In this document: positions 1-64,000 of the stretch, piece after piece
Position numbering within the stretch: the stretch's first letter is position 1
How the letters are laid out: every line of letters starts with the position of its first letter
NCBI GenBank assembly: GCA_963774015.1
Contig: CAVZDH010000001.1
Location: 1,206,945-1,270,944, forward strand
Source: an uncultured delta proteobacterium
GTDB taxonomy: Bacteria > Desulfobacterota > Binatia > UTPRO1
Length of the DNA: 64,000 nucleotides
Reading direction: 5' to 3'
The notes under the pieces: generated by a model
The model's database searches: none
Told to the model about the DNA's origin: nothing
The model's input: only the letters and a program-made list of their open reading frames with translations
Translations under genes and position numbers: made by a program

Positions 1-1101
1 GTATCGCGAGGTCTTCGACCTCGCCCTGCCGATCCAGGCGGAGGAGGTGAAGAAGGCGGCGAAGAAGTTCCTGGTCGACGAGGTCAACGCCGAGTGGCGG
101 AAGGGCCGCGAGCGGGAGCTCGCGGGCGCCTGGGATCACGACGCGCGGATCGCCGTCCTCGACGCCGACGGCATCGCCGGCGAGGTGATCTTTCCCGACG
201 GCATCACCGAGATGAACATGCCGCCGTTCGGGGCCGGCCTGTCGCTCCCGACCGAGGGCATCAACGCCGAGCTGCAGTGGGCGGGCGCGCGCGCCCACAA
301 CCGCTGGCTGGCCGAGCTCTGCGCCGATGGCGCCCGAGCGGCGGGCCGGCGTCGCGATCGTCCCCGCGCTCTGGGACGTCGACGAGGCGGTGCGGGAGGT
401 GGCGTGGGCGCGGGAGCACGGCCTGCGGGGCATCCTCATCCCGTCGATGTGGGGCGCGCTCGACGCCTACCATCACCCGAAGTACGAGCCGCTCTGGGCG
501 GCGTGCGAGGACCAGGGGATGGTCATCCATCTCCACTCGGGCGCTGCGCCGATGGCCGACTACGGCGAGCACGTCGGCATGATGGGCATCTACATCACCG
601 AGGTCGTCTGGTGGGCGGTGCGGCCGGTCACGTTCCTGATCTGGGGCGGCGTCTTCGAGCGCCACCCGAAGCTCCGCCTCGCGATCACCGAGTCGACGAC
701 GGTCTGGGTGCCCGAGATGCTGGCGCTGCTGGACTTCCGCTACGACGACACGCCACTACAGCGCGAAGCTCGGCGACTACCGGAGCCATCTCTCGATGAA
801 GCCGAGCGAGTACTTCCGCCGCCACGTCTTCCTCGGCGCCTCGTGCATGCCGCGCCGCGAGGTCGACATGCGGCACGAGATCGGCCTCGAGCACATCATG
901 TGGGGCACCGACTACCCGCACCCCGAGGGCACTTGGCCGGCCACCCGCGCCCAGATGCTCGACGCCTTCCGCGGCGTGCCGGACGACGAGACCGCGGCGA
1001 TGCTCGGCGGCAACGCCGCGCGCCTCTACGGCTTCGACGTCGAGAAGCTGGCGCCGCTCGTCGCGCGGATCGGGCCGCCGAAGGCCGCGTTCGCGGCCTG
1101 A
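1..1101 (+). pseudogene. amidohydrolase-2 family (PF04909-like) metal-dependent hydrolase. 5' end lies outside the window; two frameshifts near 330 and 752.
   Basis: Three consecutive ORF-track frames (47..799, 327..1463, 796..1101) each carry a contiguous piece of one amidohydrolase-like protein. The pieces include NRWLAELCA, MAPERRAGVAIVP, HLHSG and WGTDYPHPEG. The frame switches at ~330 and ~752. Confidence 0.6.
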
Positions 1102-1131
1102 CGGGCGCACGCCCGCGCGACAGGAGAGCCG

Positions 1132-1994
1132 ATGCCTATCACCGAGCCCGCAACAGGGTACGAGGAGGATCCGATGAGCAAGCTCCGCTACGTGAAGAGC
1201 CCCGACGAGCTCCGGCTCGCCGCCAAGTTCGATCCCGAGTTTCTCCCGAGCTCGATGCGCCAGATCCGCGCCCTCTACGAGACCGATCCGGAGCTGCTCG
1301 CGGCCGTCCTGCCGCCGCCGCTCGCGCCCGGAACGCGGCCCGAGATCGGCGTGACCATCTCGCAGGTCAAGATGCACATGGCGCCCGGCTTCGACGTCGA
1401 GATCGGCGCCGCGATCTTCGGCGCGCGCGCCGTGCTACGAGGGCGTCGAGGGCATCTACATGATCACCATGCCCATGACGACCGAAGGCGCGGTCGTCGG
1501 CGGGCGCGAGACCTTCGGCGAGCCGAAGAAGCTCGCCGAGATCGCGTTCGATTTCGGCGCCGAGACGGTCGCCGCGACGGTCACGCGCCACGGCGTACGC
1601 GTACCTCGAGCTCCGGGGCCGACGCGGCGCCGCCCGTCCGGCCGCGGGCTTCACGGAGTACGCGTACTGCTACAAGTGCCTCCCCGCGCTCGAGAAGGGG
1701 AAGGGCCTCGAGTTCGACCCTCTGCTCGTGCGCCTCAACTGGGAGCACGCGCTCGAGAAGGTCGTCGAGGTCGCGGGCGAGGTGATCCTGCGCGAGTCGA
1801 TGTTCGATCCCGTCGCCGATCTGCCGGTGCGACGCCTGGTCGCGATGACGTACGAGGAGGGGCGGAGCCGATCGAGCGGCGCCGTGCTCGCGACCGTCCC
1901 TGCCGCGGCGCTGCTGCCCTTCCTGCACCAGCGCTACGACGACATCACGCCGATGCTCGCGGCCATGGCGCCGCCGGACGCCGCCCGTGCGTGA
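1132..1994 (+). pseudogene. acetoacetate decarboxylase (ADC)-like family protein, two frameshifts (~1455, ~1735)
   Basis: The N-terminal piece (1132.., ..YETDPELLAAVLPPPLAPGTRPEIGVTI), middle piece (1460.., GRETFGEPKKLAEI) and C-terminal piece (1728..1994) lie in three different frames. Together they read as one ADC-fold protein. Confidence 0.55.
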
Positions 1995-2844
1995 GCTGCG
2001 CGGCAAGCACGCGGTCGTGACCGGCGGTGCCTCCGGCATCGGCCGCTCGATCGTCGCCCGTCTCGCGCGCGCGGGGATGCGGGTCGTCGTCGCCGACGTC
2101 GAGGCGGAGGCGCTTGCGCGCGCCGTCGCGGCGCTCCGCGCCGACGGCGCGGAGGCGACGGGGGTGCCGGTCGACGTCACGCGCTTCGAGTCGGTGCAGG
2201 AGCTTGAGCGGCGCGCGGTCGCCGCCTACGGCCCCGTCCACCTCCTCTGTAACAACGCCGGGGTCGGTGCGCAGGAGGACGTGCCGCTCTGGGAGCTGCC
2301 GCTCAGCGACTGGCGCTGGACGTTCGACGTGAATGTCTGGGGCGTGATCCACGGGTGCAAGGCCTTCCTCCCGGGGATGCTCGCGCATGGCGAGGACGCC
2401 CACGTCGTCAACACGTCGTCGGGAAACGGCGGCCTGATCGTCCTGCCGTTCACGCCCATCTATTCCACCAGCAAGGCCGCCGTGAGCGCGCTGACGGAAG
2501 TCCTGCTGCACCAGCTCGCGCCCACCAAGGTACGCGTCTCGGTGCTCTATCCCGGGCCCAACGTCGTCGCGACCAACATCTTCTCCGCGTCGCGGAACCG
2601 GGGCGCGGACTACGCGCGCGGCCAGGACCAGATCATGCCGCCGATTACGCTCGACGGCTTGCGTGAGATGTTCGGCGGGAAGCTCGACGTCACGCAGCCC
2701 GACGAGGTGGCGGAGCACCTGATCGCCGGCATCACGCGCGACGCGTACTACATCCTGCCGCCGAGCGAGCGCAGCGACGCGGGGGTGCGGGCACGGATGG
2801 AGAGCGTCCTCGCGCGGCGTACGCCGGAACCGCCTTCCTTCTGA
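1987..2844 (+). CDS. SDR family short-chain dehydrogenase/reductase
   Basis: Intact 285-aa ORF with the TGGASGIGR Rossmann motif, NNAG and YxxxK (YSTSKAAV). GTG start overlapping the upstream gene end. Confidence 0.85.
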   Translation: MRELRGKHAVVTGGASGIGRSIVARLARAGMRVVVADVEAEALARAVAALRADGAEATGVPVDVTRFESVQELERRAVAAYGPVHLLCNNAGVGAQEDVPLWELPLSDWRWTFDVNVWGVIHGCKAFLPGMLAHGEDAHVVNTSSGNGGLIVLPFTPIYSTSKAAVSALTEVLLHQLAPTKVRVSVLYPGPNVVATNIFSASRNRGADYARGQDQIMPPITLDGLREMFGGKLDVTQPDEVAEHLIAGITRDAYYILPPSERSDAGVRARMESVLARRTPEPPSF

Positions 2845-2850
2845 CGGCCG

Positions 2851-3185
2851 GGCCTCACTTCTTCTTCTCGTACTCCTCGAGGAGTGCCGCCCGGGCCGCG
2901 GTCTCGCGCTCGCGGAGCTCGTAGAAGCGCGGCTTGTCGGTGCTGCAATTAGATTGATGGCGAAGGCGCACTCGCGACCATGATCTCGTAGCCGAAGGTG
3001 GTCGCGAGATAGAGGTTCAGGTGCGAGCAGCACCCGCGCTCGCACTTCTCCTGCAGCGCACGCAGGTAGTAGCCGCGCGCGGCGTTTTGAAGAATCGGCC
3101 GCACCGCGAGTGGCGGCTTCGCACGCTCGGTTCGGCGGCTCACGAAGATCGAGGCGGCACGCTCCTTGCGATGTTGTCGCGCCAT
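2851..3185 (-). CDS. hypothetical small Cys-containing protein (CERGCCSH), probable +1 frameshift near 2950
   Basis: The 82-aa ORF 2949..3197 (ATG at 3185, MARQHRKER..) stops at 2949. The adjacent frame continues without a stop as ..STDKPRFYELRERETAARAALLEEYEKKK*. That K-rich, helix-like tail is unlike random-frame output in a 70% GC genome. Confidence 0.35.
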
Positions 3186-3630
3186 GGAGACCAACAAGCG
3201 AAGCTACGGAGGTGCCCTTCGGCATTGGCCGCTGGGCGTATGTGTGGCGGCCGTTGCCACCCTGATCCTGCCGGGGTGCGGCCCGCATCGACAAGAGCGG
3301 CTCGTGTCGACACGGACCGTGACGATCGAGCGCAACCTGCCGGCGCCGAAAATGGTCGACATCTCGATCATCGGCTTGCACGACGAGCCGGCTCTCGATT
3401 CCGCGCAGGAGCGAGTGGTCGGAACGATCGTGAACCACGGCGACCGCCAGGCGACCGGGATCTCGATCCGCGTCGACGCGATCGACGAGGACGGCCACGT
3501 CGTGAACAGCATCACGACCCCGCCACTGCACCAGGAGATCGACCCGTACGGCGGACGCGCGAGGTTCGAGGCGTTCATGCCGCGTGACAGCGACGTCACG
3601 GGCTATCACGCGGTCGCGATCGCCCGTTGA
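3184..3630 (+). CDS. hypothetical lipoprotein
   Basis: METNKR..VAAVATLILPGCG shows a lipobox-type signal, and the ORF has a coding-like composition. The start is uncertain (3166 or 3184); its ATG overlaps the divergent ATG of the minus-strand gene. Confidence 0.5.
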   Translation: METNKRSYGGALRHWPLGVCVAAVATLILPGCGPHRQERLVSTRTVTIERNLPAPKMVDISIIGLHDEPALDSAQERVVGTIVNHGDRQATGISIRVDAIDEDGHVVNSITTPPLHQEIDPYGGRARFEAFMPRDSDVTGYHAVAIAR

Positions 3631-3668
3631 CGCGCGGCGGGCAGCGAGTCGTAAAGAGGAGGAGTGTC

Positions 3669-4073
3669 ATGAAAGTCACGAAGAGACTGTTGGCCCCGGC
3701 ATTGGCATGCGCGCTCGGACTGTTCACCACGGTCGCGGCACGAGCCGACATGCAGCACACCGAGCGCACGACGACGACCGAGAAGACGACCACGTACCGT
3801 GGGACCGTCACCGAGGTGGACCCGGCATCGTCCACGATCGTTCTACGGTCCGAATCGTCGTCGGCGCCGACCAGGTACACCTACAACGAGAAGACGGTGT
3901 TCACCGACGCGCAAGGGAACGTGGTGGCGTACGAAGCCATCAAGGATTCGCCGGTCACGATCCAATACACGCGTGAAGGCGATCGTACGATCGTGACCAA
4001 GGTCACGAAGGAGCCGACCACGGTCCGGAAGGAAACGACGACGACGACCACTACCACCACGGATGACGAGTGA
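3669..4073 (+). CDS. secreted Thr-rich hypothetical protein
   Basis: Strong RBS (aagaggagg) 7 nt before ATG 3669. The N-terminus MKVTKRLLAPALACALGLFTTVAARA is a signal peptide, and the protein ends with a poly-Thr tail. Confidence 0.6.
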   Translation: MKVTKRLLAPALACALGLFTTVAARADMQHTERTTTTEKTTTYRGTVTEVDPASSTIVLRSESSSAPTRYTYNEKTVFTDAQGNVVAYEAIKDSPVTIQYTREGDRTIVTKVTKEPTTVRKETTTTTTTTTDDE

Positions 4074-4099
4074 GTCGCCGGATGACGAGTGAGTCGCCG
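4062..4099 (+). repeat. perfect 19-bp tandem duplication (ggatgacgagtgagtcgcc x2) spanning the stop codon of the 3669..4073 gene
   Basis: Direct reading of the sequence at 4061-4098. Confidence 0.8.
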
Positions 4100-4122
4100 A
4101 GGGCCGCGTCGACCGGGCCACG

Positions 4123-4446
4123 GTGAGTGGGCAATTCGGTGGGGCCCCGCTGCCCACGGGCGCCATGATCCATGCTTACGCGGTCTGCGTGGACGCGGGG
4201 TTGGCGCCGACGTCGGCGCCGTCGGCGAGCGTCGGGACCGCCACCTCGTTCACGATTACCTGCGGGTCGAATCGCATCGCGGTCGGCGGCGGCTTTGACA
4301 ATTCTTTCTCCGTCGGTGGGGATGGCGGCGTAGATACGTCGCGGGCGTCGGATGCCAACTTGGGAGGATGGAAACTCGGCGGGTGGATTCTTGGCGCCAG
4401 CAGCATCATGCAGAATGCCTACGCCGTCTGCGTCGGCGGGCCCTGA
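4123..4446 (+). CDS. hypothetical small protein with an internal repeat (..HAYAVCVDAG.. / ..QNAYAVCVGGP)
   Basis: GTG-start ORF with no clear RBS. Composition is coding-like, but there is no recognisable family. Confidence 0.25.
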   Translation: MSGQFGGAPLPTGAMIHAYAVCVDAGLAPTSAPSASVGTATSFTITCGSNRIAVGGGFDNSFSVGGDGGVDTSRASDANLGGWKLGGWILGASSIMQNAYAVCVGGP

Positions 4447-4603
4447 CGGAACGTCCGCCGGGGCGGCCAGGTCGAGCGCCCGCGCGGGCGCCGGCGAGCG
4501 ACCCCGTGGGGTGTCTGGCGCGCTACTCCTGGAGCTGCGTGTGACCGTCGGTGAGATCGTCGTCCGCCATCGAACCTGTGTCCGGAGCACGAGCACGAGC
4601 GGA

Positions 4604-5086
4604 CTATCGGGTGAAGTCGATCGGCTGACCGCACGCGTTGCCGCCGGCGTTGTAGTCGAACACCATCCGACCGCCGTAGTCGGCGCCCTTGGTCAGGACG
4701 GCGAGCAGCACGAGCAGCAAGACGAGAAACAACGCGCGGCCCCGGACGGGCAGCGGTCGCGCCGCGACCGCCCAGAGCGCCAACGCGGAACCGAGACCGA
4801 GGCTCGCGAGCATGAGCCGCTCGTGCGGCTCGAGGAGCTCCGCCCGAACCGAGGGCGCGATCATCACCCCGGGCTCGGCATGGAGCCCGGTCGCCACGGC
4901 GGCCGCCGCGGAGAGCGCACCGAGGAGCAGCAGCCACAGCGCGGTCCATGCGACGGACTCCCGTCCCGTCGCCCAGGCGACGAAGTAGACGAGCGCAGCA
5001 CCGGTCCAAAACGCGATCGGGAAATGCACCAGCAGCGGATGCGCGTTCTGGAGATGCTGCGCTCCGGGGAGAAGGTCCACCGTCAA
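4604..5086 (-). CDS. DUF2231-like integral membrane protein
   Basis: HPLLVHFPIAF motif followed by 4 hydrophobic segments. The start is taken as TTG/GTG just after the upstream stop (likely translational coupling). The upstream part of the 232-aa ORF is low-complexity. Confidence 0.55.
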   Translation of the reverse strand: MTVDLLPGAQHLQNAHPLLVHFPIAFWTGAALVYFVAWATGRESVAWTALWLLLLGALSAAAAVATGLHAEPGVMIAPSVRAELLEPHERLMLASLGLGSALALWAVAARPLPVRGRALFLVLLLVLLAVLTKGADYGGRMVFDYNAGGNACGQPIDFTR

Positions 5087-5097
5087 GACGGGAACGC

Positions 5098-5460
5098 TTA
5101 CTTGAACGATTCGACCGTCAGGAACGTGCTGCCGCCGGTCGCATGGACCTTGCCGGTCACCGTGACGTCGCTCCCCATCTTGTCGGTCAAACCTGCGGGG
5201 AGCGGCTCTTTGTCCTTGGCGGGCAACAGGACGTAGACCTTGTTGGTCCCGTTCTCGAGCAGCCCCGCGGGAATGCCCTTCTTCACGCAGTCGATGCCGC
5301 ACTGCTTGTGGCTCGCGCCTTTGGCGCCCATGGTGGCGAAGCAGAACGTATCGATCACTTCGCCGGTCACCGTCTCCGCGCGCGCCGAGGCCGCAAGGCC
5401 GAAGGCAAACGTGAACGCCAATGCCGCGAATGCCGATCCAACGATCGCTGATTTCGTCAT
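5098..5460 (-). CDS. small secreted protein (signal peptide MTKSAIVGSAFAALAFTFAFGLAASARA)
   Basis: The aggagga RBS sits upstream of ATG at 5460. It is followed by a signal peptide and a K-rich mature region with CxxxC (HKQCGIDC). It forms an operon with the DUF2231 gene. Confidence 0.6.
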   Translation of the reverse strand: MTKSAIVGSAFAALAFTFAFGLAASARAETVTGEVIDTFCFATMGAKGASHKQCGIDCVKKGIPAGLLENGTNKVYVLLPAKDKEPLPAGLTDKMGSDVTVTGKVHATGGSTFLTVESFK

Positions 5461-5653
5461 CACCTTCCTCCTGTTCTCCGGCTGATGGTCAGGGCCGAGC
5501 ATCACTCGAACATTTCGGGGCGAGCGGGGCAACCGTGGGGCGGACGTATGGTTCCCGCCGCGGCCGGCGGATCGCCGCCCCCAATTCGGCGGCCCGGCGG
5601 ACCCGCGACGCGGGGACGGCGCGACTACTCCGCCGCCGCCGGGAACTGCACCG

Positions 5654-5944
5654 TCAGCGTGTGCGGGACGATGATGAGCCCTCGCCGGCGAGGCCGCCGC
5701 TCTGCTTCACCGCGTCGCTCGAGGTCGGCGGGATGCAGAACGAGTTCACCGACTGGCCGCTCGACGATCCCGCGACGAAGCTCCCAGCCTGCCCCTGGAG
5801 CTCGATCGGGAAGACGTGACAGGGCCGATTCTCGCAGTGCAGCGGGTCGGCGTACGCGTGGCCCGCGATCGCCAAACGGGCGACCGTGCCGGCCAGGGCA
5901 CGAGCGAGCGCGGACGGACGATCGACGATGCGACGGCTCTTCAT
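5654..5944 (-). CDS. small secreted Cys-containing protein (RR-type signal MKSRRIVDRPSALARALAG..)
   Basis: gggagg RBS 6 nt upstream of ATG 5944. Signal peptide plus 4 Cys residues. Confidence 0.4.
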   Translation of the reverse strand: MKSRRIVDRPSALARALAGTVARLAIAGHAYADPLHCENRPCHVFPIELQGQAGSFVAGSSSGQSVNSFCIPPTSSDAVKQSGGLAGEGSSSSRTR

Positions 5945-6253
5945 GACGACCTCCCGAGGACCTGCTGCGGCCGCCGACGCTCGGCGGTGCTGACGCAGCA
6001 GTAAGGGGCTCGCGCGTCTCGCGACAATCCCGTCAGCGGACGAGACGGTTCGCCAAAACGAGGGACGTCCGCCACCGAAAGACGGCCGAACGCGGCGTGA
6101 TACCGGGTGAACGTTTCTGGACGCCTGGGAACGCGATCCGAGCCCCGCTCTTTCCGCGGCCGACGTCATGTCTTTTCAGCGGCGTGCTCCTAGGGAGGCG
6201 GGATTGTGGGGCTTCGGACGCGGCTCCTACTCTCGCCGTCCATGCGGAGAGCC

Positions 6254-9105
6254 ATGAAGCGTATCGTATCGTTCGTCGTCGCTGCGGCCGTGACGGCCGC
6301 GACCGGTGCCGCGCACGCACAACTCTCGCCCTCCGGGGTGCAGGCAGCCGACCGCAGCGTCGAGCCCGTCGTCGCGAAAGGGGTGAAGCTCGGCGCCTGG
6401 TCGGGTCCGGCCGCCTCGATCATCTGCATGCCGTACCCCTCGGGCGCGCCACGGGCGCGCGCGACGCGCACAACGGCACGTTCCTCACGCCGCCCGCGGA
6501 CCGGCATCCCGGTGCACGAGATCGCCGCCTATCGCTGGGACGGTGCACAGTTCGTCGAGATCCCCGTGCAGGTGGACGAGATGTATCCGTACTGCCTCTC
6601 GAACCCGAACTCGTCGTTCGGCGTCTACTCGGGGACGGACATGGAGCTCACCTACGCGTGGGACGTCGAGTCGTGGAAGAAGACCGCCGGCGTCTGTTCC
6701 GCGGAGTACCCGTCGGGCGAGGGCCCGCTTCCCGATCCCGTGCCGACGCTCGACGACGACGACGAGGTCGTCTTCATGGCGAGCGACGCGGGCGCGCAGG
6801 CGCCGGTCGGGGCGACGCCGCCCGCGGGTACGAGCGACGGCCAGGCGCTCGTGCTCGTCGATCCATTGGACCCGGCGACGACGCGCTTCGTCTATCTCTT
6901 CCGCAAGCCCGGCGGGTCGTCCTTCACGGCCGCCGACGGCTACGTCGACTACGCCCGCGACCCGAACGCCGACGAGTACATCGACCGCTACAGCTTCGAC
7001 GCCGGCGACCCGCAGCAGCTCGGCTCGAGCAACACCGGCTACGGCCCGAACCTCTCGGGCAGCGTATGCGTGCCGGCGCCGGCGCACGCGCGTCGACCGA
7101 CCGCTTCCCGCGCGACGGCGTGACGGTCTCTACCGATCTGTATCGCTGGCGCGCGACCGGGCGGTGGATGGTGCGCGAGATGCACGTCGCGAAGCCGAGC
7201 CAGCCCGGCGTGTACGGCGCGGACCTCATCGACCGCTGGAAGGGCCGCGCGTTCCAGCAGGCGCCGGACTCGACGATCTCGCTCGTCGGCTTCGAGGACG
7301 AGCAGGTGAACTGGGAGGCGAACTCGTCGCTGCTCGGCGAGCGCATGGGCCCGGTGCGCGCGATCCGCGAGACCTGGGGCGCCGACTCGGGCACCAACGT
7401 GACGAAGACCGAGAGCTTCTACCGGAACGCGATCGCGTATCACTACCACGTGCGCGTCCACCCGATCCCGCCGGACGGGCTTTATACCTCGTGGGACTAC
7501 AACCGCGGCGTCGCCGCGAAGTACTACAACGTGCTGAAGCCGGACGGCGTCGACATCGACGGCGTGAACGACGACCAGGGTAACATCGACAGCATCAGCA
7601 ACTTCCCCGCGTACTTCGACATCCCCGATCCCACCTTCAGCCCGCCGTCGGCGCTCTTCCAGTGGGAAGAGGTATCGGGCGCGGGAGACACCGGCTCGCT
7701 CGTCTACATCGTCGAGCTGAAGGGCGCGACGACGCTCGAGAACCCGGCCGTCGTGCCGTACTACCGCGACGACGCCTGCCTCGACGACGGCACCGGCGAC
7801 GATCCGGTGCAGCGGCCGTGGCCGGGCGAGGCGAGCAGCGACAGCCGCGTGCTGAACGGCTACTGCGCGGCGCACGGAAGCCGGCGATGTCACGTCTGCC
7901 GCTCGGGAGCGACCCGGGCCCGTGCGACGTCGATTGCAAGCTCGGCGAGACGCAGGGCGCGTACGGCTCGCACGGCATCCACTACTTCGTCACGAACGAC
8001 ACCGACAACGCGGCATCGCCCGGGACGCTCACCGAGATCGACGCGCAGCAGTGGCAGTTCGCGGTGCCGACCGAGCAGCCGACGAACGTCGGCGCGGTGA
8101 CGAGCAACGTCGTCCTCGTGCCGCTCCAGGTCGCGGCCGTCCCGACCGGCGCGTTGCCGTCGCTGCCGCCGATCACGTCGAACGGGAGCGTGACGACCGA
8201 TCACGACGTGGTGGTCACGGTGACGCTCACGGGACTCGACCTCGACACGTGCGAGCTCGGCGTTCTCGATCGTCACGCCGCCGGCGCACGGTATGCTCGG
8301 CGCGCTCGGCGCCGCCGCCTGCGCCGCCGGGACGCCGAACACCGACCGTGCGACCGTGCTCTACACGCCGGTCGCGGGTTATGGCGGCAGCGACTCGTTC
8401 ACGTTCCAGGTGAACGACGGCACGAACGATGCGCCGGTCGCGGGCACCGTGTCGATCACCGTGAACGCGCCGGCCGTACCGACCGCGACCACGACGCCCG
8501 CCGTTCCGACCGCGACGCCGACGCCGGCGGGTCCGACACCAACCGCGACCGGCCCGACCCCCGCGCCCGGCCTCTGCGGCGACGCGCCGCGGAGCGGCTG
8601 CCGCACGCCGGTGCAGCCGCAGGGCGCGCTGCTCACGATCAAGAAAGGCTCGGACGCGAGCAAGGACCGCCTGCTCTGGAAGTGGGGCAAGGGCGCCGCG
8701 ACCGCGAAGGGCGACTTCGGCATCCCGACCGAAACGACCGACTACGAGCTCTGTCTCTACGACGGCAACGACCGGCTGCTCCTGGGCGCCCGCGCACCCA
8801 AGGGCGACGTCTGCCGCACGAACGAGATCCGCAACTGCTGGGAGGAGAACGCCAAGGGTTTCCGCTATGTCGATCGCGATCTCACGCCCGATGGGCTCCA
8901 ACAGATGAGCCTCAAGGCCGGGTCCGCGGGCAAAGCGCAGATCCTCGTGAGGGGACGCGGAAATAACTTGCAAGCTCCGCCGCTCTCGATCATGAATCTC
9001 CCCGTTCGCGTGCAACTCGTGAACGGTGGCGGTGCCTGCTGGGAAGCCACTTTTTCCGCGACCTTCCAAAATACGGCCGAGCGCTTCAAGGCCAAATCGG
9101 ACTGA
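6254..9105 (+). pseudogene. large secreted Ig/cadherin-like adhesin-type protein carrying a conserved C-terminal domain. The reading frame is broken at least 4 times (near 6460-6510, 7080, 7875 and 8262).
   Basis: Signal peptide MKRIVSFVVAAAVTAATGAAHA. Coherent protein pieces lie successively in frames 2/1/0/1 of the ORF track. There is an FSIVTPPAHGML..GYGGSDSFTFQVNDG Ig-like module and a Thr/Pro linker. The last ~170 aa (CRTPVQ..WKWGKG..FRYVDRDLTPDG..CWEATFS..FKAKSD) are homologous to the C-terminus of the 53395..56940 protein. Confidence 0.6.
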
Positions 9106-9366
9106 GACGGGTAAGCCATGAGCGGACGACGTCGATGCGCTCCGGGTCGGGCGGTAGAAGACCAATATGCCGATCGGGAAGCTGCGGAGGTTCGGCGCGA
9201 GCTCGGACCGCAAGCGGCCCATGGTGGGGTGGCGGGCGAGGAGCTTGAGCTTCTCCGTGACGGCGTCGATGAAGCGATCACTCGCCGCCAAGTCGTCCTG
9301 GGCAATGTAGACGGCGATCTCGAGGAAATCCGCCTCTGCCTCAGGTCGCTTGGTGACGCGGCTCAT
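9085..9366 (-). CDS. parE: type II toxin ParE/RelE family (single frameshift near 9135)
   Basis: MSRVTKRPEAEADFLEIAVYIAQDDLAASDRFIDAVTEKLKLLARHPTMGRLRSELAPNLRSFPIGILVFYRP matches ParE. After FYRP the frame slips, and the next frame reads DPERIDVVR... It overlaps parD by 4 nt. Confidence 0.7.
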
Positions 9367-9632
9367 CCCGCCTTGCGTCGGCGGGCGAGGGTGGTGCGCA
9401 CTTTCTTTTTGAGCGTTTCGGGATTGAGGGCGCTGGCGTGCCCGCTCGCGAGGCCCTTCCGGATCTCCTTCTGTAGATCAGCGAGCCGAGCGTCGTACAG
9501 GCGATCGCGTTCGTCCAACAGCCGGAGACCTTCGCGGATCACCTCACGCGCCGTTGGGTACAGGCCGCTCTTGATCTTCTTCTCGACGAGCAGCGAGAGC
9601 TCGCGCGTCAGGGAGATGGTCATGGCCGGCAT
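9363..9632 (-). CDS. parD: type II antitoxin ParD (RHH/CopG family)
   Basis: MTISLTRELSLLVEKKIKSGLYPTAREVIREGLRLL is the classic ParD N-terminus. It sits upstream of parE with an ATGA overlap. Confidence 0.8.
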   Translation of the reverse strand: MPAMTISLTRELSLLVEKKIKSGLYPTAREVIREGLRLLDERDRLYDARLADLQKEIRKGLASGHASALNPETLKKKVRTTLARRRKAG

Positions 9633-10059
9633 GATGAGGCGCCACGAGGAATGTTGTCAACGTTCGATTCCTGGCCCTCGCGTTGCCGCGATCGCGATCC
9701 CTCGATGTGCGACGCGGCCCATCGAAGCGGGAGCGGTTCCCGATCGGATGCTGCGCGATGAGCCGCCGGAGGGCTGCACCACGCGCGGACGCGCGGGCAG
9801 CACGTGACATCGCGCTTCCCGGCCGCACCGCCGGCACTCGGTGACGCTGAACGCGAGCTTCATCTCGAGAAGAAGCTCACCGTGCTGTGGCGGTTGTTGC
9901 CGCTGCTTCGCGTGCTCCGGCAACGCGTCGTCGACGCGTCCGACGGTACGGCGAGCGACGCACCGTGAGCCGTCGGGGAGCATCGCGAACCGGGGCATCC
10001 AAAACCCAACCCCGCATTTTTTGGCACAGGATACCCCGACTCACGCTCGCTCGGGGTCC

Positions 10060-10526
10060 ACTTGAGGAAAGGAGAGGTCATGCCCCATCGTACGTCTCGA
10101 CAACCAGCGAGCACCGCGACGACCTAGCGGCGTTCTTTGCGGAGGAGGCCTTCGACGAGCTCGTCGTGCTCTGCCAGGACCGCCCGGCGCGTTCGACGCC
10201 GCGACGACCGCCCATCGCGATCGGAAGGAGATCCTTCGGAGCCTGGTCGAGCGCGTCCTCGTGACCGCCAAGACCACCGAAACGATCTCGGCCATCATCA
10301 CATGGGCAGACGGCTCCGAGCCCACCACGATCGAGATTCCCCTTTGCGATTTGGACATCGGAGGATCGCCGAGATGGCCGAGGAAGGGCTCGGGAATGCC
10401 GAAATCGCACGCCGCTTGAACGAGCTGGGGCTGGAGACCTCGCGTGGTAAGCCCTGGTCGACGAGCACGGTCTGGCAGGTGCCTTTCCACGGCGCGCGTA
10501 GTCTTGAGTGTAAGCGACAAGCGTAG
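10060..10526 (+). pseudogene. degraded large serine recombinase (recombinase-domain fragments in three frames)
   Basis: Frame 0 carries ..IAEMAEEGLGNAEIARRLNELGLETSRGKPWSTSTVWQV (PF07508-like). Frame 1 carries ..RKEILRSLVERVLVTAKTTETISAIITWADG (C-terminal-like). Frame 2 carries a Y-V-S-T-T-S-E piece. A strong RBS (aaaggagaggtc) precedes ATG at 10080, but the ORF is only 15 codons long. Confidence 0.45.
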
Positions 10527-10695
10527 CCCGCCGGCTCGCCGTCCTCCGCGAGTGACTTCGGGAAGTGCGCCGCGATCATGATCGGTCCGAAGAGCTCCGT
10601 GGCGACGCACGAGGTCAAGAATCCTGCGGCGGCGCGACCGATCCATCCGTTGGCGTGGTTGACAACACTGGCGCGGCGTTGGCATCGTAGCCAAC

Positions 10696-10980
10696 GTGAA
10701 GGCCGAGTTGCTTCAGCGCGACCGCTTGGTCTTCGACGATGGTGCAATTTTGGAGATGATCATTTGGCAGGTGCCCGAGCCGGTCGAAGGCAGCGTGCAT
10801 CCGTACAAGTACCGGCTCTTCTACGGTCGCTCGGGTAGGCGAATCGTGGGCTACGACAACGAACGACCCAAGGGCGATCATCGCCATGTCGGCGGTATCG
10901 AGAGGGCCTACCGGTTCACCGACGTCGCGACGCTGGTTCGCGATTTCCTGGCCGATGTCGCGCGATGGAGGGCGAAATGA
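10696..10980 (+). CDS. TumE-like (DUF6516) putative toxin
   Basis: YKYRLFYGRSGRRIVGYDNERPKGDHRHV resembles the TumE/DUF6516 pattern (..RYDN.PHH..PHHKH). It overlaps the next gene by ATGA. Confidence 0.5.
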   Translation: MKAELLQRDRLVFDDGAILEMIIWQVPEPVEGSVHPYKYRLFYGRSGRRIVGYDNERPKGDHRHVGGIERAYRFTDVATLVRDFLADVARWRAK

Positions 10981-11339
10981 AAAAAGCGACGATCCGAATC
11001 CGCCGCGACAGCGGGGCAGTGCTCGCCGAGATGGGCGCGCGATTCGTTAAGGCATGGAAGTCGGCGAAGGGCGGCGGCGACGTGTTGACGTTCGAGTCGC
11101 CCGCCGCGCTGTTTCGTGCCCTCACGCCCAAGCGCTGGGAGCTGATCGAGCGCCTGCAGAGCCTCGGCCCCTCGAGCGTGCGCGGGCTCGCCCGCGCGCT
11201 CGAGCGCGACGTGAAGCGCGTACACCAGGATGTGGTGGCGTTGACCAAGCTCGGCTTGATCACGCGCGTCGAGGACGGACGCGTGCGCGTGCCCTACGAC
11301 GTGATCCACGCCGACTTCGATCTGCGTTCGGTGGCGTAG
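10977..11339 (+). CDS. HTH transcriptional regulator, TumA-like putative antitoxin
   Basis: It carries a winged-helix segment: RWELIERLQSLGPSSVRGLARALERDVKRVHQDVVALTKLGLITR. It is translationally coupled to the upstream DUF6516 gene. Confidence 0.5.
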   Translation: MKKATIRIRRDSGAVLAEMGARFVKAWKSAKGGGDVLTFESPAALFRALTPKRWELIERLQSLGPSSVRGLARALERDVKRVHQDVVALTKLGLITRVEDGRVRVPYDVIHADFDLRSVA

Positions 11340-11623
11340 CGTGGGCGCTGTGGCAAACGGTATGGGGCCCTTCGCCTACTCGGTTGTCAGTTCCTGGCAG
11401 TCGACCGCGGGCTCACCGTCGGCCCGCGTGCGGCGTGGGAAGAGTCGGCGGCGATCGAGAACTGGGCTCGCCTCGGGATGACCGAGGCGCAGGTGCGGGG
11501 TGTCCTCGAGACGGCCCGGTCCTGACGGGGGACGCGGCTTGCGCGACACGGGCGCGGGAGGTAGCCAGCCTCAGAGGGACTGCGCGGCAAGGCGGGACAC
11601 GTACGTTTCGCCGGGAGCGGCAC

Positions 11624-13411
11624 ATGATCCACGGCACCATTTCCTCGTCGTTCGGTGAGCGGCTCCTGGGCCTGGTCATGGGAGCGGCGATGCTGCTCGC
11701 CGCGACCTCGGCGGGCGCGGCCTACACCGCCGCAGTGAACGGCACCACGCTCGTGGTCACCGGCGACCAGAAGAGCGATCAGCTCGCGCTCCGGCTCGAC
11801 GCCAGCGGAACGAGGCTGATCGTCGACGTGAAGAACGACGGCACGCCCGATTTCACGTTCGATCGTGCGCTGTTCACCGCGGTGACCGTGTCCGCGGGCG
11901 CGGGCAACGACACGGTCATGATCGACGAGAGCGCCGGGGCCTTCACTGACGAGAGCATCGTGATCGACGGCGGGCCCGGCCGCGACACCCTGGTCGGCGG
12001 GTCGGGCGCAGACCTCATCCTCGGCGGCGACGGCGACGATGTCGTCGACGCGAGGCGCGGGAACGACGTCGTTCTGCTCGGCGACGGCGACGACGTCGTC
12101 GTCTGGAATCCGGGTGACGGCAGCGACACGCTCGAGGGTCAGGCCGGCGAGGATCGCCTCGAGTTTCGCGGAGCCAACATTAGCGAGAGCTTCGACGTGT
12201 CCGCCAACGGCGGTCGCGTCCGCTTCCTGCGCAACGTGGCCAACATCGGGATGGACCTCAACGGGATGGAAGAAATCGATCTCGCGGCGCTCGGCGGTGC
12301 AGACGTCGTCGCGGTGAATGATCTCACAGGGACCGACATGAAGCGCGTGCACGTGGATCTCGGGAGCACGGCCGGTGGGGGAGACGGTCAGCCCGATGCC
12401 GTCCTCGTGCAGGGCAGCCCGGGTGCCGACCTCGTGAACGTCGGGGTCGTCGCGGGGAACCTCGAAGTCGGCGGCCTCGCCGCCACGGTGCAGATCGCGA
12501 ACGGCGAGTCCGCGCTGGACCGCGTGACCTACGCGGTCGGGGGGCCCGACGAGGTCGACGTCGTGGGCACGAAGAAGGCCGACACGATCACGATCGGGGC
12601 CTCGCCCGTCCTGGGAGCCGTGCGGACGTCCGTGGACGGCTTTCCGATGCCCGTCGACGTGTCGGGTGGCGGATCGCTCACGGTGCTCGGACTCGGCGGA
12701 AACGACACGATCACTGCTGCGAACGGCATCGCGGCGCTCGGGACCGCGCTCGAGATCGACGGCGGACCAGGGAACGACGTGATCACGGGCGGCGACGGTG
12801 CCGACGTTCTGATCGGTGGTCGCGGTAAGGACATCGTCCGGGGCGCGCGCGGGAACGACGTCCTGCTGCTCGGGAGCGGGTCGGACACCGCCATTTGGGA
12901 TCCAGGGGACGGGAGCGACACGATCGAAGGGGAGGCGGGCGGCAACGACCGCCTCGAGTTCCACGGGGCGAACATCAACGAGATTTTCGACCTTTCGCCC
13001 AATGGGAGCCGCGTCCGTTTCTCACGCAACGTCGCCAACATCACGATGGACCTGGACGGGGTCGAGCAGGTGACCGTTGCGGCTCTCGGCGGCGCCGATC
13101 AGTGTGTCGTGAACGACCTCTCCGGGACCGCCATCAAGGGGGTGACGGTGGAGCTGGAAGCGACCCCGGGCAGCGGAGCGGGCGACGGCCAGGTCGATAC
13201 CGTCGTCGTGAACGGAACGCCCGCAGCGGAAAAGATCAGCATCACCGCTGGTGCGAACGGTGTCGTGCTCGCGCGCAAAGGCGGTGCCGTTCGCATTGCG
13301 CATCCGGAGCCGACCGACACCCTCATGGTGAACGGACTCGGCGGCGGCGACAAATTCAAGGTGACCTCGACGGTTTCGTCCGCCATTGCGGTCACGATCA
13401 ATCCGAACTGA
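11624..13411 (+). CDS. secreted calcium-binding beta-roll (hemolysin/RTX-type GGxGxD repeat) protein with two internally duplicated halves
   Basis: ATG at 11624 followed by the hydrophobic N-terminus GERLLGLVMGAAMLLAATSAGAAYT. Repeated GGSGADLILGGDGDDVVDARRGNDVVLLGDGDD blocks. The two halves align (RLEFRGANISESFDVSANGGRVRFLRNVANIGMDLNG versus RLEFHGANINEIFDLSPNGSRVRFSRNVANITMDLDG). The upstream 190 codons of the ORF are R-rich and non-coding-like. Confidence 0.75.
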   Translation: MIHGTISSSFGERLLGLVMGAAMLLAATSAGAAYTAAVNGTTLVVTGDQKSDQLALRLDASGTRLIVDVKNDGTPDFTFDRALFTAVTVSAGAGNDTVMIDESAGAFTDESIVIDGGPGRDTLVGGSGADLILGGDGDDVVDARRGNDVVLLGDGDDVVVWNPGDGSDTLEGQAGEDRLEFRGANISESFDVSANGGRVRFLRNVANIGMDLNGMEEIDLAALGGADVVAVNDLTGTDMKRVHVDLGSTAGGGDGQPDAVLVQGSPGADLVNVGVVAGNLEVGGLAATVQIANGESALDRVTYAVGGPDEVDVVGTKKADTITIGASPVLGAVRTSVDGFPMPVDVSGGGSLTVLGLGGNDTITAANGIAALGTALEIDGGPGNDVITGGDGADVLIGGRGKDIVRGARGNDVLLLGSGSDTAIWDPGDGSDTIEGEAGGNDRLEFHGANINEIFDLSPNGSRVRFSRNVANITMDLDGVEQVTVAALGGADQCVVNDLSGTAIKGVTVELEATPGSGAGDGQVDTVVVNGTPAAEKISITAGANGVVLARKGGAVRIAHPEPTDTLMVNGLGGGDKFKVTSTVSSAIAVTINPN

Positions 13412-13582
13412 CCGGCGCCTGGGCGCTCAGCGGCCCGCTTTCGGCGGCCACCACGATCAGATCCGCCGCCCGCTCGGGCGCGAGCACGTCGGTATTGATC
13501 ACGAGGTCGTAGTGGGTCGGCTGCTCTTCGGCGAGGTCGTGACGGTGGACCTATATGCAGCGGCCTGAGCTTGCCCCTTCCG

Positions 13583-13964
13583 TCAGTTCACCGGCGCGCA
13601 CTCGTCGACGCGACTCTCCCAGTCGAACGGCTCGCCCTCGTCCTGTGCCCACCGCTCGGAGGACGAGATGAGGATCCGCCCGTTGCGATCGACGTAATGC
13701 GTCCCGGTGTTCGTGAAGCTCGTCCCACCCGCGGGGAAGAAGAAGGAGGTCGGCACCATGGTCTCGCTCGTGAGCGTGACGGTGTCGCCGAGCGTGATGC
13801 TCCAGACGTGGACGTAGTCGTCGCCGACGCCGTCGTTGTCGGGGCTGTTGTAGACCAGGACGTTCCAGAAGTTCGTGGCGTTCGTGACGTATCGCAAGAG
13901 CTGCGCCTGCGAGCCGAGATCGCCCGTGAGCTTGAAGTACGGGAGCGCCCGGAAGCCCCGACGT
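13583..13964 (-). pseudogene. C-terminal fragment of an unknown protein, abutting the IS66 remnant
   Basis: ORF with a TTG pseudo-start. Its frame extends upstream (..GFRALPYFKLTGDLGSQAQLLRYVTNATNFW..) straight into the truncated TnpB. Composition is coding-like. Confidence 0.3.
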
Positions 13965-14506
13965 TCATCGGACCTTCGCGCGCCGACGCGTGCGATTCAC
14001 GAAGAGATAGCAGTCGCCCGAAAGCGGATCGCGCTGGAGCTGCGCCGTGACGAGCGCCTGCAAACCGTCGAAGCCTTTGCGCAGATCGGCCGGCGCCGGA
14101 TACGCCCACACCCGCAGCGTCCGCGTGCTGCCAATCCCGCGAGCTGCGCGAGCAGCGCCGGGATGTCCGCCACCTGGAGCCCCTCGATGCGGACTCCATT
14201 CGGGAGTGCGACGACGAGACCCGCCGCGGGCAGTGCCACGACCGCCGCTGCACGCACGGCGACGGGCCGCAGCCGGGACGGAGCTGTCTGCGCGCGGGCC
14301 CAGCTCGTGATCGCGCCGACGGAGAAGCCGACCTCGCGCGCGATCGTCGGCCAGCCGGCCCCCGCGGCCTGCCGCGCCCGCGCGTAGTCCACGATCGTCG
14401 CCCGGATCGCGTCCGGCACCCGACTCGTCACGCCACGCGGGCCCAATGCCGCCACCTGCTGCCGAATCCGCCCCCTCGCTGCGCTCGTGTCGCCCATCGC
14501 CGCCAC
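13965..14506 (-). mobile_element. IS66-family remnant: orf1 (TnpA-like) plus 5'-truncated orf2 (TnpB). The orf3 transposase is missing.
   Basis: ..GVRIEGLQVADIPALLAQLAGL (IS66 orf1 C-terminus). ..LRVWAYPAPADLRKGFDGLQALVTAQLQRDPLSGDCYLFVNRTRRRAKV (IS66 TnpB N-terminus), which ends after ~50 aa. Confidence 0.65.
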
Positions 14507-14568
14507 CTCCGTAGCGACCGGCGTAGCGCAGGCATGTCAGCAATCACCAGACGGGGCGCGGCGAGCAG

Positions 14569-14750
14569 TTACCCTTTAGGTATTTCGAGGGTAACCTGAT
14601 AGCCCAGGTCGGTGAGACGGCGGGGGTGATACGCGAGCAGATGATCGTGGCGGACGCGATGGAAGTGATCGGGGCCGAGATCGCGGAAGGGCACATCGTC
14701 GCGGAGCACATGGTAGACGGCGACGAGCAGGCTGTGCGCGACGGCGACGC
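14569..14750 (-). mobile_element. IS110-family transposase C-terminal fragment
   Basis: ..VAVAHSLLVAVYHVLRDDVPFRDLGPDHFHR..RLTDLGYQVTLE matches the IS110 C-terminal signature (..KLLVIAYHML..LGYQVTLEP). Confidence 0.5.
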
Positions 14751-14939
14751 CCCGCACGACGAGCCGGCGTCGCGGGGCGTCTTCGAGTCGGCTCGCGGCG
14801 CAGGTCACGCACGCGGGATTTCGCGTCGAGCGGCAACGCCGCGTCTTTCGCATCCCTGGGGTTCCTGCTGCCGCCGGCGCTCGCGGTCGCGCGGCGTCCG
14901 TACTCGCGACGAGTAGAGCTTCAATGGCGCGTCGCGGCC

Positions 14940-15524
14940 GTGCTAAAGCCCGAGGTCATGAAGACCAAACGGAAGCCCGTCACGTATGACGATCTGATGC
15001 GTGTGCCCGAGCACTTCGTCGCGGAAATCGTCGATGGCGAGCTTTTCACCTCGCCACGCCCGGCGACGCCGCACGCCCGTGCCGCGCTCCAAGTCGGACG
15101 CGATCTGGGTGGCTTCGACGGTCCGCCGGGCGATGACGACGCCGCCGGCGGATGGTGGATTCTCATCGAGCCGGAGCTGCACTTCGGTGCCGACGTGCTG
15201 GTCCCCGATCTCGCGGGGTGGCGGCGCGAGCGGCTCCCGAAGATCCCGAACGCGCCCGCCCTGACCCTCGCGCCCGACTGGGTCTGCGAGGTGCTTTCGC
15301 CGAGCACCATGCGCCTCGACCGCGCCCGCAAGATGCACGTCTACGCGCGCGAAGGGGTTGCGCATCTCTGGCTCCTCGACCCGCTCGCCCGCCTGCTCGA
15401 AACGTATCGCCTCGACGGCGAGCACTGGGTCGTCGCTGCGACGTTCGAGGGCGACGACGCGATCCGCGCCGAACCGTTCGACGCGCTGCCGCTCACGATG
15501 CGGCGCTGGTGGCTCGAAACGTAA
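14940..15524 (+). CDS. Uma2-family (DUF820) endonuclease
   Basis: ..PDWVCEVLSPST..D..KMHVYAREGVAHLWLLDP..LETYRL is the Uma2 hallmark. Confidence 0.8.
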   Translation: MLKPEVMKTKRKPVTYDDLMRVPEHFVAEIVDGELFTSPRPATPHARAALQVGRDLGGFDGPPGDDDAAGGWWILIEPELHFGADVLVPDLAGWRRERLPKIPNAPALTLAPDWVCEVLSPSTMRLDRARKMHVYAREGVAHLWLLDPLARLLETYRLDGEHWVVAATFEGDDAIRAEPFDALPLTMRRWWLET

Positions 15525-15678
15525 ACACCTCAGCGGGGCGTTCAGCTCGATTCGAGCCGCAGCCGTCGGTCCCCACGCTCAGGATCGGCCGTACGCACGG
15601 CGCGGATCTATCCCAGCACGGGCCACCCAGGTTACCATCGCCGGGTCGTGCCTCGCGATCAGCCGCGCATGCCCGCCG

Positions 15679-16635
15679 TCACGCCGCCGGAGCCGCCGCA
15701 GAGTCGTACGTCGGCCGCAGCTCGGGGTCGCCCCAGCGCTCCAGATAGTCACGCCGGAGGCCGAGGCAGCTGCCGTGCTGATAGCGGCAGCCGTTGCACT
15801 TCTCGGCATAGGTGTTCGGCGAGATCTTCGACTCCCAGAGCGCGAACGTCGCACGCGGCGTCACGACGAGCACCTTGTCCTCGCGCAGGTCGGCGACGTG
15901 GTCCTCGTACCCCGGGAGCATGCAGCGCGGGATGTGCCGCGACCGCACGGTGACGCCGAGGCGCCTGCCACGTTCGAACGCGGCGACGATGCCGTCACGC
16001 ATCTCCGACACCGTCGGCAGCGATTCGAGGTTGTCGCGGTTGCGGTCGCTCAACGACACGAGCCAGAGGTTGAAGGTGTCGATGCCGAAACCAGCCCAGT
16101 GCTCGACGATGTCGCCGAGGTGCATCCACGTGTCGTGCTTGATGATGAGATCGCCGATCGGGGTGCGGCCGCGCGCCTTCAGGTTACGCACTCCTCGGGT
16201 CACGAGCGACAGCGCGTCCGGCCGGCCCATGATGCGCGCGTAGAGCTCGTCGGTGTGCGCCATGAACGAGATGTGGAAGTCGGTGACGCCGGCGTCGCAA
16301 GCGTCTGCGGTGAAGGACTCGTAGGAGTACATCAGCCCGTTCGAGGGAATCTTGATCGACCGCCAGCCGCGGTCGCGGCACCAGCGGACGAGCGGGAGGA
16401 GGTCGCGGCGGATGGTCGGCTCGCCGCCGCCGAAGGCGACCTTCACGGCGCCGCGGCGGCGGGCCTCGGCGAGCGCCGCCATGACCGGCGCGGTCGCCAT
16501 GTTCTCCCTCCGCATCGCGTCGGTGATCGAGCAGTAGTCGCACTGCACGTTGCAGGCGTAGCCGATCATCACGTCGACCAGGACGTCGGCGTACTCGAAC
16601 CACTCCTCGCCGAGCTTGACGACGGTTGCGCTCAT
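15679..16635 (-). CDS. radical SAM / SPASM-domain protein (peptide-modifying type)
   Basis: GYACNVQCDYC (CxxxCxxC). FGGGEPTIR (SAM-binding glycine motif). C-terminal Cys cluster CNGCRYQHGSC. ATGA overlap with the upstream gene. Confidence 0.85.
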   Translation of the reverse strand: MSATVVKLGEEWFEYADVLVDVMIGYACNVQCDYCSITDAMRRENMATAPVMAALAEARRRGAVKVAFGGGEPTIRRDLLPLVRWCRDRGWRSIKIPSNGLMYSYESFTADACDAGVTDFHISFMAHTDELYARIMGRPDALSLVTRGVRNLKARGRTPIGDLIIKHDTWMHLGDIVEHWAGFGIDTFNLWLVSLSDRNRDNLESLPTVSEMRDGIVAAFERGRRLGVTVRSRHIPRCMLPGYEDHVADLREDKVLVVTPRATFALWESKISPNTYAEKCNGCRYQHGSCLGLRRDYLERWGDPELRPTYDSAAAPAA

Positions 16636-18965
16636 GCCATCGCCACCACCGGGCGGGCACGCTCGACGCGCATGTCGGGCTTGTCCTGGAGGAACACCTG
16701 GAACCCCTCGCACACCGTGGTCCACGGGCACTCCGCGCAGACCTCCCGCTTTTCGCGGCGCGCTCCGAGCCACTCGTAGAGGTTCACTTGCTCGGGAAAG
16801 CGGGGGTCGGCGGCGAAGACCATGGTGCGGCCCATCTTCTGCAGGTCGCCGACGACGTAGCGTTCGTAGCCCGGAAAGACGCAGAACTGCGCGTTGATGA
16901 CGTAGATCTGGATCTCGTCCGCATAGCGGTCGATGACGCGCATCACCGCGTTCGCCGCCTCCTCGAGCGGCGGCACCACGTCCTCCCAGGCCCGCCCGAA
17001 CGGGGTGGTGAACTGGAAGTTGATCTTGGAGAACCCCTTCGCCACCGCCAGCGCGGTGAGCGCCATGAGGTGCGCGACGTTGGCGCGCACGATCGTGACG
17101 TTGAGGCCGGTCTCCAGGTGCGCGGGCCCGCGCGCGCCGAGCGCGCTGCGCAGCTCCATGACGTTGTCGATGCCGGCGACCGTCTCCGCGAAGCTGCCGG
17201 GCGAGTCGGTGGCCGCTTCGTGCACCTCGGCGGTGGCGCCGTGCAGCGAGATCAGGAGGTGCGAGATGCCGCTGCCGACGACGCGCTCGGCGAGCGCCCG
17301 GTCGCGCAACAGGCGGCCGTTGGTCGTCAGGTTGATCGAGCGATAGCCGAGCTCGCGGGCGAGGCCGATGGCGTCCGTGAGGCGCGGGTGCGTCGTCGGC
17401 TCGCCGCCGTCGATGTCGAGCTGGTCGGTCCCTTCGTCGCGGTGCTGCCGCAGGATCTCCTCGATCTTGTCCCACCCGAGCGCGGCCGACACGCGGTCGC
17501 CGGTGGCGCAGAACACGCACCGGTTGGCGCACTTGTAGGTGATGTTCATGATGAGCTTCTGCGCCGCGCGGGCCGCGATTTTCATGTCGAACGCGGCGCG
17601 CGCCTTCTCGAGGTACCCCGGAGGGCAGCCGGGCGGGTCGAAGCAGGGGCGGTGCTGGAAGAGCGCCCCGTCCTTGAGATCGATGCCCCCGGGCGGGATG
17701 AGTCCCATGGACACGCACTCGTCGTGGAGCGCGGTGCCGAGGATCGGGGTCGCGAACTGCATCGACGGCCACGCCCGGTAGCGGTCGTAGAGCTCCCACG
17801 CCATCTCGAGCGTGCCGGTCACGTGCGCCGGCGTCTCCCAGGGAAAGCCGATGATGTAGTGGCTCATGAGCGGCACGTCGATCTCGCGGCACCACTCCGC
17901 GACGCGACGAATGGCCTCCAGCGGCTGGCCCTTGCCGATGGGTCCGTTCAGATCTTCCTGCGTCGCGCTCTCCGCCGAGATGCTGAGCATGCCGACGCGC
18001 CCCTTCATGAGCGCGATCGCTTCGCGGCTCAGGTGATCCGCGCGCATGCCGTTCGGGAAGTCATAGGTGAAGTCGAGCTCGTTCAGCATGCGGAGCATCG
18101 CCTCGAAGTCCGTCCGGACGTTCACCATCTCGTCCAGGACGATCAGCTTTGTCGCGCCGAATACGGTCTTGAGGAGATATGCCCAGTGCGTGAGGCGGGG
18201 CAGGGGGATCGGCCGGTAGAGCTTGCGTCCCGTCCGTCGCCAGCCCGGGTTGCTGGTGCAGAAGATGCAGCGATGCGGGCAGCCGATGCTGGTGACGAAC
18301 GAGCGCGTCCCGGTGCCGACGCCGAACGTGTTCTGCCATGTCCCGTCGCCGAAGCAGCGCTCGAGGAAGCGATCGAAGTTGCCGACGTCGATGCCGTCGA
18401 GGAAGTAGAACGGCTCGAGCGGGTCGGCGCCGCGCCCCTCCGAGCCGCGCAGCACGACGCGCGCATCGCCAAGGCTCGCGAGATATTCGGGCTCGGCGAA
18501 GAGACGCTCGCCGGGATACTTCAGGATCGCGTCGAGCTCCGGATATTGCGCCAGCGCCTGGTCGGCGTCGTAGTCGGCGTAGTGCTGGCCGCCCACGTAG
18601 CCGTCGGCGAGTAGCAGGACGGAGCGCGGAAATCGCGCCCGGAGCGCCGCGATCAAGGCACGCGTCTCGGCATGGGCGTTCTCGATGCGGAGGAAGACGG
18701 GACCGCCGAGGACCACGACGTCGTACCTGCCGCGGGGGAGCGACGCGATGAAGTCGTCGTGGCCGACGCCGAGCACCCATCCACCGGCGGCCCGGCGGTG
18801 GCGACCCGAGTCGGGCAACGCGAACGCGTCGTGCACCGTGACCTCGGCGCCCGACCGCGCCGCCAGCCCGGCACACGCGAGCAACCCGTGATTGGCGAAG
18901 AACGGGTAGTCGATGAAGTCGTCCTCGAGGACGAGCGGCGGATTGATGAAGAGGAAACGGGACAT
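16632..18965 (-). CDS. B12-binding (class B) radical SAM domain fused to a second radical SAM/SPASM-like domain (777 aa)
   Basis: N-terminal LFINPP..GLLACAGLAARSGAEVTVHD (cobalamin-binding fold), then CPHRCIFCTS, then a second core YKCANRCVFCATGD with DIDGGEPT, and a C-terminal CAECPWTTVCEGF. It is one continuous ORF. Confidence 0.8.
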   Translation of the reverse strand: MSRFLFINPPLVLEDDFIDYPFFANHGLLACAGLAARSGAEVTVHDAFALPDSGRHRRAAGGWVLGVGHDDFIASLPRGRYDVVVLGGPVFLRIENAHAETRALIAALRARFPRSVLLLADGYVGGQHYADYDADQALAQYPELDAILKYPGERLFAEPEYLASLGDARVVLRGSEGRGADPLEPFYFLDGIDVGNFDRFLERCFGDGTWQNTFGVGTGTRSFVTSIGCPHRCIFCTSNPGWRRTGRKLYRPIPLPRLTHWAYLLKTVFGATKLIVLDEMVNVRTDFEAMLRMLNELDFTYDFPNGMRADHLSREAIALMKGRVGMLSISAESATQEDLNGPIGKGQPLEAIRRVAEWCREIDVPLMSHYIIGFPWETPAHVTGTLEMAWELYDRYRAWPSMQFATPILGTALHDECVSMGLIPPGGIDLKDGALFQHRPCFDPPGCPPGYLEKARAAFDMKIAARAAQKLIMNITYKCANRCVFCATGDRVSAALGWDKIEEILRQHRDEGTDQLDIDGGEPTTHPRLTDAIGLARELGYRSINLTTNGRLLRDRALAERVVGSGISHLLISLHGATAEVHEAATDSPGSFAETVAGIDNVMELRSALGARGPAHLETGLNVTIVRANVAHLMALTALAVAKGFSKINFQFTTPFGRAWEDVVPPLEEAANAVMRVIDRYADEIQIYVINAQFCVFPGYERYVVGDLQKMGRTMVFAADPRFPEQVNLYEWLGARREKREVCAECPWTTVCEGFQVFLQDKPDMRVERARPVVAMA

Positions 18966-18969
18966 TGCG

Positions 18970-20007
18970 CTACAGGGGGCGCTCCATCGCCTGCTGCCGG
19001 CGCTCGAGCGACGGCTGCTCGGTCAGGGAGCGGCGACCGCCTCGTGCCATGAGCCGCGCCATGAGCTCCGGCGACGGGTTGCGTCTCAGCACTTTCGCGA
19101 TCACCGGGGTGGGGTCGTCGAAGATCGGCGAGAGCTCGCGCTCGTCGTAGCTCTTCGCCATCGAGAACATGCCCGCACAGATCGGGTCGAAGCGGCACGC
19201 CTGACAAGCGTCACCCTTGCCGTGGAGGAACTCCTTCTGGTGGATGAAGCCCTTGAAGTCGAGGAAGCGAATGCAGCGCTCCTCCTCCTTGATGATCTTG
19301 CGCGCTTCCGTCGAGGCCCACGCGTAGCGCCGCATGTAGCAGAGCGGCACGCGCTCGGCGCGAAAGCTCCGCCCCGTGCTCACGAGGTAGTCCATCGCCT
19401 TCTCGAGCGACACCTGGAACTCGTAGTGCCGCGGGATGCAGTCGGGATTCTCCTCGGCGCGATTGCCGTCGGGGTCCATGTTGTTCCAGACGAAGTGGCG
19501 GATGAACGGGAAGTTCTCGCAGATCCAGCGGACGTTCTCGTGGAGATGGTCGGCGTTCCAGACGTTGATGACGGTGTTGATGTCGGAAGTGATGCCCATC
19601 TCCGGGACGTGCTCCAGGCAGCGGACCAGCACGTCCCACGCCCCGCGATACTGCGTGATGAAGTCGTGGACCTCGCGCCGGTAGCTGTGGAGCGAAACGT
19701 GGATGTGGGTCAGGCCGGCATCGACGCAGCGCTTGAAGAAATCCTTGTCGGCGAGCTTCTGCCCGTTGGTGATCATGCGGCTGAAGAGCTTCCGCTCGCG
19801 TGCGTACGCGAGCGCGGGGAGCAGGAGCTCGGAGGTGCTCGGCTCCCCACCGGTCAGGATCACGCCGTCGTAGCCCATCTCGACGAGCTTATCGATGTTG
19901 CGGCGCATCTCGGGCTCGTCGAGATGCACGCCGGTCGGCGGGTTACTGCAGAAGTGGCACTTTTGGTAGCAGTTCCGCGTGAGCTGAAGGTAGCCGAGGT
20001 TTGCCAT
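18970..20007 (-). CDS. radical SAM / SPASM-like protein
   Basis: LTRNCYQKCHFCSNP. LTGGEPS. C-terminal CYMRRYAW..CIRFLD..GDACQACRFDPICAG. Confidence 0.85.
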   Translation of the reverse strand: MANLGYLQLTRNCYQKCHFCSNPPTGVHLDEPEMRRNIDKLVEMGYDGVILTGGEPSTSELLLPALAYARERKLFSRMITNGQKLADKDFFKRCVDAGLTHIHVSLHSYRREVHDFITQYRGAWDVLVRCLEHVPEMGITSDINTVINVWNADHLHENVRWICENFPFIRHFVWNNMDPDGNRAEENPDCIPRHYEFQVSLEKAMDYLVSTGRSFRAERVPLCYMRRYAWASTEARKIIKEEERCIRFLDFKGFIHQKEFLHGKGDACQACRFDPICAGMFSMAKSYDERELSPIFDDPTPVIAKVLRRNPSPELMARLMARGGRRSLTEQPSLERRQQAMERPL

Positions 20008-20016
20008 CGCCGGTCG

Positions 20017-21894
20017 TTACCCTTGGAGCGAAACCTGGCGCCGCTGCGCGGCCTCTTGGCGCGCGCGCTCGCGTTCCTCGCGTTTTTTTTGCGCGAACTC
20101 GATCAACGGCTCGACCGGGGCTGCTTGCGGCGGCGCGAACCCGGGGAGGCTCGGCCCGACTGGCTGCAGGGGCTGGCCGTCGCGGACGCGCGGGAGGGGT
20201 ATCGGCCGAAGCGCGAGCAGCTGCGCCGCCGCGTCCTCCGCCCACGCGCCTTCGCGCAGGGGCTGGAGCTCCGCGAAGCCCTGGTCGCGGATGAAATTGA
20301 TGTGCGCACCCTCGCAGCGCTCGTTCACGCGGCAATCGCGGCAGCGGAGCGATTTGGCCTGGTACCCGTGCACGACGTGCGTTCGTGCCAACTCACGGAT
20401 GGCGATGCGACCGGTCTCCGGGTCGAACAGCTTCCGCTCGAGCACCTTGGGCGCCTCGACGAGCTGTGTTCCCGGAGCGAGACAGGCGGTCAGACCGCTG
20501 GTCCGGATGGGGAGCGCGAGCTCGGTGAAGAAGCGCTTCAGATCGCGTACGTCGTTGGCGACCGCGTCTTTCAGGAACTCGTAGGTCGGCTGATGCAGAC
20601 GGACGACGTCGAGGTACGTCTGCACGCGCTCGCGCTGCGACAGCAGCCAGGGGGCGGTGCGCTGGTTCAGCTCGATCTCGACCTCGACACTCGCGGGCAA
20701 CGGCGTCCCGCTCAGCACGACGTCGAGCTGCTCCGGTTCGCGAAGAGCGAGCAGGAGGCGGTTCGGCACGCTCGCACGATCGACGAGTCGGGAGGTGCGT
20801 TTCGGTCGCACGTAGATGCCGACGTCCGGATGCACGCCGAGAGCTTCGACGTCCGGCAGATCGTCGATCTCGAGGCCGACGGATCGGCACCCGAACGGCA
20901 GTTCGCTCGGCGCCGGCAGGGTTTCGTTGGCTCCGTTGGCGGCGCCGATCCACCAGACGTTCCAGCTCTCCCGGTTCTGGCGCTCGATTACCCGATCGGC
21001 CGTGGTGCAGAACGGCTCGATGAAGCAGTGCACGCACCGCTCCTGTTGCCGGCATTCGAGGGGAACGCCTTCGTCGAGGTACTTGCGCACCTGGAAGCGC
21101 CGCCCGTTCACCTCGTCGAGCATCTTGTGCGGATCCTGGATGAGGTCTTCCAGACCCTCGAGGAACTCGACCGGGAAGCGATTCGTCCACACCACGACGT
21201 TGGGATGGCGGTTCAGGCGAAAGACCTTCTGCAGGCGGGGCAGGTGCTCGACGGGATCGTAGAAGAGGTCGTCCCGGTTCTCGAACGCCGCGCCCTGCGG
21301 GATGACGTGCAGGAGGTCGAACTCGTTGACTCCCACCGAGAGGCAGAGCGCGACGATCTTGTCGATGTACGCCACGTTCTGCTTGTTGATGCAGACGTCG
21401 ACGTTCACGATGACGCGTCCGTCGCGGCGGGCGCGGATCATGCCCTTCATGAGCCGGTCGAAGGCGCCCTCGACGCCCGTCAGGCGGTCGTGCAGCTCGG
21501 GCGTGTGGCCGTGCAGGCTGAACGTGATCTCGCCGAGACCGGCCTCGACGGCCGCCAGGTAGAAGTCGCGCTTCGCGAACATGTAGCCGTTGGTGACCGT
21601 CTGCACCCGGTTGTAGCCGATCTCCCGGGCGTAGCGGACGAAGTCGATGAACTTCGGGTGGATCGAGCCTTCGCCGCCCGACAGGATGACCTTGTCGGCG
21701 TTCAGCTCCTCGCGCCCGCGCCGGAGCTCTTGGCGGACGTCGGGCTCCAGCAGGTACATGTTCCGCGGCGTGTCCGTGTCGAGGCAGAACACGCAGCGGC
21801 TGTTGCACGCCGTGACGAGCCGTACCCAGTGCTTCCGGACGTTGGCCGCGCGCTCGCGGTCCAGCATCCGTTCCGTCAGCTGTCCAGCATCCAT
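20017..21894 (-). CDS. radical SAM protein with a long C-terminal extension (625 aa from MDAGQ; alternative start at 21921)
   Basis: VTACNSRCVFCLD and LSGGEGS. A downstream Cys pair ..CRDCRVNERCEG, then a K/R/E-rich tail. The upstream third of the 968-aa ORF is R-rich, non-coding-like, and overlaps gene 21876..23813. Confidence 0.8.
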   Translation of the reverse strand: MDAGQLTERMLDRERAANVRKHWVRLVTACNSRCVFCLDTDTPRNMYLLEPDVRQELRRGREELNADKVILSGGEGSIHPKFIDFVRYAREIGYNRVQTVTNGYMFAKRDFYLAAVEAGLGEITFSLHGHTPELHDRLTGVEGAFDRLMKGMIRARRDGRVIVNVDVCINKQNVAYIDKIVALCLSVGVNEFDLLHVIPQGAAFENRDDLFYDPVEHLPRLQKVFRLNRHPNVVVWTNRFPVEFLEGLEDLIQDPHKMLDEVNGRRFQVRKYLDEGVPLECRQQERCVHCFIEPFCTTADRVIERQNRESWNVWWIGAANGANETLPAPSELPFGCRSVGLEIDDLPDVEALGVHPDVGIYVRPKRTSRLVDRASVPNRLLLALREPEQLDVVLSGTPLPASVEVEIELNQRTAPWLLSQRERVQTYLDVVRLHQPTYEFLKDAVANDVRDLKRFFTELALPIRTSGLTACLAPGTQLVEAPKVLERKLFDPETGRIAIRELARTHVVHGYQAKSLRCRDCRVNERCEGAHINFIRDQGFAELQPLREGAWAEDAAAQLLALRPIPLPRVRDGQPLQPVGPSLPGFAPPQAAPVEPLIEFAQKKREERERARQEAAQRRQVSLQG

Positions 21895-23813
21895 CGTACC
21901 GACCTCGCGTTCCGCTGCCATCCGATCGCCGTGCCCGGGCAGCCGATCACGGTACACACATTTCCGTCGTCGCCGCAGCTCGCAAATGCGCCGACTGGAT
22001 CCGAGCCACGCGGGGCGTACTCGACGCGTCGGCCGAACGCGACGCCGAATGCCGGCCCCTCGCCCTCCACCGACTCGCCGGAAGCACGATCGCCCACGTC
22101 GAGACCTGCTTCCTCGCACAGGCAGTGCGGCAGCACCGCCAATAGCGCCGATCGCGCGGCGCCCGCCGGCAAGCGGCGCGCGCACTCGACGACGTCGTCC
22201 AGTAAAGACCCGTCCGCCGCCAGGCGAAACCGCGGCTGCCCCGGCAGCTCGCCGCGGCTCCACGCGTCGACGAATAGGGGAACCAAGCGCGCGTCGTGGA
22301 TGATCCCGTACGCGCCGACCTCGATCGACGTGTGCTCGTGCAATCGCTCGATGCCACGCAGGGTCGCCGCGAAGGAGCCGGCGATCCCGCAGTGGGCGTC
22401 GTGGCTCGTTGCGTCGGGTCCATAGAACGCCACGTCGATGCGCCGGAGGTCCTTCAATCGACGCAAATCGACGTCGCTCCACTTGACGATGGCGCTCCCC
22501 TCGCCGGCGCATTCGACGCGCGGGAAGAGCCGGACCGCATCGAAGAGCAACGCGGCGGCCTTCGGATGAGCGAGCAGCTCGGCGCCCACGAGCTGCAACA
22601 CCGCCGGCCGGAAGCGCGCGGCCTCGACCAGCCTCGCGCGCACGGCGCGCGTCGACTCGGGTCCGAGCGTGGAATGACCGCCTGCGGTCGAATGACCGCC
22701 TGCGGTCGAATGACCGTCGGCGCACCCGTCGCACCGGAGGCGGCGGGGTCCGCGCCATGAGAGCACCATCGTTCCGGATGGCCGTACGCTCTGCTGCGCG
22801 GCGACGTTCTCCCGAACGCGCTCCGCGATCGGCGCCAGGTCGGCGAGCTCTTCCCAACCGAAGCGCGCAACGTAGTCCGCTGGGGCTCCCGCGCACTGCG
22901 GCCCGCCGGGGCAGTCCGGGCATCCGCGCCCGGCTTCGAGCCCACCATCACTCGACCGCGCCGACTCCATCGACGCGACCGACTGCGCCGACTTGGTCGG
23001 TGCGACCGTGCCGCCCGTCGTCAGCCACACTTCGGCGTCGGAGCGGGCGAAGAGCCGTCGCAGCCGCGGCGCCACGCAGAGGGGGAAATCGCGAATCACC
23101 AAGCGGGCCCGTCGCTGGAGTGCGATCGTCGCCGCGCGTTCGAGATCCTCGGCGAGCAGCGACAGGCGCGGCGAGAGCAGGACGAATTCGGGGACGTCGA
23201 CGTCGACTGCGGTGAGACGCCGGAGCGAGATCGTCCGGACACCAACGCGCGTGAGGACGTCGACCGTCTCCGCGAGATGCGGCATCGTCGGCCGGGTGAC
23301 GACGACCTCGGCCTCGACCGGCATGCCGGTGTCGACGCAGGTGCGAATCGCGCGCAGCGCCGTCTTGAGCGCGCCCGGTTGCCCGACCAACCAGTCGTGG
23401 GCATCCCGGCGTGCACAGTGAAACGGTATGCTCAGCCGCTGCACGCCGGCGGATCGCAGCCGGTCGACCACGGTGTTCGTGAGTCCGGCACCCGTGGTGC
23501 AGAGGCCCAGATTCTCGGGGCGTAGCTCCAAGAGATCGTGGAGAAGAGAGGGCAGGTCGGCGCGGCGAAGCGGATCTCCGCCACCGATCAGGAAGGCGCC
23601 GGGTCGGTCCGTGACGGCGCGCGCGGCGTGGAGGACGTCGCTCGCCGGAAGCTCATCGTCGGCCGCCGCCGCACCGCCTCGCCACGGCAAGCGGGCCGGA
23701 CCGCGAACCAGCGAGACACGGAGGTTGATGCCCCGGATCGAGGCACCTGGTCCGGGGCCCCGTCCGCGCTCTTCGCTCGACGGCGTCGGATAATCGTGGA
23801 GAGTGGTGTTCAC
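21876..23813 (-). CDS. tandem double radical-SAM-like/SPASM-like protein lacking the CxxxCxxC triad in both halves
   Basis: Half 1: ..GINLRVSLV.. (no Cys), FLIGGGDPL, then CPDCPGGPQC. Half 2: VLQLVGAELLAHP, then CGDDGNVCTVIGCPG. The halves are joined by a GGHSTA x3 linker. Confidence 0.6.
   Translation of the reverse strand: MNTTLHDYPTPSSEERGRGPGPGASIRGINLRVSLVRGPARLPWRGGAAAADDELPASDVLHAARAVTDRPGAFLIGGGDPLRRADLPSLLHDLLELRPENLGLCTTGAGLTNTVVDRLRSAGVQRLSIPFHCARRDAHDWLVGQPGALKTALRAIRTCVDTGMPVEAEVVVTRPTMPHLAETVDVLTRVGVRTISLRRLTAVDVDVPEFVLLSPRLSLLAEDLERAATIALQRRARLVIRDFPLCVAPRLRRLFARSDAEVWLTTGGTVAPTKSAQSVASMESARSSDGGLEAGRGCPDCPGGPQCAGAPADYVARFGWEELADLAPIAERVRENVAAQQSVRPSGTMVLSWRGPRRLRCDGCADGHSTAGGHSTAGGHSTLGPESTRAVRARLVEAARFRPAVLQLVGAELLAHPKAAALLFDAVRLFPRVECAGEGSAIVKWSDVDLRRLKDLRRIDVAFYGPDATSHDAHCGIAGSFAATLRGIERLHEHTSIEVGAYGIIHDARLVPLFVDAWSRGELPGQPRFRLAADGSLLDDVVECARRLPAGAARSALLAVLPHCLCEEAGLDVGDRASGESVEGEGPAFGVAFGRRVEYAPRGSDPVGAFASCGDDGNVCTVIGCPGTAIGWQRNARSVRWMLDS
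22672..22725 (-). repeat. 18-bp tandem repeat (gaatgaccgcctgcggtc, 2 perfect + 1 diverged) encoding GGHSTA x3
   Basis: Direct reading. It lies in the inter-domain linker of the 21876..23813 gene. Confidence 0.7.
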
Positions 23814-23884
23814 CTGGTGACGTCCGTTCCGTCGGGGACGGTTAGCACGTCAGCAGGGCCACCTGCCAGGATTTTCTGATCGGC

Positions 23885-25540
23885 TCAATCGCGGTTGCGC
23901 AGCGACGATCGCGCGGTGCGGAGCGCGCTGGCTTCCTGGAGCAGGTGGGCGTAGGGCCCCCGTTTTCGCCGTCCCTCCGACCTCGGGTGGAGGAGACCCC
24001 GCACCCGGTCGATGCCTGTTATCCGCTCGCCGCCGCAATTGAGCCACGAGCCATCCGACGTCACGAGCTCCTCGAGGAAGTCGGGACGGCGCCGAAGGAG
24101 CTGGAGCGCATCCGCCTGCGCGAATGCGCGGTCGACGAGGGCCCGGCTCTCCGCGACGCGCGCGTCCCAGGCCGGCTTGGTGAGCGTCGTCGTGGCCGGC
24201 AGCGGACAGGGGACCTGCTGGCCGAGGAGCATGGTCATCAGCCCCTGATAGCCGAACGTCGGATCGCCCATTACGAAGCGGTGCGCGTCGGTCTCGAGCC
24301 CGGGGCCGAACCTGGCGAAGCGTTCCAACACCGGTGCGAGCCCCGAGACCTCGACGGTTTCGCGGCAATCTCGCCAGAATGGCGTATCGAGCTTGCGATT
24401 GAACTTGTAGTGGATCGCGAGGAACCAGCGCAGGTCGTCCCAGTGTCTCCCGATGCCCTCGTTCGCGAACGCGCGGTATTCGGGGCGGTCGCCGGACGCT
24501 TGTATGCCGCCGAGCAGGTACGCGATCTCGATGATCACCATGTGGAGCGCCGTCGACTCGAGCGGCTCGACGAAGCCGTAGGAGTTGCCGATCGCCACGG
24601 TATTGCCCTTCCAGAACTCCCGGTGACGGCCGCTCCGGAAGCGCACCGACCACGGCTCGCCGAGCCCGGGATTCTTCGCCCGCATCTCGGCCAGTGCCAG
24701 GTCCGCATTCAGGTGCGCCGACGAGTACACGTAGCCGCGATGGTCCTCACCCTCGACGGGGATCCGCCAGCACCAGCCGGCATCCATCGTCTCCGCGGTG
24801 GTGTAGGGCTGAATGACGCCGGTCTGTGGGACGGTCGCCACGACCGCGGTGTCGCAGAGGAGGCTCGACGCGTAGCTCGTGAAGGGCGAGCCCAGGATCT
24901 TTTCGATCAGCAAAGCGCGGAACCCGGTCGCGTCCACATAGAGGTCGGCGCGCAGCTCACGCTCGTCGTCGAGGATCAGCCGGTCGATGCTTTCGCCGTC
25001 GGTGGTTGTCGCGTCTTTGACGACCGCGTCGACGTGATGGATCCCGCCGCGTCGAGCGTGCTTCGTGAGGTAGGTGACGAAGGGCTGGTTGTCGACGTGG
25101 TACGCGAACTTGAGATCCGGGAGGAGCGAGAGCGGGGCGCCATCGTCGCCCCGCACGATCGGCGTGCGGTTGGTCGCCATCATCATCGCGACCACCGACT
25201 GGTTCTCGATCGTGCCGTCGTGGGTGTAGGCCTCGACGACGTTGTTGTCGCCGAACCCGTAGGCGAAACGGTAGTCGCCGGGCAGTCCCCACTCGAAGTT
25301 GATGCCGAGCTTCCACGTCGGGCGGACCTCACGGTAGAAGTCGACGATGTCGATGCCGAGCTGCTGGTGCAGGAACGGCGGCATCAGAGTCGTCGTCGCT
25401 TCGCCGACGCCGATGATCGGAATCGTGCTCGACTCGACCAGCGTCACGTCGAGCTCCGGGAGCTGCCGCTTCAGCGCGAGCGCCGCGAAGTAGCCTGCGG
25501 TTCCTCCGCCGACGACGACGACGCGGCGAACAGGCCCCAT
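23885..25540 (-). CDS. FAD-dependent tryptophan-halogenase-family protein
   Basis: VVVGGGTAGY. GVGEAT. The WxWxIP motif (GWCWRIP). The length and order of motifs match PF04820. Confidence 0.85.
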   Translation of the reverse strand: MGPVRRVVVVGGGTAGYFAALALKRQLPELDVTLVESSTIPIIGVGEATTTLMPPFLHQQLGIDIVDFYREVRPTWKLGINFEWGLPGDYRFAYGFGDNNVVEAYTHDGTIENQSVVAMMMATNRTPIVRGDDGAPLSLLPDLKFAYHVDNQPFVTYLTKHARRGGIHHVDAVVKDATTTDGESIDRLILDDERELRADLYVDATGFRALLIEKILGSPFTSYASSLLCDTAVVATVPQTGVIQPYTTAETMDAGWCWRIPVEGEDHRGYVYSSAHLNADLALAEMRAKNPGLGEPWSVRFRSGRHREFWKGNTVAIGNSYGFVEPLESTALHMVIIEIAYLLGGIQASGDRPEYRAFANEGIGRHWDDLRWFLAIHYKFNRKLDTPFWRDCRETVEVSGLAPVLERFARFGPGLETDAHRFVMGDPTFGYQGLMTMLLGQQVPCPLPATTTLTKPAWDARVAESRALVDRAFAQADALQLLRRRPDFLEELVTSDGSWLNCGGERITGIDRVRGLLHPRSEGRRKRGPYAHLLQEASALRTARSSLRNRD

Positions 25541-27022
25541 CTAGCGATGCCGGCCGGCTCCGGTCGTCCAGCGCTGCAGGATCTCGATCGTCGCGCGGTC
25601 GTTCTCGTCCGCCAGTGACGCGAACAGCGTGCGTGCGACGGCCATGTGCTCCTTGCACTCGAAAGATCGCGGCCGTTGACCGAAGAGGTCTCCTTCGCGG
25701 ACGTAGCTCGTCACGGGGGAGATGCCGCAGAACGGCTTGTTCCAGCAGTCCGCGCACATCGGCTGCGCGTCGAGGAGCGATGCCGCCGTGATCGCCCGGA
25801 CCGTCGGGTGTCGGACGATGTCGGCGATCGTCAGCTTTCGCACGTTGCCGAGCGCGAAGATGGGATCCCCCAGCGCGTCGACGCGCCGTGCCTCGTCGCT
25901 CGGGAATATCTGGCCATCGACGTCGTACAGGAGCTCGCTCGTCCCGGCCGAGCACGGCGATCGGATCTCCCGCGCAGCGGGATTCCCGCAGGACAGGATG
26001 CTGTTCAGGAACCCCGACGCCGTTCGCTCGGCGAGGCGCACCCCGCTGCGATTCAGCTCCAGGATATGGCCGAACGCACGGTCGTAGAATGCCAGGTATT
26101 CCTCGGCAGTGTACCCGATCGTTTGCCACGCCTCGGCGTCGAAGCCGAGCGGGCTGAGCGGTTGCAGCTGGATGGACTGCATCCCACGAGCCACGTACTC
26201 GTCCACGACCTCGCGCCACGCCGGCAGCGTTCGCCGCGTCGTCGTGACTCTGGTGTCCACGTGCCAAACCTCGGGATCGCGACCGAGGTCGCGGTATCGA
26301 CGCTCGAACCACGCGAGCCACCGCACCACGTCCGCGTGTGCGCCGGCCACCGTGTACCTGCGGTTCCACTCGTGGATCTCGGCTGGTCCGTCGAGCCACG
26401 TCCGGACGGCGACGTCGTTTGCGAGCAGCCACTCCGCGGTCTCCTCCGTCATCCCGCTCAGGTTGCTGACGAGCGTGAAGCGGAGCGTCTTGCCCGCGGC
26501 GCGCTCGTTCGTCGCCCGCGCGAATTCCACCAGGTGCCGGACGCCGTCGACGTTCAGCAGCGGCTCGCCCGCATGCGCCTGCAGCTCGAACGACACCGAA
26601 GGGGACGTGGTCTGGAGCGCGACGTCGACGATGCGCTCGGCCGTTTTCCGATCGAGGTCCAGGCGAGCGTCGGGTGACGCGGACGGGGCCTCGCCACGGT
26701 CATCGCAGCGCCGGGTCATCATGACGACGTGCAGCTCCGGCCCGCGCGCGACATGGCCCACGCGCCGCGCCAGCCTGGTTGCGAGCGCGTCGAGATCGAG
26801 GCCGTCGCGAAGAAAACCCCCGGCGTGGAGCTGCGCGAAGCGCGGGTGGCCTTCCGTGACCTCTCCCGCGAGCAGTTGGACGAACTCCGGCTCGCTCAGG
26901 AGCACCCAATCGCCACCGTCCGTGGTGATCAGAACCTTCCCGGCGATTCGGCCCCAGCGAAAGAATCCCAGCCGATCGATCGCGACCGTCGACGGGAAAG
27001 GTACCGCGAAGCTCGCGGACAT
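25541..27022 (-). CDS. HxsB/HxsC-like radical-SAM-fold maturase homolog with a degenerate Fe-S motif (..MTRRCDDRGEAP..) and a C-terminal SPASM-like cluster
   Basis: Second rSAM motif QAHAGEPLL. CADCWNKPFCGISP. Only one Cys where CxxxCxxC is expected. Tightly packed with neighbours (1-nt and 0-nt junctions). Confidence 0.65.
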   Translation of the reverse strand: MSASFAVPFPSTVAIDRLGFFRWGRIAGKVLITTDGGDWVLLSEPEFVQLLAGEVTEGHPRFAQLHAGGFLRDGLDLDALATRLARRVGHVARGPELHVVMMTRRCDDRGEAPSASPDARLDLDRKTAERIVDVALQTTSPSVSFELQAHAGEPLLNVDGVRHLVEFARATNERAAGKTLRFTLVSNLSGMTEETAEWLLANDVAVRTWLDGPAEIHEWNRRYTVAGAHADVVRWLAWFERRYRDLGRDPEVWHVDTRVTTTRRTLPAWREVVDEYVARGMQSIQLQPLSPLGFDAEAWQTIGYTAEEYLAFYDRAFGHILELNRSGVRLAERTASGFLNSILSCGNPAAREIRSPCSAGTSELLYDVDGQIFPSDEARRVDALGDPIFALGNVRKLTIADIVRHPTVRAITAASLLDAQPMCADCWNKPFCGISPVTSYVREGDLFGQRPRSFECKEHMAVARTLFASLADENDRATIEILQRWTTGAGRHR

Positions 27023-27312
27023 TACTGAGCGCCCTCCGGACGGCCCTCCGGGCGGCCCTCCGAGGCTTCGGGCGCCTCCGGCGCCTCGAGCGCGGCGGCC
27101 CGCCGCATTCGCACGACGGTTTCCTGCAAGGCGAGGTTGCAGAACGAGTGCTCGATCGTGTCGCGATCAGCGCCGCGAACGGCGCCGACGACCGCGACCA
27201 CCGCGTCGCCCGAGTGCTCGAGGGCGATGTCCGCGTACTCGGCGTAGGTCGCCGCTGCTGCCTCGACGGCGTCGGGAGCGTACAGCGATCGGTCGAAGGT
27301 GATCCGGCCCAT
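27022..27312 (-). CDS. HxsD-like small protein (96 aa)
   Basis: MGRITFDRSLYAPDAVEAAAATYAEY..EHSFCNLALQETVVRMRR. Pattern Y..EAI..AAY...(40 aa)..F.N.LL....R. The upstream 41 codons of the ORF look spurious. Confidence 0.55.
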   Translation of the reverse strand: MGRITFDRSLYAPDAVEAAAATYAEYADIALEHSGDAVVAVVGAVRGADRDTIEHSFCNLALQETVVRMRRAAALEAPEAPEASEGRPEGRPEGAQ

Positions 27313-27328
27313 CCGAAACGTGGCGACC

Positions 27329-27838
27329 CTACTTCGGCTCGCTTCCCTTGTCGCTTTGCTTCCCTTCCCAGGGAACGGAGATCTCGAGCGGGTCGTCCCC
27401 GAGCTCTTCCGCGTCGAGCTCGGCGAGGAGATCATCGACGGACGGCGCCGAGGCCGCTGCTCGCAACGCTGCGGCCGTGTAGTACTCGCGGATGCGCGCG
27501 GCGGCGTGCGATAGGCGCAGCCGCGTCGCCTGCGAGAGCATCTCGTTCATGAACTCGCCGGCGAGCACTTCGAGCTCGGCGGACGTCGCTGGTGCACGCG
27601 ACGTCAAGCGAACGTTCACCACCTGGGGTCTCGGCCGGGAGAGAAACACGAAGCACCGGTCGACGAAAAGATACGCCCCCCCGTAGATCGCTTCGAGGGA
27701 ATAGACCGTCTCGTCGACGTCGAATGATGCATGATCGCGCCCGAACGAGACGCCGAGGCGCGACTCGGGGACTTCCGACCGAACGTCATGTTCACCGATC
27801 GCCACGGCTCTTCCTTTCGCCCGTCGTTCTTGGTTCAC
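27329..27838 (-). CDS. second HxsD-like paralog (up to 169 aa; start uncertain)
   Basis: ..VYSLEAIYGGAYLFVDR..GEFMNEMLSQATRLRL. Same pattern as above. GTG start at 27838. Confidence 0.45.
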   Translation of the reverse strand: MNQERRAKGRAVAIGEHDVRSEVPESRLGVSFGRDHASFDVDETVYSLEAIYGGAYLFVDRCFVFLSRPRPQVVNVRLTSRAPATSAELEVLAGEFMNEMLSQATRLRLSHAAARIREYYTAAALRAAASAPSVDDLLAELDAEELGDDPLEISVPWEGKQSDKGSEPK

Positions 27839-28210
27839 CGGTGCGGGCCAGCGTCTGCTCGCGCACGAGGACGACGGATGTAGCTCAATTGCGAACTGGC
27901 GGGCAACAACGTCGTCGAAATGGAGATGTGGCGTCGGCGATCGCGTTCCGCATGATGCACCGTGTCTCCTCCCAGTCGGGACGTTCCTGCTACCTGGTCG
28001 CGCGTGTCGACGATGAGTCGCTCCAGGTGGCGCTCAATTCCGAGCGGGGCACGGCGCACGCGACCTGCGCCTGCACGAATGCACGATGTCGTGCGTTGCG
28101 CACGACGCGCGGCCCGTGCGGGTGCAGCCGTGTGTGGAGCCGATTCATCGCTGCCGATCATCCTGCGCCAAAAAGTCGCGCCAAAATTTCGTCGCCTCCT
28201 TACTTTTTCA

Positions 28211-28236
28211 TTGACAAGTTCCCCTGCACCTATGGT
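28211..28236 (+). promoter_or_regulatory. candidate sigma70-like promoter (TTGACA ..14 nt.. TATGGT) in the divergent intergenic region. Local GC drop at 28140-28320.
   Basis: Direct reading. The spacer is short, so this is weak. Confidence 0.2.
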
Positions 28237-28415
28237 AGCGGATCGCGTCCCCAAGTGCCGCGCCCCCACATGTCGCACATATCGCTCATAAGCGTTTCGC
28301 AAAAAGGCGGCTCGTCCGCGATGACGATCCACGCGGTGGTGGTCTCTGCGGAGCGGCATGGTGGGGAAGGATGTCGGAGGCGCGAGGGAGTCAGGTTTCC
28401 AGAAGGGAGCGGGCG

Positions 28416-29021
28416 ATGCTTTCACGACGCGAATTGATCGGCAAAGCGGCAGTGGGTGCGGCCGCAGCGTTGGCAGTGGGGGGCATGGGAACGGCGGTGG
28501 CGGCGACGCGGCCCCTGCGGGTGCCGATGGACGATCCCACGCGCGGCCGGGACGGGCGGACAGCGACGGACGCGCCCATGGACGCCGCGGAGGCGCCGGA
28601 CGCCGCCGCAGCGAGCGCCGCGCCGCCGCCCTGGGAGCTGCTGGCGCCGTTCCGTGCGGGCGCCGTGGTCGCGCACGGCTGGCGTCTCGTCGACGTGACG
28701 CCGATCCGGGACGGATCGGCGGTCGTGACGCTGCAGAACGCGCGTGGGCGCGCGCACCGCGTGCATCTTTGCCGCAATGACGGGAGCCCGCAGGGGATCG
28801 TCTACACGCGGCGGGTCGATCTCGTGGTGATGAATCAGGGCTACGGGGATCTTCCGACCGAGGAGCATCTGGGGCAGGCCGTTGCGACGCTGGCGCATGC
28901 GGTGGCGGCCAACGAGGCCCGGGTGCCGGACGGCGTATTCGCCGAGCTCGTGCCGCACGCCGAGCGCGTGCGGCGCTACGCGGCGGCGGCGGATGCTTCG
29001 GCGGACGGCAGGCTGCGGTGA
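28416..29021 (+). CDS. Tat-signal secreted hypothetical protein
   Basis: RBS agggagcgggcg, then MLSRRELIGKAAVGAAAALAVGG (twin-arginine motif). It lies 37 nt upstream of the HxsA-like gene. Confidence 0.6.
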   Translation: MLSRRELIGKAAVGAAAALAVGGMGTAVAATRPLRVPMDDPTRGRDGRTATDAPMDAAEAPDAAAASAAPPPWELLAPFRAGAVVAHGWRLVDVTPIRDGSAVVTLQNARGRAHRVHLCRNDGSPQGIVYTRRVDLVVMNQGYGDLPTEEHLGQAVATLAHAVAANEARVPDGVFAELVPHAERVRRYAAAADASADGRLR

Positions 29022-29058
29022 CGGGCGGACGCAAGCGAACTCAGGTGAAGGAGCCGAC

Positions 29059-29376
29059 ATGAGCGACCAAGAGAAGGGGCTGCCGTTACTGCGCAAGACG
29101 CCGGTGGATTTCCTCAGTCGGGAGGAAGCCCGCCAAGCGCTCAATCCCGACGTCGCGCTGGACGCGTCCGAGGCGGCGCGGGCGCTGCGCGCCGAACCCA
29201 ACAGCGAGAAGCTGCTGCTCGCCCAACATTTGTCCCACGCATCGCACGGCAGCCACGGGAGTCACGGCAGCCATGGGAGTCACGGGAGCCACGGGAGCCA
29301 CGGCAGCCACGGCAGTCACGGCTCGCACGGCAGTCACGGTTCCCACGGCAGTCACGGCTCTCACGGGTCGTGGTGA
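29059..29376 (+). CDS. hxsA: His-Xaa-Ser repeat precursor peptide (HxsA-like): leader plus (H-G/A-S)x16 and a C-terminal Trp
   Basis: RBS ggtgaaggag, then ATG 29059. Leader MSDQEKGLPLLRKTPVDFLSREEARQALNPDVALDASEAARALRAEPNSEKLLLAQHL. Core SHASHGSHGSHG....SHGSW*. Confidence 0.75.
   Translation: MSDQEKGLPLLRKTPVDFLSREEARQALNPDVALDASEAARALRAEPNSEKLLLAQHLSHASHGSHGSHGSHGSHGSHGSHGSHGSHGSHGSHGSHGSHGSHGSW
29235..29370 (+). repeat. 9-bp coding microsatellite (cac-ggn-agy)n, ~15 units
   Basis: Direct reading of the hxsA core region. Confidence 0.85.
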
Positions 29377-29425
29377 GAATCCGCCCGGTATCAGAACGCA
29401 CCTCGGCGTAAACGGAGGCATCGCG

Positions 29426-32400
29426 ATGACGATAGCTCGGCCACAGCGGAGAATTTGGGCGGCGCAGACCCGTGCGTTCGGTACGACGACACCGGGTCGC
29501 GCAAGACGGCACGGCTCGGCTCTGGCCAGCATGGCGACCCTGGCGGTCCTCGGACTGCTGGTCGCGGCGGCGCCGGCCGCGGCAATCGTCCTCACCGGCG
29601 GGCCGACGTATTCGCCTGGTAGCGGGTGGTCCTGCACCGCGCCGGCTGCCGGCCTCGAGAAGCTCGCCGGTGGCGGCAACTACTCGTGTAGCGGCACCGC
29701 GAGCGCATTCAGCAATCTCTACATCGGCATCAACAGCAACACGGGCTCGCCGTTCGGCGACAAGATGAACAGCAGCGGCGGCTCCGAGCCGAGCGGCGCG
29801 GAGCGGTTCGTGTGGTCGGCGAACGGCTCGACCTTCATCCGCTACACGGGGACCACCTCGATCACCGGCTTCGGCACGGTGTTCACGCGCGTGACGCTCA
29901 CGTTCAGTGCCTCGGGCGCGGTGGTGGACGACGCGACGACCCAGGCCCTCACCGGCACCAATATCAACGGCTCGGTGCATGCGTTGTGGCGCATTGGGTC
30001 GGGGGTCGGTGCGATGACCGTCAACGTCCTGATCGAAGCGAGCAGCAGCTCCGGCGGGCCCTGGTCTCCGGCGGACGTGTTTTTCAACAACGGCGGGCAC
30101 CGCTTGGGTAACGGCACCGACGTCGACCGCTCGCACGTCGACCTGGCGTTCTACACATCGACCTGCGGCGATGGCCAAATCGATACCGTGGCCGGGACTG
30201 ATGCGAGTGCCGAGCAGTGCGACACCGGGATCGCCGGCAGCGTCTGCTGCAACTCCAACTGCACCTTCAACAGCGGTAGCGTGTGTCGCGCCGCGGCGGG
30301 CGTGTGCGACGTGCAGGAGACCTGCAACGGGTCGAGCGCGACGTGCCCGGCCAATGCCTTCGTGAGCTCGGCGACGGTCTGCCGGCCGTCGGCGGGGGTC
30401 TGCGACACGGCGGAGAACTGCACGGGATCGTCAGCGGCATGTCCTGCCGACTCCTTCGCGAGCTCGGCGACGGTCTGCCGGTCGTCGGCGGGCATCTGCG
30501 ACACCGCGGAGAACTGCACGGGATCGTCAGCGGCATGTCCTGCCGACTCCTTCGCGAGCTCGGCGACGGTCTGTCGCGCGTCGGCGGGCATCTGCGACGT
30601 CGCCGAGAATTGCACCGGTTCGAGCGCCGCGTGTCCCGCCGACTCCTTCGCGAGCTCGGCGACGGTCTGTCGCGCGTCGGCGGGCGTCTGCGACGTCGCC
30701 GAGAATTGCACCGGGTCGAGCGCCGCGTGTCCGGCGAACGGCTTCCAGAGCTCGGCGACGGTTTGCCGTCCGTCGGCGGGCGTCTGCGACGTGGCGGAGA
30801 CCTGTACCGGGGCGAGCGCCGCATGTCCGGGCGACTCGTTCGAGAGCGCGGCGACGGTCTGCCGCGGCGCTGCCGGCGTCTGCGACCTGGCGGAGAACTG
30901 CACGGGCGCGTCGGCGGCGTGTCCCGCCGACAGCAAGAGCTCGGCGGTCTGCCGTCCGTCGGCGGGCGTCTGCGACGTCGCCGAGAGCTGCGACGGGGTC
31001 GGGAACAACTGTCCGGCCGACGGCTTCGCGAGCGCGGCGACGGTCTGCCGAGGCGCGGCGGGCGTCTGCGACGTGGCGGAGAACTGCACGGGCGCGTCGG
31101 CGGCGTGTCCGGCCGACAGCAAGAGCTCGGCGGTCTGCCGTCCGTCGGCGGGCGTCTGCGACGTCGCCGAGAGCTGTGACGGGGTCGGCAACAACTGTCC
31201 GGCCGACGGCTTCCTGAGCTCCTCGACGGAGTGCCGGAGCGCGGCGGGTGTCTGCGACCTGGCGGAGAACTGCACGGGCTCGTCGGCGGCATGTCCCGCC
31301 GACAGCAAGAGCTCGGCGGTCTGCCGTCCGTCGGCGGGCGTCTGCGACGTCGCCGAGAGCTGCGACGGGGTGGGTAACAACTGTCCGGCCGACGGCTTCG
31401 CGGGTGCCGCGACGGTTTGTCGGGCAGCGGGCGGCGTCTGCGACCTCGCGGAGAACTGCACCGGCGCGTCGGCGGCCTGCCCGGCCGATTCGAAGAGCAC
31501 CGCGGTCTGCCGTCCGAACGCGGGCGTTTGCGACACCCCCGAGACCTGCGACGGGGTGAGCAACGCCTGTCCGGCCGACACCTTCCTCTCGAGCGCGACC
31601 GTCTGCCGGCCTACCGCCGGCATCTGCGACGTCGCGGAGAACTGCTCGGGCTCGTCGGCTGCGTGCCCGACCGACGCTTTCGAGCCGAGCTCGACGGTCT
31701 GCCGCAGCGCCGCTGGCGTGTGCGACGCGGTCGAGAACTGCACCGGCAGTGGCGCGGCTTGCCCCGCCGACGGCAAGCTCAACGGCTCGACGACCTGCCG
31801 CGCGGCTGCCGACGTGTGTGACGTCGCCGAGACCTGCAACGGTTCATCCGACGACTGTCCCGCCGACGCCTTCGCCTCGTCGTCGACCGTCTGCCGGCCC
31901 GAGGCCGGCGTCTGCGACGTGGCAGAGAACTGCACGGGCAGCGGCGCGGCGTGTCCGGCCGACGCGGTGGAGCCGTCGAGCACCGAGTGCCGTCCGGTCG
32001 CCGGCATCTGCGACGTTGCCGAGAACTGCGACGGTAGCAGCGTGAACTGTCCGAGCGACTCCTTCGAGAGCAGCTCGGTTACCTGCCGGCCGGTGAACGG
32101 CGTCTGTGACGTCGCCGAGCAGTGCACCGGTACGGGCCCGAACTGCCCGGCCGACTCCTTCGAGAACAGCTCGGTGGTCTGCCGCCCATCCTCGGGCGTG
32201 TGCGATACCGTGGAGAGCTGCTCGGGCAGCGCGGCGGATTGCCCGGCCGATGGGGTCGAGCCGACCACCACGGTCTGCCGCCCGGCGGCGAGCACGGCCG
32301 ACGCGCCCGAGGACTGCGACGGCACGAACAAGTTCTGCCCGGCCGACGCCTTCTTGCCCGCCGGGACGCCGTGCGACGACGGCAGCTTCTGCACCTTCGA

Positions 32401-33214
32401 CGACCAGGCCGACGGCTTCGGGACCTGCGTCGGCCAGCCGGTCGATTGCGACGACCACAATCCCTGCACCGACGACTCGTGCGACTCGCAGTCGATGGGC
32501 TTCCTATGTGAGTACGTGAACAACGGCATCTGCATCGGGGCGAACTGCGGCAACTTCGTGGTCGACGCGGGAGAGACCTGCGATCCGCCCGACCTCGGCA
32601 TCGGCCCGAACGGCCAGCCCATCTGCCGGCTCGACTGCACGTCGTGCGGCGACGGCGTGGTGCAGGCGAACGACACCGAGACCTGCGACGACGGGAATCT
32701 GGTGAGCGGGTGCCGGACCGACAAGCCGCAAAAGCCGCTCGACGACTGCCTCAACAACTGCAACGAGCCGATCTGCGCCGACCCGGCCCGCATCCAGTTC
32801 GGGTCGGAGGTGCGGCCCGACGTCTACCAGTTCCACGGCCGCCTGATCTCGCCCGTGCCGGTGGACTTCGTGAACAACCACTTCGTGATCGAGCTCCAGG
32901 ACTCGAGCGGCAACGTGATCTACCGCTCGTCGTTGGTCCGCGGGTCGATCGAGGTGCAGAACGCGAAGTCGACACGTTACAAGAACCGTGGAGCGCGCGC
33001 CGCGGGTGGCATCTACCAGCTGAAGACGAAGCAGGCGGACGGCTACTACGTCGTGACCCTCAAGACCTACGGCGACATGTCGCTCGCGACGTCGGACATG
33101 TCGACGCACGTCTACATCGGCGCCGACGAATGGGCGATCCGCGGGATCTGGACGCAGCAGGGCTCGAAGGGCTGGAAGCTCACCAGCAAGGCGGTCTTCC
33201 TCCCCGTACCGTGA
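29426..33214 (+). CDS. giant secreted Cys-rich repeat protein. It has an N-terminal domain, ~25 tandem 32-aa CRxxAGxCDxAExCxGxSxxCPxD repeats, myxo-type CGDG..CDDGN Cys modules and a C-terminal beta-rich domain.
   Basis: RBS ggagg 8 nt before ATG 29426. Signal-like ..MATLAVLGLLVAAAPAAA. Repeats span 30285-32350, with adjacent 96-bp units identical at the DNA level. C-terminus ..YQLKTKQADGYYVVTLKTYG.. Confidence 0.8.
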   Translation: MTIARPQRRIWAAQTRAFGTTTPGRARRHGSALASMATLAVLGLLVAAAPAAAIVLTGGPTYSPGSGWSCTAPAAGLEKLAGGGNYSCSGTASAFSNLYIGINSNTGSPFGDKMNSSGGSEPSGAERFVWSANGSTFIRYTGTTSITGFGTVFTRVTLTFSASGAVVDDATTQALTGTNINGSVHALWRIGSGVGAMTVNVLIEASSSSGGPWSPADVFFNNGGHRLGNGTDVDRSHVDLAFYTSTCGDGQIDTVAGTDASAEQCDTGIAGSVCCNSNCTFNSGSVCRAAAGVCDVQETCNGSSATCPANAFVSSATVCRPSAGVCDTAENCTGSSAACPADSFASSATVCRSSAGICDTAENCTGSSAACPADSFASSATVCRASAGICDVAENCTGSSAACPADSFASSATVCRASAGVCDVAENCTGSSAACPANGFQSSATVCRPSAGVCDVAETCTGASAACPGDSFESAATVCRGAAGVCDLAENCTGASAACPADSKSSAVCRPSAGVCDVAESCDGVGNNCPADGFASAATVCRGAAGVCDVAENCTGASAACPADSKSSAVCRPSAGVCDVAESCDGVGNNCPADGFLSSSTECRSAAGVCDLAENCTGSSAACPADSKSSAVCRPSAGVCDVAESCDGVGNNCPADGFAGAATVCRAAGGVCDLAENCTGASAACPADSKSTAVCRPNAGVCDTPETCDGVSNACPADTFLSSATVCRPTAGICDVAENCSGSSAACPTDAFEPSSTVCRSAAGVCDAVENCTGSGAACPADGKLNGSTTCRAAADVCDVAETCNGSSDDCPADAFASSSTVCRPEAGVCDVAENCTGSGAACPADAVEPSSTECRPVAGICDVAENCDGSSVNCPSDSFESSSVTCRPVNGVCDVAEQCTGTGPNCPADSFENSSVVCRPSSGVCDTVESCSGSAADCPADGVEPTTTVCRPAASTADAPEDCDGTNKFCPADAFLPAGTPCDDGSFCTFDDQADGFGTCVGQPVDCDDHNPCTDDSCDSQSMGFLCEYVNNGICIGANCGNFVVDAGETCDPPDLGIGPNGQPICRLDCTSCGDGVVQANDTETCDDGNLVSGCRTDKPQKPLDDCLNNCNEPICADPARIQFGSEVRPDVYQFHGRLISPVPVDFVNNHFVIELQDSSGNVIYRSSLVRGSIEVQNAKSTRYKNRGARAAGGIYQLKTKQADGYYVVTLKTYGDMSLATSDMSTHVYIGADEWAIRGIWTQQGSKGWKLTSKAVFLPVP
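30285..32350 (+). repeat. array of 96-bp coding tandem repeats (many near-identical copies)
   Basis: For example, the block cacgggatcgtcagcggcatgtcctgccgactccttcgcgagctcggcgacggtctg.. recurs verbatim at 30421 and 30517. Confidence 0.8.
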
Positions 33215-33244
33215 TGCGATCCCGCGGCGCGGGCACGCGAGCCG

Positions 33245-34903
33245 TCAACGAACGTTGGCGGTGAGCCGTGCTCGCGCCGCGGCCAAGTTGGCCGCGACCA
33301 TGGCGCGTGCCGACCAGCCGGGCGGTGCCAGCGCGAGTGCGCGCTCGTAGTCGCTAGCCGCCCCGGCGAAGTCGCCGAGCGATTGCCGTGCCCACCCGCG
33401 GTTGTTGTAAGCCCCGGGATCGTTCGGGCGGAGCTCGATCACCTTGGAATGGTCGGCCGCGGCAGCGGCGTAATCGCCGCGCTCCTGGAGCGCGGTCCCG
33501 CGGTCGAAGTAGGCGAGGCAGTAACGCGGATTGCAGCGGATCGCCGACGTGTAGTCGGCGATTGCCGCGTCACGATCGCGATCCTGGCGGGCGAAGCCAC
33601 GGTTGGTGAGCGCGATCCAATTGCACGGATCGAGCCCGAGCGTGTGGTCCCAAAGGGTCACGGAGTCGTGCCAGATGCTGGCCTGGCGGAAGGTGAGCGC
33701 TGCGAGAACGACGAGCGTCGCGACGGTTGCGCCCGCGAGGAGACGGGCCGCAAGGGCGCTCGCGCGCGCCCAGCGGCGCGCGAGCGCGACCATCGCAAGC
33801 GCGGTTGGCGGGAGACACGCGAGATAGCTGTAGCGGTCGGCGACGAGCTGCGGACCGGTCTGCGTGAGACCGAGCACGGGCGCTAGGATCACGACGTAGC
33901 CCGCCCACGCGGCGAGGATTCCCGGACGGCGCGCGCGCCCGCGGACGGCGATTGCAGTCACGACGACGACCGCGATCACCGCGGCGACGTAGCGGGGCGC
34001 GGCCGGGTCGAGCGGCGTGGGGAGCAGGTAGGCGGGCTGGAGTCCGGCGGGCCACAGCGTCTTCGCGAGGTAGAAGATGAGGCCGTACGCAGCCTGTGCG
34101 GCGCGTGCGGCGACGCCGTGCTCGGCGAGCGAGCGCATCTCGGGCACCGCCCGCTGTGCCGCGAACGCCAGGGCCCCCGCTCCGGCTGCGACGACCGCGA
34201 TCGGCAGCTTCTCGCGGAGCACGAGCCGGGGCGCGCGCTCGAGTCGTTCGAGCGGGTACCAATCGAGGATCAGCAGGACGACGGGGAACGTGACGGCCCA
34301 GGCCTTCGCCGCGAGCGAGAGCACGAGGGCGGCCACGACGAAGGCGCGGGCGCGGCGTGCCGTGGTCACGGAAGCTTCGGCTGCGCGGAGGTACGCGAGC
34401 ACGGCGAGCAGCCAAAACGCGCCGGAGAGCACGTCGCGCCGCTCGGTCGCCCACGCGACCGACTCGACGCGGAGCGGGTGGACGGCGAAGCCGAGCGCGC
34501 CCGCGGCCGCGATCCATGCCGCCGCCTCCTGCGGGACCGTGGTCAGGCGCCGGAGGAGCGAGCGGAAGATCAACCATACCAGGAGCGCGTTCAGGGCGTG
34601 CAGCCCGAGGCTCGTCAGATGGTAGCCGCGCGGATCCATTCCCCAGAGCGCGTGGTCGAGCGCGAACGAGAGCCATGTGAGCGGCTGCCAGTGGCCGCCG
34701 AGCGTCGTCGTCAGCATCCATCGGAGGTGCGACGGCGAAAGGCCGCGATAGGCGCCGTTCTCGGTGAGGTTCAGGTCGTCGTCCCAGTTGACGAAACCGT
34801 TCCCGAGGGTCGGCGCGAAGGCCAGGGCGGTCACGAGCACCACGCCGACGGCGATCGGCCATGCGCTGCGCTCTCGACGCGTCACGGGCGCTTCGGCTGC
34901 CAC
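33245..34903 (-). CDS. TMTC-like membrane protein: N-terminal DUF1736/PMT-type transmembrane domain plus C-terminal TPR repeats
   Basis: GFVNWDDDLNLTEN motif, multiple TM helices, and a C-terminal block of TPR-like repeats (..AIRCNPRYCLAYFDRGTALQERGDY.. etc.). Confidence 0.75.
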   Translation of the reverse strand: MAAEAPVTRRERSAWPIAVGVVLVTALAFAPTLGNGFVNWDDDLNLTENGAYRGLSPSHLRWMLTTTLGGHWQPLTWLSFALDHALWGMDPRGYHLTSLGLHALNALLVWLIFRSLLRRLTTVPQEAAAWIAAAGALGFAVHPLRVESVAWATERRDVLSGAFWLLAVLAYLRAAEASVTTARRARAFVVAALVLSLAAKAWAVTFPVVLLILDWYPLERLERAPRLVLREKLPIAVVAAGAGALAFAAQRAVPEMRSLAEHGVAARAAQAAYGLIFYLAKTLWPAGLQPAYLLPTPLDPAAPRYVAAVIAVVVVTAIAVRGRARRPGILAAWAGYVVILAPVLGLTQTGPQLVADRYSYLACLPPTALAMVALARRWARASALAARLLAGATVATLVVLAALTFRQASIWHDSVTLWDHTLGLDPCNWIALTNRGFARQDRDRDAAIADYTSAIRCNPRYCLAYFDRGTALQERGDYAAAAADHSKVIELRPNDPGAYNNRGWARQSLGDFAGAASDYERALALAPPGWSARAMVAANLAAARARLTANVR

Positions 34904-34987
34904 GAACCGGCGGCGACGACAAGCGGGCCGCCCGTCGCGAGCGGCGCCGACAGTTCACCGCGAGCGGTTGAACGGCGCCGCGGCGGC

Positions 34988-36103
34988 TCACTGCACGCCG
35001 GGCGGTGCGACGTCCCAGGCGGCGAGCTCCCCATCGTTGTCGGCGACGAGGAGGGTCGGGCCGCGTCCCCATGCGAGCGCGGTGATGCTCGCCTGGTGCC
35101 ACGCGAAAGTTTCGTGGACGACGGCGTCGGGGAGGGTCAGCACGCGTACGACGTTTTGATCGTCGGACGCGGCGGCGAGGCGTCCGTCGGCCGCGATGGC
35201 GAAGCGCGCTGCGGGCGCGCCGAGCGCGAGGTCCTTCACGAGCGTGCCCCTGGCGTCGAAGAGCCGAACGTGGCCGTCGCGCGCGGCGACGACGAGCGCG
35301 CCGTCGACGAAGCCGAGCCCGGTGATCTCCTGCGTCGACGGCGTGAGCATGCGAGGCTTCGCGGCCTTGGACGCGGGCGATGTCGTTCCGAGGTCGACCA
35401 GCGCGACCGTTCCGACCTCGGTCCCGAGCGCGATCCTCTGGCCGTCACGGTCGAACGCCATCTTGACGACGCGACCGTCGACCGAAAGCGTCCGCCGGAG
35501 TCGCCCGTTCTCGGCGTCGAGGAGCCTGGCCTTCCCGTCGGCGGCGTTCGAGATCAGGAGCCTCGCGCCGTCCGGCGACCAGACGACGTCGTTCACCATG
35601 CCCTTGCCCTCGGGCCCCTCGAAAGCGCCGAGCACCCTGCCGCTCGCGAGGTCGTAGCGGATGAGGCGATCCTCGACCGCGAAGATCGTCGTTCGATCGT
35701 CGGGCGACACGACCAGCGCCTGCGGTCCCTCGCGCTCACCTTTTGCATCTTTTTCGTCCTCGTCGGGGGGGATCGGCGCGAAATGGTGCCCGAACGCTAC
35801 GGCCGGCAGCGTCCAGGTGGTCGGCTCGACGTCGAGGAGCGCGATCAAGAGCTGTGATCCGTCGGGGGCGGCGGTCATGGCGGTCGTGCCGCGCCCGAAT
35901 GAGACGACACATCGCGGCATCGATCCCGTCGGCCCCCGGCGTGCGGGTGGAGCGCAGCGCGGATGCGTCGCCTCGCCGCCTTCGGTGCGAAACGGCCCCG
36001 TCGGCGGAGGCTCGGGCGCGCGCACGACGTGGGGTCCGCAGGCCGATAGGGCGACCAGGGCGACGATGCAGAGGGGGGCTCTCCGACGACGGTCTCGAGG
36101 CAT
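34988..36103 (-). CDS. beta-propeller (WD40/PQQ-like) lipoprotein
   Basis: Lipobox ..CIVALVALSACG. Repeated ..DGxRLAxxxxDGxVRLxD.. blades. Confidence 0.7.
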   Translation of the reverse strand: MPRDRRRRAPLCIVALVALSACGPHVVRAPEPPPTGPFRTEGGEATHPRCAPPARRGPTGSMPRCVVSFGRGTTAMTAAPDGSQLLIALLDVEPTTWTLPAVAFGHHFAPIPPDEDEKDAKGEREGPQALVVSPDDRTTIFAVEDRLIRYDLASGRVLGAFEGPEGKGMVNDVVWSPDGARLLISNAADGKARLLDAENGRLRRTLSVDGRVVKMAFDRDGQRIALGTEVGTVALVDLGTTSPASKAAKPRMLTPSTQEITGLGFVDGALVVAARDGHVRLFDARGTLVKDLALGAPAARFAIAADGRLAAASDDQNVVRVLTLPDAVVHETFAWHQASITALAWGRGPTLLVADNDGELAAWDVAPPGVQ

Positions 36104-36231
36104 GGCCTGCTCTACACCGATGCAGTTTTTCCTTCCAAGTCTGGGGAGATGCCGTGTATGGTGCGGCGCCGACTTCCAACCCCCGGCCCCTGCGCGGGGT
36201 CGCCATCAGAGCCCACGAGGATGAGGTGAGA

Positions 36232-39200
36232 ATGTTCCGAACGCTGATCGTGTCCGCCGTGCTGTCCGCAGCCTTGGCGACCTCCGCCGCGGCGCAGACT
36301 CTGACGCGCGGGCCGCTGATCCAGAATCCCGCCGCCATCACCACGACGATGACGATCCTCTGGTGGACGGACGTGACCGGCGACAGCACGGTGGAATACG
36401 GCCTCACGCCGTCGCTCGGCTCGTCGGTGAACGTCGCACAAGCCGGGAGCTGCGAGATCGGTGCAGCCGGCACCTGCCACGCGGTGCCGCTCACGGGTCT
36501 GCAACCGGGAACGCGGTACTACTATCGCCTCCTCACCAACGGCACCCAGGTTCTCGCGACGACCTACTTCCAGACCTTCAAGACCCCGAGCGACCCGAGC
36601 GAGCTCTATTTCACCGTCATCGGCGACTGGGGGCAGGGCACGAGCCAGCAGGGGCAGATCGGCAACAACATGAACGCCGACGATCCGCCGCTCGTGATGA
36701 CCGTCGGCGACAACGCCTACACCAACGGCACCCAGTCGGACTGGGACAACAACGTCTTCATCTCGCAGTGGAAGAACGGGATCCTCCGGCGCGCCGTGTT
36801 CATGCCGACGCTCGGGAACCACGACCTGAACAACGTCGGCAACACCAACTGGGCGAGCTCGGTCGAGATCAAGATGCACCAGCTCCCGCGCAACGCGCCC
36901 GCCGGCCAGGAAGAGCGCTACTTCTCGTTCGACTACGGCGACGCCCACTTCGTGGTGATGGACGCGAACCCCCCCGGCATCAACTCGACCCAGACCAACT
37001 GGGCCGCGGCCGACCTCGCGGCGACCACCCGCAAATGGAAGTTCGTCTTCTTGCACCAGACGCCGTACTCCTGCGCCAACGGGTTTGCCTCGATCGGCAG
37101 CGACCACACCGTGCGCAATACGTGGGGACCGATCTTCGAGCAGTACGGCGTCGACATCGTGTTCATCGGCCACGACCACAGCTACGAGCGCTCGCACGCG
37201 GTCGACGACTATCTGGTCGGCGGCGGTTCCGGATCGGACGGCAAGAGCACCTACTACATCATGACCGGCGGCGGCGGTGCGGCGCTCGACGGCGCAGCGC
37301 AGGTCGACGGCGGGGGTCCGTACGGCCAGGGGCTCACGCATGGCAAGGAGTATTGCCCTTGGCTCGCGACCGACTGCTCGAACGGCGTGAACGGCATCTA
37401 CTGCAGCTTCTCGAAGTACCAGCACACCGAGGTGCGGATCGCGAACGATTCCGTCCTCACGCTGAAGTCGATCGACAACAACGACTCGGTCTTCGATACC
37501 TGGGTGCTCAACAAGACCAGCATCTGCGGCAACGGTACCGTCGAGTCCGGGGAGCAATGCGATCAGGGCGCGGCCAACGGCACGGCGACCTCGTGCTGCG
37601 ACGCGAGCTGCCAGTTCGTCTCGATCGGCACCACGTGCCGTACGGCCACGGGCCCCTGCGACGTCGCCGAGACGTGCAGCGGCGCGTCGGGGACGTGTCC
37701 GGGGAACGGCTTCGCTTCGTCGTCGACCGTCTGTCGTCCCTCGGCCGGCGGTTGCGATCCCGCCGAGCTCTGCACCGGGTCGACCGCCGCCTGTCCCGCG
37801 GACACGCTCTCCGGCAACGGCGTCGTCTGCCGTGCCGCCGCCGGCGCGTGCGATCTCGAGGAGGTCTGCAACGGCGTGTCCGCAGCCTGTCCCGCCGACG
37901 CGAAGTCGACCGCGCCCTGTCGGAACGCGATCGACCTCTGCGACGCCGTCGAGAGCTGCGACGGCGTCTCCAACACGTGTCCAGCGGATGCTTTCGCGCC
38001 GAACGGTACGCCGTGCCGGGTCGCGGTCGACCAGTGCGACGTGACCGAGGCCTGCACCGGCACGAGCGCGGCGTGCCCGCCCGACGGCTTCGCGTCGGCG
38101 AGCGTCGTCTGCCGCCCGGCGACGAGCATCTGCGACCTCGCCGAGAACTGCACCGGCGTCGGGCCCGGGTGTCCGGAGGACTTCTTCGCCGCCAACACCG
38201 TCGTCTGCCGCCCGGCGACAGGGCGTCTGCGACGTCGCCGAGAAGTGCACCGGTGCGAGCGCCGACGTGTCCCGCCGACGGCTTTGCGTCGAGCGCGACG
38301 GTTTGTCGCCCGTCGACGAGCGTGTGCGACGCCGCGGAGAACTGCACCGGGTCGAGCGGCACCTGTCCCGCCGACGCCTTCGCGTCGTCCTCGACGGTCT
38401 GCCGGCCCGCCGTGTCGCTCTGCGACGTCGCCGAGAGCTGCACCGGCAGCTCCGATACCTGTCCGAGCGACGTGGTGGCGCCGAGCAGCACCGTCTGTCG
38501 GCCAGCGAACGGCGTCTGCGACGTCGCCGAGAGCTGCGACGGCACTACGACCACGTGTCCCGCCAACACCTTCGCGCCGAGCACCCAGCTCTGCCGCCCC
38601 GCGAACGGTGTCTGCGACGTCGCCGAGAGCTGCAGCGGCACCTCGGCCAATTGTCCCGCCGACGGCTTCGCGACGAGCGCGGTCGAGTGTCGCGCCGCGG
38701 CGGGCGTGTGCGATGCGGCCGAGCAGTGCAGCGGCAGCTCCGCCGATTGCCAGGCCGACGCCTATCTCGCGGGCGTCGAATGCCGGCCGAGCGCCGGCAC
38801 CTGCGACGTGCCCGAGCAGTGCTCTGGCACGAGCGTCGACTGTCCGCCCGACACCGGCCAACCGGACGCGGACGGCGACGGCATCTGCGACCTCGAGGAC
38901 ATCTGTCCGCAGCAATCCGATCCAGGCCAGCAGGACAGCGACGGCGACGGGCTCGGGGACGCGTGCGATCCGTGCACGAACAACAAACCCGTGCACGTCG
39001 TGAAACCGAAGCTCACGCTGCAGAGGCTCGGGCTCCCGCTCGGCGACGATCGCCTCAAGTTCTCCGGCACCATGACCGTGCCCTCGGGTGCGATCGATCC
39101 CTCGATCGACGGCTTCCGCGTCCTCATCGTCGACGCCGGCGGCCAGACCGTCGTCGATGCCACCGTGCCCGCCGGGCTCTGGAACGCCTCGTCGGCGTCG

Positions 39201-39506
39201 GGCTGGAAGGTGAACGGTCCGCACACCTCGTTCGTCTACAAGAACAAGGGTGGCACGATCCCGTCGCTCGCCGGCGTCAACAAGGTCGTCGTGAAGCGGA
39301 GCCTCAAGGTGCCGGGTGAGGTGAAGTTCAACGTCTCCGCCGTCGGCGGCAGCTTCCCGTTGCCCGGTAGCCTGCCGCTCAGAGGCACGATCATCCTCGA
39401 CCCGCCGTACGCCGCCACCAACCAATGCGGCGACGCGCTCTTCCCGGGCCCGACGAGCCCGGCGTGCGCGTACACGTCGCCGGTCGGCACGATCAAGTGC
39501 AAGTGA
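36232..39506 (+). CDS. purple-acid-phosphatase-like metallophosphoesterase fused to CGNG/CDQG module, ~19 Cys repeats and a C-terminal beta-domain. Two single-base insertions at ~38223 and ~38267.
   Basis: GDWGQ, GDNAY, GNHD, VFLHQTPYS and GHDHSYER motifs. Signal peptide MFRTLIVSAVLSAALATSAAAQ. The frame path 1 -> 2 -> 0 restores the continuous repeat VVCRPATG|VCDVAEKCTGASAD|CPADGF. Confidence 0.7.
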
Positions 39507-39546
39507 CGCGCTGGCGAGGCGCGCCGCTCATAGGTAGAGGAGAACG

Positions 39547-40443
39547 ATGTCCGACGACGTCGTTCTCCTCGCCAAAGCGGGCCCCATCGCGACCATCACC
39601 CTGAACCGTCCCGAGAAGGCCAACACCCTCCGGCCCGAGGTCACCGACGGCCTCGATCGCGCCCTCGCCGACGCCAACCGCGACGACGCCGTCAAGGTCA
39701 TCGTCCTCGCGGGCGCCGGCGACAACTTCTGCGGCGGCTTCGACTTCTCGAGCGGCCTCGATCACTACGCCGCCATCGCCGAGGACAACTACGACCCCGG
39801 CATGGACGTCCACTTCGTCATCAACCGGTACACCAGCTACCTCACGAGCTTCATGGGCCTGTGGCGCGGCTTGAAGCCGACCATCGCCAAGGTGCACGGC
39901 TACTGCGTCGGCGGCGGGTCCGAGCTCGCGCTCTGCGCCGATCTGGTCGTGGCGTCCGACGACGCGCGCCTCGGCACGCCGTACTCGCGGGTCTGGGGCT
40001 GTCACCTCACCGGCATGTGGGTTCACCGCCTCGGGCTCGCGAAAGCCAAGTACTACGCGCTGACGGGCGAGTGGATCAGCGGCAAGGAGGCCGCCGCCAT
40101 CGAGCTCATCAATTTCTCGTATCCCTTGGAGGAGCTCGACCAGCGCGTGCAGGCCCTCGCCGAGAAGCTCGCGCGCATCCCTCTCACCCAGCTCACGGCG
40201 ATGAAGCTCATCGTCAACCAGGCCTACGACAACATGGGCCTCCAGAGTACCCAGACCCTCGGCCCCATCCTCGACGGCATCATGCGCAACACGCCGGAGG
40301 GCCGCGACTTCGTGCGCGTCGCCAAGTCGGCGAGCGTGCGCGAGGCGGTCACACGGCGCGACGCGCCGTTCAAGGACTACAGCCAGGGGCCCCCGGCGGA
40401 GCAGCCGCGCAGGCGGAGTCGGATGGGGAAGGGGAAGAAGTGA
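39547..40443 (+). CDS. enoyl-CoA hydratase/isomerase (crotonase) family protein
   Basis: VKVIVLAGAGDNFCGGFDF. CVGGGSELALCADLVVAS. RBS gaggag. Confidence 0.85.
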   Translation: MSDDVVLLAKAGPIATITLNRPEKANTLRPEVTDGLDRALADANRDDAVKVIVLAGAGDNFCGGFDFSSGLDHYAAIAEDNYDPGMDVHFVINRYTSYLTSFMGLWRGLKPTIAKVHGYCVGGGSELALCADLVVASDDARLGTPYSRVWGCHLTGMWVHRLGLAKAKYYALTGEWISGKEAAAIELINFSYPLEELDQRVQALAEKLARIPLTQLTAMKLIVNQAYDNMGLQSTQTLGPILDGIMRNTPEGRDFVRVAKSASVREAVTRRDAPFKDYSQGPPAEQPRRRSRMGKGKK

Positions 40444-40676
40444 GCAGGATCAATTTCAGCGACATTGCGGAGCTGGCGGGCGATCGGCTGCGTCGGATGA
40501 AACGTGTGGGACGCCCGACGATCGGGCGCGCGCCTCGCAAGACGGTCTCGCTGCGGGTCGATCCGGATGTTCTCGCTCGCCTCAAGGCCACCGCCGCGAA
40601 GCCTGGGGTCACCTATCAGTCGCTGATCAACGATATCCTCGCGCGGGGCAGTACGTCGCGTGGGATGAAGACCTGA
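40440..40676 (+). CDS. BrnA-like (RHH) antitoxin, orphan (no BrnT seen)
   Basis: ..INFSDIAE.....VGRP..GRAPRKTVSLRVDPDVLARLKA..GYQSLINDILAR matches the BrnA pattern. GTG start overlapping the crotonase stop. Confidence 0.5.
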   Translation: MSRINFSDIAELAGDRLRRMKRVGRPTIGRAPRKTVSLRVDPDVLARLKATAAKPGVTYQSLINDILARGSTSRGMKT

Positions 40677-40766
40677 TTCTACCCGAGGCACGCGCTGCTC
40701 TGAACGAATTGCACTGGACTCGCGCGGGCTCGCCATCGTGACACGGCGCGCGGCCCCACGCGCCCC

Positions 40767-41624
40767 TCAAACCGAGAACACGCGCACGGAAACGACCATC
40801 GTAGGGCGTGGTTCAGTGGGGCCGACATAGCTACCGGCAATGGGCGGCACCGTCTCCGGATGGCGGGCGACGGCGACCTCGATGTGTTCGCTCCCCGCTA
40901 CGACTCCAGCCGTGGGGTCGAAACCTTTCCAGCCGGGTCCCGGTAGGTAGACCTCCACCCACGCGTGGGTCGAGCCGGCGCCGGCTTCGGTCGCGTAGCT
41001 CGTGTGGTATCCGCTGACGAAGCGACTCGCGAGCTCCAGATGGCGGCAGGCGTCCAGGAAGAGGGCGGCAAAGTCGCGACAAGAGCCGCTTCCGCGCGAA
41101 AGAGTCTGCGCCGGCGACTGCACGCCCGGCTCCTCGCGTGCATGGTAGCGGAAGTCGCGGCAGATGGCGCGATTGAGCTGGTCGAGGAGGGCGAACGTCT
41201 CGACCTTGCAGGATCCCAACGATAGCCCCTGCAACCAGCGGGCGACGAGCGCGCGGTCGTCCGGCCACGCCATCGAGAGCAGCGGCGCCAGATCGGCACC
41301 TTCCTCCGGGCGGTAGGTGAAGGGATGGACGGCCGCATAATCCTCGACCACGAAATCAAGGGGCTCTTCGTCGTAGTGCTCGATGACCACCTGGCTTGCG
41401 ACACGGAGCGACGCGCTGGGCGCCGTGAAGCTCGCCACGGCCGCCGAGTTGTCGAATGCGTCGCGCTGCCAACGGATGCGGTGCGCAGGCGAGATCTCGA
41501 GCATCGAGGACGCGATGCGCAGGCCGTGACTCTCGCGCGGCCGGAGGAGCATGCGGTGCGGGAGGAGCGTCACCTCCGAGCCGAAGTGATATTCCGTCAA
41601 ATGGTCGATCTGCAGTCTGCGCAC
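40767..41624 (-). CDS. transglutaminase-like family protein (Bact_transglu_N plus TGase core)
   Basis: aggagg RBS 9 nt before GTG 41624. RLQIDHLTEYHF N-terminus. CRDFAALFLDACRHLELASRFVSGYH..THAWVEVYLPGPGWKGFDPT. Confidence 0.8.
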   Translation of the reverse strand: MRRLQIDHLTEYHFGSEVTLLPHRMLLRPRESHGLRIASSMLEISPAHRIRWQRDAFDNSAAVASFTAPSASLRVASQVVIEHYDEEPLDFVVEDYAAVHPFTYRPEEGADLAPLLSMAWPDDRALVARWLQGLSLGSCKVETFALLDQLNRAICRDFRYHAREEPGVQSPAQTLSRGSGSCRDFAALFLDACRHLELASRFVSGYHTSYATEAGAGSTHAWVEVYLPGPGWKGFDPTAGVVAGSEHIEVAVARHPETVPPIAGSYVGPTEPRPTMVVSVRVFSV

Positions 41625-41699
41625 GCGCCCGGCCTCCTGAGAGAGCCTACCATTGTGCGTACTCCGGAGAAGTTGGACAGCGATCCGGCCTGGCGTTGG

Positions 41700-41865
41700 T
41701 CCCGAAACCGGACACGGCTCGGCGTCGCCTCCCGAACGGTGGACAAGGTCGACGTAGCCCTCAAACGGCGTCGAGGTGGCAAAGGACGCGGCGAAGATCA
41801 TCCTGCTGGAGAAAGATCTCGCCGTCTTGAACGATGACATCATCGAGGGCCGGCGCTGGATTTAG
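41700..41865 (+). pseudogene. C-terminal fragment of a P-type ATPase
   Basis: ..VEVAKDAAKIILLEKDLAVLNDDIIEGRRWI* resembles the ..GTDVAKEAADIVLLDDNF..IV.AVEEGR.I segment. Short. Confidence 0.3.
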
Positions 41866-42153
41866 GAGAACGGACCGGATGCGGAGGTTCTCGGCCTCGT
41901 CAGGAAAGCCGAGGTCGCGGAAGAACATGCCCGTGGAACGCGTCAGCTTGAGTTTCAGGAGTTCACGGAGGTGTTGCCTTGCAGAGCCCCACGTCTCGTT
42001 TCGGAGTCCGCTGCGAGCGTTTCTGGAAGGCGTGGAGCACGTAGACTTCCTCAGCCGAACTTTGCGAGATAGATGCGCACCGAGCGTCGCCTAACGGCCG
42101 CGTTGGGTGGCCGTGAAGGGTAATCCCTCTTCTGGGACGTCGAGGATGACAGC

Positions 42154-42576
42154 ATGAAAAAGTCGGGCGCGAGCGCAGGCCAGTCGGCATCGGAGCTCAT
42201 CTCGAAAAGGATCGCCGAGCTCGGGGACTGGCGCGGGAAAACCCTCGGCAGAATGCGCAAGCTCATCAAGGAAGCAGACCCGGACGTCGTCGAGGAGTGG
42301 AAGTGGATGGGCACTCCCGTATGGTCGCACGACGGCATCATCTGCACCGGCGAATCCTACAAGCAGGTCGTGAAGCTGACCTTCGCCAAGGGCGCGTCGC
42401 TGAAGGATCCGGCCCGTCTCTTCAACTCGAGTCTCGACGGAAAGGTACGCCGCGCGATCGACATCCGCGAAGGAGAAGACGTCGACGGTCCGGCCTTCAA
42501 GGCGCTCGTTCGCCGAGCGGTCGCTCTCAACGGTTCGGGCAACACGTCGAAACGCTCGAAGAAAGCGCAGACCTGA
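42154..42576 (+). CDS. DUF1801 (YdhG-like) domain protein
   Basis: ..[56 protein letters not shown].. is typical of DUF1801. Confidence 0.65.
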
Positions 42577-42646
42577 GGCGCCACGCTCGCGCCTTCCGAG
42601 ACACCGTCGCGCGAGGATCGGTTGTCCGGGCGCCGAGAGGTGGGCT

Positions 42647-43168
42647 ATGGCACTCCCCTCCATGGCCCCAGATGCGCCGCTCCGCAGACTCACGACGATC
42701 GTCGCCTTGGACCTTGCGGGCTACTCTGCGCGCACCGAAGCCGATGAGGCCGGCAGCACGGCCGAAGTAGCGGCGCTACGGAGCGTGATCGAAGGCATCG
42801 CCGCGCCGCGCGGTGGCCGTCTGTTCAACACCGCGGGCGACGGCTTCATGCTGGAGTTCGGGTCGAGCGTGGCGGCGGTCGAAGCGGCGTTCGCGCTTGC
42901 CGAGCGCTGCGAGCCCAAGGTGCGGATCGGCGTGCATCTGGGCGACGTGGTCGTGCAACCGAACGGCGACCTCCTGGGCCACGGCGTCAACGTCGCGGCG
43001 AGGCTGATGGCGCGGAGCGACCCGGGCTCGATGCTGGTTTCGGTGGACGTTCGTCGCACGATCCGGGGAGCGCTCGCCGAGCGCCTCGTCTCGCGGGGGT
43101 ATCTGCAGCTCGACAAGATGAAGGAGGAGATCGAGGCGTTTTCCTTTCGTAGATTGTCGGCGTGGTGA
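42647..43168 (+). CDS. class III adenylate/guanylate cyclase catalytic-domain protein
   Basis: ..[46 protein letters not shown]. Confidence 0.7.
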
Positions 43169-43211
43169 GAAGGTTCAGAGCGCTCGCGGGTCGGACGGAC
43201 TGCGTGCCGGC

Positions 43212-43721
43212 GTGACCTACTCGGAGAGCGGGCTCGTGATCCGGCCCGCGACCATCGCCGACGCCGATCCGGTCGCCGGGATCTACAATCACTACGTCAA
43301 AGAAACGACCGTGACGTTCGAGGAGGAGGCGGTTCCCTCACCCGAAATCGCTCATCGTATCCAGGCCGTGCAGTCAGCGTCGCTGCCGTGGTTGATCGCC
43401 GAGCGAGACACCGAGACCGTCGGCTACGCCTACGCGGCCAAGTGGCACGCCCGGGCGGCCTATCGCTTCTCCGTCGAGATCACCGTCTACGTCGATGCCT
43501 GCCACACGGGGCACGGAGTCGGCTCCCGGCTCTACGATCGGCTCTTCCCGATCTTGAAGGCGCGAGGCATCCACGCCGTCATGGCATGCATCGCGCTCCC
43601 CAACGAGTCGAGCGTGACGCTGCACGAGAAATTCGGGCTGTCGAAAGTGGCGCACTTCAACGAAGTAGGCTTCAAGTTCGGCCGCTGGATCGATGTCGCC
43701 TATTGGCAACGTACCCTCTAG
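43212..43721 (+). CDS. GNAT family N-acetyltransferase
   Basis: ..VGYAYAAKWHARAAYRFSVEITVYVDACHTGHGVGSRLYDRLF.. (acetyl-CoA binding motif A-like). Confidence 0.8.
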   Translation: MTYSESGLVIRPATIADADPVAGIYNHYVKETTVTFEEEAVPSPEIAHRIQAVQSASLPWLIAERDTETVGYAYAAKWHARAAYRFSVEITVYVDACHTGHGVGSRLYDRLFPILKARGIHAVMACIALPNESSVTLHEKFGLSKVAHFNEVGFKFGRWIDVAYWQRTL

Positions 43722-43856
43722 ACCATCGACGAGGGCGGTGAGACCGCCGGGCCGCATGGGCGGTGTGCGGTCTACCGCCAGCGTCATCGACCTCGAGGCG
43801 AAGACGATGAACGGAAATTCAGCGCGCATCCTACCGTGGTGGGCGAGGAGAATCGC

Positions 43857-44585
43857 ATGACCGTGACGAACAAGCAGTCTGGGACGAACGTGCACGAGGT
43901 CGCCGAGGGGATCTATCGGATCAACACCCCGGTCGCGATCGAGGGCGCAGGCGGGTTCTCGTTCAATCAATATCTCATCGCGGACGACGAACCGCTGCTC
44001 TTTCACACCGGCCCGCGCAAGATGTTTCCGTTGGTGCGTGAAGCGGTCGGCCACGTGCTGTCGGTCGAGCGCCTCCGATACGTCGGGTTCTCGCACGTCG
44101 AATCGGACGAGTGCGGCTCGCTGAACGAATGGCTGGCCGTTGCGCCGCGGTCCGTACCATTGTGCGGCACGGTGGCCGCCGTGGTCTCGATCGGCGACCT
44201 CGCCGACCGGGCGCCGCGCGTGCTCGCCGACGGCGAGCTGCTGCCGCTCGGTACGCACTCCGTCCGGTGGCTCGATACGCCCCATCTGCCGCATGCCTGG
44301 GAGTGCGGTGTTCTGAGCGAGGAGCGAAGCGCGACCTTGCTCTGTGGCGACCTCTTCACGCAGGGCGGCTCCGATCTTCCGCCCGTCACGGAGTCCGACA
44401 TCCTCGGGCCGAGCGAAGCCTTTCGTCACGCCATGGATTACTTCTCGCACACGAAGAATGCTCGCGTGATGCTGGAGCGGCTCGCGTCGACGCGTCCGAC
44501 GACACTCGCCTGCATGCACGGCAGCGCGTGGCGCGGCGACGGGGCCGAGCTGCTTCGCGCGCTCGCCGATGCGCTGAACGCATGA
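43857..44585 (+). CDS. MBL-fold metallo-hydrolase (ODP/flavodiiron-like beta-lactamase domain)
   Basis: ..FNQYLIADDEPLLFHTGP..GFSHVESDECGSLNEW..RWLDTPHLPHAWECG.. Confidence 0.65.
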   Translation: MTVTNKQSGTNVHEVAEGIYRINTPVAIEGAGGFSFNQYLIADDEPLLFHTGPRKMFPLVREAVGHVLSVERLRYVGFSHVESDECGSLNEWLAVAPRSVPLCGTVAAVVSIGDLADRAPRVLADGELLPLGTHSVRWLDTPHLPHAWECGVLSEERSATLLCGDLFTQGGSDLPPVTESDILGPSEAFRHAMDYFSHTKNARVMLERLASTRPTTLACMHGSAWRGDGAELLRALADALNA

Positions 44586-44601
44586 ACGGCCCGCCGCCGT
44601 C

Positions 44602-44660
44602 GGGTCTACGTGGCCGATCCCTTCGGGAACCGAATCGAGCTTATGGAGCCCGAGCGGTGA
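44602..44660 (+). pseudogene. tiny C-terminal remnant of a VOC/glyoxalase-family gene (..RVYVADPFGNRIELMEPER*)
   Basis: 19-codon match only. Confidence 0.25.
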
Positions 44661-44689
44661 CGTGCCCCGTCGCCGCGGACTGTCCCGCG

Positions 44690-45274
44690 CTAGCCCGCGC
44701 GACCGATCGCGATCACGTACACGTCGTCCGGGCCGAGCTCCAATCCGACCCAGTCCGGCTTCTCTTCTTTCTTTTGCCGCACGTACTCGCGGTAGCCACG
44801 GCCCGACGTGATGCTGATGCCGGCGGCTTCGAAGGCGTCGTTGACGCTGGAGAGGTAGTCGGGCGGCTCCTCGTCGGCGGCGAAGACGAAGATGCCGGGC
44901 TTCATCGGGAAGCGGACGGCCGAGTTGCCTTTGATCTCCCACCCCGCTGCCTCGAAGACACTCTGGATCTGCTTTTGAAAGGTGGCGGCTTCGGGGTTGT
45001 TGGGGACGGTCGCGAACCAGACTGGTCGGCCGGGGCTGGCGTTCAGCTTCTCCAACATGGCCTGGCGCTGCTCGGCCGTGAGCGTGCGCGCGGCGGCTGG
45101 TGCGGCCGGCGCGGCAGCGGGTGCGGCGGCGGGACGATCGGCGGGGGCCGCCACCGGCGCGTTCGACGCGGCGGCGCGCAGGCGCGCGTTCTCGGCGTTG
45201 ATGTGGGTGATGTACCAGACGATAGCAATGGCCAAGACGAGGCCGGCGATTCTGACTGCGACGCGAGAGGTCAT
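44690..45274 (-). CDS. hypothetical membrane-anchored protein with an Ala/Pro-rich linker
   Basis: N-terminal TM helix (RIAGLVLAIAIVWYI), AP-rich spacer, then a folded C-terminal domain. Coding-like composition. Confidence 0.5.
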   Translation of the reverse strand: MTSRVAVRIAGLVLAIAIVWYITHINAENARLRAAASNAPVAAPADRPAAAPAAAPAAPAAARTLTAEQRQAMLEKLNASPGRPVWFATVPNNPEAATFQKQIQSVFEAAGWEIKGNSAVRFPMKPGIFVFAADEEPPDYLSSVNDAFEAAGISITSGRGYREYVRQKKEEKPDWVGLELGPDDVYVIAIGRAG

Positions 45275-45320
45275 CGTCGAAAGGTCTTAGAAGAGAGGGG
45301 TCCCGAGGTGCAAGCCGTAT

Positions 45321-46253
45321 TCACGGTTTCCGATGTGCCCATGGCGGTGGGTGGTCGGGATCGAGATCGTGCGGGCCATAGGGTGTGCCGAGTCGCCCTG
45401 GCGGCCACTGTGGCGTCCAGCCGGACGGGAAGCCCCAATACGGCCCCTCGTCGCCGTCGAGCTCGCGTGCGACCCGGGCGGTGATCTCGAGGAGCTCGTT
45501 CTCGACGTGACGGCGAAACGCCTCGACCGCGTCATCGTCGGCGTCGGGTGCGATCCAGTACGGGCCGCAGGCGAGCGTGAGCCGACGGTTGAAGGGCAGG
45601 GGGATCTGCGTCCGGTCCCACGTGTCGAGTGCGATGCCGCGCCGGTAGTGCGTGCGCACGACGACGATCGGCGCGCGGCAGGCGCGCGCGATCAGCACGG
45701 CGCCCGGCTTGAGGTGATAGACGGGACCTTGCGAGCCGTCGACCGTGAGGCCGTAGATCACGCGCGCGGTCGTCTGCATGTGCTCGATGAGGTCGCCGAG
45801 CACGTCGCGGCGTCGCGACTTCGACCCGGAGCCGCCGCGGAACACCACGAAGTTGCACAGACGCAACATGGCGCTGATCACCTCGCCGAAGTCGCTCACG
45901 CTCGCGAGAGTGTGCGGACGGTAGAGCCGGTAGTTGTAGGCAACGCTGAAGACCTCCTCGTGCCAGAGGACGCCGACGACGCGGTCGTGGCGCTCGAGTG
46001 CGCCGTAGATCTGCTGCTGCAGCGTGCGGTCGTCCTCGTGCGACGTGACGCGCACGAGCCACATGTAGCCGACGTAGAGGAGCGGCAGCACGACGGCCGC
46101 GAACCCGACCAGCCGCGCGCCGATCCAGCGCCGCAGGCGCTTCGCGAGCCGCGGCTTTCGGCGAGCCGGTGGGGCGCCACGCTGTGCGGCGGACGCGACG
46201 TCGACGGCTCGGGGATCGGGCGATGCGGCCACCGGCGCTATGTATCGCGTCAC
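45321..46253 (-). CDS. DUF374 / lysophospholipid-acyltransferase-like protein
   Basis: ..[15 protein letters not shown].. core with an N-terminal TM segment. Confidence 0.6.
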
Positions 46254-46298
46254 CGTCGCCTTGTCTTTCGCGGAGGCCTACGGGACAATCGCCGGCTC

Positions 46299-47304
46299 AT
46301 GGCCACGACCTTCACCGTCGGCGTCGCCCAGATCGATTGCCGGCTCGGCGACGTCGAGGCCAACCTCGCGATCTACGAGCACGAGCTCCGCGCGGCCAAA
46401 GGCCGGGGCGTCGACGTGCTGGTGTTCCCGGAGCTGTCGCTCACGGGCTATTTCCTGAAGGACATGGTCTCGACGGTGGCGCTGCGACGTCGACTCACCG
46501 GTGGTCCGGCGGCTCTGCGCGCTCAGCCGGGAGACGGTTGCGTTCGTGGCGGGCGCGGTCGAGGAGACGCCGGAATGCCGCTTCTACAATGCCGCAATGT
46601 GGTTCGACGGCGGCGAGCTCCTCCACGTGCACCGCAAGGTCTACCTGCCGACTTACGGGCTGTTCGACGAGGTCCGCTATTTCGCGCGCGGCGACCGCAT
46701 CTGCGCTTCGATAGCCGCTTCGGTCGCGTGGCGATGCTGCTCTGCGAGGATCTGTGGCACCCGTCGACGGCGTACATCGCCGCGATCGACCGCGCGCTCA
46801 CGCTGCTGTGCCGTCGGCGAGCCCGATCTGGGGGCTCGAGGGCGGCGAGCTGCCGGAGAACGCGCGTACTGGCAGCGCATCAACGACGTGACGGCGGAGA
46901 CGTTCGGCATGCATCTCGTCTACGCCAACCGCGTCGGCTTCGAGGACGGCGTCGGCTTCTGGGGCGGGAGCGAGATCGTCGGACCGACGGGAGAGATCCT
47001 CGCCCGCGCCAAGTACTACGAGCCCGACATGATCGCCGCCGAGATGAACCTCGCGGCCGTCCGCCGCAAGCGCATCGCGTCGCCGATGCTGCGCGACGAG
47101 AACGTCGACCTCACGATCAACGAGCTCGTGCGGATTCGCGGGGGCCGCGCGGCCGCGGGCGGCGAGCCGCCGGCGACGGGTGCCGTGCCGGCGTCGGTCC
47201 CCAAACCCGCGCGCGTCGCGCGTCCCGAGCGACCTCGCGTCGCCGTCACGACGAAAGCGCGCAAGAGCGCGAAGTCGGCGCGCAAGACGGCGCGCCGTCG
47301 ATGA
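46299..47304 (+). pseudogene. CN-hydrolase (nitrilase-superfamily) glutaminase domain of glutamine-dependent NAD+ synthetase, with at least 3 frame switches
   Basis: [35 protein letters not shown] (frame 0), then ..[25 protein letters not shown] (frame 1), then ..[13 protein letters not shown] (frame 0), then ..[32 protein letters not shown] (frame 1). Confidence 0.6.
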
Positions 47305-48149
47305 GCGGCTCCCGCCCGACAACGCCGCCGCCCGCGATCCCGCTGAACGCGCCGGTGCTGCGTCGCATCCTCGTCGCGTTCATTCGGAACGAGGTGCGCA
47401 AGGTCGGCGTCGAGCGCGTCGTGGTCGGGCTGTCGGGAGGCGTCGACTCGAGCCTCGCCGCCTTCCTCGCCGCGGAGGCGCTCGGGCCCGCGAACGTGCT
47501 CGGCATCCGCATGCCGTACCGCGCCTCGAGCCGGGAGAGTCTCGAGCACGCGGAGCTGGTCGCGGGGGCGACCGGCATCGCGGTGAAGACCGTCGAGATC
47601 ACGCCGCAGATCGACGCCTACTTCGCGGCGTTTCCGGACGCGACGCCGCTCCGCCGCGGCAACAAGATGGCGCGCGAGCGCATGACGATCCTCTACGACC
47701 ACTCGGCGAGCTGGCATGCGCTCGTCCTCGGCACCAGCAACAAGACCGAGCTGCTGCTCGGCTACGGTACGCTCCACGGCGACATGGCGTCGGCGCTCAA
47801 TCCGATCGGCGACCTCTACAAGACCCAAGTGTGGGCGCTTTCCGAGCACGTCGGCGTGCCGGCGCCGATCGTGCAGAAGCAGCCGTCGGCGGATCTCTGG
47901 CACGGCCAGACCGACGAGCACGAGCTCGGCTTCGAGTATCGCGAGGTCGATCGGCTGCTCTATCTGATGGTCGACGAGCGTTGGGAGGAGGAGGATCTCC
48001 TGGCGGCGGGCTTCGCACCGGAATTCCTGGCGCGCGTTCGCGGCATGGTGCAGCGCTCGCAGTTCAAACGCCGGCTGCCGGTGATCGCGAAGATATCGGC
48101 GCGCACCATCGACCGCGACTTCCGCTATGCCCGCGACTGGGGCTGCTGA
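47301..48149 (+). CDS. nadE: NAD+ synthetase (NadE) synthetase domain
   Basis: [11 protein letters not shown] (PP-loop). ..[22 protein letters not shown].. ATGA overlap with the upstream CN-hydrolase ORF. Confidence 0.8.
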
Positions 48150-48441
48150 CGAGTCCGTGAGGGCGCTGAAGAAATTCGGCGCGCCGCTCGACTCGGCCGG
48201 CGTGACCGTCGCCGATTTCTCGACGCCCGGGGCCGTGCAGCAAATCGGCGTCCTTCCTTCACGGATCGAAGTGCTGACGGACATCACGGGTGTCACGTTC
48301 GACGAGGGATGGCGGAGCCGCGACACGGCGACGCTCGAGGGCTTCCCGATGGCGTTGCTCGGTTGCGACGCCCGGGTCCGAAACAGGCAAGCGACCGGCC
48401 GGCCGAAAGACTTGGCCGACGTCGCGCGCTTGCGGCGCTGA
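48127..48441 (+). CDS. possible nucleotidyltransferase-family C-terminal fragment (..[12 protein letters not shown])
   Basis: Weak motif-level match only, and the start is unclear. Confidence 0.25.
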
Positions 48442-48455
48442 ACGGCGAGCGAAGC

Positions 48456-57989: not shown

Positions 57990-59225
57990 ATGCAGGGGAT
58001 CGGACGCTTCGGCGGGATCCCGGCGGTCGAGCGGCGCCTGCTTGTGCTCCTCGGAACGGCGAACGCCGTCAACGGCTACGACCTCGGCATCCTGACGCTC
58101 GCGCTGCCGGCGATCCAGGCCGCGCTCGGTATCGCCGAAGCCGACGTCGGCTGGATGCTCGCCGTCATCCGACTCGGCATGCTGCCGGCGTTGGCGCTCG
58201 GTGTGCTCGCTGATCGCCACGGCCGCCGTTCGCTCCTGCTCGCGACGATCGTCGGGTTCACGGTCTGCACCGTCGGCACGGCGGCCGCGCCGAGCGCGGC
58301 GATCTTCGTTGCGATCCAGCTCGTCGCGCGCGTCTTCATCGCGGCCGAGGATACGCTCGGCATCGTCGTCGTCGCCGAGGAGATCACGGCGGAGCGGCGC
58401 GGGCTCGCGCTCGGCGTCCTGGCCGCGCTCGGCGGCATCGGGCACGGGCTCGCGGCCGTGAGCTACGCGATCGTCGGCAGTGGGCCGGACGGATGGCGGC
58501 TCCTCTATCTCGCGGGCGCACTTCCGCTCGGCGTGATTGCGTGGCTCAGGCGGAGCCTCGTCGAGACGCGCCGCTTCGTCGCCCATCGCACGCGGCTCCT
58601 CGGCGCCGGGGGCGGAGCGTTCTGGCAGCCACTGCGCGCGCTCGTCCATCATCACCCGCGCCGCGTGCTCGCCCTCGGCGGCATGATCCTGCCGATCTAT
58701 TTCGTGACCGCACCCGCCATCGCGTTCCAGTCGAAGTTCCTGCAAGAGGCGCACGGCTACGCGCCGGCGACGATCGCGGGGCTGTACTTCGTCGGCGGTC
58801 TGGTGAGCGTGGCCGCGCAGCTCGGCGTCGGCCGCGTGAGCGACGCGGTCGGCAGGAAGCCCGCCGCCGCTCTGATGCTCGCGCTTACCGCCGGCGGTAC
58901 GCTCGTCCTCTATCGCGGGCACGGCGGATGGGTGCTCGCGGGATGGGTCGTGATGATCGCCGCCTATCTCGGCCTCGACGTCATGGTGAGCGCCCTCGGG
59001 AGCGAGCTCTTCCCGACCGCCTACCGATCCACGGCGTCGGCCGCGCGCGCGGTGACGGCCACCGTGGGCGCGGCGCTCGGCTTGGCGCTCGAGGGACCGC
59101 TCTTCACCGTGACGGGCAGTCACGGCGCCGCGATCAGCTGGATGGTGGCGCCGCTGGCGGTGGTCCCGCTGGCGCTCGCCGCGCTGCCGGAGACGGCACG
59201 ACGCGAGCTGGAGGAGATTCCGTAG
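57990..59225 (+). CDS. MFS transporter
   Basis: 12 hydrophobic segments. The ..LADRHGRR.. motif lies between TM2 and TM3. Confidence 0.8.
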   Translation: MQGIGRFGGIPAVERRLLVLLGTANAVNGYDLGILTLALPAIQAALGIAEADVGWMLAVIRLGMLPALALGVLADRHGRRSLLLATIVGFTVCTVGTAAAPSAAIFVAIQLVARVFIAAEDTLGIVVVAEEITAERRGLALGVLAALGGIGHGLAAVSYAIVGSGPDGWRLLYLAGALPLGVIAWLRRSLVETRRFVAHRTRLLGAGGGAFWQPLRALVHHHPRRVLALGGMILPIYFVTAPAIAFQSKFLQEAHGYAPATIAGLYFVGGLVSVAAQLGVGRVSDAVGRKPAAALMLALTAGGTLVLYRGHGGWVLAGWVVMIAAYLGLDVMVSALGSELFPTAYRSTASAARAVTATVGAALGLALEGPLFTVTGSHGAAISWMVAPLAVVPLALAALPETARRELEEIP

Positions 59226-59275
59226 ACGGGGCCGGCGTCGACGGCGTCGCGCTCGAATGCTCCGGCGGGCGGGCG

Positions 59276-61650
59276 CTACGGGGCGCACTCGCAGGGGTAG
59301 GCGACGAACTGCGGCACGCGCAGACGGTCGACGCACAGCACCTCGTGCTCCGCGATGCAGGCGGTGCACTCGATGAGGTCGGCGAGCGTCTCGACGGGGC
59401 GATCGCAGAACGGGCCGCCGTCCGGAACCTGCAGGCCGGGGCAGGCCGCGGCGAAGCCGATGGCCGCGGGCGCGAAGTCGTCGCTGCCGCCGCTGCCGGC
59501 GATCGGGGTCTCGTCGAGCCCGATGACCGTGTCGTCGCAGCGCCGATCGGCGCCGCCGCATGCCTTGCAGATCGCGGTGACGCGCTTGCGGTCGGCCTTG
59601 GCGATGTTGATCGCCGCCTTCCGTGCCGGGCTGCGGATCGCCGCCGCCGGATTCGGGCACACGTCGGTGTGCTTGCCGGCCGCACGCGCGTCCCAACATT
59701 TGCGGAGCTGCTGCTCCTTGGCGATCGCGAAGCGGGCGGTTGCGGCGCCGATGGTGCGCTGACAGCGGTTCAGCGCCTGCGACGGGTCGGTGTCGGTGAG
59801 CGTCCCGTACGCGAGCGTACGCGCTTGTTCGACGGCGGCGTCGCCGACGCACGCGATGCAGGCCGCGATGTCGCCGCAGTCGCCGATCGACGCCGTGCAG
59901 TCGAGCGCGTCGGCGCCGACGATGCTCGGACAGACGGCGGGCCAACCGAGCGCGGCGGGGGTCGCTTCGTTGGTGAGATCGCCGCCGCATCGCTTGTCGT
60001 CGCCGCCGCAGACCTTTGCGATCCCGCGCGCCAGCTTGTCCGCGGCGCTCGCGATCGCGGCCGAGGCGGCGGCATCGGGACAGGGCCCGGGCGCGGCGTG
60101 CCTCACGACCGCCTGGGCGCAACGCTCGAGCGCCTTGGTGTGGGTCGCGAGAAATTTCGACGCTTCCTTCGCGATCGCGCGCCGGCACTTGGTGGTGCGC
60201 GCGCTGACGGGCTGCTCGGTGGCCGGTGCCATTCCCGGCGTGCAGGTGGCGCGCGGGGTCGCCGTCACGCTCGGTGTCGGAGTCGCGGTTGCGCTCGCCG
60301 GGGGCGTTGCCGAGCGTGTAGGCGTCGCGGTCGGCGTCGGCGTCGGGGTTGCCGTGCGGGTCGGGGTCGCCGTCGCCGAGACGGTCGGCGTCGGGGACGT
60401 GGTGGCGGTCGGGGTCACGCTGGGGGTGGCGGTCGGACTCACGGTCGGCGTCGGGCTCGTCGTCGCGGTCGGCGACGCGGTGAACGTCGGCGACGCCGTC
60501 GTCGTCGCGCTCGCCGACGCGGTCGTCGTCGGGGTCGCTCTGGTGACGGTCGGCGTCGGGCTGCGCGATGCGGTCGGGGCCGGCGTCGTCGGGTCGGCGT
60601 CGGTGTCGGCGTCGCGGAGAGCGTGGGCGTCGCCGCCGGGGCGGCGAGGCTGTTGAAGTACCAGTTGTAGCCCGTGTTGAAGTACACCGTTCCGGACGTG
60701 ACGACGACGTGCTGTCCGTTCACGAGAAACGCACCGCCGGCGTTGCACTGCGCGAAGCTCGTCTGGGCGTCGTCGAACTTGAGCACGATGTTGCAGCTGG
60801 TCGTGAGGCCTGCATAGCTGAGCGTCACGGTATAGTCGTCCGTCGTGCCGGCGGTGAGATCGAGGCCGCTCATGCCGAGGCGGAGCGTCGCCACGTCGTC
60901 GGTGGTCAGGTGGCGCTGATCCTCGTCGTAGAAGGCCCCTTGCTGCATGACCGCCTCGGTGTTCGGGTAGCCGAGCAGCGCCGCGACGGTGCGGTCCGCG
61001 TTGGTCGGGAAGAGATGCCCGCTCGGCAGGTCGGCGACGTCGCGGCTGTAGGTCGTGGCGTCGACGACGCTCGCGATCGTGAACGGGTCGTCGTTCGCTT
61101 TGCGGAACCAATGCAAGTTGACGTCGTCACCACGGACGTCGTCGCTGGAACCGATGACGGTGTCCGCGCCGTCGTCGACGTTGAAGACGTTGTCGGCCCC
61201 GTCGGTCGACTTGGTGTAGTTCTGGTCGTTGCCGGTGAGCCCCGACTCGGTGGAGAGGTTCGGGTGGCCGAGGCCGAGGCAGTGGCCGACCTCGTGGAGC
61301 GCGGTCGACTCGAAGTCGATCTCCGTCGCGCCGATGTCGTTCGCGGCCCCGAAGAAGAGGTTTGGGCTCGTCGGTGCGAGCGCGTTCCACGTCGCGGCCA
61401 CGTTCTGCACCGGCTGGACCATGCTCGCGGCGTTCGCCGAGGCCGGGTCGATGCAGATCGTGACGGTGAGATTGCCGCCGGTACCGTTGTAGCCGGCCGG
61501 GTGCGTCACGACGCCGACGCCGTTGGCCTCGCCGGCGAAGATGAACGAGCCCGCCGACGTCGGGGCGGGCGTGAGCAGGGCGGCTGCGAGCGCGGCCGCG
61601 AGGGCGCAGAGCGCACGGTGTCCGCGCCACCGAGCGGGACGGTCGGTCAT
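59276..61650 (-). CDS. secreted zincin metalloprotease ([11 protein letters not shown]) with a Thr/Pro-rich linker and a C-terminal triple Cys-rich repeat domain. Single frameshift near 60640 in the linker.
   Basis: Signal peptide [26 protein letters not shown]. Catalytic HExxHxxGxxH. The two ORF-track frames (60439..61773, 59276..61111) join inside the low-complexity TP linker. C-terminal repeats ..[26 protein letters not shown].. x3. Confidence 0.65.
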
Positions 61651-62285
61651 CGCCGCACGCGCGTGAAGCCGGGGTGGTCGCGGAGCGCGCGCAGCTCCTG
61701 CTCGGCGGCCGCGAGATTGCGAAGCGCCGGGACGTCGGGATGCGCCGCGGCGTCCACCCGCAAGCCGGTCCACGCGACCCGCCGCTGCACGTCCCGGACC
61801 TCGCGGGCACCGGGAGTCGCCGGCACGTACCGGTTCGCGGTGACCTCGATGACGGTGGTCGACTGATCGGAGGCCTCGAACAGCACGACGGGTTGCCGCG
61901 CGGCGCGGGCGCGGTCACGCGCCGACTGGGTGGCGGTGCGGACGGCCGCGCGGGTGGCGGCGGCGTCGAAGTCGAGGACGCCTTTCGCGGCGAGCGAGGC
62001 GAGGAGCGCGTCGCGCTCGCGCGGCGCGAGTCGACGCTCCCAGTCGCCGGCGCGCTTCATGTAGAGCGGGTAGTGCGCGACGAGGCGACCGTCGCCGTAC
62101 AGAGTGAGCGTCGGTCCGCGGTCGGTACCGGCCATCTCGCCCAGCAGCTCGCGGTACACGACCACGACCGCATCGGGTCGCCGGGCCGCCTCGAGGATCG
62201 GAGCGGCGATCGTCGCCCCCGGGGCGACCGTGCCGAGCAGCAGCACCGCGACGACGCTCGCCGACGTCGCCATGAGAGACCGCAT
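61647..62285 (-). CDS. hypothetical secreted protein
   Basis: MRSLMATSASVVAVLLLGTVAPGATIAAP signal. ATGA-coupled to the protease gene downstream. Confidence 0.5.
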   Translation of the reverse strand: MRSLMATSASVVAVLLLGTVAPGATIAAPILEAARRPDAVVVVYRELLGEMAGTDRGPTLTLYGDGRLVAHYPLYMKRAGDWERRLAPRERDALLASLAAKGVLDFDAAATRAAVRTATQSARDRARAARQPVVLFEASDQSTTVIEVTANRYVPATPGAREVRDVQRRVAWTGLRVDAAAHPDVPALRNLAAAEQELRALRDHPGFTRVRR

Positions 62286-62364
62286 GCCGATTCGTACGCG
62301 CGCCTCGCCCATGCCTTGACCCTAACGGCAGGGTGAGCACGCGAGTTGAGTCGTGGACGCGCGG

Positions 62365-63348
62365 ATGTCCAGACGCGCGCCAAAGGTGTGTCCGGGCGGG
62401 CCGCGTGATACGTCGAGCGCGGTGGAGGCGCCGATCGTCGAGGCCGTCGGGCTGCGCAAACGCTACGACAAACGCGAGGTGGTCTGTGGGGTGGACTTCA
62501 CGGTACGGGCGCGTGAGTGCTTCGGTCTGCTCGGACCCAACGGCGCCGGCAAGACGACGACCATCCGGATGCTGACCTGCTTCTCGCCGCTCGATGCCGG
62601 GACGCTCACCGTCTTCGGGCTGGCGGTGAACACCGCCAATGCGCGCGCCATCAAGAGCCGGCTCGGCGTGGCGCCCCAAGAGGAGAATCTCGATCCCGAT
62701 TTGACGGTCGCGATGAACCTGGTCGTCTACGCGAGCTATTTCGGCATCGGCGGCGCGGCGGCGCGGGCGCGCGTGTCCGAGCTCTTGGTGTTCGCCGAGC
62801 TCGCAGATCGTGCGGACGATCGCATCGCGACGCTTTCCGGGGGCATGAAGCGCCGCCTGGTCCTCGCGCGTGCGCTGATCAATCGCCCGCGCCTGTTGGT
62901 GCTCGACGAGCCGACGACGGGACTCGACCCGCAAGCGCGCCACCTCGTGTGGGAGCGCCTACGCGAGCTCAAGCGCAGCGGCGTGGCGATGCTCCTCACC
63001 ACGCACTACATGGAGGAGGCGGAGCAGCTCTGCGATCGGATCGTGGTGATGGACCACGGCCGCATCATCGCCGAGGGCACGCCGGCATCGTTGATCGCGG
63101 CGCACGTCGGCCGCGACGTGATCGAGGTCGCAGCCGGCGATCTCGCCGCGCGTGCGCGTGTCCAGGCGCTTTGTCACCCGCTCGGCGGGCGCATCGAGAC
63201 CCTCGGTGATCGTGTCATCCTCTACGTGAACGGCGAGCCCGAAGCGCGCGCCGCGCTCGCGGCGCTCGTGTCGGAAACGATCGTGCATCGGCGCGCGACG
63301 CTCGAGGACGTCTTCCTCACCCTCACCGGTCGGGAGCTCCGCGAATGA
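62365..63348 (+). CDS. ABC transporter ATP-binding protein (ABC-2 / DrrA-NodI type)
   Basis: Walker A GPNGAGKTT. Signature LSGGMKRR. Walker B LLVLDEPT. Confidence 0.85.
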   Translation: MSRRAPKVCPGGPRDTSSAVEAPIVEAVGLRKRYDKREVVCGVDFTVRARECFGLLGPNGAGKTTTIRMLTCFSPLDAGTLTVFGLAVNTANARAIKSRLGVAPQEENLDPDLTVAMNLVVYASYFGIGGAAARARVSELLVFAELADRADDRIATLSGGMKRRLVLARALINRPRLLVLDEPTTGLDPQARHLVWERLRELKRSGVAMLLTTHYMEEAEQLCDRIVVMDHGRIIAEGTPASLIAAHVGRDVIEVAAGDLAARARVQALCHPLGGRIETLGDRVILYVNGEPEARAALAALVSETIVHRRATLEDVFLTLTGRELRE

Positions 63349-64000
63349 GCCTCGGCTTCGTCGGCGGGACGCTGCGCGTCTGGCGGCGCGACATGGAGAG
63401 CTGGCGGAAGTACTACAAGGCGTCGCTCGTCGGCGCCCTCGGCGAGCCGATCCTGACGTTGCTCGCGATCGGCTACGGCCTGGGCCGGTTCGTCGCGATC
63501 GACCCGAGCGGAAGCGGGCTTTCGTATGCGCATTTTCTCGCGCCCGGCATTCTCGCCTCGGCCGCGATGAACGCCGCGAGCTTCGAGGCGACGTTCGGGT
63601 CCTTCACCCGCATGACCGAGCAGAAGACGTACGACGCGATCCTCGCGACGCCGATCGGCATTCGCGAGATCGTCGCGGGCGACACGCTCTGGGCCGCGTC
63701 GAAAGCGACCGTATCCGGCACCGCCGTGCTGCTGGTCGCCGCCGCGGCGGGTCTGATCCGGAGCCCGTGGGCGTGCGCCTTGCCGCTCGTGGCGCTTCTC
63801 GTCGGGCTCGTCTTCGGGGCGATGGGGCTCGTCGTTGCGTCGCGGGCACAGGCGTACGATTTCTTCACGTACTATTTCACGCTCGTGATCTCGGTCATGT
63901 ACTTCCTTTCGGGCATCTTCTTCCCGCTCGCGAGCCTACCGGCGTGGGCGCGCGCAATGGCGTGGTGCCTCCCCCTCACCCACGCGGTGGCGCTCTCGCG
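63345..64000 (+). CDS. ABC-2 type transporter permease (3' end beyond window)
   Basis: ATGA-coupled to the ATPase. Hydrophobic segments. ..RMTEQKTYDAILATP.. ABC-2 signature region. Confidence 0.75.
   Translation, partial: MSLGFVGGTLRVWRRDMESWRKYYKASLVGALGEPILTLLAIGYGLGRFVAIDPSGSGLSYAHFLAPGILASAAMNAASFEATFGSFTRMTEQKTYDAILATPIGIREIVAGDTLWAASKATVSGTAVLLVAAAAGLIRSPWACALPLVALLVGLVFGAMGLVVASRAQAYDFFTYYFTLVISVMYFLSGIFFPLASLPAWARAMAWCLPLTHAVALS

Follow-up and report, generated by a model that had tools for sequence, protein, structure and literature searches.

Organisation of the gene cluster

Within the window (the whole stretch of DNA that was analysed, 64,000 nucleotides long) lies a cluster of 12 genes, made up of a nine-gene operon on the minus strand (27838 to 15679, genes G9 to G1), a divergently oriented hxsA gene, and one gene each for a Tat-signal protein and a disintegrin-repeat protein. 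Read 5' to 3', the operon encodes an HxsD homolog, an HxsD-like protein, an HxsB homolog, a halogenase, a double pseudo-radical SAM (pseudo-rSAM) protein and four rSAM proteins, with gene junctions ranging from -46 to +71 bp, six of the eight being 16 bp or less. The order of the seven genes 3' of the HxsD pair is that proposed in an earlier interpretation made from the nucleotide sequence alone (the sequence-only reading), and a GC3 frame plot favours the called operon genes over overlapping shadow ORFs. Three minus-strand ORFs (15679-17895, 20017-22923 and 30151-32793) were rejected as frame or shadow artefacts by reading-frame analysis including the GC3 plot. Profile searches with Pfam and NCBIfam identified no protease or exporter among the 12 cluster genes.

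Precursor peptide HxsA4

The hxsA4 gene (29059..29376, plus strand) is translated into a precursor of 105 aa in which a polar leader of 56 aa is followed by 16 HxS repeats (one HLS, one HAS and 14 HGS) and a C-terminal Trp, features that had been recognised correctly from the sequence. The gene is divergent from the operon. The N-terminus is polar (MSDQEKGLPLLRK) and contains no signal peptide. Orthologous peptides share 51-96% identity in the leader, the number of repeats varies from about 11 to 33, and the terminal residue is Trp in 32 of 33 peptides. As both AGY and TCN Ser codons are used in hxsA, and the repeat is matched at only 76-86% at the DNA level, the HxS repeat is selected at the level of the protein. 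The locus thus combines a short precursor, a conserved leader, a modifiable core and adjoining maturase genes, as is characteristic of rSAM-dependent RiPPs. Against the NF038313 HxsA4 model the precursor scores 102.4 bits (cutoff 55), and the peptide family is already catalogued in NCBIfam as HxsA4; against TIGR03979, the model for canonical HxsA, it scores 16.5 bits and falls below the cutoff of 121.65.

The sole Pfam match of the precursor is to PF01391 Collagen (31 bits, GA 27.2), beside which weak matches to Scl adhesins were obtained. Together with the strict Gly-X-Y periodicity of the array, these matches would fit a short structural peptide of collagen type, (Gly-Ser-His)n, whose rSAM neighbours are unrelated to it. 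The Pfam match is, however, driven by composition, the triplets number only 14-31, a trimerisation domain, an anchor and a signal peptide are all absent, and linkage to HxsB and HxsD is tight and conserved in two gene orders; a collagen-like structural peptide is considered highly improbable.

HxsD pair and HxsB homolog

Both of the HxsD-type genes expected from the sequence-only reading are present. The first operon gene, G9 (27329..27838, minus strand), encodes an HxsD homolog that scores 45 bits against TIGR03976 (HxsD; cutoff 50) and whose orthologs have the Pfam domain PF27806 HxsD. The adjacent G8 (27022..27312, minus strand) encodes a small HxsD-like protein that passes the NF038315 HxsD_rel model (48 bits, cutoff 41); its ORF reaches 27435, 27312 being the likely start, and its orthologs are 76-81 aa long. 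G7 (25541..27022, minus strand) is a homolog of HxsB, scoring 365.1 bits against TIGR03978, just under the cutoff of 370. It has no CxxxCxxC motif, two SPASM cysteines are replaced too, and the match to PF13186 (SPASM) is sub-threshold (19 against 21.5). In the HxsB alignment (A1), the Cys triad is absent across the G7 clade, but relatives that are 57-60% identical keep it and reach 484-518 bits on TIGR03978. The N-terminal ~95 aa of the HxsB homolog, where a leader-recognition (RRE-type) element may lie, are highly conserved. G7 is presumed to be a non-catalytic scaffold that binds the peptide.

The locus is placed in the HXS family because HxsA4 and HxsD_rel lie above their cutoffs and HxsB and HxsD just under theirs. 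The assignment to HXS made from the sequence alone stood with respect to NF038313 and NF038315, and did not with respect to canonical HxsA, HxsB and HxsC, whose cutoffs were missed; for canonical HxsD, G9 lies just under the TIGR03976 cutoff (45 of 50 bits).

Radical SAM proteins

The product of G5 (21876..23813, minus strand) is composed of two radical-SAM-like halves, neither of which has a CxxxCxxC; it matches PF04055 with 54 bits at residues 53-178 and the AhbD model in two stretches. Its halves are connected by a variable HSTAGG linker and show weak, colinear similarity to each other. G4 (20017..21921, minus strand) encodes a radical SAM protein of 634 aa, or 625 aa from the alternative start at 21894, that contains CxxxCxxC once and CxxCx5C twice and has a long extension at its C-terminus. 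The best NCBIfam match of G3 (18970..20007, minus strand), a radical SAM protein of 345 aa, is TIGR03977 HxsC at 95.8 bits; although far under the cutoff of 267.9, this is the best HxsC score in the cluster and, as judged by sequence, G3 is the nearest counterpart of HxsC. It is also better conserved than any other protein of the cluster, with orthologs 94-98% identical where those of HxsB are 72-82% identical. G2 (16632..18965, minus strand) encodes a protein of 777 aa in which two radical SAM domains, both intact, are fused, the N-terminal half resembling AprD4 (6fd2, E 1e-11, the best solved relative) and HpnJ (38 bits), and the C-terminal half resembling PqqE and BlsE. The latter half also gave the best score against NF038332 HxsC4, 115.2 bits for a cutoff of 500, relatives reaching at most 141 bits. 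The last operon gene, G1 (15679..16635, minus strand), encodes a radical SAM protein of 318 aa and its start overlaps the stop of G2 by 4 bp; synteny with relatives stops at about 15679, the 3' end of G1.

Five intact CxxxCxxC motifs were counted (G1 C28, G2 C229 and C479, G3 C13 and G4 C39), where the sequence-only reading had given six; its observation that G5 and the HxsB-like G7 are without the motif was borne out, and three of the eight rSAM-like domains, in G7 and G5, thus lack the triad. The B12-binding rSAM protein that it named is not established, as PF02310 (B12-binding) was not detected in any of G1-G5 at E<=0.01; the proposed methylation of the product depends on this putative domain. 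AprD4 is not known to use cobalamin. PF13186 (SPASM), too, was found in none of G1-G5, but CxxCx5-6C motifs are present at the C-terminus of these proteins.

Three triad-less domains out of eight, and a halogenase gene that is decaying in loci L007 and L008, could point to a decaying or chance assembly in which the triad-less proteins are pseudogenes and the adjacency is without function. The conservation data already contradict this reading, and next to no weight is given to it: the ORFs are undamaged and their GC3 is strong, the triad-less proteins are full-length and conserved in dozens of loci, and synteny is kept across soil and marine lineages. Because CxxxCxxC occurs in none of more than 39 G5 orthologs, from soil or marine sources, and the HxsB triad has been lost clade-wide while sister sequences retain it, the pseudo-enzymes are selected and are not errors. 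The TIGR04347 'pseudo-SAM/SPASM' proteins provide a precedent for catalytically dead rSAM homologs kept in maturation loci.

Domain families are shared with the SPASM/twitch rSAM peptide maturases (PqqE, MftC, AlbA), in comparison with which the locus has far more domains, five live and three dead, for one repeat peptide. A small-molecule or cofactor factory, in which each HGS unit or the terminal Trp would be modified and then cut out, in the manner of PQQ or mycofactocin biogenesis, is consistent with the resemblance of the rSAM proteins to PqqE, MftC, AhbD and MoaA, with a repeat number that varies (about 11-33) in an unchanged context, with the near-constant terminal Trp (32/33) and with conservation resembling that of a housekeeping function. 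It is nevertheless judged improbable, given that the cluster encodes no peptidase, that the leader is very strongly conserved, as for peptide products, and that the effector in canonical HXS is the modified protein itself (PMC13128918). In such a factory, the variable number of repeats would set the yield only.

Halogenase

The tryptophan-halogenase homolog of the sequence-only reading was confirmed as G6 (23885..25540, minus strand), a flavin-dependent halogenase of the MibH type scoring 379 bits against PF04820 Trp_halogenase, with the motifs GxGxxG (GGGTAGY) and WxWxIP (WCWRIP), the catalytic Lys in TWKLGI and the Glu in EPLES. Its nearest solved relative is MibH (5uao; 479.9 bits, 48% identity), after which the next matches, free-Trp halogenases, score at most 212 bits. 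MibH (NAI-107) halogenates peptide-bound Trp, and the bromination of a C-terminal Trp by SrpI depends on a leader, a precedent for leader-guided halogenation. Since the nearest solved relative is a peptide-Trp halogenase and the peptide ends in Trp, action of G6 on HxsA4 is plausible on sequence grounds. MibH and SrpI operate in lanthipeptide or proteusin pathways, whereas the context of G6 is rSAM/HXS; unlike them, G6 is dispensable in most orthologous clusters: loci L003 and L044 have the gene, L007 and L008 retain only remnants of it, and it is missing from most other loci. The halogenase is an optional accessory of the cluster. For the halogenated product that had been proposed, the MibH-like enzyme and the Trp-ended peptide are in favour, while the halogenase is absent or decayed in most orthologous loci.

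Exported partners and intergenic region

Directly upstream of hxsA, a gene at 28416..29021 (plus strand) encodes a Tat-signal protein of 201 aa (MLSRRELIGK...), and directly downstream a gene at 29426..33214 (plus strand; start at 29426 or 29531 within the ORF 29273-33214) encodes a secreted disintegrin-repeat protein. Neither the Tat-signal gene nor the identity of the 29273-33214 ORF had been given in the sequence-only reading. The Tat-signal protein matched no family in Pfam or NCBIfam, and a fold search with its AF2 model, in which pLDDT is >90 over most of residues 70-196, gave no match. Its family is large (955 homologs; 506 clusters at 50% identity), and H117, C119, M139 and H181 are invariant in it. 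In 37 of the 48 evaluable loci, a homolog is encoded no more than 1.5 kb upstream of HxsD.

Three parts make up the secreted protein: a beta-rich N-terminal domain specific to the lineage, 21 Cys-rich repeats of the disintegrin type (PF00200 Disintegrin, 350 bits in 21 stretches) and a C-terminal domain. Its N-terminal domain, for which no recognisable fold relatives were found, is the part conserved beside hxsA, in 17 loci; two other Cys-rich paralogs in the window match the repeats only. The Tat gene and this N-terminal domain flank hxsA in many loci, and three such cassettes are present in locus L027. Marine variants are without the disintegrin protein, and this partner is therefore not universal.

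Alignment of 11 orthologous intergenic regions identified two conserved, promoter-like blocks in the divergent region between the operon and the Tat gene (27839..28415), one facing the Tat gene and hxsA (TTGACA at 28211-28216 and TGGTAG at 28234-28239) and a second, at ~27878-27907, facing hxsD. A scan for sigma-70 consensus promoters found no promoter-like site, and terminator-like sites were fewer than in shuffled sequence. No riboswitch or other match was returned by an Rfam scan of the 577-bp region, and the alignment of the 11 regions showed no evident box for a metal regulator.

Conservation of the cluster

Dozens of soil and marine loci, from MAGs or metagenomes, contain the cluster, and the entire operon is kept at 70-98% amino acid identity in more than 15 of them; a core of G5-G4-G3, the Tat protein, HxsD, HxsB and HxsA is also found in marine metagenomes, in a different gene order. 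The ortholog trio G5-G4-G3 occurs in 79 of 80 G3-seeded loci. HxsB, HxsD, the Tat protein or HxsA was found in 43 of the 80 and was absent from only 4-5 evaluable loci, such that ~90% of the evaluable loci bear one of these partners. As the operon and the HxsA4 peptide recur together in many independent MAG or metagenome loci, the adjacency of the rSAM operon and the HXS genes is not coincidental, in agreement with the sequence-only reading. Many relatives add a second module, an intact HxsB2 with an aKG-HExxH hydroxylase. A second HxsD/HxsB module was sought in the window and none was found; because the local HxsB2/hydroxylase module is missing there, part of the maturation machinery may be encoded elsewhere in the genome.

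Comparison with canonical HXS

The HXS system was reportedly defined by Haft and Basu in 2011. Canonical HxsABCD is an antiphage system that blocks the entry of phage DNA (Li et al., Nat Commun 2026, PMC13128918), with a +8 Da modification mapped on one SHRSS motif; the sequence-only reading, which knew of no characterised product or chemistry for HXS, is out of date on this point. In the E. coli system, HxsC and HxsD form a complex, the clusters of HxsB and HxsC are required to mature periplasmic HxsA, and the HxsB C98A/C101A mutant is inactive; canonical HxsA bears a signal peptide and a peptidoglycan-binding domain, and its HxS repeats, ~five in number, are basic (PMC13128918).

Canonical HXS and the locus share a substrate with HxS repeats, a SPASM protein of the HxsB family, an HxsD-type protein and an HxsC-like rSAM protein, and by analogy a product acting outside the cytoplasm would be expected for the latter also. 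The locus differs in having 12 genes rather than four, with nine on one strand and hxsA divergent in place of the canonical order D-B-C-A. Its HxsA, with 105 aa, 16 HxS and a terminal Trp, is without the canonical signal peptide or peptidoglycan-binding domain, and its HxsB is without the cluster that is essential in the E. coli system. G5, G4, G2, G1, the Tat partner, the disintegrin-repeat protein and the optional halogenase are additions over canonical HXS. Canonical HXS is 99.7% Pseudomonadota, whereas loci of the present type come from uncultured lineages, both soil and marine. Of the NCBIfam type 4 HXS models, which name single proteins and not a system, NF038313 HxsA4 and NF038315 HxsD_rel are passed by the locus and NF038332 HxsC4 is not; a literature search found no paper describing an HxsA4-type system. 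The locus is an undescribed and much larger relative of the four-gene HXS.

An antiphage role like that of canonical HXS, in which periplasmic matured HxsA4 would block incoming phage DNA, is suggested by the homology of HxsB, HxsD and the HxS repeats to the system that blocks DNA entry (PMC13128918), by the exported partner proteins and by the His-rich array. We regard it as unlikely: besides having no signal peptide or peptidoglycan-binding domain, HxsA4 lacks in its repeats the basic residues stressed for canonical HxsA; the genes around the cluster are of the housekeeping kind, and neither mobile elements nor defence genes occur among them; PADLOC returned only generic viperin-type rSAM similarity for the locus; and lineage-wide synteny, with G3 orthologs 94-98% identical, is unlike that of an arms-race locus.

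Proposed mechanism and significance

On balance, the locus is probably a lineage-conserved, enlarged HXS-family peptide-maturation system of the HxsA4 type that would operate as follows. A ribosomally synthesised precursor, comprising the conserved 56-aa leader, the (HGS)n array and the C-terminal Trp, is predicted to be co-transcribed with the two exported proteins. In the cytoplasm, a scaffold without catalytic activity would bind its leader; this scaffold would consist of the HxsB homolog that lacks the cluster, HxsD, the HxsD-like protein and G5, the double pseudo-rSAM protein. The five intact rSAM domains (G3, G4, two of G2, and G1) would modify the His/Ser repeats iteratively, and in loci that encode the MibH-like halogenase this enzyme would chlorinate or brominate the terminal Trp. 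The matured peptide, without a signal peptide of its own, would exit the cytoplasm by hitch-hiking on the Tat-signal partner; its site of action would be the periplasm or the cell surface, where both exported partners would act with it. We infer that the system acts in the cell envelope, with metal handling and an envelope barrier as candidate roles; conservation of the exported partners suggests that the matured peptide works in the envelope instead of being secreted as a classical natural product.

A more specific form of this maturation scheme is possible, though doubtful, and is put forward tentatively: (HGS)n-Trp may be converted to a poly-modified, His-derived polymer, exported by Tat hitch-hiking, that serves as an envelope metal-binding or redox factor and would represent a new RiPP class, not a defence system. 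If this is true, there would be one modification per repeat, installed by five rSAM domains on a scaffold of pseudo-enzymes, and a new export logic in Binatia-like bacteria and related marine lineages.

The HxsA4-type variant offers 16 or more identical target sites, compared with the +8 Da on one SHRSS motif in canonical HXS, and any per-repeat modification would therefore be multiplied and easily read by mass spectrometry. The halogenase, which plausibly acts on a C-terminal Trp, is of practical interest for biocatalysis. The division between dead scaffold and live enzymes could reveal how multi-rSAM maturation complexes are organised, in a system whose breadth, with 331 G3 relatives in a metagenome scan and 506 Tat-partner clusters at 50% identity, extends over soil and marine microbiomes.

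Gene models and operon organisation

Since long spurious ORFs are common in the window at its G+C content of ~69%, gene calls were resolved by third-position GC in combination with a frame plot. Two divergent units were delineated, and the minus-strand ORFs 15679-17895, 20017-22923 and 30151-32793 were rejected as frame or shadow artefacts. The minus-strand operon encodes, in order of transcription, an HxsD homolog (G9, 27329-27838), an HxsD-like protein (G8, 27022-27312, in an ORF reaching 27435), an HxsB homolog (G7, 25541-27022), a halogenase (G6, 23885-25540), a double radical SAM (rSAM) pseudo-enzyme (G5, 21876-23813) and the rSAM proteins G4 (20017-21921), G3 (18970-20007), G2 (a double rSAM, 16632-18965) and G1 (15679-16635). 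The junctions from G9 to G1 measure 16, -1, 0, 71, -46, 9, 4 and -4 bp, a spacing that would be consistent with a single transcription unit. The plus-strand unit encodes a Tat-signal protein (28416-29021), the precursor peptide (hxsA, 29059-29376) and a secreted Cys-rich protein with disintegrin repeats (~29426-33214). Two blocks in the divergent intergenic region, both conserved in 11 orthologous loci, are likely promoters: one faces the Tat gene and hxsA (28211-28239; TTGACA, with TGGTAG 17 bp later) and the other faces hxsD (27878-27907; TTGCC...GCTACA). Neither a riboswitch nor a box for a metal regulator could be recognised in this intergenic region.

The precursor peptide and its exported partners

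The translated HxsA comprises 105 aa, in which the leader is followed by HLS, HAS, 14 HGS repeats and a C-terminal W. The repeat is only 76-86% matched at the DNA level and its Ser codons are both AGY and TCN, so the peptide itself is under selection. The HxsA-like precursor with 16 HxS repeats ending in W, proposed in the sequence-only reading, was confirmed by a score of 102.4 bits against NF038313 (HxsA4, cutoff 55) in NCBIfam. The broader assignment to the HXS families held in part: HxsA4 and HxsD_rel (NF038315; G8, 48 bits, cutoff 41) were above cutoff, and TIGR03976 (HxsD; G9, 45 bits, cutoff 50), TIGR03977 (HxsC; best score G3, 95.8 bits, cutoff 267.9), TIGR03978 (HxsB; G7, 365.1 bits, cutoff 370) and TIGR03979 (canonical HxsA; 16.5 bits, cutoff 121.65) were below, as was NF038332 (HxsC4), for which the C-terminal half of G2 scored best (115.2 bits, cutoff 500). 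Among 33 complete HxS-repeat ORFs, which carry arrays of about 11-33 repeats with Gly as Xaa in 90% of them, the C-terminal residue is W in 32 and F in one; marine peptides have the form ...HCS(HGS)nHGQW.

Both neighbours of hxsA had been missed previously. The apparent 1.2-kb gap on its 5' side encodes the 201-aa Tat protein, which begins with a twin-arginine signal (MLSRRELIGKAAVG...) and belongs to an unannotated family of 955 homologs (506 clusters at 50% identity) with invariant residues including H117, C119, M139 and H181. The predicted model of its mature domain is confident, and structure comparison of this model found no known fold match. The Tat gene lies ≤1.5 kb upstream of HxsD in 37 of the 48 evaluable HxsD loci. 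In the secreted protein encoded by the ORF on the 3' side, 21 disintegrin-type repeats match PF00200 (350 bits), and the conserved portion is the N-terminal domain. Two more disintegrin-repeat Cys-rich proteins are encoded in the window, at 35743-39003 (+) and about 53491-56184 (-); these paralogs share the repeats only and lack that domain.

Radical SAM proteins and triad-less homologs

Radical_SAM (Pfam) was found in G1-G5. Intact CxxxCxxC motifs number five (G1 C28, G2 C229, G2 C479, G3 C13 and G4 C39), correcting an earlier count of six. Of the two rSAM cores in G2, the N-terminal one most resembles AprD4 and HpnJ and the C-terminal one PqqE and BlsE; as PF02310 (B12-binding) was undetected by Pfam in the operon rSAM proteins, the B12-binding rSAM and the methylation previously attributed to this operon have no firm base.

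The motif is absent from G5 and G7. In the HxsB clade of the window, the CxxxCxxC loop is replaced by a variable, indel-rich segment and two SPASM cysteines are also gone (FPCDE to FPSDE and CGVCP to CGISP; alignment A1). HxsB relatives at 57-60% identity retain the triad and both SPASM cysteines and score 484-518 bits against TIGR03978; in E. coli, the HxsB cluster corresponding to the one lost here is essential (PMC13128918). No G5 ortholog examined, the most distant at 24% identity, has the triad, and the weakly colinear halves of G5 each resemble a SPASM-type rSAM core. The linker between them is a GHSTAG-type tandem repeat with three full HSTxG copies (22659-22715 (-), residues 367-385), just preceded by a residual CxxC; it varies in length and sequence among orthologs, with HPTAG repeats in loci L007 and L008 and none in others. 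G5 and G7 are full-length and conserved in their orthologs and are not decayed genes; the simplest reading would be a structural or substrate-holding role.

The halogenase

The tryptophan-halogenase homolog noted earlier is upheld by a Trp_halogenase score of 379 bits for G6 (Pfam). Its best solved relative is MibH (5uao; 479.9 bits, 48% identity), the halogenase of a Trp inside the lantibiotic NAI-107, compared with ≤212 bits for free-Trp enzymes. SrpI, a relative of MibH, carries out leader-guided bromination of a C-terminal Trp (reviewed in PMC12615548). This kinship and precedent, together with the invariant terminal Trp, make HxsA4 the likely substrate of G6. The gene is optional: by tblastn synteny, it occurs in the window, L003, L044 and the more distant L022 and L035, and is missing from most other loci. 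Only a C-terminal remnant (residues about 469-528) lies between HxsB and G5 at L007:4933-5109 and L008:3086-3241, which shows that the gene was lost recently.

Conservation across loci

Synteny maps were built by tblastn from loci obtained with HxsB homologs (L001-L006), a GTDB scan (34 loci at species level, every one from a MAG, with labels such as Ca. Binatia, Deltaproteobacteria or Polyangiaceae) and a G3-seeded metagenome scan (331 relatives, 80 retained). The order HxsD, HxsD-like, triad-less HxsB, [halogenase], G5, G4, G3, G2, G1 is kept in >15 loci at 70-98% identity, G3 being the most conserved protein (94-98%). Other loci, e.g. L003, L010/L043, L034, L054, L058 and L063, likewise encode the Tat protein, HxsA4 and the Cys-rich protein in a divergent unit, and marine contigs carry a compact variant ordered G5, G4, G3, Tat protein, HxsD, HxsB, HxsA. 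HxsB, HxsD, Tat protein or HxsA accompanies G3 in 43 of the 80 G3-seeded loci; 27 are too short to judge and only 4-5 with sufficient flanks lack all four, so that such rSAM operons do not commonly occur without an HXS peptide and the adjacency in the window is not coincidental.

L027:2-8859 holds three tandem Tat-hxsA cassettes, two with a Cys-rich gene after them, all upstream of one maturation operon, and in L004 a decayed hxsA fragment is flanked by two Cys-rich genes. Synteny with relatives stops at the G1 stop codon. In many relatives, G1 is followed by a second module, in which HxsD2 and HxsD-like2 accompany an intact HxsB2 (TIGR03978, 484-506 bits; L058:13365-17013, L043:12427-14778, L005:11040-16505, L034:19678-21480), close to which an aKG-HExxH peptide beta-hydroxylase (TIGR04267) is encoded in L058 and L005; module and hydroxylase are absent from the 64-kb window.

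Genomic context and proposed role

Around the cluster lie genes for housekeeping enzymes (SDR, enoyl-CoA hydratase, GNAT and PMT-type transferases), with no mobile or defence genes in the window flanks. Neither the membrane protein encoded beside the cluster (33245-34903 (-); C-terminal TPR repeats) nor the more distant PMT_2-type glycosyltransferase (48150-50090 (+)) showed a link to the cluster in relatives. A large ORF at 11054-13411 (+), with Gly/Asp-rich (GGxGxD-like) repeats after a signal-like segment, may encode a secreted calcium-binding repeat protein.

More than 99.8% of HXS systems are four-gene and 99.7% occur in Pseudomonadota (PMC13128918). Literature searches returned this paper (2026), which deals with canonical HXS, and none that treats HxsA4, HxsC4 or HGS repeats; the peptide family is already named in NCBIfam (HxsA4), and the enlarged architecture, the pseudo-enzymes, the Tat partner and the secreted-protein link appear undescribed. 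The mechanism of the enlarged cluster is largely inferred. That it is a defence system is a live rival, made less likely by synteny across the lineage, by strong conservation and by the lack of both basic residues and a peptidoglycan-binding domain in HxsA4. In canonical HXS, it is a periplasmic effector that is matured (PMC13128918). Speculatively, the peptide could leave the cytoplasm by Tat hitch-hiking. As HxsA has no signal peptide and is predicted to be co-transcribed with two exported proteins, we infer that the HxsA4 cluster acts in the envelope.

What the first reader, a model, noticed from the sequence alone, without database searches (positions are those of the whole stretch)
21876..27022. 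Radical-SAM-fold proteins that have lost the CxxxCxxC cluster ligands (one of them a tandem double domain)
Seen: the 645-aa product (21876-23813) has two rSAM-like halves. Each retains a GGDP/GAELL SAM-motif-like glycine block and a downstream SPASM-like Cys cluster (CPDCPGGPQC; CGDDGNVCTVIGCPG). There is no Cys where the radical-SAM triad belongs (GINLRVSLV...). The 493-aa HxsB/C-like product (25541-27022) reads MTRRCDDRGEAP where CxxxCxxC is expected, yet keeps CADCWNKPFCGISP at the C-terminus. The DNA around these sites is in frame, so this is not a frameshift artefact.

Inference: these are catalytically dead or repurposed rSAM folds. They could be peptide-binding or scaffold subunits, or auxiliary-cluster-only enzymes, working with the five canonical rSAM enzymes in the same operon.
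Basis: partly seen in the sequence, partly recalled or inferred. Interest (0 to 1): 0.7.

Follow-up and report, generated by a model that had tools for sequence, protein, structure and literature searches.

The report
Conserved cluster-less radical-SAM proteins, Hxs operon
Two genes in an enlarged His-Xaa-Ser peptide-maturation operon encode proteins that keep the radical-SAM enzyme fold and some auxiliary iron-sulfur sites but have lost the three cysteines needed for radical chemistry, and they are conserved across many genomes, so they are probably working non-catalytic helpers and not broken genes.

Summary
The 645-aa protein (21876-23813, minus) and the 493-aa HxsB-like protein (25541-27022, minus) both lack CxxxCxxC. 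No alternative frame hides one.

The 645-aa protein belongs to an old, unnamed two-domain family with about 130 clusters at 50% identity. No member has a triad. The N-half has no Cys at the site. The C-half keeps an invariant CxxC, which corresponds to the 2nd and 3rd triad Cys. Each half keeps an HxsC-type four-Cys auxiliary motif.

The HxsB-like loss is recent and probably recurrent. 16 of 72 orthologs keep "CNQTCAYC". The triad-less ones have also lost the Aux-I ligands but keep all four Aux-II ligands.

Both genes are under purifying selection (dN/dS about 0.25-0.32, against 0.05-0.20 for the four catalytic neighbours, which always keep their five triads). By contrast, the neighbouring halogenase really has decayed in relatives.

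Best reading: these are SAM-cleavage-incompetent accessory subunits that present the precursor and act as a scaffold or Fe-S relay in an expanded HxsA4-type system. That makes it a new variant of a known kind, of moderate interest. The function is inferred, not shown.

The parts
21876..23813 (-). 645-aa tandem double pseudo-radical-SAM protein ('g645'); GTG start; its last codons overlap the start of the next gene by 19 nt
22824..23732 (-). g645 N-half (aa 28-330): an HxsC-type barrel with auxiliary motif C246...C298xxC301x5C307. The triad loop is replaced by the conserved R-G-P-x-R-L-P-W-R.
   Evidence: hhalign 96-98.7% against the canonical g345 family, with the auxiliary Cys aligned one for one; MoaA and BlsE profile alignment begins just after their triads
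23673..23705 (-). Former triad loop of the N-half (aa 37-47, RGPARLPWRGG): no Cys in any homolog
21879..22796 (-). g645 C-half (aa 340-645): a diverged second barrel with auxiliary motif C564...C613x6C620x4C625
   Evidence: hhalign 97.1% (E 6e-11) against the N-half and 91% (E 9e-7) against the gene3 rSAM domain; (beta/alpha)6 pattern at high pLDDT; not recognisable by single-sequence Pfam
22722..22745 (-). Residual R357-x3-C361-x2-C364 of the C-half: the 2nd and 3rd triad Cys are kept, the 1st is never Cys
   Evidence: invariant in 86 homologs; register fixed by hhalign against the gene3 triad; lost in some distant family members
22672..22716 (-). Perfect 18-bp tandem repeat (2.5 copies) encoding (GHSTAG)n in the disordered loop just after the CxxC; copy number varies among homologs
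   Evidence: pLDDT below 50 at aa 369-381
25541..27022 (-). 493-aa HxsB-like pseudo-rSAM/SPASM protein (RRE-like N-domain, barrel, partial SPASM)
   Evidence: TIGR03978 365.1 bits against cutoff 370; model pLDDT 85.3; full-length match to CteB and match to anSME
26669..26716 (-). Former triad loop of HxsB-like (aa 103-118, TRRCDDRGEAPSASPD). The lone C106 is not conserved; the loop is variable and full of indels in relatives, and is the only low-confidence internal loop of the model.
27329..27838 (-). HxsD homolog
   Evidence: TIGR03976 45 bits against cutoff 50; conserved synteny
27022..27312 (-). HxsD-like small protein (probable start at M42 of the 27022-27435 ORF); its stop overlaps the hxsB-like start
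   Evidence: NF038315 48 bits against cutoff 41
23885..25540 (-). Intact flavin-dependent halogenase-family gene lying between the two triad-less genes
   Evidence: PF04820 379 bits; GxGxxG, WxWxIP and WKLG motifs; only fragments remain in related loci
20017..21894 (-). Canonical HxsC/HxsC4-like rSAM ('gene3', CNSRCVFC) with a roughly 325-aa C-terminal extension
18970..20007 (-). Canonical HxsC-like rSAM ('g345', CYQKCHFC)
16632..18965 (-). Fusion of two canonical rSAM domains ('g777': CPHRCIFC in the HpnJ-like half, CANRCVFC in the HxsC4-like half)
15679..16635 (-). Fifth canonical rSAM domain ('gene5', CNVQCDYC); last gene of the conserved block
29059..29376 (+). HxsA4-type precursor: a 55-aa leader followed by a 17-unit H-x-S run (HLS, HAS, then 15 HGS) and a terminal W; transcribed divergently from the maturase operon
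   Evidence: NF038313 102 bits against cutoff 55; 9/18-bp repeat at 29245-29358
28371..29021 (+). Protein with a twin-arginine-like N-terminus and no family match; next to HxsA in most related loci

Best explanation
Both proteins are radical-SAM-derived pseudoenzymes. They cannot bind the SAM-cleaving [4Fe-4S] cluster in the canonical way, and they are kept as non-radical accessory subunits of an expanded HxsA4-type peptide-maturation machine.

The HxsB-like protein keeps three things: its N-terminal RRE-like domain, its barrel, and the four Cys of the outer (Aux II) SPASM cluster. It most likely binds the conserved 55-aa HxsA leader and presents the (HGS)n core to the catalytic enzymes.

The 645-aa protein is a fused pair of dead HxsC-type domains, each keeping a four-Cys auxiliary-cluster motif. 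It most likely acts as a scaffold, an Fe-S electron relay, or both. It could also be a docking platform for the two HxsD-type proteins, serving the four adjacent catalytic rSAM proteins (five triads). It appears to be translationally coupled to the first of these.

Shown here: loss of the triad, retention of the fold, retention of the auxiliary Cys, conservation, purifying selection, and synteny. Inferred: peptide binding, scaffolding or electron relay, and the identity of the partners.
For: No triad and no frameshift.

The loss is conserved: 0 of 41 loci and 0 of 150 representatives of the g645 family carry a triad at the site, while every gene3, g345 and g777 ortholog with its triad region on the contig keeps its triad.

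Auxiliary Cys are invariant: C246/C298/C301/C307 and C564/C613/C620/C625.

In HxsB-like, the Aux-II-type Cys C423/C426/C432/C456 are kept in 69 of 72 sequences. Both Aux-I-type Cys survive only in triad-keeping members.

dN/dS is 0.25-0.32 for both proteins, against 0.05-0.20 for the catalytic neighbours.

Outside the lost cluster sites the barrel stays almost as conserved in triad-less HxsB as in triad-keeping HxsB (0.77 against 0.85).

Internal control: the halogenase gene really has decayed to fragments in relatives.

The gene overlaps suggest co-translation.

In the characterised E. coli system HxsC binds HxsD, which is a precedent for HxsC-type domains as docking partners (PMC13128918).
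Against: There is no biochemical evidence.

The invariant C361xxC364 in the C-half is not explained by a pure scaffold role.

GGE-like SAM-motif remnants persist (GGD, GAE, AGE), so some nucleotide or SAM binding may remain.

In E. coli the HxsB triad is essential, and no stable HxsB-HxsC complex was seen. A catalysis-free HxsB therefore has no experimental precedent.

A canonical HxsB-2 sits downstream in four relatives whose contigs reach that far (L004, L008, L010, L025) and is absent from this window, but it could lie elsewhere in the genome.

The dN/dS values are crude NG86 estimates in a GC-biased genome.
Confidence: 0.6

Rival explanations
1. The C-half of the 645-aa protein is still a radical (or other Fe-S) enzyme with a non-canonical cluster site. 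On this reading the invariant C361xxC364 plus a third ligand bind a cluster that still activates SAM, as happens in rSAM-related enzymes with atypical ligation. The third ligand could be the near-invariant C475, a His or Asp, or a residue from a partner or from the His-rich substrate.
For: C361 and C364 are invariant in 86 homologs and align exactly with the 2nd and 3rd triad Cys. C475 is conserved in 90% or more. A GAE remnant of the GGE motif is kept. After the four auxiliary ligands there are three further conserved Cys in the C-half.
Against: The first triad position is never Cys. Several distant family members have lost the CxxC entirely while keeping the rest of the domain. C475 aligns with a position that is Arg in BlsE-type enzymes (by-eye extension of the N-half to C-half correspondence) and is not a known ligand position. 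The loop after the CxxC is a variable, low-confidence repeat insertion. The N-half and the HxsB-like protein have no candidate ligands at all.
Confidence: 0.15
2. The barrels have been repurposed for a different, non-radical catalytic activity needed in Hxs maturation, with the auxiliary clusters playing a structural role. Candidate activities are leader cleavage or a SAM-dependent but non-radical step.
For: In E. coli the N-terminal cleavage of HxsA needs HxsB, HxsC and HxsD, and no protease has been assigned. New conserved motifs replace the triad loop: LPWR in the N-half, and invariant H132, R135, H139, D140 and W141. GGD and GGE remnants persist.
Against: There is no similarity to any protease or transferase family. 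dN/dS is about twice that of the catalytic neighbours, which fits a relaxed, non-catalytic role better. The conserved H-D motif is shared with ordinary SPASM/twitch rSAM enzymes.
Confidence: 0.15
3. They are pseudogenes in decay, or artefacts of sequencing or assembly.
For: dN/dS is somewhat higher than for the neighbours. The former triad loop of HxsB-like is variable and full of indels.
Against: The ORFs are full-length and intact in more than 100 independent assemblies. dN/dS is far below 1. There are dozens of invariant residues, including all auxiliary Cys. The models are confident. No frameshift is present. Genuine decay in the same loci looks quite different: the halogenase is reduced to fragments.
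Confidence: 0.03

Closest known systems
HxsB, His-Xaa-Ser system radical SAM maturase (TIGR03978); E. coli HXS antiphage system (Li et al., Nat Commun 2026, PMC13128918)
   Same: End-to-end homology (365 bits, profile positions 3-466 of 466). RRE-rSAM-SPASM fold. Sits directly after HxsD and HxsD-like genes and near a His-Xaa-Ser repeat precursor.
   Different: No CxxxCxxC, whereas C98A/C101A in E. coli HxsB abolishes HxsA processing and defence. Two Aux-I Cys are lost. The score is just below the curated cutoff. The locus has about 12 genes instead of 4. [quoted passage not shown]
HxsC / HxsC4 radical SAM proteins (TIGR03977, NF038332)
   Same: The N-half of the 645-aa protein is a clear paralog of the HxsC-like enzymes next door and shares their PLC...CxxCx5C auxiliary motif. 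Genomic association is the same.
   Different: A tandem double domain. No triad in either half. Scores are far below the cutoffs (61 against 268; 43 against 500). The family has no model of its own in Pfam, NCBIfam or PADLOC.
TIGR04347 'pseudo-SAM/SPASM protein' family (NCBIfam name, haloarchaea)
   Same: Judging by its name, an rSAM/SPASM-type family regarded as not a true radical SAM enzyme. This shows the concept is known to curators.
   Different: Not the same family (53.6 bits against cutoff 525). Single domain. Different taxa and context. Not linked to Hxs systems. The details of that family rest on the model's name only.
CteB (PDB 5WGG/5WHY) and anSMEcpe (4K36-4K39), SPASM rSAM peptide-modifying enzymes
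   Same: Best structural matches of the HxsB-like model. Same domain order as CteB (N-terminal RRE-type domain, barrel, SPASM). The Aux II ligand set is conserved.
   Different: Those enzymes carry three clusters (RS, Aux I, Aux II). The window protein can fully ligate only Aux II.

Membership tests
Radical SAM superfamily (PF04055) | Partial (beta/alpha)6 TIM-barrel core fold | tested here: met
Radical SAM superfamily (PF04055) | Three-Cys motif (CxxxCxxC or a variant) after beta-1 that ligates the SAM-binding [4Fe-4S] | tested here: not met
   None in either protein. N-half has 0 of 3 Cys, C-half 2 of 3, HxsB-like 1 of 3 (not conserved).
Radical SAM superfamily (PF04055) | GGE-type SAM-binding motif after beta-2 | tested here: inconclusive
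   Remnants are present: GGD (N-half, GGE in many homologs), GAE (C-half), AGE (HxsB-like, GGE in relatives). Their presence does not show that SAM binds.
Radical SAM superfamily (PF04055) | Reductive cleavage of SAM to the 5'-deoxyadenosyl radical | not testable with these tools
   Needs anaerobic biochemistry.
HxsB (TIGR03978) | Score at or above the curated cutoff (370 bits) | tested here: not met
   365.1 bits, full-length alignment; a marginal miss.
HxsB (TIGR03978) | Seven-Cys SPASM motif binding two auxiliary clusters | tested here: not met
   Five of seven are present. S375 and S435 replace Aux-I ligands. The Aux II set C423/C426/C432/C456 is intact.
HxsB (TIGR03978) | Genomic association with HxsD and a His-Xaa-Ser repeat precursor | tested here: met
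   HxsD and an HxsD-like gene lie immediately upstream, and HxsA4 lies about 2 kb upstream of hxsB-like, transcribed divergently.
HxsC (TIGR03977) / HxsC4 (NF038332) | Score at or above the curated cutoff, with an intact triad | tested here: not met
   g645 scores 61.3 against 267.9 and 43.3 against 500, and has no triad.
HxsC (TIGR03977) / HxsC4 (NF038332) | C-terminal CxxCx5C second-cluster motif | tested here: met
   In the N-half, C246/C298/C301/C307 align one for one with C223/C268/C271/C277 of the canonical g345. The C-half has a variant, C564...Cx6Cx4C.
Canonical four-gene HXS antiphage system (PMC13128918) | [quoted passage not shown] | tested here: not met
   The cluster has about 12 genes. 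HxsA is 105 aa with a 17-unit H-x-S run; it is below the cutoff for TIGR03979 but above it for HxsA4, NF038313. There are no PADLOC hits for HxsB-like, g645 or HxsD. A Pfam scan of HxsA itself was not run.
TIGR04347 pseudo-SAM/SPASM | Score at or above the curated cutoff (525 bits) | tested here: not met
   53.6 bits.

The most novel reading that the evidence does not exclude
The invariant two-Cys remnant (C361xxC364) of the C-half, completed by a ligand from outside the loop, forms a non-canonical Fe-S site. That ligand could come from a partner protein or from a histidine of the (HGS)n substrate itself. The 645-aa protein would then be a new kind of substrate-gated or partner-completed radical-SAM-like enzyme, not a dead scaffold. 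A related version is that the two triad-less proteins form an Fe-S-wired assembly-line platform that organises five rSAM active sites for processive modification of a repeat peptide.
Probability: 0.12. Interest if true: 0.8.

Novelty: new variant of a known kind. Interest (0 to 1): 0.55.

Why it matters
Radical SAM enzymes are defined by their three-Cys cluster site. Public annotation calls both of these proteins 'radical SAM protein' or 'HxsB maturase', which is probably wrong as a description of their function.

The locus offers two natural experiments. The first is an ancient, stable tandem pair of cluster-less HxsC domains that still keep their auxiliary-cluster ligands. The second is an HxsB lineage caught shedding first its radical cluster and Aux I while keeping Aux II and its peptide-recognition domain. 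This matters because in the only characterised Hxs system the HxsB triad is essential.

If the scaffold and presenter roles are confirmed, they would help separate what SPASM/twitch auxiliary clusters and RRE domains do independently of radical chemistry. They would also show how multi-rSAM RiPP-like pathways are organised, and they would improve the automated annotation of several hundred metagenomic proteins.

Tried and rejected
- Frameshift or alternative-frame triads: none found.
- Gene decay: rejected on dN/dS, on intact ORFs across assemblies, and on the contrast with the truly decayed halogenase.
- Single-sequence Pfam on the C-half alone gave no rSAM hit. A shallow profile gave only weak links. 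A broader profile was needed.
- gene3's C-terminal extension was tested as a possible third pseudo-rSAM domain. No barrel similarity was found, only the Cys motif.
- A second, canonical HxsB in the window was searched for and is absent.
- PADLOC: no defence-system hits for the triad-less proteins.
- Literature searches for described cluster-less rSAM pseudoenzymes or for Binatia Hxs clusters found nothing relevant.
- Model coordinates were not exposed, so Cys-Cys distances, and therefore which Cys could share a cluster, could not be measured.
- A Biopython bootstrap timed out and was redone with a faster distance.
- The terminal Trp of HxsA was considered as a halogenase target, but it is conserved in loci without the halogenase, so no link is shown.
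Full report
**1. What is there**

The window is about 69% GC. Codon-position GC identifies a minus-strand operon running from about 27.8 kb down to 15.7 kb. Read in the direction of transcription, it contains:

- hxsD, 27329-27838 (TIGR03976, 45 bits against cutoff 50)
- an HxsD-like gene, 27022-27435 (probable start at 27312; NF038315, 48 against 41)
- the 493-aa HxsB-like gene, 25541-27022 (TIGR03978, 365.1 bits against cutoff 370, aligned end to end)
- a flavin-dependent halogenase-family gene, 23885-25540 (PF04820, 379 bits)
- the 645-aa gene ('g645'), 21876-23813
- four canonical rSAM genes: gene3 (20017-21894, CNSRCVFC), g345 (18970-20007, CYQKCHFC), g777 (16632-18965, with CPHRCIFC and CANRCVFC) and gene5 (15679-16635, CNVQCDYC)

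The precursor is transcribed divergently at 29059-29376 (+). It is 105 aa: a 55-aa leader, then a 17-unit H-x-S run (HLS, HAS, then 15 HGS), then a terminal W. It passes NCBIfam's curated HxsA4 model (102 bits against cutoff 55).

The closest relatives are uncultured Binatia or 'Deltaproteobacteria' MAGs.

**2. Checking the observation**

Neither protein contains CxxxCxxC. At the three expected sites the other two reading frames hold no hidden triad, and the coding-frame signal runs without a break. This is not a frameshift artefact.

Three details need correcting:

- The C-half of g645 keeps C361xxC364.
- There are five canonical triads in four proteins, not five enzymes.
- The C-terminal Cys motifs of g645 are HxsC-type single-cluster motifs, not full SPASM motifs.

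**3. The 645-aa protein belongs to an old, conserved, unnamed family**

More than 100 full-length homologs share 52-84% identity. A search without a word index finds 130 clusters (at 50% identity) with E below 1e-30.

In an 86-sequence alignment the invariant Cys are C246, C298, C301, C307, C361, C364, C564, C613, C620 and C625. C475 is conserved in 90% or more.

No family member has a triad at the expected place:

- 0 of 41 related loci, including Myxococcota relatives at 30-40% identity.
- 0 of 150 representatives. The three CxxxCxxC strings that were found lie at aa 223-343, not at the N-terminal triad site. By position I took them to be auxiliary regions or, for P0382 (CNSRCLFC at aa 343), a fusion with a gene3-like enzyme; I did not check this.

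In the same loci, every gene3, g345 and g777 ortholog whose triad region is on the contig keeps its triad.

The N-half is an unambiguous HxsC-type paralog. hhalign gives 96-98.7% probability against the g345 family, and the motif PLC...CxxCx5C aligns Cys for Cys.

The C-half is too diverged for single-sequence Pfam. A broad family profile links it to the N-half (97.1%, E 6e-11, 167 columns) and to the gene3 rSAM domain (91%, E 9e-7). In that second alignment R357/C361/C364 sit on C30/C34/C37 of gene3.

So the N-half has replaced the triad loop with a conserved R-G-P-x-R-L-P-W-R. The C-half retains the second and third Cys but never the first. A few distant members have lost even those.

**4. 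The HxsB-like protein: a recent and probably recurrent loss**

Within one orthologous group of 72 sequences (56-90% identity to the window protein), 16 keep a textbook 'TLRCNQTCAYCQ'. The other 56, including every relative at 65% identity or more, have a variable, indel-ridden loop in its place. The window's single C106 is not conserved.

The loss is correlated with other changes:

- All four Cys corresponding to anSME Aux II (C423, C426, C432, C456) are kept in 69 of 72 sequences.
- Both Aux-I-type Cys (positions 375 and 435) survive only in triad-keeping members, in 10 of those 16.
- The ligand mapping comes from profile alignment to CteB and anSME and from the published anSME assignment (PMC5715301).

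Outside those sites the barrel is nearly as conserved in triad-less members as in triad-keeping ones (0.77 against 0.85 mean column conservation).

The model (pLDDT 85.3) matches CteB over about 475 columns, which includes the N-terminal RRE-type domain. Its only low-confidence internal loop is the former triad loop.

On an outgroup-rooted NJ tree the triad-keeping sequences are nested among triad-less ones. A loss-only count gives 3 losses (bootstrap median 5, range 1-10). Recurrent loss is therefore likely but not proven.

Triad-keeping orthologs sit in an ordinary HxsD, small gene, HxsB, rSAM module.

Four relatives with a triad-less HxsB whose contigs extend far enough (L004, L008, L010, L025) also have a second, canonical HxsB (CNHGCQYC) downstream of gene5. 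This window does not, and synteny with the relatives ends at gene5's stop.

**5. Are they functional?**

Pairwise dN/dS against six orthologous loci:

| Gene | dN/dS |
|---|---|
| HxsB-like | 0.25-0.32 over four full-length comparisons (0.20 and 0.32 for two partial ones) |
| g645 (both halves similar) | 0.25-0.31 |
| g345 | 0.05-0.15 |
| gene3 | 0.13-0.20 |
| g777 | 0.13-0.20 |

This is clear purifying selection, about twice as relaxed as in the catalytic neighbours.

The same loci provide a control for what real decay looks like. The halogenase is intact here, with GxGxxG, WxWxIP and WKLG motifs. In L001 and L003 it is reduced to about 55 C-terminal codons, and in L025 it carries an internal deletion.

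The gene junctions are tight:

- The HxsD-like stop overlaps the hxsB-like start.
- The halogenase start abuts the hxsB-like stop.
- gene3's ATG lies 19 nt inside the end of g645.

**6. Mechanism**

The best-supported reading is that both proteins are SAM-cleavage-incompetent accessory subunits.

HxsB-like keeps the parts of a RiPP maturase that do not need the radical cluster, namely the RRE-type domain, the barrel and the outer Aux II cluster. It probably binds the conserved leader and presents the repeat core.

g645 is a covalent pair of dead HxsC domains with two probable auxiliary [4Fe-4S] sites. [quoted passage not shown] Here there are two HxsD-type proteins and two dead HxsC-type domains. 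That suggests a docking platform, an Fe-S relay, or both, serving the five active rSAM domains. These functional steps are inference.

The main unexplained feature is the invariant CxxC in the C-half. It keeps open a rival reading with a non-canonical cluster site (about 0.15). A repurposed non-radical catalytic role is a second rival (about 0.15). Decay or artefact is effectively excluded.

**7. Comparison with what is known, and novelty**

The system belongs to the Hxs superfamily of loci. Its precursor class (HxsA4), an HxsC4 model and an HxsD-like model already exist in NCBIfam, so the variant system is not unknown to curators.

It is not the canonical four-gene HXS antiphage system. According to the 2026 paper, more than 99.8% of HXS systems consist of just those four proteins.

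The idea of a 'pseudo-SAM/SPASM' protein also exists as an NCBIfam family name (TIGR04347), but that is a different family (53.6 bits against cutoff 525).

I could not find the following anywhere in Pfam, NCBIfam, PADLOC or the searchable literature:

- the tandem double-domain triad-less family
- a naturally triad-less HxsB
- the ordered pattern of decay, with RS and Aux I lost and Aux II kept

Public annotations call these proteins 'radical SAM protein' or 'HxsB maturase'.

I rate it a new variant of a known kind, with moderate interest (0.55).

Noticed in passing
window 23885-25540 (-): An intact flavin-dependent halogenase-family gene (PF04820, 379 bits; GxGxxG, WxWxIP and WKLG motifs) sits between the two triad-less genes. 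In related loci it is absent or reduced to fragments: about 55 codons in L001 and L003, and an internal deletion in L025. Its substrate is unknown. The conserved C-terminal Trp of HxsA is an obvious candidate, but that Trp is also conserved in loci without the halogenase.
   Followed up: partly
window 22672-22716 (-), aa 366-381 of the 645-aa protein: A perfect 18-bp tandem repeat encodes (GHSTAG)n in a disordered loop immediately after the residual CxxC. Copy number varies between homologs. The His-Ser-rich unit loosely resembles the (HGS)n substrate, so a pseudo-substrate role is conceivable but untested.
   Followed up: partly
window 29059-29376 (+); L004 226-7048: The HxsA4-type precursor is very conserved across loci: a 55-aa leader, (HGS)15-25 and a terminal W. 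In L004 the precursor and its neighbouring TAT-like gene are present in three tandem copies. In L016 and L017 HxsA hits occur at two places.
   Followed up: partly
window 28371-29021 (+): A 216-aa protein with a twin-arginine-like N-terminus (SRRELIGKAAVGAAA) and no match in Pfam or NCBIfam lies next to HxsA in most related loci that include that flank. It may be an exported partner or receptor of the mature peptide.
   Followed up: partly
window 20017-20990 (-), aa 301-625 of gene3: The canonical rSAM gene3 carries a conserved C-terminal extension of about 325 aa with a second C471...C518xxC521x5C527 motif. It shows no detectable rSAM barrel similarity and may be a further auxiliary-cluster module.
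   Followed up: partly
window 16632-18965 (-): The 777-aa protein fuses two complete rSAM domains. One is HpnJ-like (weak hit, 38 bits; CPHRCIFC). The other is HxsC4-like (CANRCVFC). Both triads are conserved in all orthologs long enough to include them.
   Followed up: partly
window ~13400-15680, compared with L004, L008, L010 and L025: Several relatives carry a second HxsD plus a canonical HxsB (CNHGCQYC) downstream of gene5. In this window synteny stops at gene5's stop and that module is missing, so the only HxsB within these 64 kb is the triad-less one.
   Followed up: yes
window 29273-33214 (+), with antisense ORF 30151-32793 (-): A very long plus-strand ORF encodes dozens of Cys-rich repeats of about 24-25 aa (e.g. 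...CRPSAGVCDVAENCTGSSAACPAD...). The 880-aa antisense ORF is probably spurious. No family search was run on the plus-strand product.
   Followed up: no
window 11054-13411 (+): A 785-aa protein with RTX-type calcium-binding repeats (NF033943, 73 bits, far below its cutoff) lies just beyond the end of the conserved Hxs block.
   Followed up: no

Follow-up and report, generated by a model that had tools for sequence, protein, structure and literature searches.

The 64-kb stretch of DNA analysed here (the window, to whose positions all coordinates refer) holds a nine-gene radical-SAM maturase operon on the minus strand, in which a halogenase gene is embedded, and a precursor peptide gene which is not on that transcript. 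The first gene of the operon, at 27329..27838, encodes an HxsD-like protein (TIGR03976, 45 bits against a cutoff of 50) whose syntenic homologues carry PF27806 HxsD. It is followed by a small HxsD-related protein at 27022..27312, whose likely start is Met42 of the open-reading frame 27022..27435; NF038315 HxsD_rel matches residues 45–106 of this frame at 48 bits (cutoff 41), and the homologues in loci L166, L083 and L168 are called at 78–81 aa. The third gene (25541..27022) encodes a 493 aa HxsB-like SPASM protein which we refer to as pseudo-HxsB: it scores 365.1 bits against TIGR03978 HxsB, just below the cutoff of 370, Pfam finds no Radical_SAM domain in it, the CxxxCxxC motif is absent, and in alignment it reads MTRRCDDRGEAPSAS where true HxsB has TLRCNxxCxYCHASR. 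The radical-SAM cysteine motif has thus been lost from the HxsB of the window.

The halogenase is the fourth gene, and the five genes downstream of it encode seven radical-SAM-like domains between them. Directly after it lies a gene with a GTG start (21876..23813) for a 645 aa protein composed of two radical-SAM-like halves (PF04055, E = 2.6e-14 on residues 53–178, with weak HxsC and HxsC4 matches), and its translation bears out the statement in an earlier note on this DNA that CxxxCxxC is missing from both halves, as there is no Cys triad in either; the protein is 69–73% identical in sibling operons. Next are a 625 aa radical-SAM enzyme (20017..21894, CNSRCVFC, PF04055 E = 2e-17) which shares 83–88% identity with its sibling counterparts, and a 345 aa HxsC-like radical-SAM enzyme (18970..20007, CYQKCHFC, PF04055 E = 1.4e-21) with a dN/dS of 0.04–0.06. 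A 777 aa double radical-SAM protein (16632..18965) carries both CPHRCIFC and CANRCVFC, matches PF04055 in two stretches and is HxsC4-like in its C-terminal half. The last gene of the operon encodes a 318 aa radical-SAM enzyme (15679..16635, CNVQCDYC, PF04055 E = 7.3e-17), its start overlaps the preceding stop by 4 nt, and beyond it lies a Uma2 gene in the opposite orientation. The cysteine motif is thus kept in four radical-SAM proteins, comprising five domains. A scan for promoters and terminators returned nothing above the shuffled-sequence expectation.

The halogenase gene itself (23885..25540, minus strand, ATG start) encodes a 551 aa protein which we predict to be a MibH-like flavin-dependent peptidyl-tryptophan halogenase. 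The frame had been described as a complete member of the halogenase family, and it is indeed full length, with a PF04820 Trp_halogenase match (E = 3.5e-113, 379.3 bits, cutoff 21) across profile positions 1–442 of 458 and all three of the motifs previously quoted: GGGTAGY at residues 11–17 (GxGxxG), GVGEAT at 44–49 and GWCWRIP at 255–261 (WxWxIP), where GxGxxG and WxWxIP follow the published definitions for flavin-dependent halogenases (PMC5945002). The claim that no intergenic gap separates it from either neighbour holds on the HxsB-like side, where the TAG stop runs directly into the halogenase ATG (...CATCGC TAG ATG GGG..., a gap of 0 nt), and fails on the other, where the halogenase stop (23885) is followed by 71 nt before the 645 aa gene begins with its GTG (23813). 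Its GC3 of 0.88 is similar to that of the adjoining genes, and comparison of the window, L089 and L166 gave a dN/dS of 0.21–0.28, so the gene is kept by purifying selection. Pfam and NCBIfam profiles identified no flavin reductase, protease or exporter among the operon genes; housekeeping reductases serve many flavin-dependent halogenases.

Divergent from hxsD, on the plus strand, lie two further genes. The first (28371..29021, with a public call of 201 aa starting at ~28416) encodes a protein with a twin-arginine signal, SRRELIGK, which we refer to as TAT216; it has no Pfam or NCBIfam family and no PDB fold match, all 939 of its homologues are unnamed, and such homologues adjoin hxsD in eleven loci (L002, L006, L083, L090, L091, L094, L095, L097, L098, L166 and L168). 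Directly downstream of it is the precursor gene hxsA4 (29059..29376), transcribed divergently from the operon and ~1.2 kb from the HxsD start. It encodes 105 aa, in which a leader precedes AQHLSHAS(HGS)n and Trp105 closes the chain, and is the sole HxS-repeat open-reading frame within the window. NF038313 HxsA4 matches at 102.2 bits (cutoff 55) over residues 67–164 of the frame, an AAGGAG Shine-Dalgarno sequence stands 7 nt upstream of the start, and homologues share the same start Met; from these three features 29059..29376 is most likely the real gene. As had been reported, the peptide contains many His (16, within 16 HxS units) and a single Trp, which is its last residue. Precursors 93–96% identical are found at the same position in L090 and L166.

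By profile scores and gene content the system is best placed in the HxsA4 variant, which is already curated, and not in canonical HXS. TIGR03977 HxsC gives 95.8 bits at best against a cutoff of 267.9 (the 345 aa enzyme, E = 2e-27), which marks the HxsC-like proteins as relatives, not equivalogs, and a 105 aa precursor of 16 repeats transcribed away from its operon is unlike the canonical type. Of the two HxsA4-type markers the precursor profile is well exceeded, whereas NF038332 HxsC4 reaches 115.2 bits (E = 3.4e-33, the 777 aa protein) against a cutoff of 500. Canonical HXS (HxsD-HxsB-HxsC-HxsA, antiphage in Enterobacteria) has in common with the window HxsD-, HxsB- and HxsC-like proteins and a His-Xaa-Ser-repeat substrate. 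Radical-SAM maturation there gives an SHRSS motif a +8 Da shift, the genes keep a constant order, Pseudomonadota account for 99.7% of systems and no halogenase has been described (PMC13128918); in 2026 the canonical system was found to keep phage DNA out. The window differs from it in the C-terminal Trp, the seven radical-SAM-like domains, the degenerate HxsB and the TAT-signal partner. Halogenase-free HxsA4 systems (NF038313, NF038332, for example Omnitrophota locus L085) have the same precursor family, including its ...HGS/QW terminus, and, as in the window, numerous radical-SAM genes come after HxsD, the small HxsD-related protein and HxsB; in these systems, however, HxsB is a true one with CxxxCxxC, the precursor gene is part of the operon and TAT216 has no homologue.

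Both sequence and fold place the halogenase in the peptide-acting MibH clade. A phmmer search matched PDB entry 5UAO, which is MibH (PMC10858898), at 480 bits (E = 8.8e-143) over query residues 2–507, while all other solved halogenases scored ≤212 bits. An AF2 model (pLDDT 87) likewise had 5UAO as its top Foldseek match (E = 3.5e-55, TM 0.85–0.92, 45–46% identity), with PyrH as runner-up (E = 7e-38, ~30% identity), and over its full length the protein is nearer to MibH than to the free-tryptophan halogenases in both respects. The earlier note had treated absence of the catalytic Lys/Glu pair as fatal to its proposal; both residues are in place, Lys77 in all 82 aligned sequences and Glu328, the second Glu of FVEPLEST, in 76 of the 82, as mapped from PrnA K79/E346 via BrvH K83/E349 using the phmmer alignment (chain numbering offset +2) and PMC5945002. 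In each of the characterised relatives MibH, SrpI and ChlH the substrate is a peptide Trp (PMC12615548, PMC10858898, bioRxiv 10.1101/2025.01.12.632611), and SrpI is specific for a C-terminal one (PMC12615548, PMC10858898). A ribosomal, Trp-containing precursor would be expected to be encoded alongside a member of this clade, and here HxsA4, with its one Trp, lies 3.5 kb away; the same pairing of a halogenase with a Trp-containing HxsA4 occurs at L011, L041 and L166.

We find such a halogenase linked to Hxs genes at ten further loci, in at least four gene layouts and at 49–81% halogenase identity. In L089 and L166 the nine-gene order is identical to that of the window, in L011 HxsB, HxsA4 and the radical-SAM genes all precede the halogenase, which comes last, in L012 it adjoins a homologue of the 777 aa protein, and in L041 it stands 3–5 kb from HxsD, HxsB and HxsA4. 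A short form, TAT216-HxsD-HxsDrel-HxsB-halogenase, is found in L002, L006, L098 and L168, and there Gln replaces the catalytic Glu. No HxS-repeat frame was present in the sequenced flank examined at six of the halogenase-positive loci (L002, L006, L012, L089, L098 and L168). Five sibling operons with proteins 70–95% identical to those of the window have no halogenase (L086, L087, L090, L092 and L093), and L090 among them keeps a 93% identical, W-terminal HxsA4. These halogenase-free siblings keep TAG ATGGGT after HxsB, and in L092 and L093 ~85 nt can be aligned with the 3′ terminus of the halogenase gene in L089 (score 42, z = 6.2–6.5, higher than every one of 200 shuffles), a remnant which is probably a deletion scar; together the two traces point to repeated loss of the gene. 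Halogenases 65–70% identical to that of the window also occur at L001, L003, L005, L010 and L167, where no Hxs proteins were detected in the flank examined. L001 has only weak (24–35%) generic radical-SAM matches in its flank, and the gene calls for L003, L005 and L010, all moderate-GC loci, are crude, having been made with a simple GC3-based caller. In the Microbispora locus L030 the neighbouring genes are not the mib cluster.

The distribution of the C-terminal Trp is a separate matter from that of the halogenase. All four HxsA4 precursors from halogenase-positive loci (window, L011, L041, L166) end ...SHGSW, so that the Trp site whose conservation had been proposed as a check is indeed conserved wherever both genes are found in these loci. 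The further suggestion, that hxsA homologues at large might conserve a C-terminal aromatic residue, proved correct for Trp family-wide, yet not as a feature specific to loci with the halogenase. Precursors were located by a regular-expression scan for runs of HxS, tblastn being blind to the repeat composition, and a terminal W was present in 26 of 31 complete HxsA4 frames in HxsB-anchored loci and in 44 of the 120 best HxsA4 protein hits, many of the latter being truncated or frameshifted calls. None of the other loci with W-ending HxsA4, which include Omnitrophota and Elusimicrobia, has a halogenase. Judged from these frames, HxsA4 precursors as a family carry a C-terminal Trp, for the most part with no halogenase alongside, which implies that the residue has some other primary role and that its presence is no evidence of coupling to the enzyme.

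With a probability of roughly 55%, we consider that the window halogenase optionally chlorinates or brominates the C-terminal Trp105 of HxsA4, and the HxsA4 peptide family probably has a halogenated variant. Because five siblings do without the gene, any halogenation would be an optional, lineage-specific tailoring step. In favour of this reading are the clade, the catalytic residues, the place in the operon, the co-occurrence with Hxs genes in several layouts, the available Trp and the purifying selection; counting against it are the W-terminal precursors and sibling operons that have no halogenase, the halogenase-positive loci with no HxS-repeat frame and the close relatives with no Hxs proteins in the flank examined, an operon in which no flavin reductase, protease or exporter was identified, and the location of hxsA4 on the other strand. 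The proposed enzyme would be a working two-component (FADH2-dependent) MibH-type halogenase for Trp side chains in ribosomal peptides. In this scheme the HxsD, HxsD-related and HxsB-like proteins would bind HxsA4, made up of its leader and AQHLSHAS(HGS)nW core, with pseudo-HxsB perhaps acting as a binder only, and the four motif-bearing radical-SAM proteins, with their five domains, would modify the HxS units. The halogenase would then use reduced flavin, from a reductase encoded elsewhere, with O2 and halide to form hypohalous acid, which Lys77 and Glu328 would direct onto the indole of Trp105. Here we infer the substrate, the indole position, the halide, the order of the steps and the adaptor role of pseudo-HxsB. 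To judge by relatives, the DNA probably comes from a member of the Myxococcota. Tentatively, and with more doubt than belief, an HxsA4 branch of Myxococcota type could be pictured as making a ribosomal product of a new kind, a poly(His-Gly-Ser) core modified by several radical-SAM enzymes and bearing a chlorinated or brominated C-terminal Trp cap, with pseudo-HxsB repurposed as an adaptor that presents the peptide to the halogenase.

Halogenation of Trp105 would have counterparts among the few characterised peptide halogenases. Of the solved structures the closest is MibH, which chlorinates Trp at position 5 (a Trp-5 chlorinase) in the lanthipeptide NAI-107/microbisporicin, and the structural match to it spans ~510 residues including the C-terminal substrate domain; it and the window enzyme have the FAD, WxWxIP, Lys and Glu motifs in common and both are tailoring enzymes in RiPP clusters, although the window cluster is of the radical-SAM/HXS type, the Trp that it offers stands at the C-terminus and its operon yielded no reductase. 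SrpI, mined with a MibH query, carries out leader-dependent halogenation of the C-terminal Trp of proteusin SrpE peptides (PMC10858898, PMC12615548). This is the reaction we propose for the window enzyme. The SrpI precursor has a long nitrile-hydratase-like leader where that of the window has an HxS-repeat core, and SrpI is an obligate brominase. ChlH, the chlorolassin halogenase, is a member of the MibH clade with 58% identity to MibH itself, and the Trp that it chlorinates is part of a linear precursor peptide (bioRxiv 10.1101/2025.01.12.632611), which indicates that the clade tolerates unstructured peptide substrates; it differs from the window enzyme in its lasso-peptide cluster, in modifying internal Trp residues and in having a cognate reductase, ChlR. 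Darobactin clusters with a dedicated halogenase, as cited within PMC12615548, offer a precedent for halogenation of a Trp-containing radical-SAM RiPP, though their radical-SAM family (DarE) and precursor are unrelated to those of the window.

The enzyme might instead modify Trp on another product, either TAT216, which would fold and be modified in the cytoplasm before its export, or a peptide encoded elsewhere. The short module which recurs in L002, L006, L098 and L168 has neither HxsA4 nor the radical-SAM set of the window in its flank, the TAT216 family has two invariant Trp residues (W73 and W89), and a large protein can be chlorinated by ChlH at an internal Trp (bioRxiv 10.1101/2025.01.12.632611). 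Orphan hxsA4 copies also exist away from maturase genes (L081), which makes substrates encoded in trans possible. TAT216 is, however, found without a halogenase too (L090, L091, L094, L095 and L097), its conserved Trp residues are in or near a confidently folded domain, which makes their accessibility less likely, and the short-module halogenases, with Gln for the catalytic Glu, may be a poor guide to the window enzyme; on balance we regard another product as unlikely.

It also seems improbable that the halogenase is an operon passenger whose substrate, be it free tryptophan, indole or some other small aromatic, has nothing to do with HxsA4. Close relatives do exist outside Hxs contexts (L003, L005, L010 and L167, in the flank examined), sibling operons manage without the gene, and PF04820 includes enzymes that favour indole or whose substrates are not known, as with BrvH (PMC5945002). 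Against this, the full-length match is to the peptide-acting MibH and not to the free-tryptophan enzymes, Hxs genes accompany the halogenase repeatedly, in at least four arrangements and across 49–81% halogenase identity, the HxsB stop and halogenase start codons abut, and Pfam and NCBIfam profiles detected no genes nearby for a Trp-derived small-molecule pathway. A halogenase gene that no longer works, or that is in the course of being lost as a holdover from an ancestor, would fit the remnants in siblings (~85 nt in L092 and L093, and TAG ATGGGT) and a dN/dS above that of the active radical-SAM genes, but no part of the frame is missing, all its catalytic and cofactor motifs are there, its dN/dS is well under 1, and three independent lineages retain an intact gene at the same position, which leaves this reading very little room.

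The earlier note had named either the Trp or the His of the HXS core as the site of halogenation: the Trp gains support from the MibH clade, and the His imidazoles of the repeats none, so we hold them to be scarcely credible sites, for all that the core offers sixteen His and flavin-dependent halogenases generally act on electron-rich aromatic rings. To our knowledge no characterised PF04820 enzyme halogenates imidazole; each precursor from a halogenase-positive locus has a Trp available, and the nearest characterised relatives are all Trp-specific (PMC12615548).

If Trp105 is the site, the HXS superfamily, which in its enterobacterial form acts against phages, would gain its first case of halogenation; the modification had been put forward as one not previously tied to HXS, and our literature search found no paper linking the two. 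Only a handful of peptide-acting halogenases have been characterised (MibH, SrpI, ChlH and MppI), and such enzymes are sought as biocatalysts for late-stage peptide derivatisation. A MibH-clade enzyme with a simple, linear, repeat-rich precursor ending in Trp would be an easily tested pair, possibly one of broad substrate tolerance. No product is known for the HxsA4 systems, widespread as they are, and the isotope pattern of a halogen at the C-terminal residue would supply a mass-spectrometric handle on mature HxsA4 and on the radical-SAM chemistry of its HxS repeats. Where decorated HXS variants occur in other phyla, one may ask if they serve as effectors of defence or are secreted as natural products; a PADLOC scan of ten locus proteins returned generic radical-SAM similarity to viperins only, with no defence-system assignment. 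The operon pairs with and without the halogenase constitute a natural comparison.

The halogenase lies in a run of nine minus-strand genes extending from 27838 to 15679, separated by gaps of 0 to 71 nt or overlapping by a few bases, with a Uma2 gene on the opposite strand 3′ of the operon. From 27838 onwards these encode an HxsD-like protein (27329..27838; TIGR03976, 45 bits vs. a cutoff of 50), an HxsD-related protein (27022..27312; above the NF038315 cutoff), an HxsB-like protein (25541..27022; TIGR03978, 365 bits vs. a cutoff of 370), the halogenase (23885..25540; PF04820), a 645-aa double radical-SAM-like protein lacking the Cys triad in both halves (21876..23813), and radical-SAM proteins of 625 aa (20017..21894), 345 aa (18970..20007), 777 aa (16632..18965) and 318 aa (15679..16635), the 777-aa protein with two radical-SAM domains and the others with CxxxCxxC. 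The earlier note placed the halogenase between its neighbours with no intergenic gap; this holds upstream, where the HxsB-like TAG abuts the halogenase ATG, but 71 nt separate it from the GTG of the 645-aa gene, so the junction is gapless on one side only.

The halogenase ORF is complete (551 aa, ATG start) and matches PF04820 over profile positions 1-442 of 458 (E = 3.5e-113), with the three motifs reported earlier located at residues 11-17, 44-49 and 255-261. Its best solved relative is 5UAO (E = 8.8e-143, 480 bits, query residues 2-507), which is MibH, the Trp-5 chlorinase of the lanthipeptide NAI-107 (PMC10858898), whilst the other solved halogenases, including PrnA, RebH, PyrH, Thal and BrvH, each score at most 212 bits. 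The fold of an AlphaFold2 model (pLDDT 87, pTM 0.90) orders the relatives as the sequence does, MibH first (E = 3.5e-55, TM 0.85-0.92, rmsd 2.0-2.3 Å, 45-46% identity) and PyrH next (7e-38, 30% identity). The catalytic pair was mapped through the 5UAO-search alignment (chain numbering offset +2) and BrvH, whose K83/E349 are equivalent to RebH K79/E357 and PrnA K79/E346 (PMC5945002), which assigns the catalytic Glu to the second of the two E residues in EPLES; the window enzyme has both residues, K77 and E328. Across 82 aligned clade members K77 never varies, and 76 of them keep E328. Halogenases from five comparison loci (L002, L006, L098, L167, L168) read FVEPLQST, Gln replacing the catalytic Glu (PrnA E346 position), and four of the five sit in a short module of TAT216 (a TAT-signal protein family), HxsD, HxsD-related protein, pseudo-HxsB and halogenase, the available flank containing neither HxsA4 nor the set of radical-SAM genes that lies downstream in the window. 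A second, degenerate halogenase-like sequence adjoins the intact gene in L041 (7964..10000, +; weak PF04820 match, profile positions 250-378) and L168 (14288..15790, -; fragmented tblastn matches, 38-66% identity).

The HxS-repeat ORF is divergent from the maturase operon, on the plus strand behind the TAT-signal gene (28371..29021), and lies ~1.2 kb away from the start of hxsD. An AAGGAG ribosome-binding site and a start Met shared by homologues make 29059..29376 (+) most likely the true precursor gene. As the earlier note had read it, the product is rich in His (16 His and 16 HxS units in 105 aa) and its single Trp is the last residue; it scores 102 bits against NCBIfam NF038313 ‘HxsA4’ (cutoff 55), a family already curated there alongside a companion model, HxsC4. 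The exact sequence is missing from a 15-billion-protein collection that holds neighbouring proteins of the same contig, so public annotation probably missed the gene or gave it another start. HxS-repeat ORFs were recovered in four halogenase-positive loci (window, L011, L041, L166), and 4/4 end in ...SHGSW; none was found in the available flank of six others (L002, L006, L012, L089, L098, L168). Of the 120 best HxsA4 protein matches, 44 terminate in W, 14 in Y and 12 in C (mostly ...RGGWC), the rest including many frameshifted or truncated calls. Among 31 complete HxsA4 ORFs from the HxsB- and precursor-anchored loci L081-L165, none of which carries a halogenase, W is the final residue of 26, Y of 4 and F of one. 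The C-terminal aromatic residue, which the earlier note proposed to check in homologues, is near universal in the family (...HGSW, ...HGQW, ...HTSW, ...HSSY, ...HFSF), and by these counts the Trp is not peculiar to halogenase-bearing loci. These endings come from the protein matches P0121-P0240 and loci L081-L165 taken together and include an ...RGGWC subgroup; the terminal aromatic spans Omnitrophota, Elusimicrobia and Myxococcota. Some loci have two hxsA4 copies (L084, 6607..6934 and 10025..10324; L154; L162); L084 also has two TAT216 copies, an HxsB fragment and many short broken ORFs, which indicate a decaying locus or a poor assembly.

We suggest that the halogenase is an optional tailoring enzyme that would act on Trp105 of HxsA4, with a probability of roughly 0.55. 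This reading draws on the enzyme's clade, catalytic residues and operon position, on linkage in four layouts and purifying selection, and on a Trp target in every case examined; conservation of that Trp with or without a halogenase weakens it. The Trp hypothesis of the earlier note stands on both points it staked, the catalytic pair and the conserved Trp, as far as sequence comparison reaches. Beyond this we infer the substrate, regiochemistry, halide and reductase source, a putative adaptor role for the degenerate HxsB, and the timing relative to radical-SAM steps and leader removal. Every characterised clade member modifies Trp within a peptide: MibH does so once the leader is removed, ChlH on the linear precursor, and SrpI, mined with MibH, at the Trp that ends its precursor (PMC12615548, PMC10858898, bioRxiv 10.1101/2025.01.12.632611). 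The proposed reaction is that of SrpI and the enzyme a relative of MibH and ChlH, so the chemistry would be of a known kind; we offer it as a cheaply testable lead for halogenase and RiPP researchers, drawn from genomic inference alone and no categorical surprise. Full-text literature searches found no paper that ties HXS or HxsA4 systems to a halogenase, in line with the novelty claimed earlier.

Linkage was surveyed twice. Anchored on the halogenase, with one genome per species and Hxs proteins sought within 10 kb, 5 of 80 loci carried them: L002 and L006 (TAT216-HxsD-HxsD-related-HxsB-halogenase), L011 (HxsB-HxsA4-radical-SAM genes-halogenase, the halogenase last, 17 nt after a 777-aa homologue), L012 (halogenase flanked by radical-SAM homologues) and L041 (halogenase 3-5 kb from HxsD-HxsB-HxsA4). 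Anchoring on HxsB in metagenomes and on close halogenase proteins added four, L089 and L166 with the nine-gene order of the window (proteins 69-96% identical) and L098 and L168 with the short module, and the linkage recurs in four layouts. We ranked the rivals by weight as another module product, a small molecule or free Trp, a decaying gene, and His. It is unlikely, if worth some weight, that the target is a Trp in some other product of the module, for instance the TAT-signal protein; this family has invariant W73, W89 and C119, always lies beside hxsD in Myxococcota-type systems and accompanies the halogenase in the short module, and is absent from the Omnitrophota system. TAT216 homologues occur in L002, L006, L083, L090, L091, L094, L095, L097, L098, L166 and L168; the ~200-aa twin-arginine family has 939 database matches, none named, matched no Pfam family, and its confidently predicted alpha/beta domain had no PDB fold match. 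A neighbour-joining tree places the Hxs-linked halogenases in one Myxococcota-dominated clade, except that of L041, which falls near the actinomycete MibH group. The same clade includes halogenases whose examined flank lacks Hxs genes, as expected if the substrate were free Trp or a small molecule unrelated to HxsA4, which the peptide-bound substrates of characterised relatives make a rather improbable account.

Five sibling loci (L086, L087, L090, L092, L093) encode operon proteins 70-95% identical to those of the window with HxsB followed directly by the 645-aa gene, and the halogenase is, by this gene content, dispensable; L090 retains the divergent TAT216-HxsA4 pair, its precursor 93% identical to that of the window. 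In L092 and L093 ~85 nt of the spacer are collinear with the 3′ end of the halogenase gene as it stands in L089 (nt 1557-1637 of 1656; score 42, z 6.2-6.5, exceeding each of 200 shuffles). By the same shuffled alignment L086 and L087 give a faint signal (z ~3) and the L090 spacer none. The match suggests, without proving, that an ancestor with the halogenase lost it through an internal deletion. ‘TAG ATGGGT’ still lies 3′ of HxsB in L086 (3103..3239), L087 (2546..2682), L092 (2523..2736) and L093 (1372..1585). Such losses might recall a gene in decay, which we consider very improbable for the window copy; where retained, the halogenase has a dN/dS of 0.21-0.28, close to that of the degenerate HxsB (0.23-0.27), with the active radical-SAM genes under tighter constraint (0.04-0.16), and purifying selection on the halogenase favours function. 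Halogenation of the HxsA4 His residues, numerous as they are, is scarcely credible in a clade whose characterised members act on Trp.

The canonical HXS system, for which antiphage activity was demonstrated in 2026, matures a 214-aa periplasmic HxsA by radical-SAM enzymes (+8 Da on an SHRSS motif), and 99.7% of systems are in Pseudomonadota, the paper making no mention of a halogenase (PMC13128918). The window locus is ruled out as canonical on HxsB, HxsC and HxsA architecture and gene order. The plain HxsA4 form is seen in Omnitrophota L085, where HxsD and a small protein precede true HxsB, followed by a 246-aa protein, HxsA4 (...HGQW) and lastly about ten radical-SAM genes. In several loci (window 29423..33214 (+); L081 6342..9938 and 10264..12351; L084 8484..10001; L002 3884..6100) large Cys-rich repeat proteins lie beside hxsA4 or the Hxs module, the window protein with 17 Pfam Disintegrin repeat matches and others matching DUF4215; L081 has no maturase gene nearby, and the association may reflect a functional link or the mere commonness of such proteins in Myxococcota.

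The window HxsB-like protein reads MTRRCDDRGEAPSAS where true HxsB proteins align with TLRCNxxCxYCHASR, the radical-SAM motif being lost; a Pfam search found no Radical_SAM domain in it, and the 64-kb window holds no true HxsB. Such degenerate HxsB proteins keep 53-80% identity across many loci with a dN/dS of 0.23-0.27, which suggests a non-catalytic role, for example scaffolding or peptide binding. Along with CxxxCxxC, two SPASM-region cysteines are gone in the window protein (25541..27022 (-)). Degenerate forms also occur in L006, L086-L094, L096-L098, L111, L113, L114, L166 and L168, the motif is retained in the true HxsB of L041, L082, L083, L085, L095 and L112, and L166 encodes one of each.

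What the first reader, a model, noticed from the sequence alone, without database searches (positions are those of the whole stretch)
28416..29426. HxsA precursor is flanked by a Tat-secreted protein and lies 50 nt upstream of a 1262-aa secreted Cys-repeat giant
Seen: the Tat-protein gene (28416-29021), hxsA (29059-29376) and the giant ORF (29426-33214) are co-directional with 37-nt and 49-nt gaps. There is no intervening terminator-like hairpin.

Inference: the modified HXS peptide may be co-expressed with, and functionally tied to, an extracellular cysteine-rich protein. Possible roles are a metal-binding partner (His-rich repeats), a secretion partner or a matrix component. His-Gly-Ser repeats are classic metal-chelating sequences.
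Basis: inference. Interest (0 to 1): 0.55.

Follow-up and report, generated by a model that had tools for sequence, protein, structure and literature searches.

The report
Conserved Tat-protein / HxsA4 / giant cassette
A short His-Gly-Ser repeat peptide (HxsA4) is almost always encoded between a small Tat-exported protein and a giant secreted cysteine-repeat protein in soil Myxococcota and Binatia, so the three form one undescribed module of a radical-SAM peptide-maturation system whose enterobacterial relative blocks phage DNA entry.

Summary
Three co-directional genes lie at 28416-29021, 29059-29376 and 29426-33214. The gaps are 37 and 49 nt, each gene has a Shine-Dalgarno site, and there is no terminator-like hairpin.

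The link is not chance. I fetched 80 metagenome loci using only the HxsA4 leader. The Tat-protein gene sat directly upstream in 79 of 79 informative loci. A giant gene with the same ~200-aa N-terminal domain sat directly downstream in 38 of 38. Cassettes are duplicated in tandem and also occur away from the maturases.

The giant has a conserved N-domain, 9-41 disintegrin-like repeats and a polymorphic C-terminal domain. The window's two other disintegrin-repeat proteins lack the N-domain and have no cassette.

The Tat protein's mature domain is a new fold family with about 486 clusters. Nearly all carry twin-arginine signals. In one lineage the domain is fused, without a signal, to HxsD-like, HxsC-like radical-SAM and ferredoxin domains.

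HxsA4 has no signal peptide and always ends in Trp. This window adds a MibH-like peptide Trp halogenase.

Best model, which is inferred: HxsA4 is matured in the cytoplasm, leaves the cell bound to the Tat protein, and joins the giant in the envelope.

This is a new variant of the HXS system.

The parts
28211..28238 (+). Promoter-like box TTGACA-N16-TGGTAG, about 180-200 nt upstream of the Tat-protein start, followed by a conserved 5' leader
   Evidence: Conserved in 10 maturase-linked loci and one orphan cassette. The consensus scanner did not call it. Its function is inferred.
28416..29021 (+). Tat-signal protein of 201 aa: twin-arginine signal (residues 1-30), variable acidic/Pro linker (31-67), conserved alpha/beta 'X-domain' (68-192)
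   Evidence: No Pfam or NCBIfam hit. More than 900 close homologues and 486 clusters at 50% identity. AF2 pLDDT is about 90 for residues 68-192, with no PDB fold match. It sits directly upstream of HxsA4 in 79/79 loci. The domain is fused to Hxs maturase domains in P0315.
29059..29376 (+). hxsA4: 105-aa precursor with a 56-aa acidic leader, no signal peptide, core HLSHAS(HGS)14 and a C-terminal Trp
   Evidence: NF038313 scores 102 bits against a cutoff of 55. The leader shows 84% mean column identity across lineages. 54/56 complete metagenome copies end in HGSW, and repeat number ranges from 10 to 29.
29426..33214 (+). Giant secreted protein of 1262 aa: conserved N-extension plus signal peptide (residues 1-55), cassette-specific N-domain (51-245; nt 29576-30160), 21 disintegrin-like 30-32-aa four-Cys repeats (287-950; nt 30284-32275), and a Cys-rich plus beta-rich C-terminal domain (about 1011-1262; nt 32456-33211)
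   Evidence: PF00200 gives 21 matches and 350 bits. Repeat map; DNA period 96. The N-domain is conserved in all cassette giants but absent from the window's other disintegrin-repeat proteins. C-terminal tails fall into at least 4 classes. The AF2 model of the N-domain is a beta-sandwich with pLDDT 62 and no significant PDB match.
27329..27838 (-). HxsD-type small protein, first gene of the divergent maturase operon (longest ORF; the true start may lie further in)
   Evidence: TIGR03976 scores 45 bits against a cutoff of 50. The orthologue in L001 carries PF27806 HxsD. The position is conserved.
27022..27312 (-). HxsD-like protein. The ORF extends to 27435, but the start at Met42 (27312) avoids overlap with hxsD.
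   Evidence: NF038315 scores 48 bits against a cutoff of 41.
25541..27022 (-). HxsB radical SAM/SPASM maturase
   Evidence: TIGR03978 scores 365 bits against a cutoff of 370, E 5e-109. Conserved next to HxsD in all maturase-linked loci.
23885..25540 (-). Flavin-dependent Trp halogenase of the peptide-modifying (MibH) type; an accessory gene found in only some loci
   Evidence: PF04820 scores 379 bits. Best PDB hit is 5UAO (MibH), 480 bits, E 9e-143, with the GGGTAG, K (TWKLGI), GWCW.IP and EPLES motifs aligned. 5UAO = MibH per PMC10858898. Also present in L011 and L013.
15679..23813 (-). Five further radical-SAM genes, distantly HxsC/HxsC4-like: rS1 21876-23813, rS2 20017-~21951, rS3 18970-20007, rS4 16632-18965, rS5 15679-~16701
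   Evidence: Pfam Radical_SAM hits. NCBIfam HxsC/HxsC4 are the best or near-best hits for most of them, all far below cutoff. Frames were checked by GC3. rS2-rS4 are 70-98% conserved in other loci.

Best explanation
SHOWN BY COMPARATIVE EVIDENCE
- The three genes are one conserved, co-directional cassette, most likely one transcript.
- The cassette is the substrate/effector module of an HxsA4-type His-Xaa-Ser system.
- Its maturases are encoded divergently: HxsD, HxsD-like, HxsB, about five HxsC-like radical-SAM proteins and, in this window, a MibH-like Trp halogenase.

INFERRED MECHANISM
1. HxsA4 has a leader, a (His-Gly-Ser)n core and a terminal Trp, but no signal peptide. It is modified in the cytoplasm by HxsB, the HxsC-like enzymes and HxsD. 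In this window its invariant C-terminal Trp is also halogenated.
2. The small Tat protein folds in the cytoplasm. Its X-domain works with the Hxs machinery there, as shown by fusion of that domain to HxsD-like, HxsC-like radical-SAM and ferredoxin domains in another lineage.
3. The X-domain binds matured HxsA4 and carries it across the membrane through the Tat pathway as a hitchhiker.
4. In the envelope the pair associates with the conserved N-domain of the signal-peptide-bearing giant.
5. The giant's variable-length, disulfide-rich disintegrin-like stalk displays a polymorphic C-terminal domain.

COMPARISON WITH CLASSICAL HxsA
Classical HxsA carries its own signal peptide and a peptidoglycan anchor on the same chain. 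Here export and anchoring would be supplied in trans by the two flanking genes.
For: Cassette invariance
- 79/79 loci have the Tat gene upstream and 38/38 have the N-domain giant downstream, in loci anchored on HxsA4 alone.
- The same holds in genome loci anchored on the Tat protein.
- Tandem cassettes: 2 in L002, 3 in L007. Orphan cassettes with no maturase within 10 kb upstream: L002, L024, L066, L087.
- The link is to the giant's N-domain, not to disintegrin repeats in general.

One transcription unit
- Short gaps, SD sites, no terminators and no stable hairpins.
- A single conserved promoter-like box lies upstream of the Tat gene.

HxsA4
- No hydrophobic segment.
- No exporter or peptidase gene lies in or next to the operon.

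Tat targeting
- It is conserved family-wide: about 90/98 representatives.
- The signal itself is almost invariant.

Rosetta-stone fusion
- P0315 = HxsD-rel + X-domain (38% identity, E 5e-24) + HxsD-like + HxsC-like rSAM + ferredoxin.
- P0295 shows the start of the same architecture: HxsD-rel + X-domain + the start of an HxsD-like segment, cut at the contig end.
- A second gene order has a Tat-X paralogue directly ahead of HxsD-HxsB (L011, L013, L015, L017).

Classical HxsA
- It is matured in the cytoplasm by HxsB/C/D and acts in the periplasm (PMC13128918).

Halogenase
- It is closest to the RiPP Trp chlorinase MibH.
- HxsA4 always ends in Trp.
Against: - There is no direct evidence of binding between any two of the three products. 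I could not co-fold them.
- The fusion proteins place the X-domain in the cytoplasm. Its primary job could therefore be in maturation rather than export.
- The X-domain has no fold match that would suggest peptide binding.
- No leader peptidase is evident.
- Some Tat-X paralogues have no hxsA4 directly downstream (L013 Tat2, L011, L015, L017).
- One cassette (the middle one in L007) lacks a giant.
- The halogenase is present in only a minority of loci although the terminal Trp is universal.
- Co-transcription is not measured.
- The window's HxsB and HxsD score just below the NCBIfam cutoffs, and no protein meets the HxsC or HxsC4 models.
Confidence: 0.5

Rival explanations
1. The Tat protein is a periplasmic receptor, anchor or processing factor, not a carrier. 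HxsA4 leaves the cytoplasm by another route, such as a transporter encoded elsewhere or lysis. It then meets the Tat protein and the giant outside. The cassette is still one functional module.
For: The cassette conservation fits this equally well. The Tat protein has a long flexible acidic linker after the signal and an unusually conserved signal. That could mean it stays tethered to the inner membrane as a periplasmic docking site. Invariant His117, Cys119, Asn121 and Asp122 in close homologues could form a binding or metal site.
Against: It does not explain why a cofactor-less 130-aa domain uses Tat rather than Sec across hundreds of clusters. It does not explain why the same domain is fused to cytoplasmic HxsD-like and radical-SAM domains. 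No alternative exporter lies in or beside the locus. The Cys is lost in distant members.
Confidence: 0.2
2. HxsA4 is the precursor of a peptide-derived cofactor or prosthetic group for the Tat protein. This would resemble PQQ, mycofactocin or the Trp-derived quinone of quinohemoprotein amine dehydrogenase. The invariant C-terminal Trp, or the His/Ser repeats, would be converted by the radical-SAM and flavin enzymes. The cofactor would be loaded in the cytoplasm, which is why the holo-protein uses Tat.
For: Tat substrates are typically loaded with cofactor in the cytoplasm. The invariant C-terminal residue resembles the MftA/PqqA logic (my own knowledge). HxsB gives weak hits to QhpD and the flavoprotein to QhpG, LodB and GoxB. 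One Tat gene pairs with each hxsA4.
Against: The flavoprotein is clearly a MibH-type halogenase (480 bits to 5UAO) and is absent from most loci. A long (HGS)n array of 10-29 units, conserved as such, is not expected for a small-cofactor precursor. The X-domain has no redox-enzyme fold match. The model does not explain the giant.
Confidence: 0.1
3. One reading: the His-rich peptide is mainly a metal chelator (Ni, Zn or Cu) that serves or loads the extracellular Cys-rich giant. The Tat protein acts as a metallochaperone.
For: There are 16 His in the 49-residue core. The Tat protein has an invariant His/Cys/Asp cluster in close homologues. His-rich repeats commonly bind metals (general knowledge).
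Against: No metal transporter, metal-responsive regulator or riboswitch lies in the locus. The giant's Cys residues follow the four-Cys disintegrin pattern expected to form disulfides, and it has only 8 His. Simple chelation does not explain the need for about six radical-SAM enzymes. In classical HXS the repeats are covalently modified and proposed to bind DNA.
Confidence: 0.1
4. The adjacency is inherited synteny among related genomes with no functional coupling. Disintegrin-repeat proteins are simply abundant in these genomes.
For: The 64-kb window holds three disintegrin-repeat proteins. Most loci come from related soil lineages.
Against: The triad persists at 45% Tat-protein identity and 27-33% N-domain identity. 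It is duplicated as a unit and moved to orphan sites. It involves a specific N-domain that the non-cassette disintegrin proteins lack. The counts are 79/79 and 38/38.
Confidence: 0.03

Closest known systems
Classical HXS antiphage system HxsD-HxsB-HxsC-HxsA of Gammaproteobacteria (PMC13128918; Haft & Basu His-Xaa-Ser system, TIGR03976-03979)
   Same: Both have a His-Xaa-Ser repeat substrate, an HxsB-type rSAM/SPASM enzyme, HxsD-type small proteins and HxsC-like radical-SAM enzymes. In the classical system maturation is cytoplasmic and the product acts outside the cytoplasm.
   Different: - HxsA4 is a 105-aa peptide with 10-29 strict HGS units and a terminal Trp. It has no signal peptide and no peptidoglycan-binding domain.
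- The substrate is transcribed divergently from the maturases.
- There are about five divergent HxsC-like genes instead of one HxsC.
- There are two obligatory extra genes, the Tat-X protein and the N-domain giant.
- Hosts are Myxococcota and Binatia, not Pseudomonadota.
- Antiphage activity is untested.
NCBIfam NF038313 HxsA4 / NF038332 HxsC4 (catalogued variant; no paper found)
   Same: The window peptide scores 102 bits against a cutoff of 55, so it is a member of HxsA4.
   Different: The paired HxsC4 model is not met (best 115 bits against a cutoff of 500). The flanking Tat protein and the giant's N-domain have no model in NCBIfam or Pfam.
Tat 'hitchhiker' co-export of signal-less partners (e.g. 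hydrogenase small/large subunits, DmsAB; my own knowledge)
   Same: A signal-less product is encoded next to a twin-arginine-signal protein that must fold before export.
   Different: The cargo here would be a radical-SAM-modified peptide and the carrier a cofactor-less 130-aa domain. No complex has been shown.
MibH / NAI-107 and other RiPP Trp halogenases (PDB 5UAO; PMC10858898)
   Same: The window flavoprotein is the closest sequence relative of MibH among solved structures (480 bits), with the catalytic motifs aligned. It sits in a peptide-maturation operon whose substrate has a single, invariant Trp.
   Different: The substrate is an HxS-repeat peptide, not a lanthipeptide. The gene is accessory: present in the window, L011 and L013 only.
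Disintegrin domain of ADAMs and snake-venom metalloproteinases (PF00200)
   Same: The repeats share the four-Cys motif CRxxxGxCDxxExCxGxSxxCPxD of the C-terminal half of the domain. There are 21 matches.
   Different: Only profile positions ~28-75 are reiterated as a 30-32-aa unit. There is no metalloprotease domain. No RGD-type loop was examined. The host is bacterial. The repeats most likely act as a rigid disulfide-rich stalk.
Polymorphic bacterial surface and adhesin proteins with a conserved N-terminus, variable-length repeat stalk and variable tip
   Same: The architecture matches: conserved N-domain, 9-41 repeats, at least 4 unrelated C-terminal classes, and tandem paralogues.
   Different: No known anchor or secretion domain is present (no T5SS, T1SS or LPXTG motif). 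Instead the giant pairs with a Tat protein and an rSAM-matured peptide.

Membership tests
NCBIfam HxsA4 (NF038313) | Whole-protein score above the curated cutoff (55 bits) | tested here: met
   102.4 bits, E 1.8e-29, covering model positions 2-93 of 93
His-Xaa-Ser (HXS) system, classical | Substrate with tandem His-Xaa-Ser repeats | tested here: met
   16 H-x-S triplets (HLS, HAS, 14 HGS)
His-Xaa-Ser (HXS) system, classical | HxsA carries its own signal peptide and a peptidoglycan-binding domain (PMC13128918) | tested here: not met
   No hydrophobic N-terminal segment and no domain beyond the leader and repeats. TIGR03979 scores only 16.5 bits against a cutoff of 121.65
His-Xaa-Ser (HXS) system, classical | HxsB radical SAM/SPASM maturase (TIGR03978) | tested here: inconclusive
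   365.1 bits against a cutoff of 370, full-length alignment, E 5e-109. It is clearly the closest family but just below the equivalog cutoff.
His-Xaa-Ser (HXS) system, classical | HxsC radical SAM maturase (TIGR03977) adjacent to HxsB | tested here: not met
   The best of the five rSAM genes scores 95.8 bits against a cutoff of 267.9. HxsC4 (NF038332) scores at best 115 against 500. These are HxsC-like only.
His-Xaa-Ser (HXS) system, classical | HxsD small protein (TIGR03976) | tested here: inconclusive
   45 bits against a cutoff of 50. The second small protein meets HxsD-like NF038315 (48 against 41). The orthologue carries PF27806 HxsD.
His-Xaa-Ser (HXS) system, classical | Gene order hxsD-B-C-A on one strand (99.6% of systems, PMC13128918) | tested here: not met
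   hxsA4 is divergent from hxsD-hxsB and is flanked by two extra genes
His-Xaa-Ser (HXS) system, classical | Confers phage resistance by blocking DNA entry | not testable with these tools
   There are no PADLOC hits beyond generic viperin-like rSAM similarity. This needs experiment.
Tat (twin-arginine) substrates | S/T-R-R-x-F/L-L/I-K motif followed by a mildly hydrophobic h-region and an A-x-A site | tested here: met
   MLSRRELIGKAAVGAAAALAVGG...AVAAT. The motif is invariant in 26 homologues and present in about 90/98 family representatives. TIGR01409 itself gave no hit for the window protein. Actual export was not tested.
Pfam Disintegrin (PF00200) | Score above the gathering threshold, with the Cys pattern of the domain | tested here: met
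   350 bits in 21 stretches. Only profile positions ~28-75 are covered, so this is a partial-domain repeat.
Pfam Disintegrin (PF00200) | Integrin-binding loop or association with a reprolysin metalloprotease | not tested
   No metalloprotease domain was detected in the protein by Pfam. Loop function was not assessed.
Flavin-dependent tryptophan halogenases (PF04820), peptide-acting MibH type | Family score, GxGxxG, catalytic Lys, WxWxIP and Glu (EPLES) motifs | tested here: met
   PF04820 scores 379 bits. The alignment to 5UAO (480 bits) shows GGGTAG, TWKLGI, GWCW(R/T)IP and EPLES conserved. The substrate and the halide were not tested.
RiPP-type precursor/maturase systems | Short precursor with a conserved leader and a modified core, encoded beside its maturases and a small recognition protein | tested here: inconclusive
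   The leader/core layout and the adjacent rSAM/SPASM and HxsD genes are present. Modification and leader removal have not been shown.
Collagen-like triple-helix repeat (PF01391) | Gly-X-Y repeats above the gathering score that form a trimer | tested here: inconclusive
   (Gly-Ser-His)n scores 31 bits against a gathering score of 27.2. This is probably a periodicity artefact: there is no trimerisation domain and no Pro.

The most novel reading that the evidence does not exclude
The cassette is a previously unrecognised way of exporting and deploying a radical-SAM-matured peptide. A dedicated twin-arginine carrier protein ferries the signal-less poly(His-Gly-Ser)-Trp product out of the cytoplasm. 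Outside, the product arms or anchors giant, length-variable, disulfide-rich stalk proteins with polymorphic tips. This would be an envelope structure of Myxococcota and Binatia, possibly the functional counterpart of the periplasmic HXS barrier against phage DNA entry.
Probability: 0.2. Interest if true: 0.8.

Novelty: new variant of a known kind. Interest (0 to 1): 0.62.

Why it matters
HXS systems were shown only in 2026 to be an antiphage barrier that uses a radical-SAM-matured periplasmic effector. How that effector is exported, and what the modification is, remain open (PMC13128918).

The HxsA4 cassette separates onto three genes what classical HxsA combines on one chain. That makes several things directly testable:
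- a dedicated export or escort partner;
- an envelope partner;
- a substrate with many identical repeat units, which suits mass spectrometry of the rSAM chemistry.

It also defines two uncharacterised protein families: the Tat-signal X-domain (about 486 clusters at 50% identity) and the giant's N-domain. The X-domain is linked to Hxs maturases by gene fusion.

If Tat hitchhiking holds, it would be a new export route for RiPP-like products.

Tried and rejected
- Is the X-domain an exported HxsD paralogue? hhalign of X-domain against HxsD alignments found no relation.
- Protein-database search with the HxsA4 leader gave only 13 hits, because short ORFs are poorly represented. I replaced it with a DNA-level metagenome scan.
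- A plasmid search with a distant X-domain member found nothing.
- The locus of the fusion protein P0315 (L101) holds no HxS-repeat ORF within 8.6 kb, so its substrate is unknown.
- Rfam found nothing in 27000-30000. The conserved 5' leader has no convincing consensus structure.
- PADLOC found no defence-system membership.
- Rejected ORFs: the long antisense ORF 30151-32793 (-) and the alternative start 29273. They share the high GC3 of the giant's frame because of frame geometry, and they read through the HGS repeats out of frame.
- Rejected start: 28371 for the Tat protein.
- Source record. The window's own Tat protein (P0001) could not be located by exact look-up. The source organism is therefore not named. 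The closest locus is a 'delta proteobacterium' MAG, CAVXIU010000006.1.

Full report
OBSERVATION

- The Tat-protein gene is 28416-29021 (201 aa).
- hxsA is 29059-29376 (105 aa).
- The giant ORF is 29426-33214 (1262 aa).
- All lie on the + strand, with gaps of 37 and 49 nt.

Each gene has a Shine-Dalgarno box: AGGGAG, AAGGAG and GGAGG. No terminator-like site was found in 27000-34000. The two intergenic RNAs fold no better than shuffled controls, with z = +1.5 and +0.9. All three frames have GC3 of 0.81-0.90, typical of coding sequence in this 69% GC window.

The start of the Tat protein at MLSRRELIGK is the one shared by 25 homologues. The giant's start at MTIARPQRR matches the MT[LV]ARPQ start of its homologues.

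IDENTITIES

hxsA
- It scores 102 bits on NCBIfam NF038313 'HxsA4' (cutoff 55) and only weakly on classical HxsA.
- The peptide has an acidic 56-residue leader with no hydrophobic segment, followed by HLSHAS(HGS)14W.

The giant
- It has 112 Cys and 21 units of 30-32 residues with the motif CRxxxGxCDxxExCxGxSxxCPxD.
- Pfam reads these units as 21 partial Disintegrin domains, 350 bits in all.
- The DNA repeat period is 96.

The Tat protein
- It has no Pfam or NCBIfam family.
- It has a twin-arginine signal, a variable acidic linker and a conserved ~125-residue domain, here called the X-domain.
- AlphaFold models the X-domain confidently (pLDDT about 90) as a beta-sheet plus three helices.
- It has no PDB fold match.

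The divergent minus-strand operon
- HxsD (45 bits against a cutoff of 50).
- An HxsD-like protein (48 against 41).
- HxsB rSAM/SPASM (365 against 370).
- A Trp-halogenase-family flavoprotein.
- Five more radical-SAM genes. HxsC or HxsC4 is the best or near-best NCBIfam match for most of them, far below cutoff.

Upstream of the last of these lie Uma2, IS66 and ParE remnants and an RTX protein. There is no exporter and no peptidase.

IS THE ADJACENCY MEANINGFUL?

I used two independent anchors.

(a) Tat-protein alignment against species-representative genomes. This gave 18 loci from Polyangiaceae, other 'delta proteobacterium' MAGs, Candidatus Binatia and a few unclassified MAGs.
- Every hxsA4 found there follows a Tat gene.
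- Wherever the DNA continues, the next gene is homologous to the giant.
- One 7-Mb contig carries three cassettes, two of them in tandem.
- L007 carries three cassettes in tandem.

(b) The HxsA4 leader alone against metagenome contigs. This gave 230 relatives, of which 80 loci were fetched. Judging by sample identifiers they are mostly from soil and rhizosphere, though that was not checked.
- 79 of 79 copies with at least 300 nt upstream have the Tat gene immediately upstream, with gaps of 27-73 nt in intact copies.
- 38 of 38 with at least 300 nt downstream have the giant's N-domain gene next.
- 54 of 56 complete copies end in HGSW. The other two look frameshifted.
- Repeat number runs from 10 to 25 here, and up to 29 in genome loci.
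- Two metagenome gene calls of the giant even begin in the alternative frame of the HGS repeats.

The tie is to a specific ~200-residue N-terminal domain of the giant (residues 51-245).
- It is found in every cassette giant, down to 27-33% identity in the Binatia-type loci.
- It is absent from the window's two other disintegrin-repeat proteins, at 35743-39506 (+) and 53395-57003 (-). Those proteins have no cassette.

Complete giants range from 789 to 1930 aa with 9-41 repeats. Their last ~250 residues fall into at least four unrelated classes. The architecture is therefore a conserved N-domain, a variable stalk and a polymorphic tip.

LOCUS ARCHITECTURE ELSEWHERE

The common form is [rS4-rS3-rS2-(rS1)-HxsB-HxsD-like-HxsD] divergent from [Tat-HxsA4-giant].

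A second form occurs in L011, L013, L015 and L017. It places a Tat-X paralogue directly ahead of HxsD-HxsD-like-HxsB on the same strand.

Orphan cassettes, with no maturase in the 10 kb fetched upstream, also exist (L002, L024, L066, L087).

A TTGACA-N16-TGGTA(C/G) box lies about 200 nt upstream of the Tat start. It is conserved in ten maturase-linked loci and in one orphan cassette. Nothing comparable fits in the 37- and 49-nt gaps. This supports one transcription unit, though that remains an inference.

THE TAT PROTEIN IS PART OF THE HXS MACHINERY

An exhaustive profile search found 486 clusters at 50% identity (259 at E < 1e-10). Almost all are 150-210 residues long.

About 90 of 98 representatives with a complete N-terminus carry a twin-arginine motif. 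Tat targeting is therefore a family trait.

The exceptions are informative.
- P0315 is a 730-residue soil-metagenome protein.
- It reads: HxsD-like (NF038315), X-domain, HxsD-like segment, HxsC-like radical SAM, [2Fe-2S] ferredoxin.
- Its X-domain is 38% identical to the window protein (E 5e-24) and has no signal.
- P0295, from a Dormibacterota MAG, is cut at a contig end but begins the same way: HxsD-like, X-domain and the start of a second HxsD-like segment.

This fusion shows that the X-domain works physically with HxsD and HxsC-type enzymes, which are cytoplasmic.

MECHANISM

Classical HxsA is matured in the cytoplasm by HxsB, HxsC and HxsD. It is processed at its N-terminus and acts in the periplasm. 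It carries its own signal peptide and a peptidoglycan-binding domain. Its export is described as non-canonical (PMC13128918).

HxsA4 has neither a signal nor an anchor.

The simplest model that fits all the observations runs as follows.
1. The Tat protein folds in the cytoplasm.
2. It engages the maturing or matured HxsA4 there. This explains the use of Tat rather than Sec, the fusion to maturase domains, the one-to-one gene pairing, and the lack of an exporter gene.
3. It carries HxsA4 out as a hitchhiker.
4. The giant has its own signal peptide. With 112 Cys it most likely uses Sec and forms its disulfides outside the cytoplasm. It would be the envelope or extracellular partner, acting through its conserved N-domain.

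Only the genomic coupling is shown. Binding, export and localisation are all inferred.

I put the existence of a functional three-gene module at about 0.9. I put the Tat-carrier mechanism specifically at about 0.35. My overall confidence in the combined statement is 0.5.

Rivals
- The Tat protein is a periplasmic receptor or anchor.
- HxsA4 is a cofactor precursor for the Tat protein.
- HxsA4 is a metal chelator.
- The adjacency is plain synteny. This last one is effectively excluded.

SIDE FINDING: THE HALOGENASE

The flavoprotein at 23885-25540 is the closest sequence relative, among solved structures, of MibH (PDB 5UAO; 480 bits). MibH is the Trp chlorinase of the lanthipeptide NAI-107. The catalytic Lys, the WxWxIP motif and the Glu motif all align.

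HxsA4's single Trp is its invariant last residue, so it is the obvious target.

The halogenase is accessory. It appears only in the window, L011 and L013, with a trace in L008.

COMPARISON AND NOVELTY

The peptide is a member of the catalogued HxsA4 family. The locus works like an HXS system.

It fails several defining features of the classical system.
- No cis signal peptide or peptidoglycan-binding domain.
- No HxsC equivalog.
- A different gene order.

I found no paper mentioning HxsA4 or HxsC4, the Tat partner or the giant. PADLOC has no model for it.

I therefore class it as a new variant of a known kind. It has two undescribed obligatory components.

Noticed in passing
window 23885-25540 (-): Flavin-dependent halogenase whose best solved relative is MibH (5UAO), the RiPP Trp chlorinase, at 480 bits with catalytic motifs intact. 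It is inserted between a radical-SAM gene and hxsB. HxsA4's only Trp is its invariant C-terminal residue, so a halogenated C-terminal Trp is predicted. The gene is present in only a few loci (window, L011, L013).
   Followed up: partly
window 15679-23813 (-): Five consecutive radical-SAM genes, two of ~645 aa and one of 777 aa with two rSAM-like regions. All are only distantly HxsC/HxsC4-like. rS2-rS4 are 70-98% conserved in other loci. This is an unusually large rSAM complement for one short peptide.
   Followed up: partly
window 35743-39506 (+), shifts near 38222 and 38270: A purple-acid-phosphatase/metallophosphoesterase protein fused to disintegrin-like repeats is split over three frames. 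Two +1 shifts within one repeat are needed to read ...VVCRPATG/VCDVAEKCTGASAD/CPADGF.... It is either a pseudogene or a pair of long-read indel errors. The orthologue in L001 is called as one 1091-aa gene.
   Followed up: partly
window 53395-57003 (-): A third disintegrin-repeat giant (1202 aa, 20 repeats, plus a Myxococcus Cys-rich acidic repeat). It lacks the cassette N-domain and has no Tat or hxsA4 genes beside it. The repeat stalk is therefore a reusable module in this genome.
   Followed up: partly
window 28211-28415 (+): A TTGACA-N16-TGGTAG box is followed by a ~200-nt 5' leader. Its last ~60 nt (GGAATCCGGAA...GAGTCAGGTTTCCAGAAGGGAGCGGGCG) are conserved across loci, including orphan cassettes. 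There is no Rfam hit and no convincing consensus structure. It may be a regulator-binding site.
   Followed up: partly
window 29224-29373 (+): Read in the Gly register, the HGS array is a perfect Gly-Ser-His (Gly-X-Y) repeat. It scores above the gathering threshold of Pfam Collagen (31 against 27.2 bits). This is probably a periodicity artefact, but a triple-helical or metal-bridged assembly is not excluded.
   Followed up: no
L101 628-2820 (P0315); also P0295: A multidomain protein: HxsD-like + X-domain (no Tat signal) + HxsD-like + HxsC-like radical SAM + [2Fe-2S] ferredoxin. It sits in a soil-metagenome contig with two more large rSAM-type genes. No HxS-repeat ORF lies within 8.6 kb, so this may be a related system with an unknown substrate.
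   Followed up: partly
window 33245-36103 (-): A membrane protein with a C-terminal TPR domain (552 aa) and a WD40 beta-propeller protein lie convergent to the giant. One or both recur downstream of the cassette in several other loci (L003, L069, L070, L093). They may be further accessory genes.
   Followed up: no
window 29426-29530 (+): The giant has a conserved ~35-residue N-terminal extension (MT[LIV]ARPQRR..AAQTRA...RRHGS) ahead of the hydrophobic signal segment. The extension is shortened in some paralogues. It contains an RR pair, but not in a canonical Tat context. Its role is unknown.
   Followed up: no
window 8227-15524: Just beyond the last radical-SAM gene lie a Uma2-family endonuclease, an IS66 TnpB remnant, a ParE toxin and an RTX-repeat protein. 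These mobile-element and toxin-antitoxin remnants mark the edge of the Hxs locus.
   Followed up: no
window 30151-32793 (-) and 29273-33214 (+): Long spurious ORFs. One is an 880-aa antisense ORF with GC3 of 0.90, which shares its third codon positions with the giant. The other is an upstream ATG that reads the HGS repeats out of frame. Gene callers on metagenomes make the second error (P0147, P0153).
   Followed up: yes
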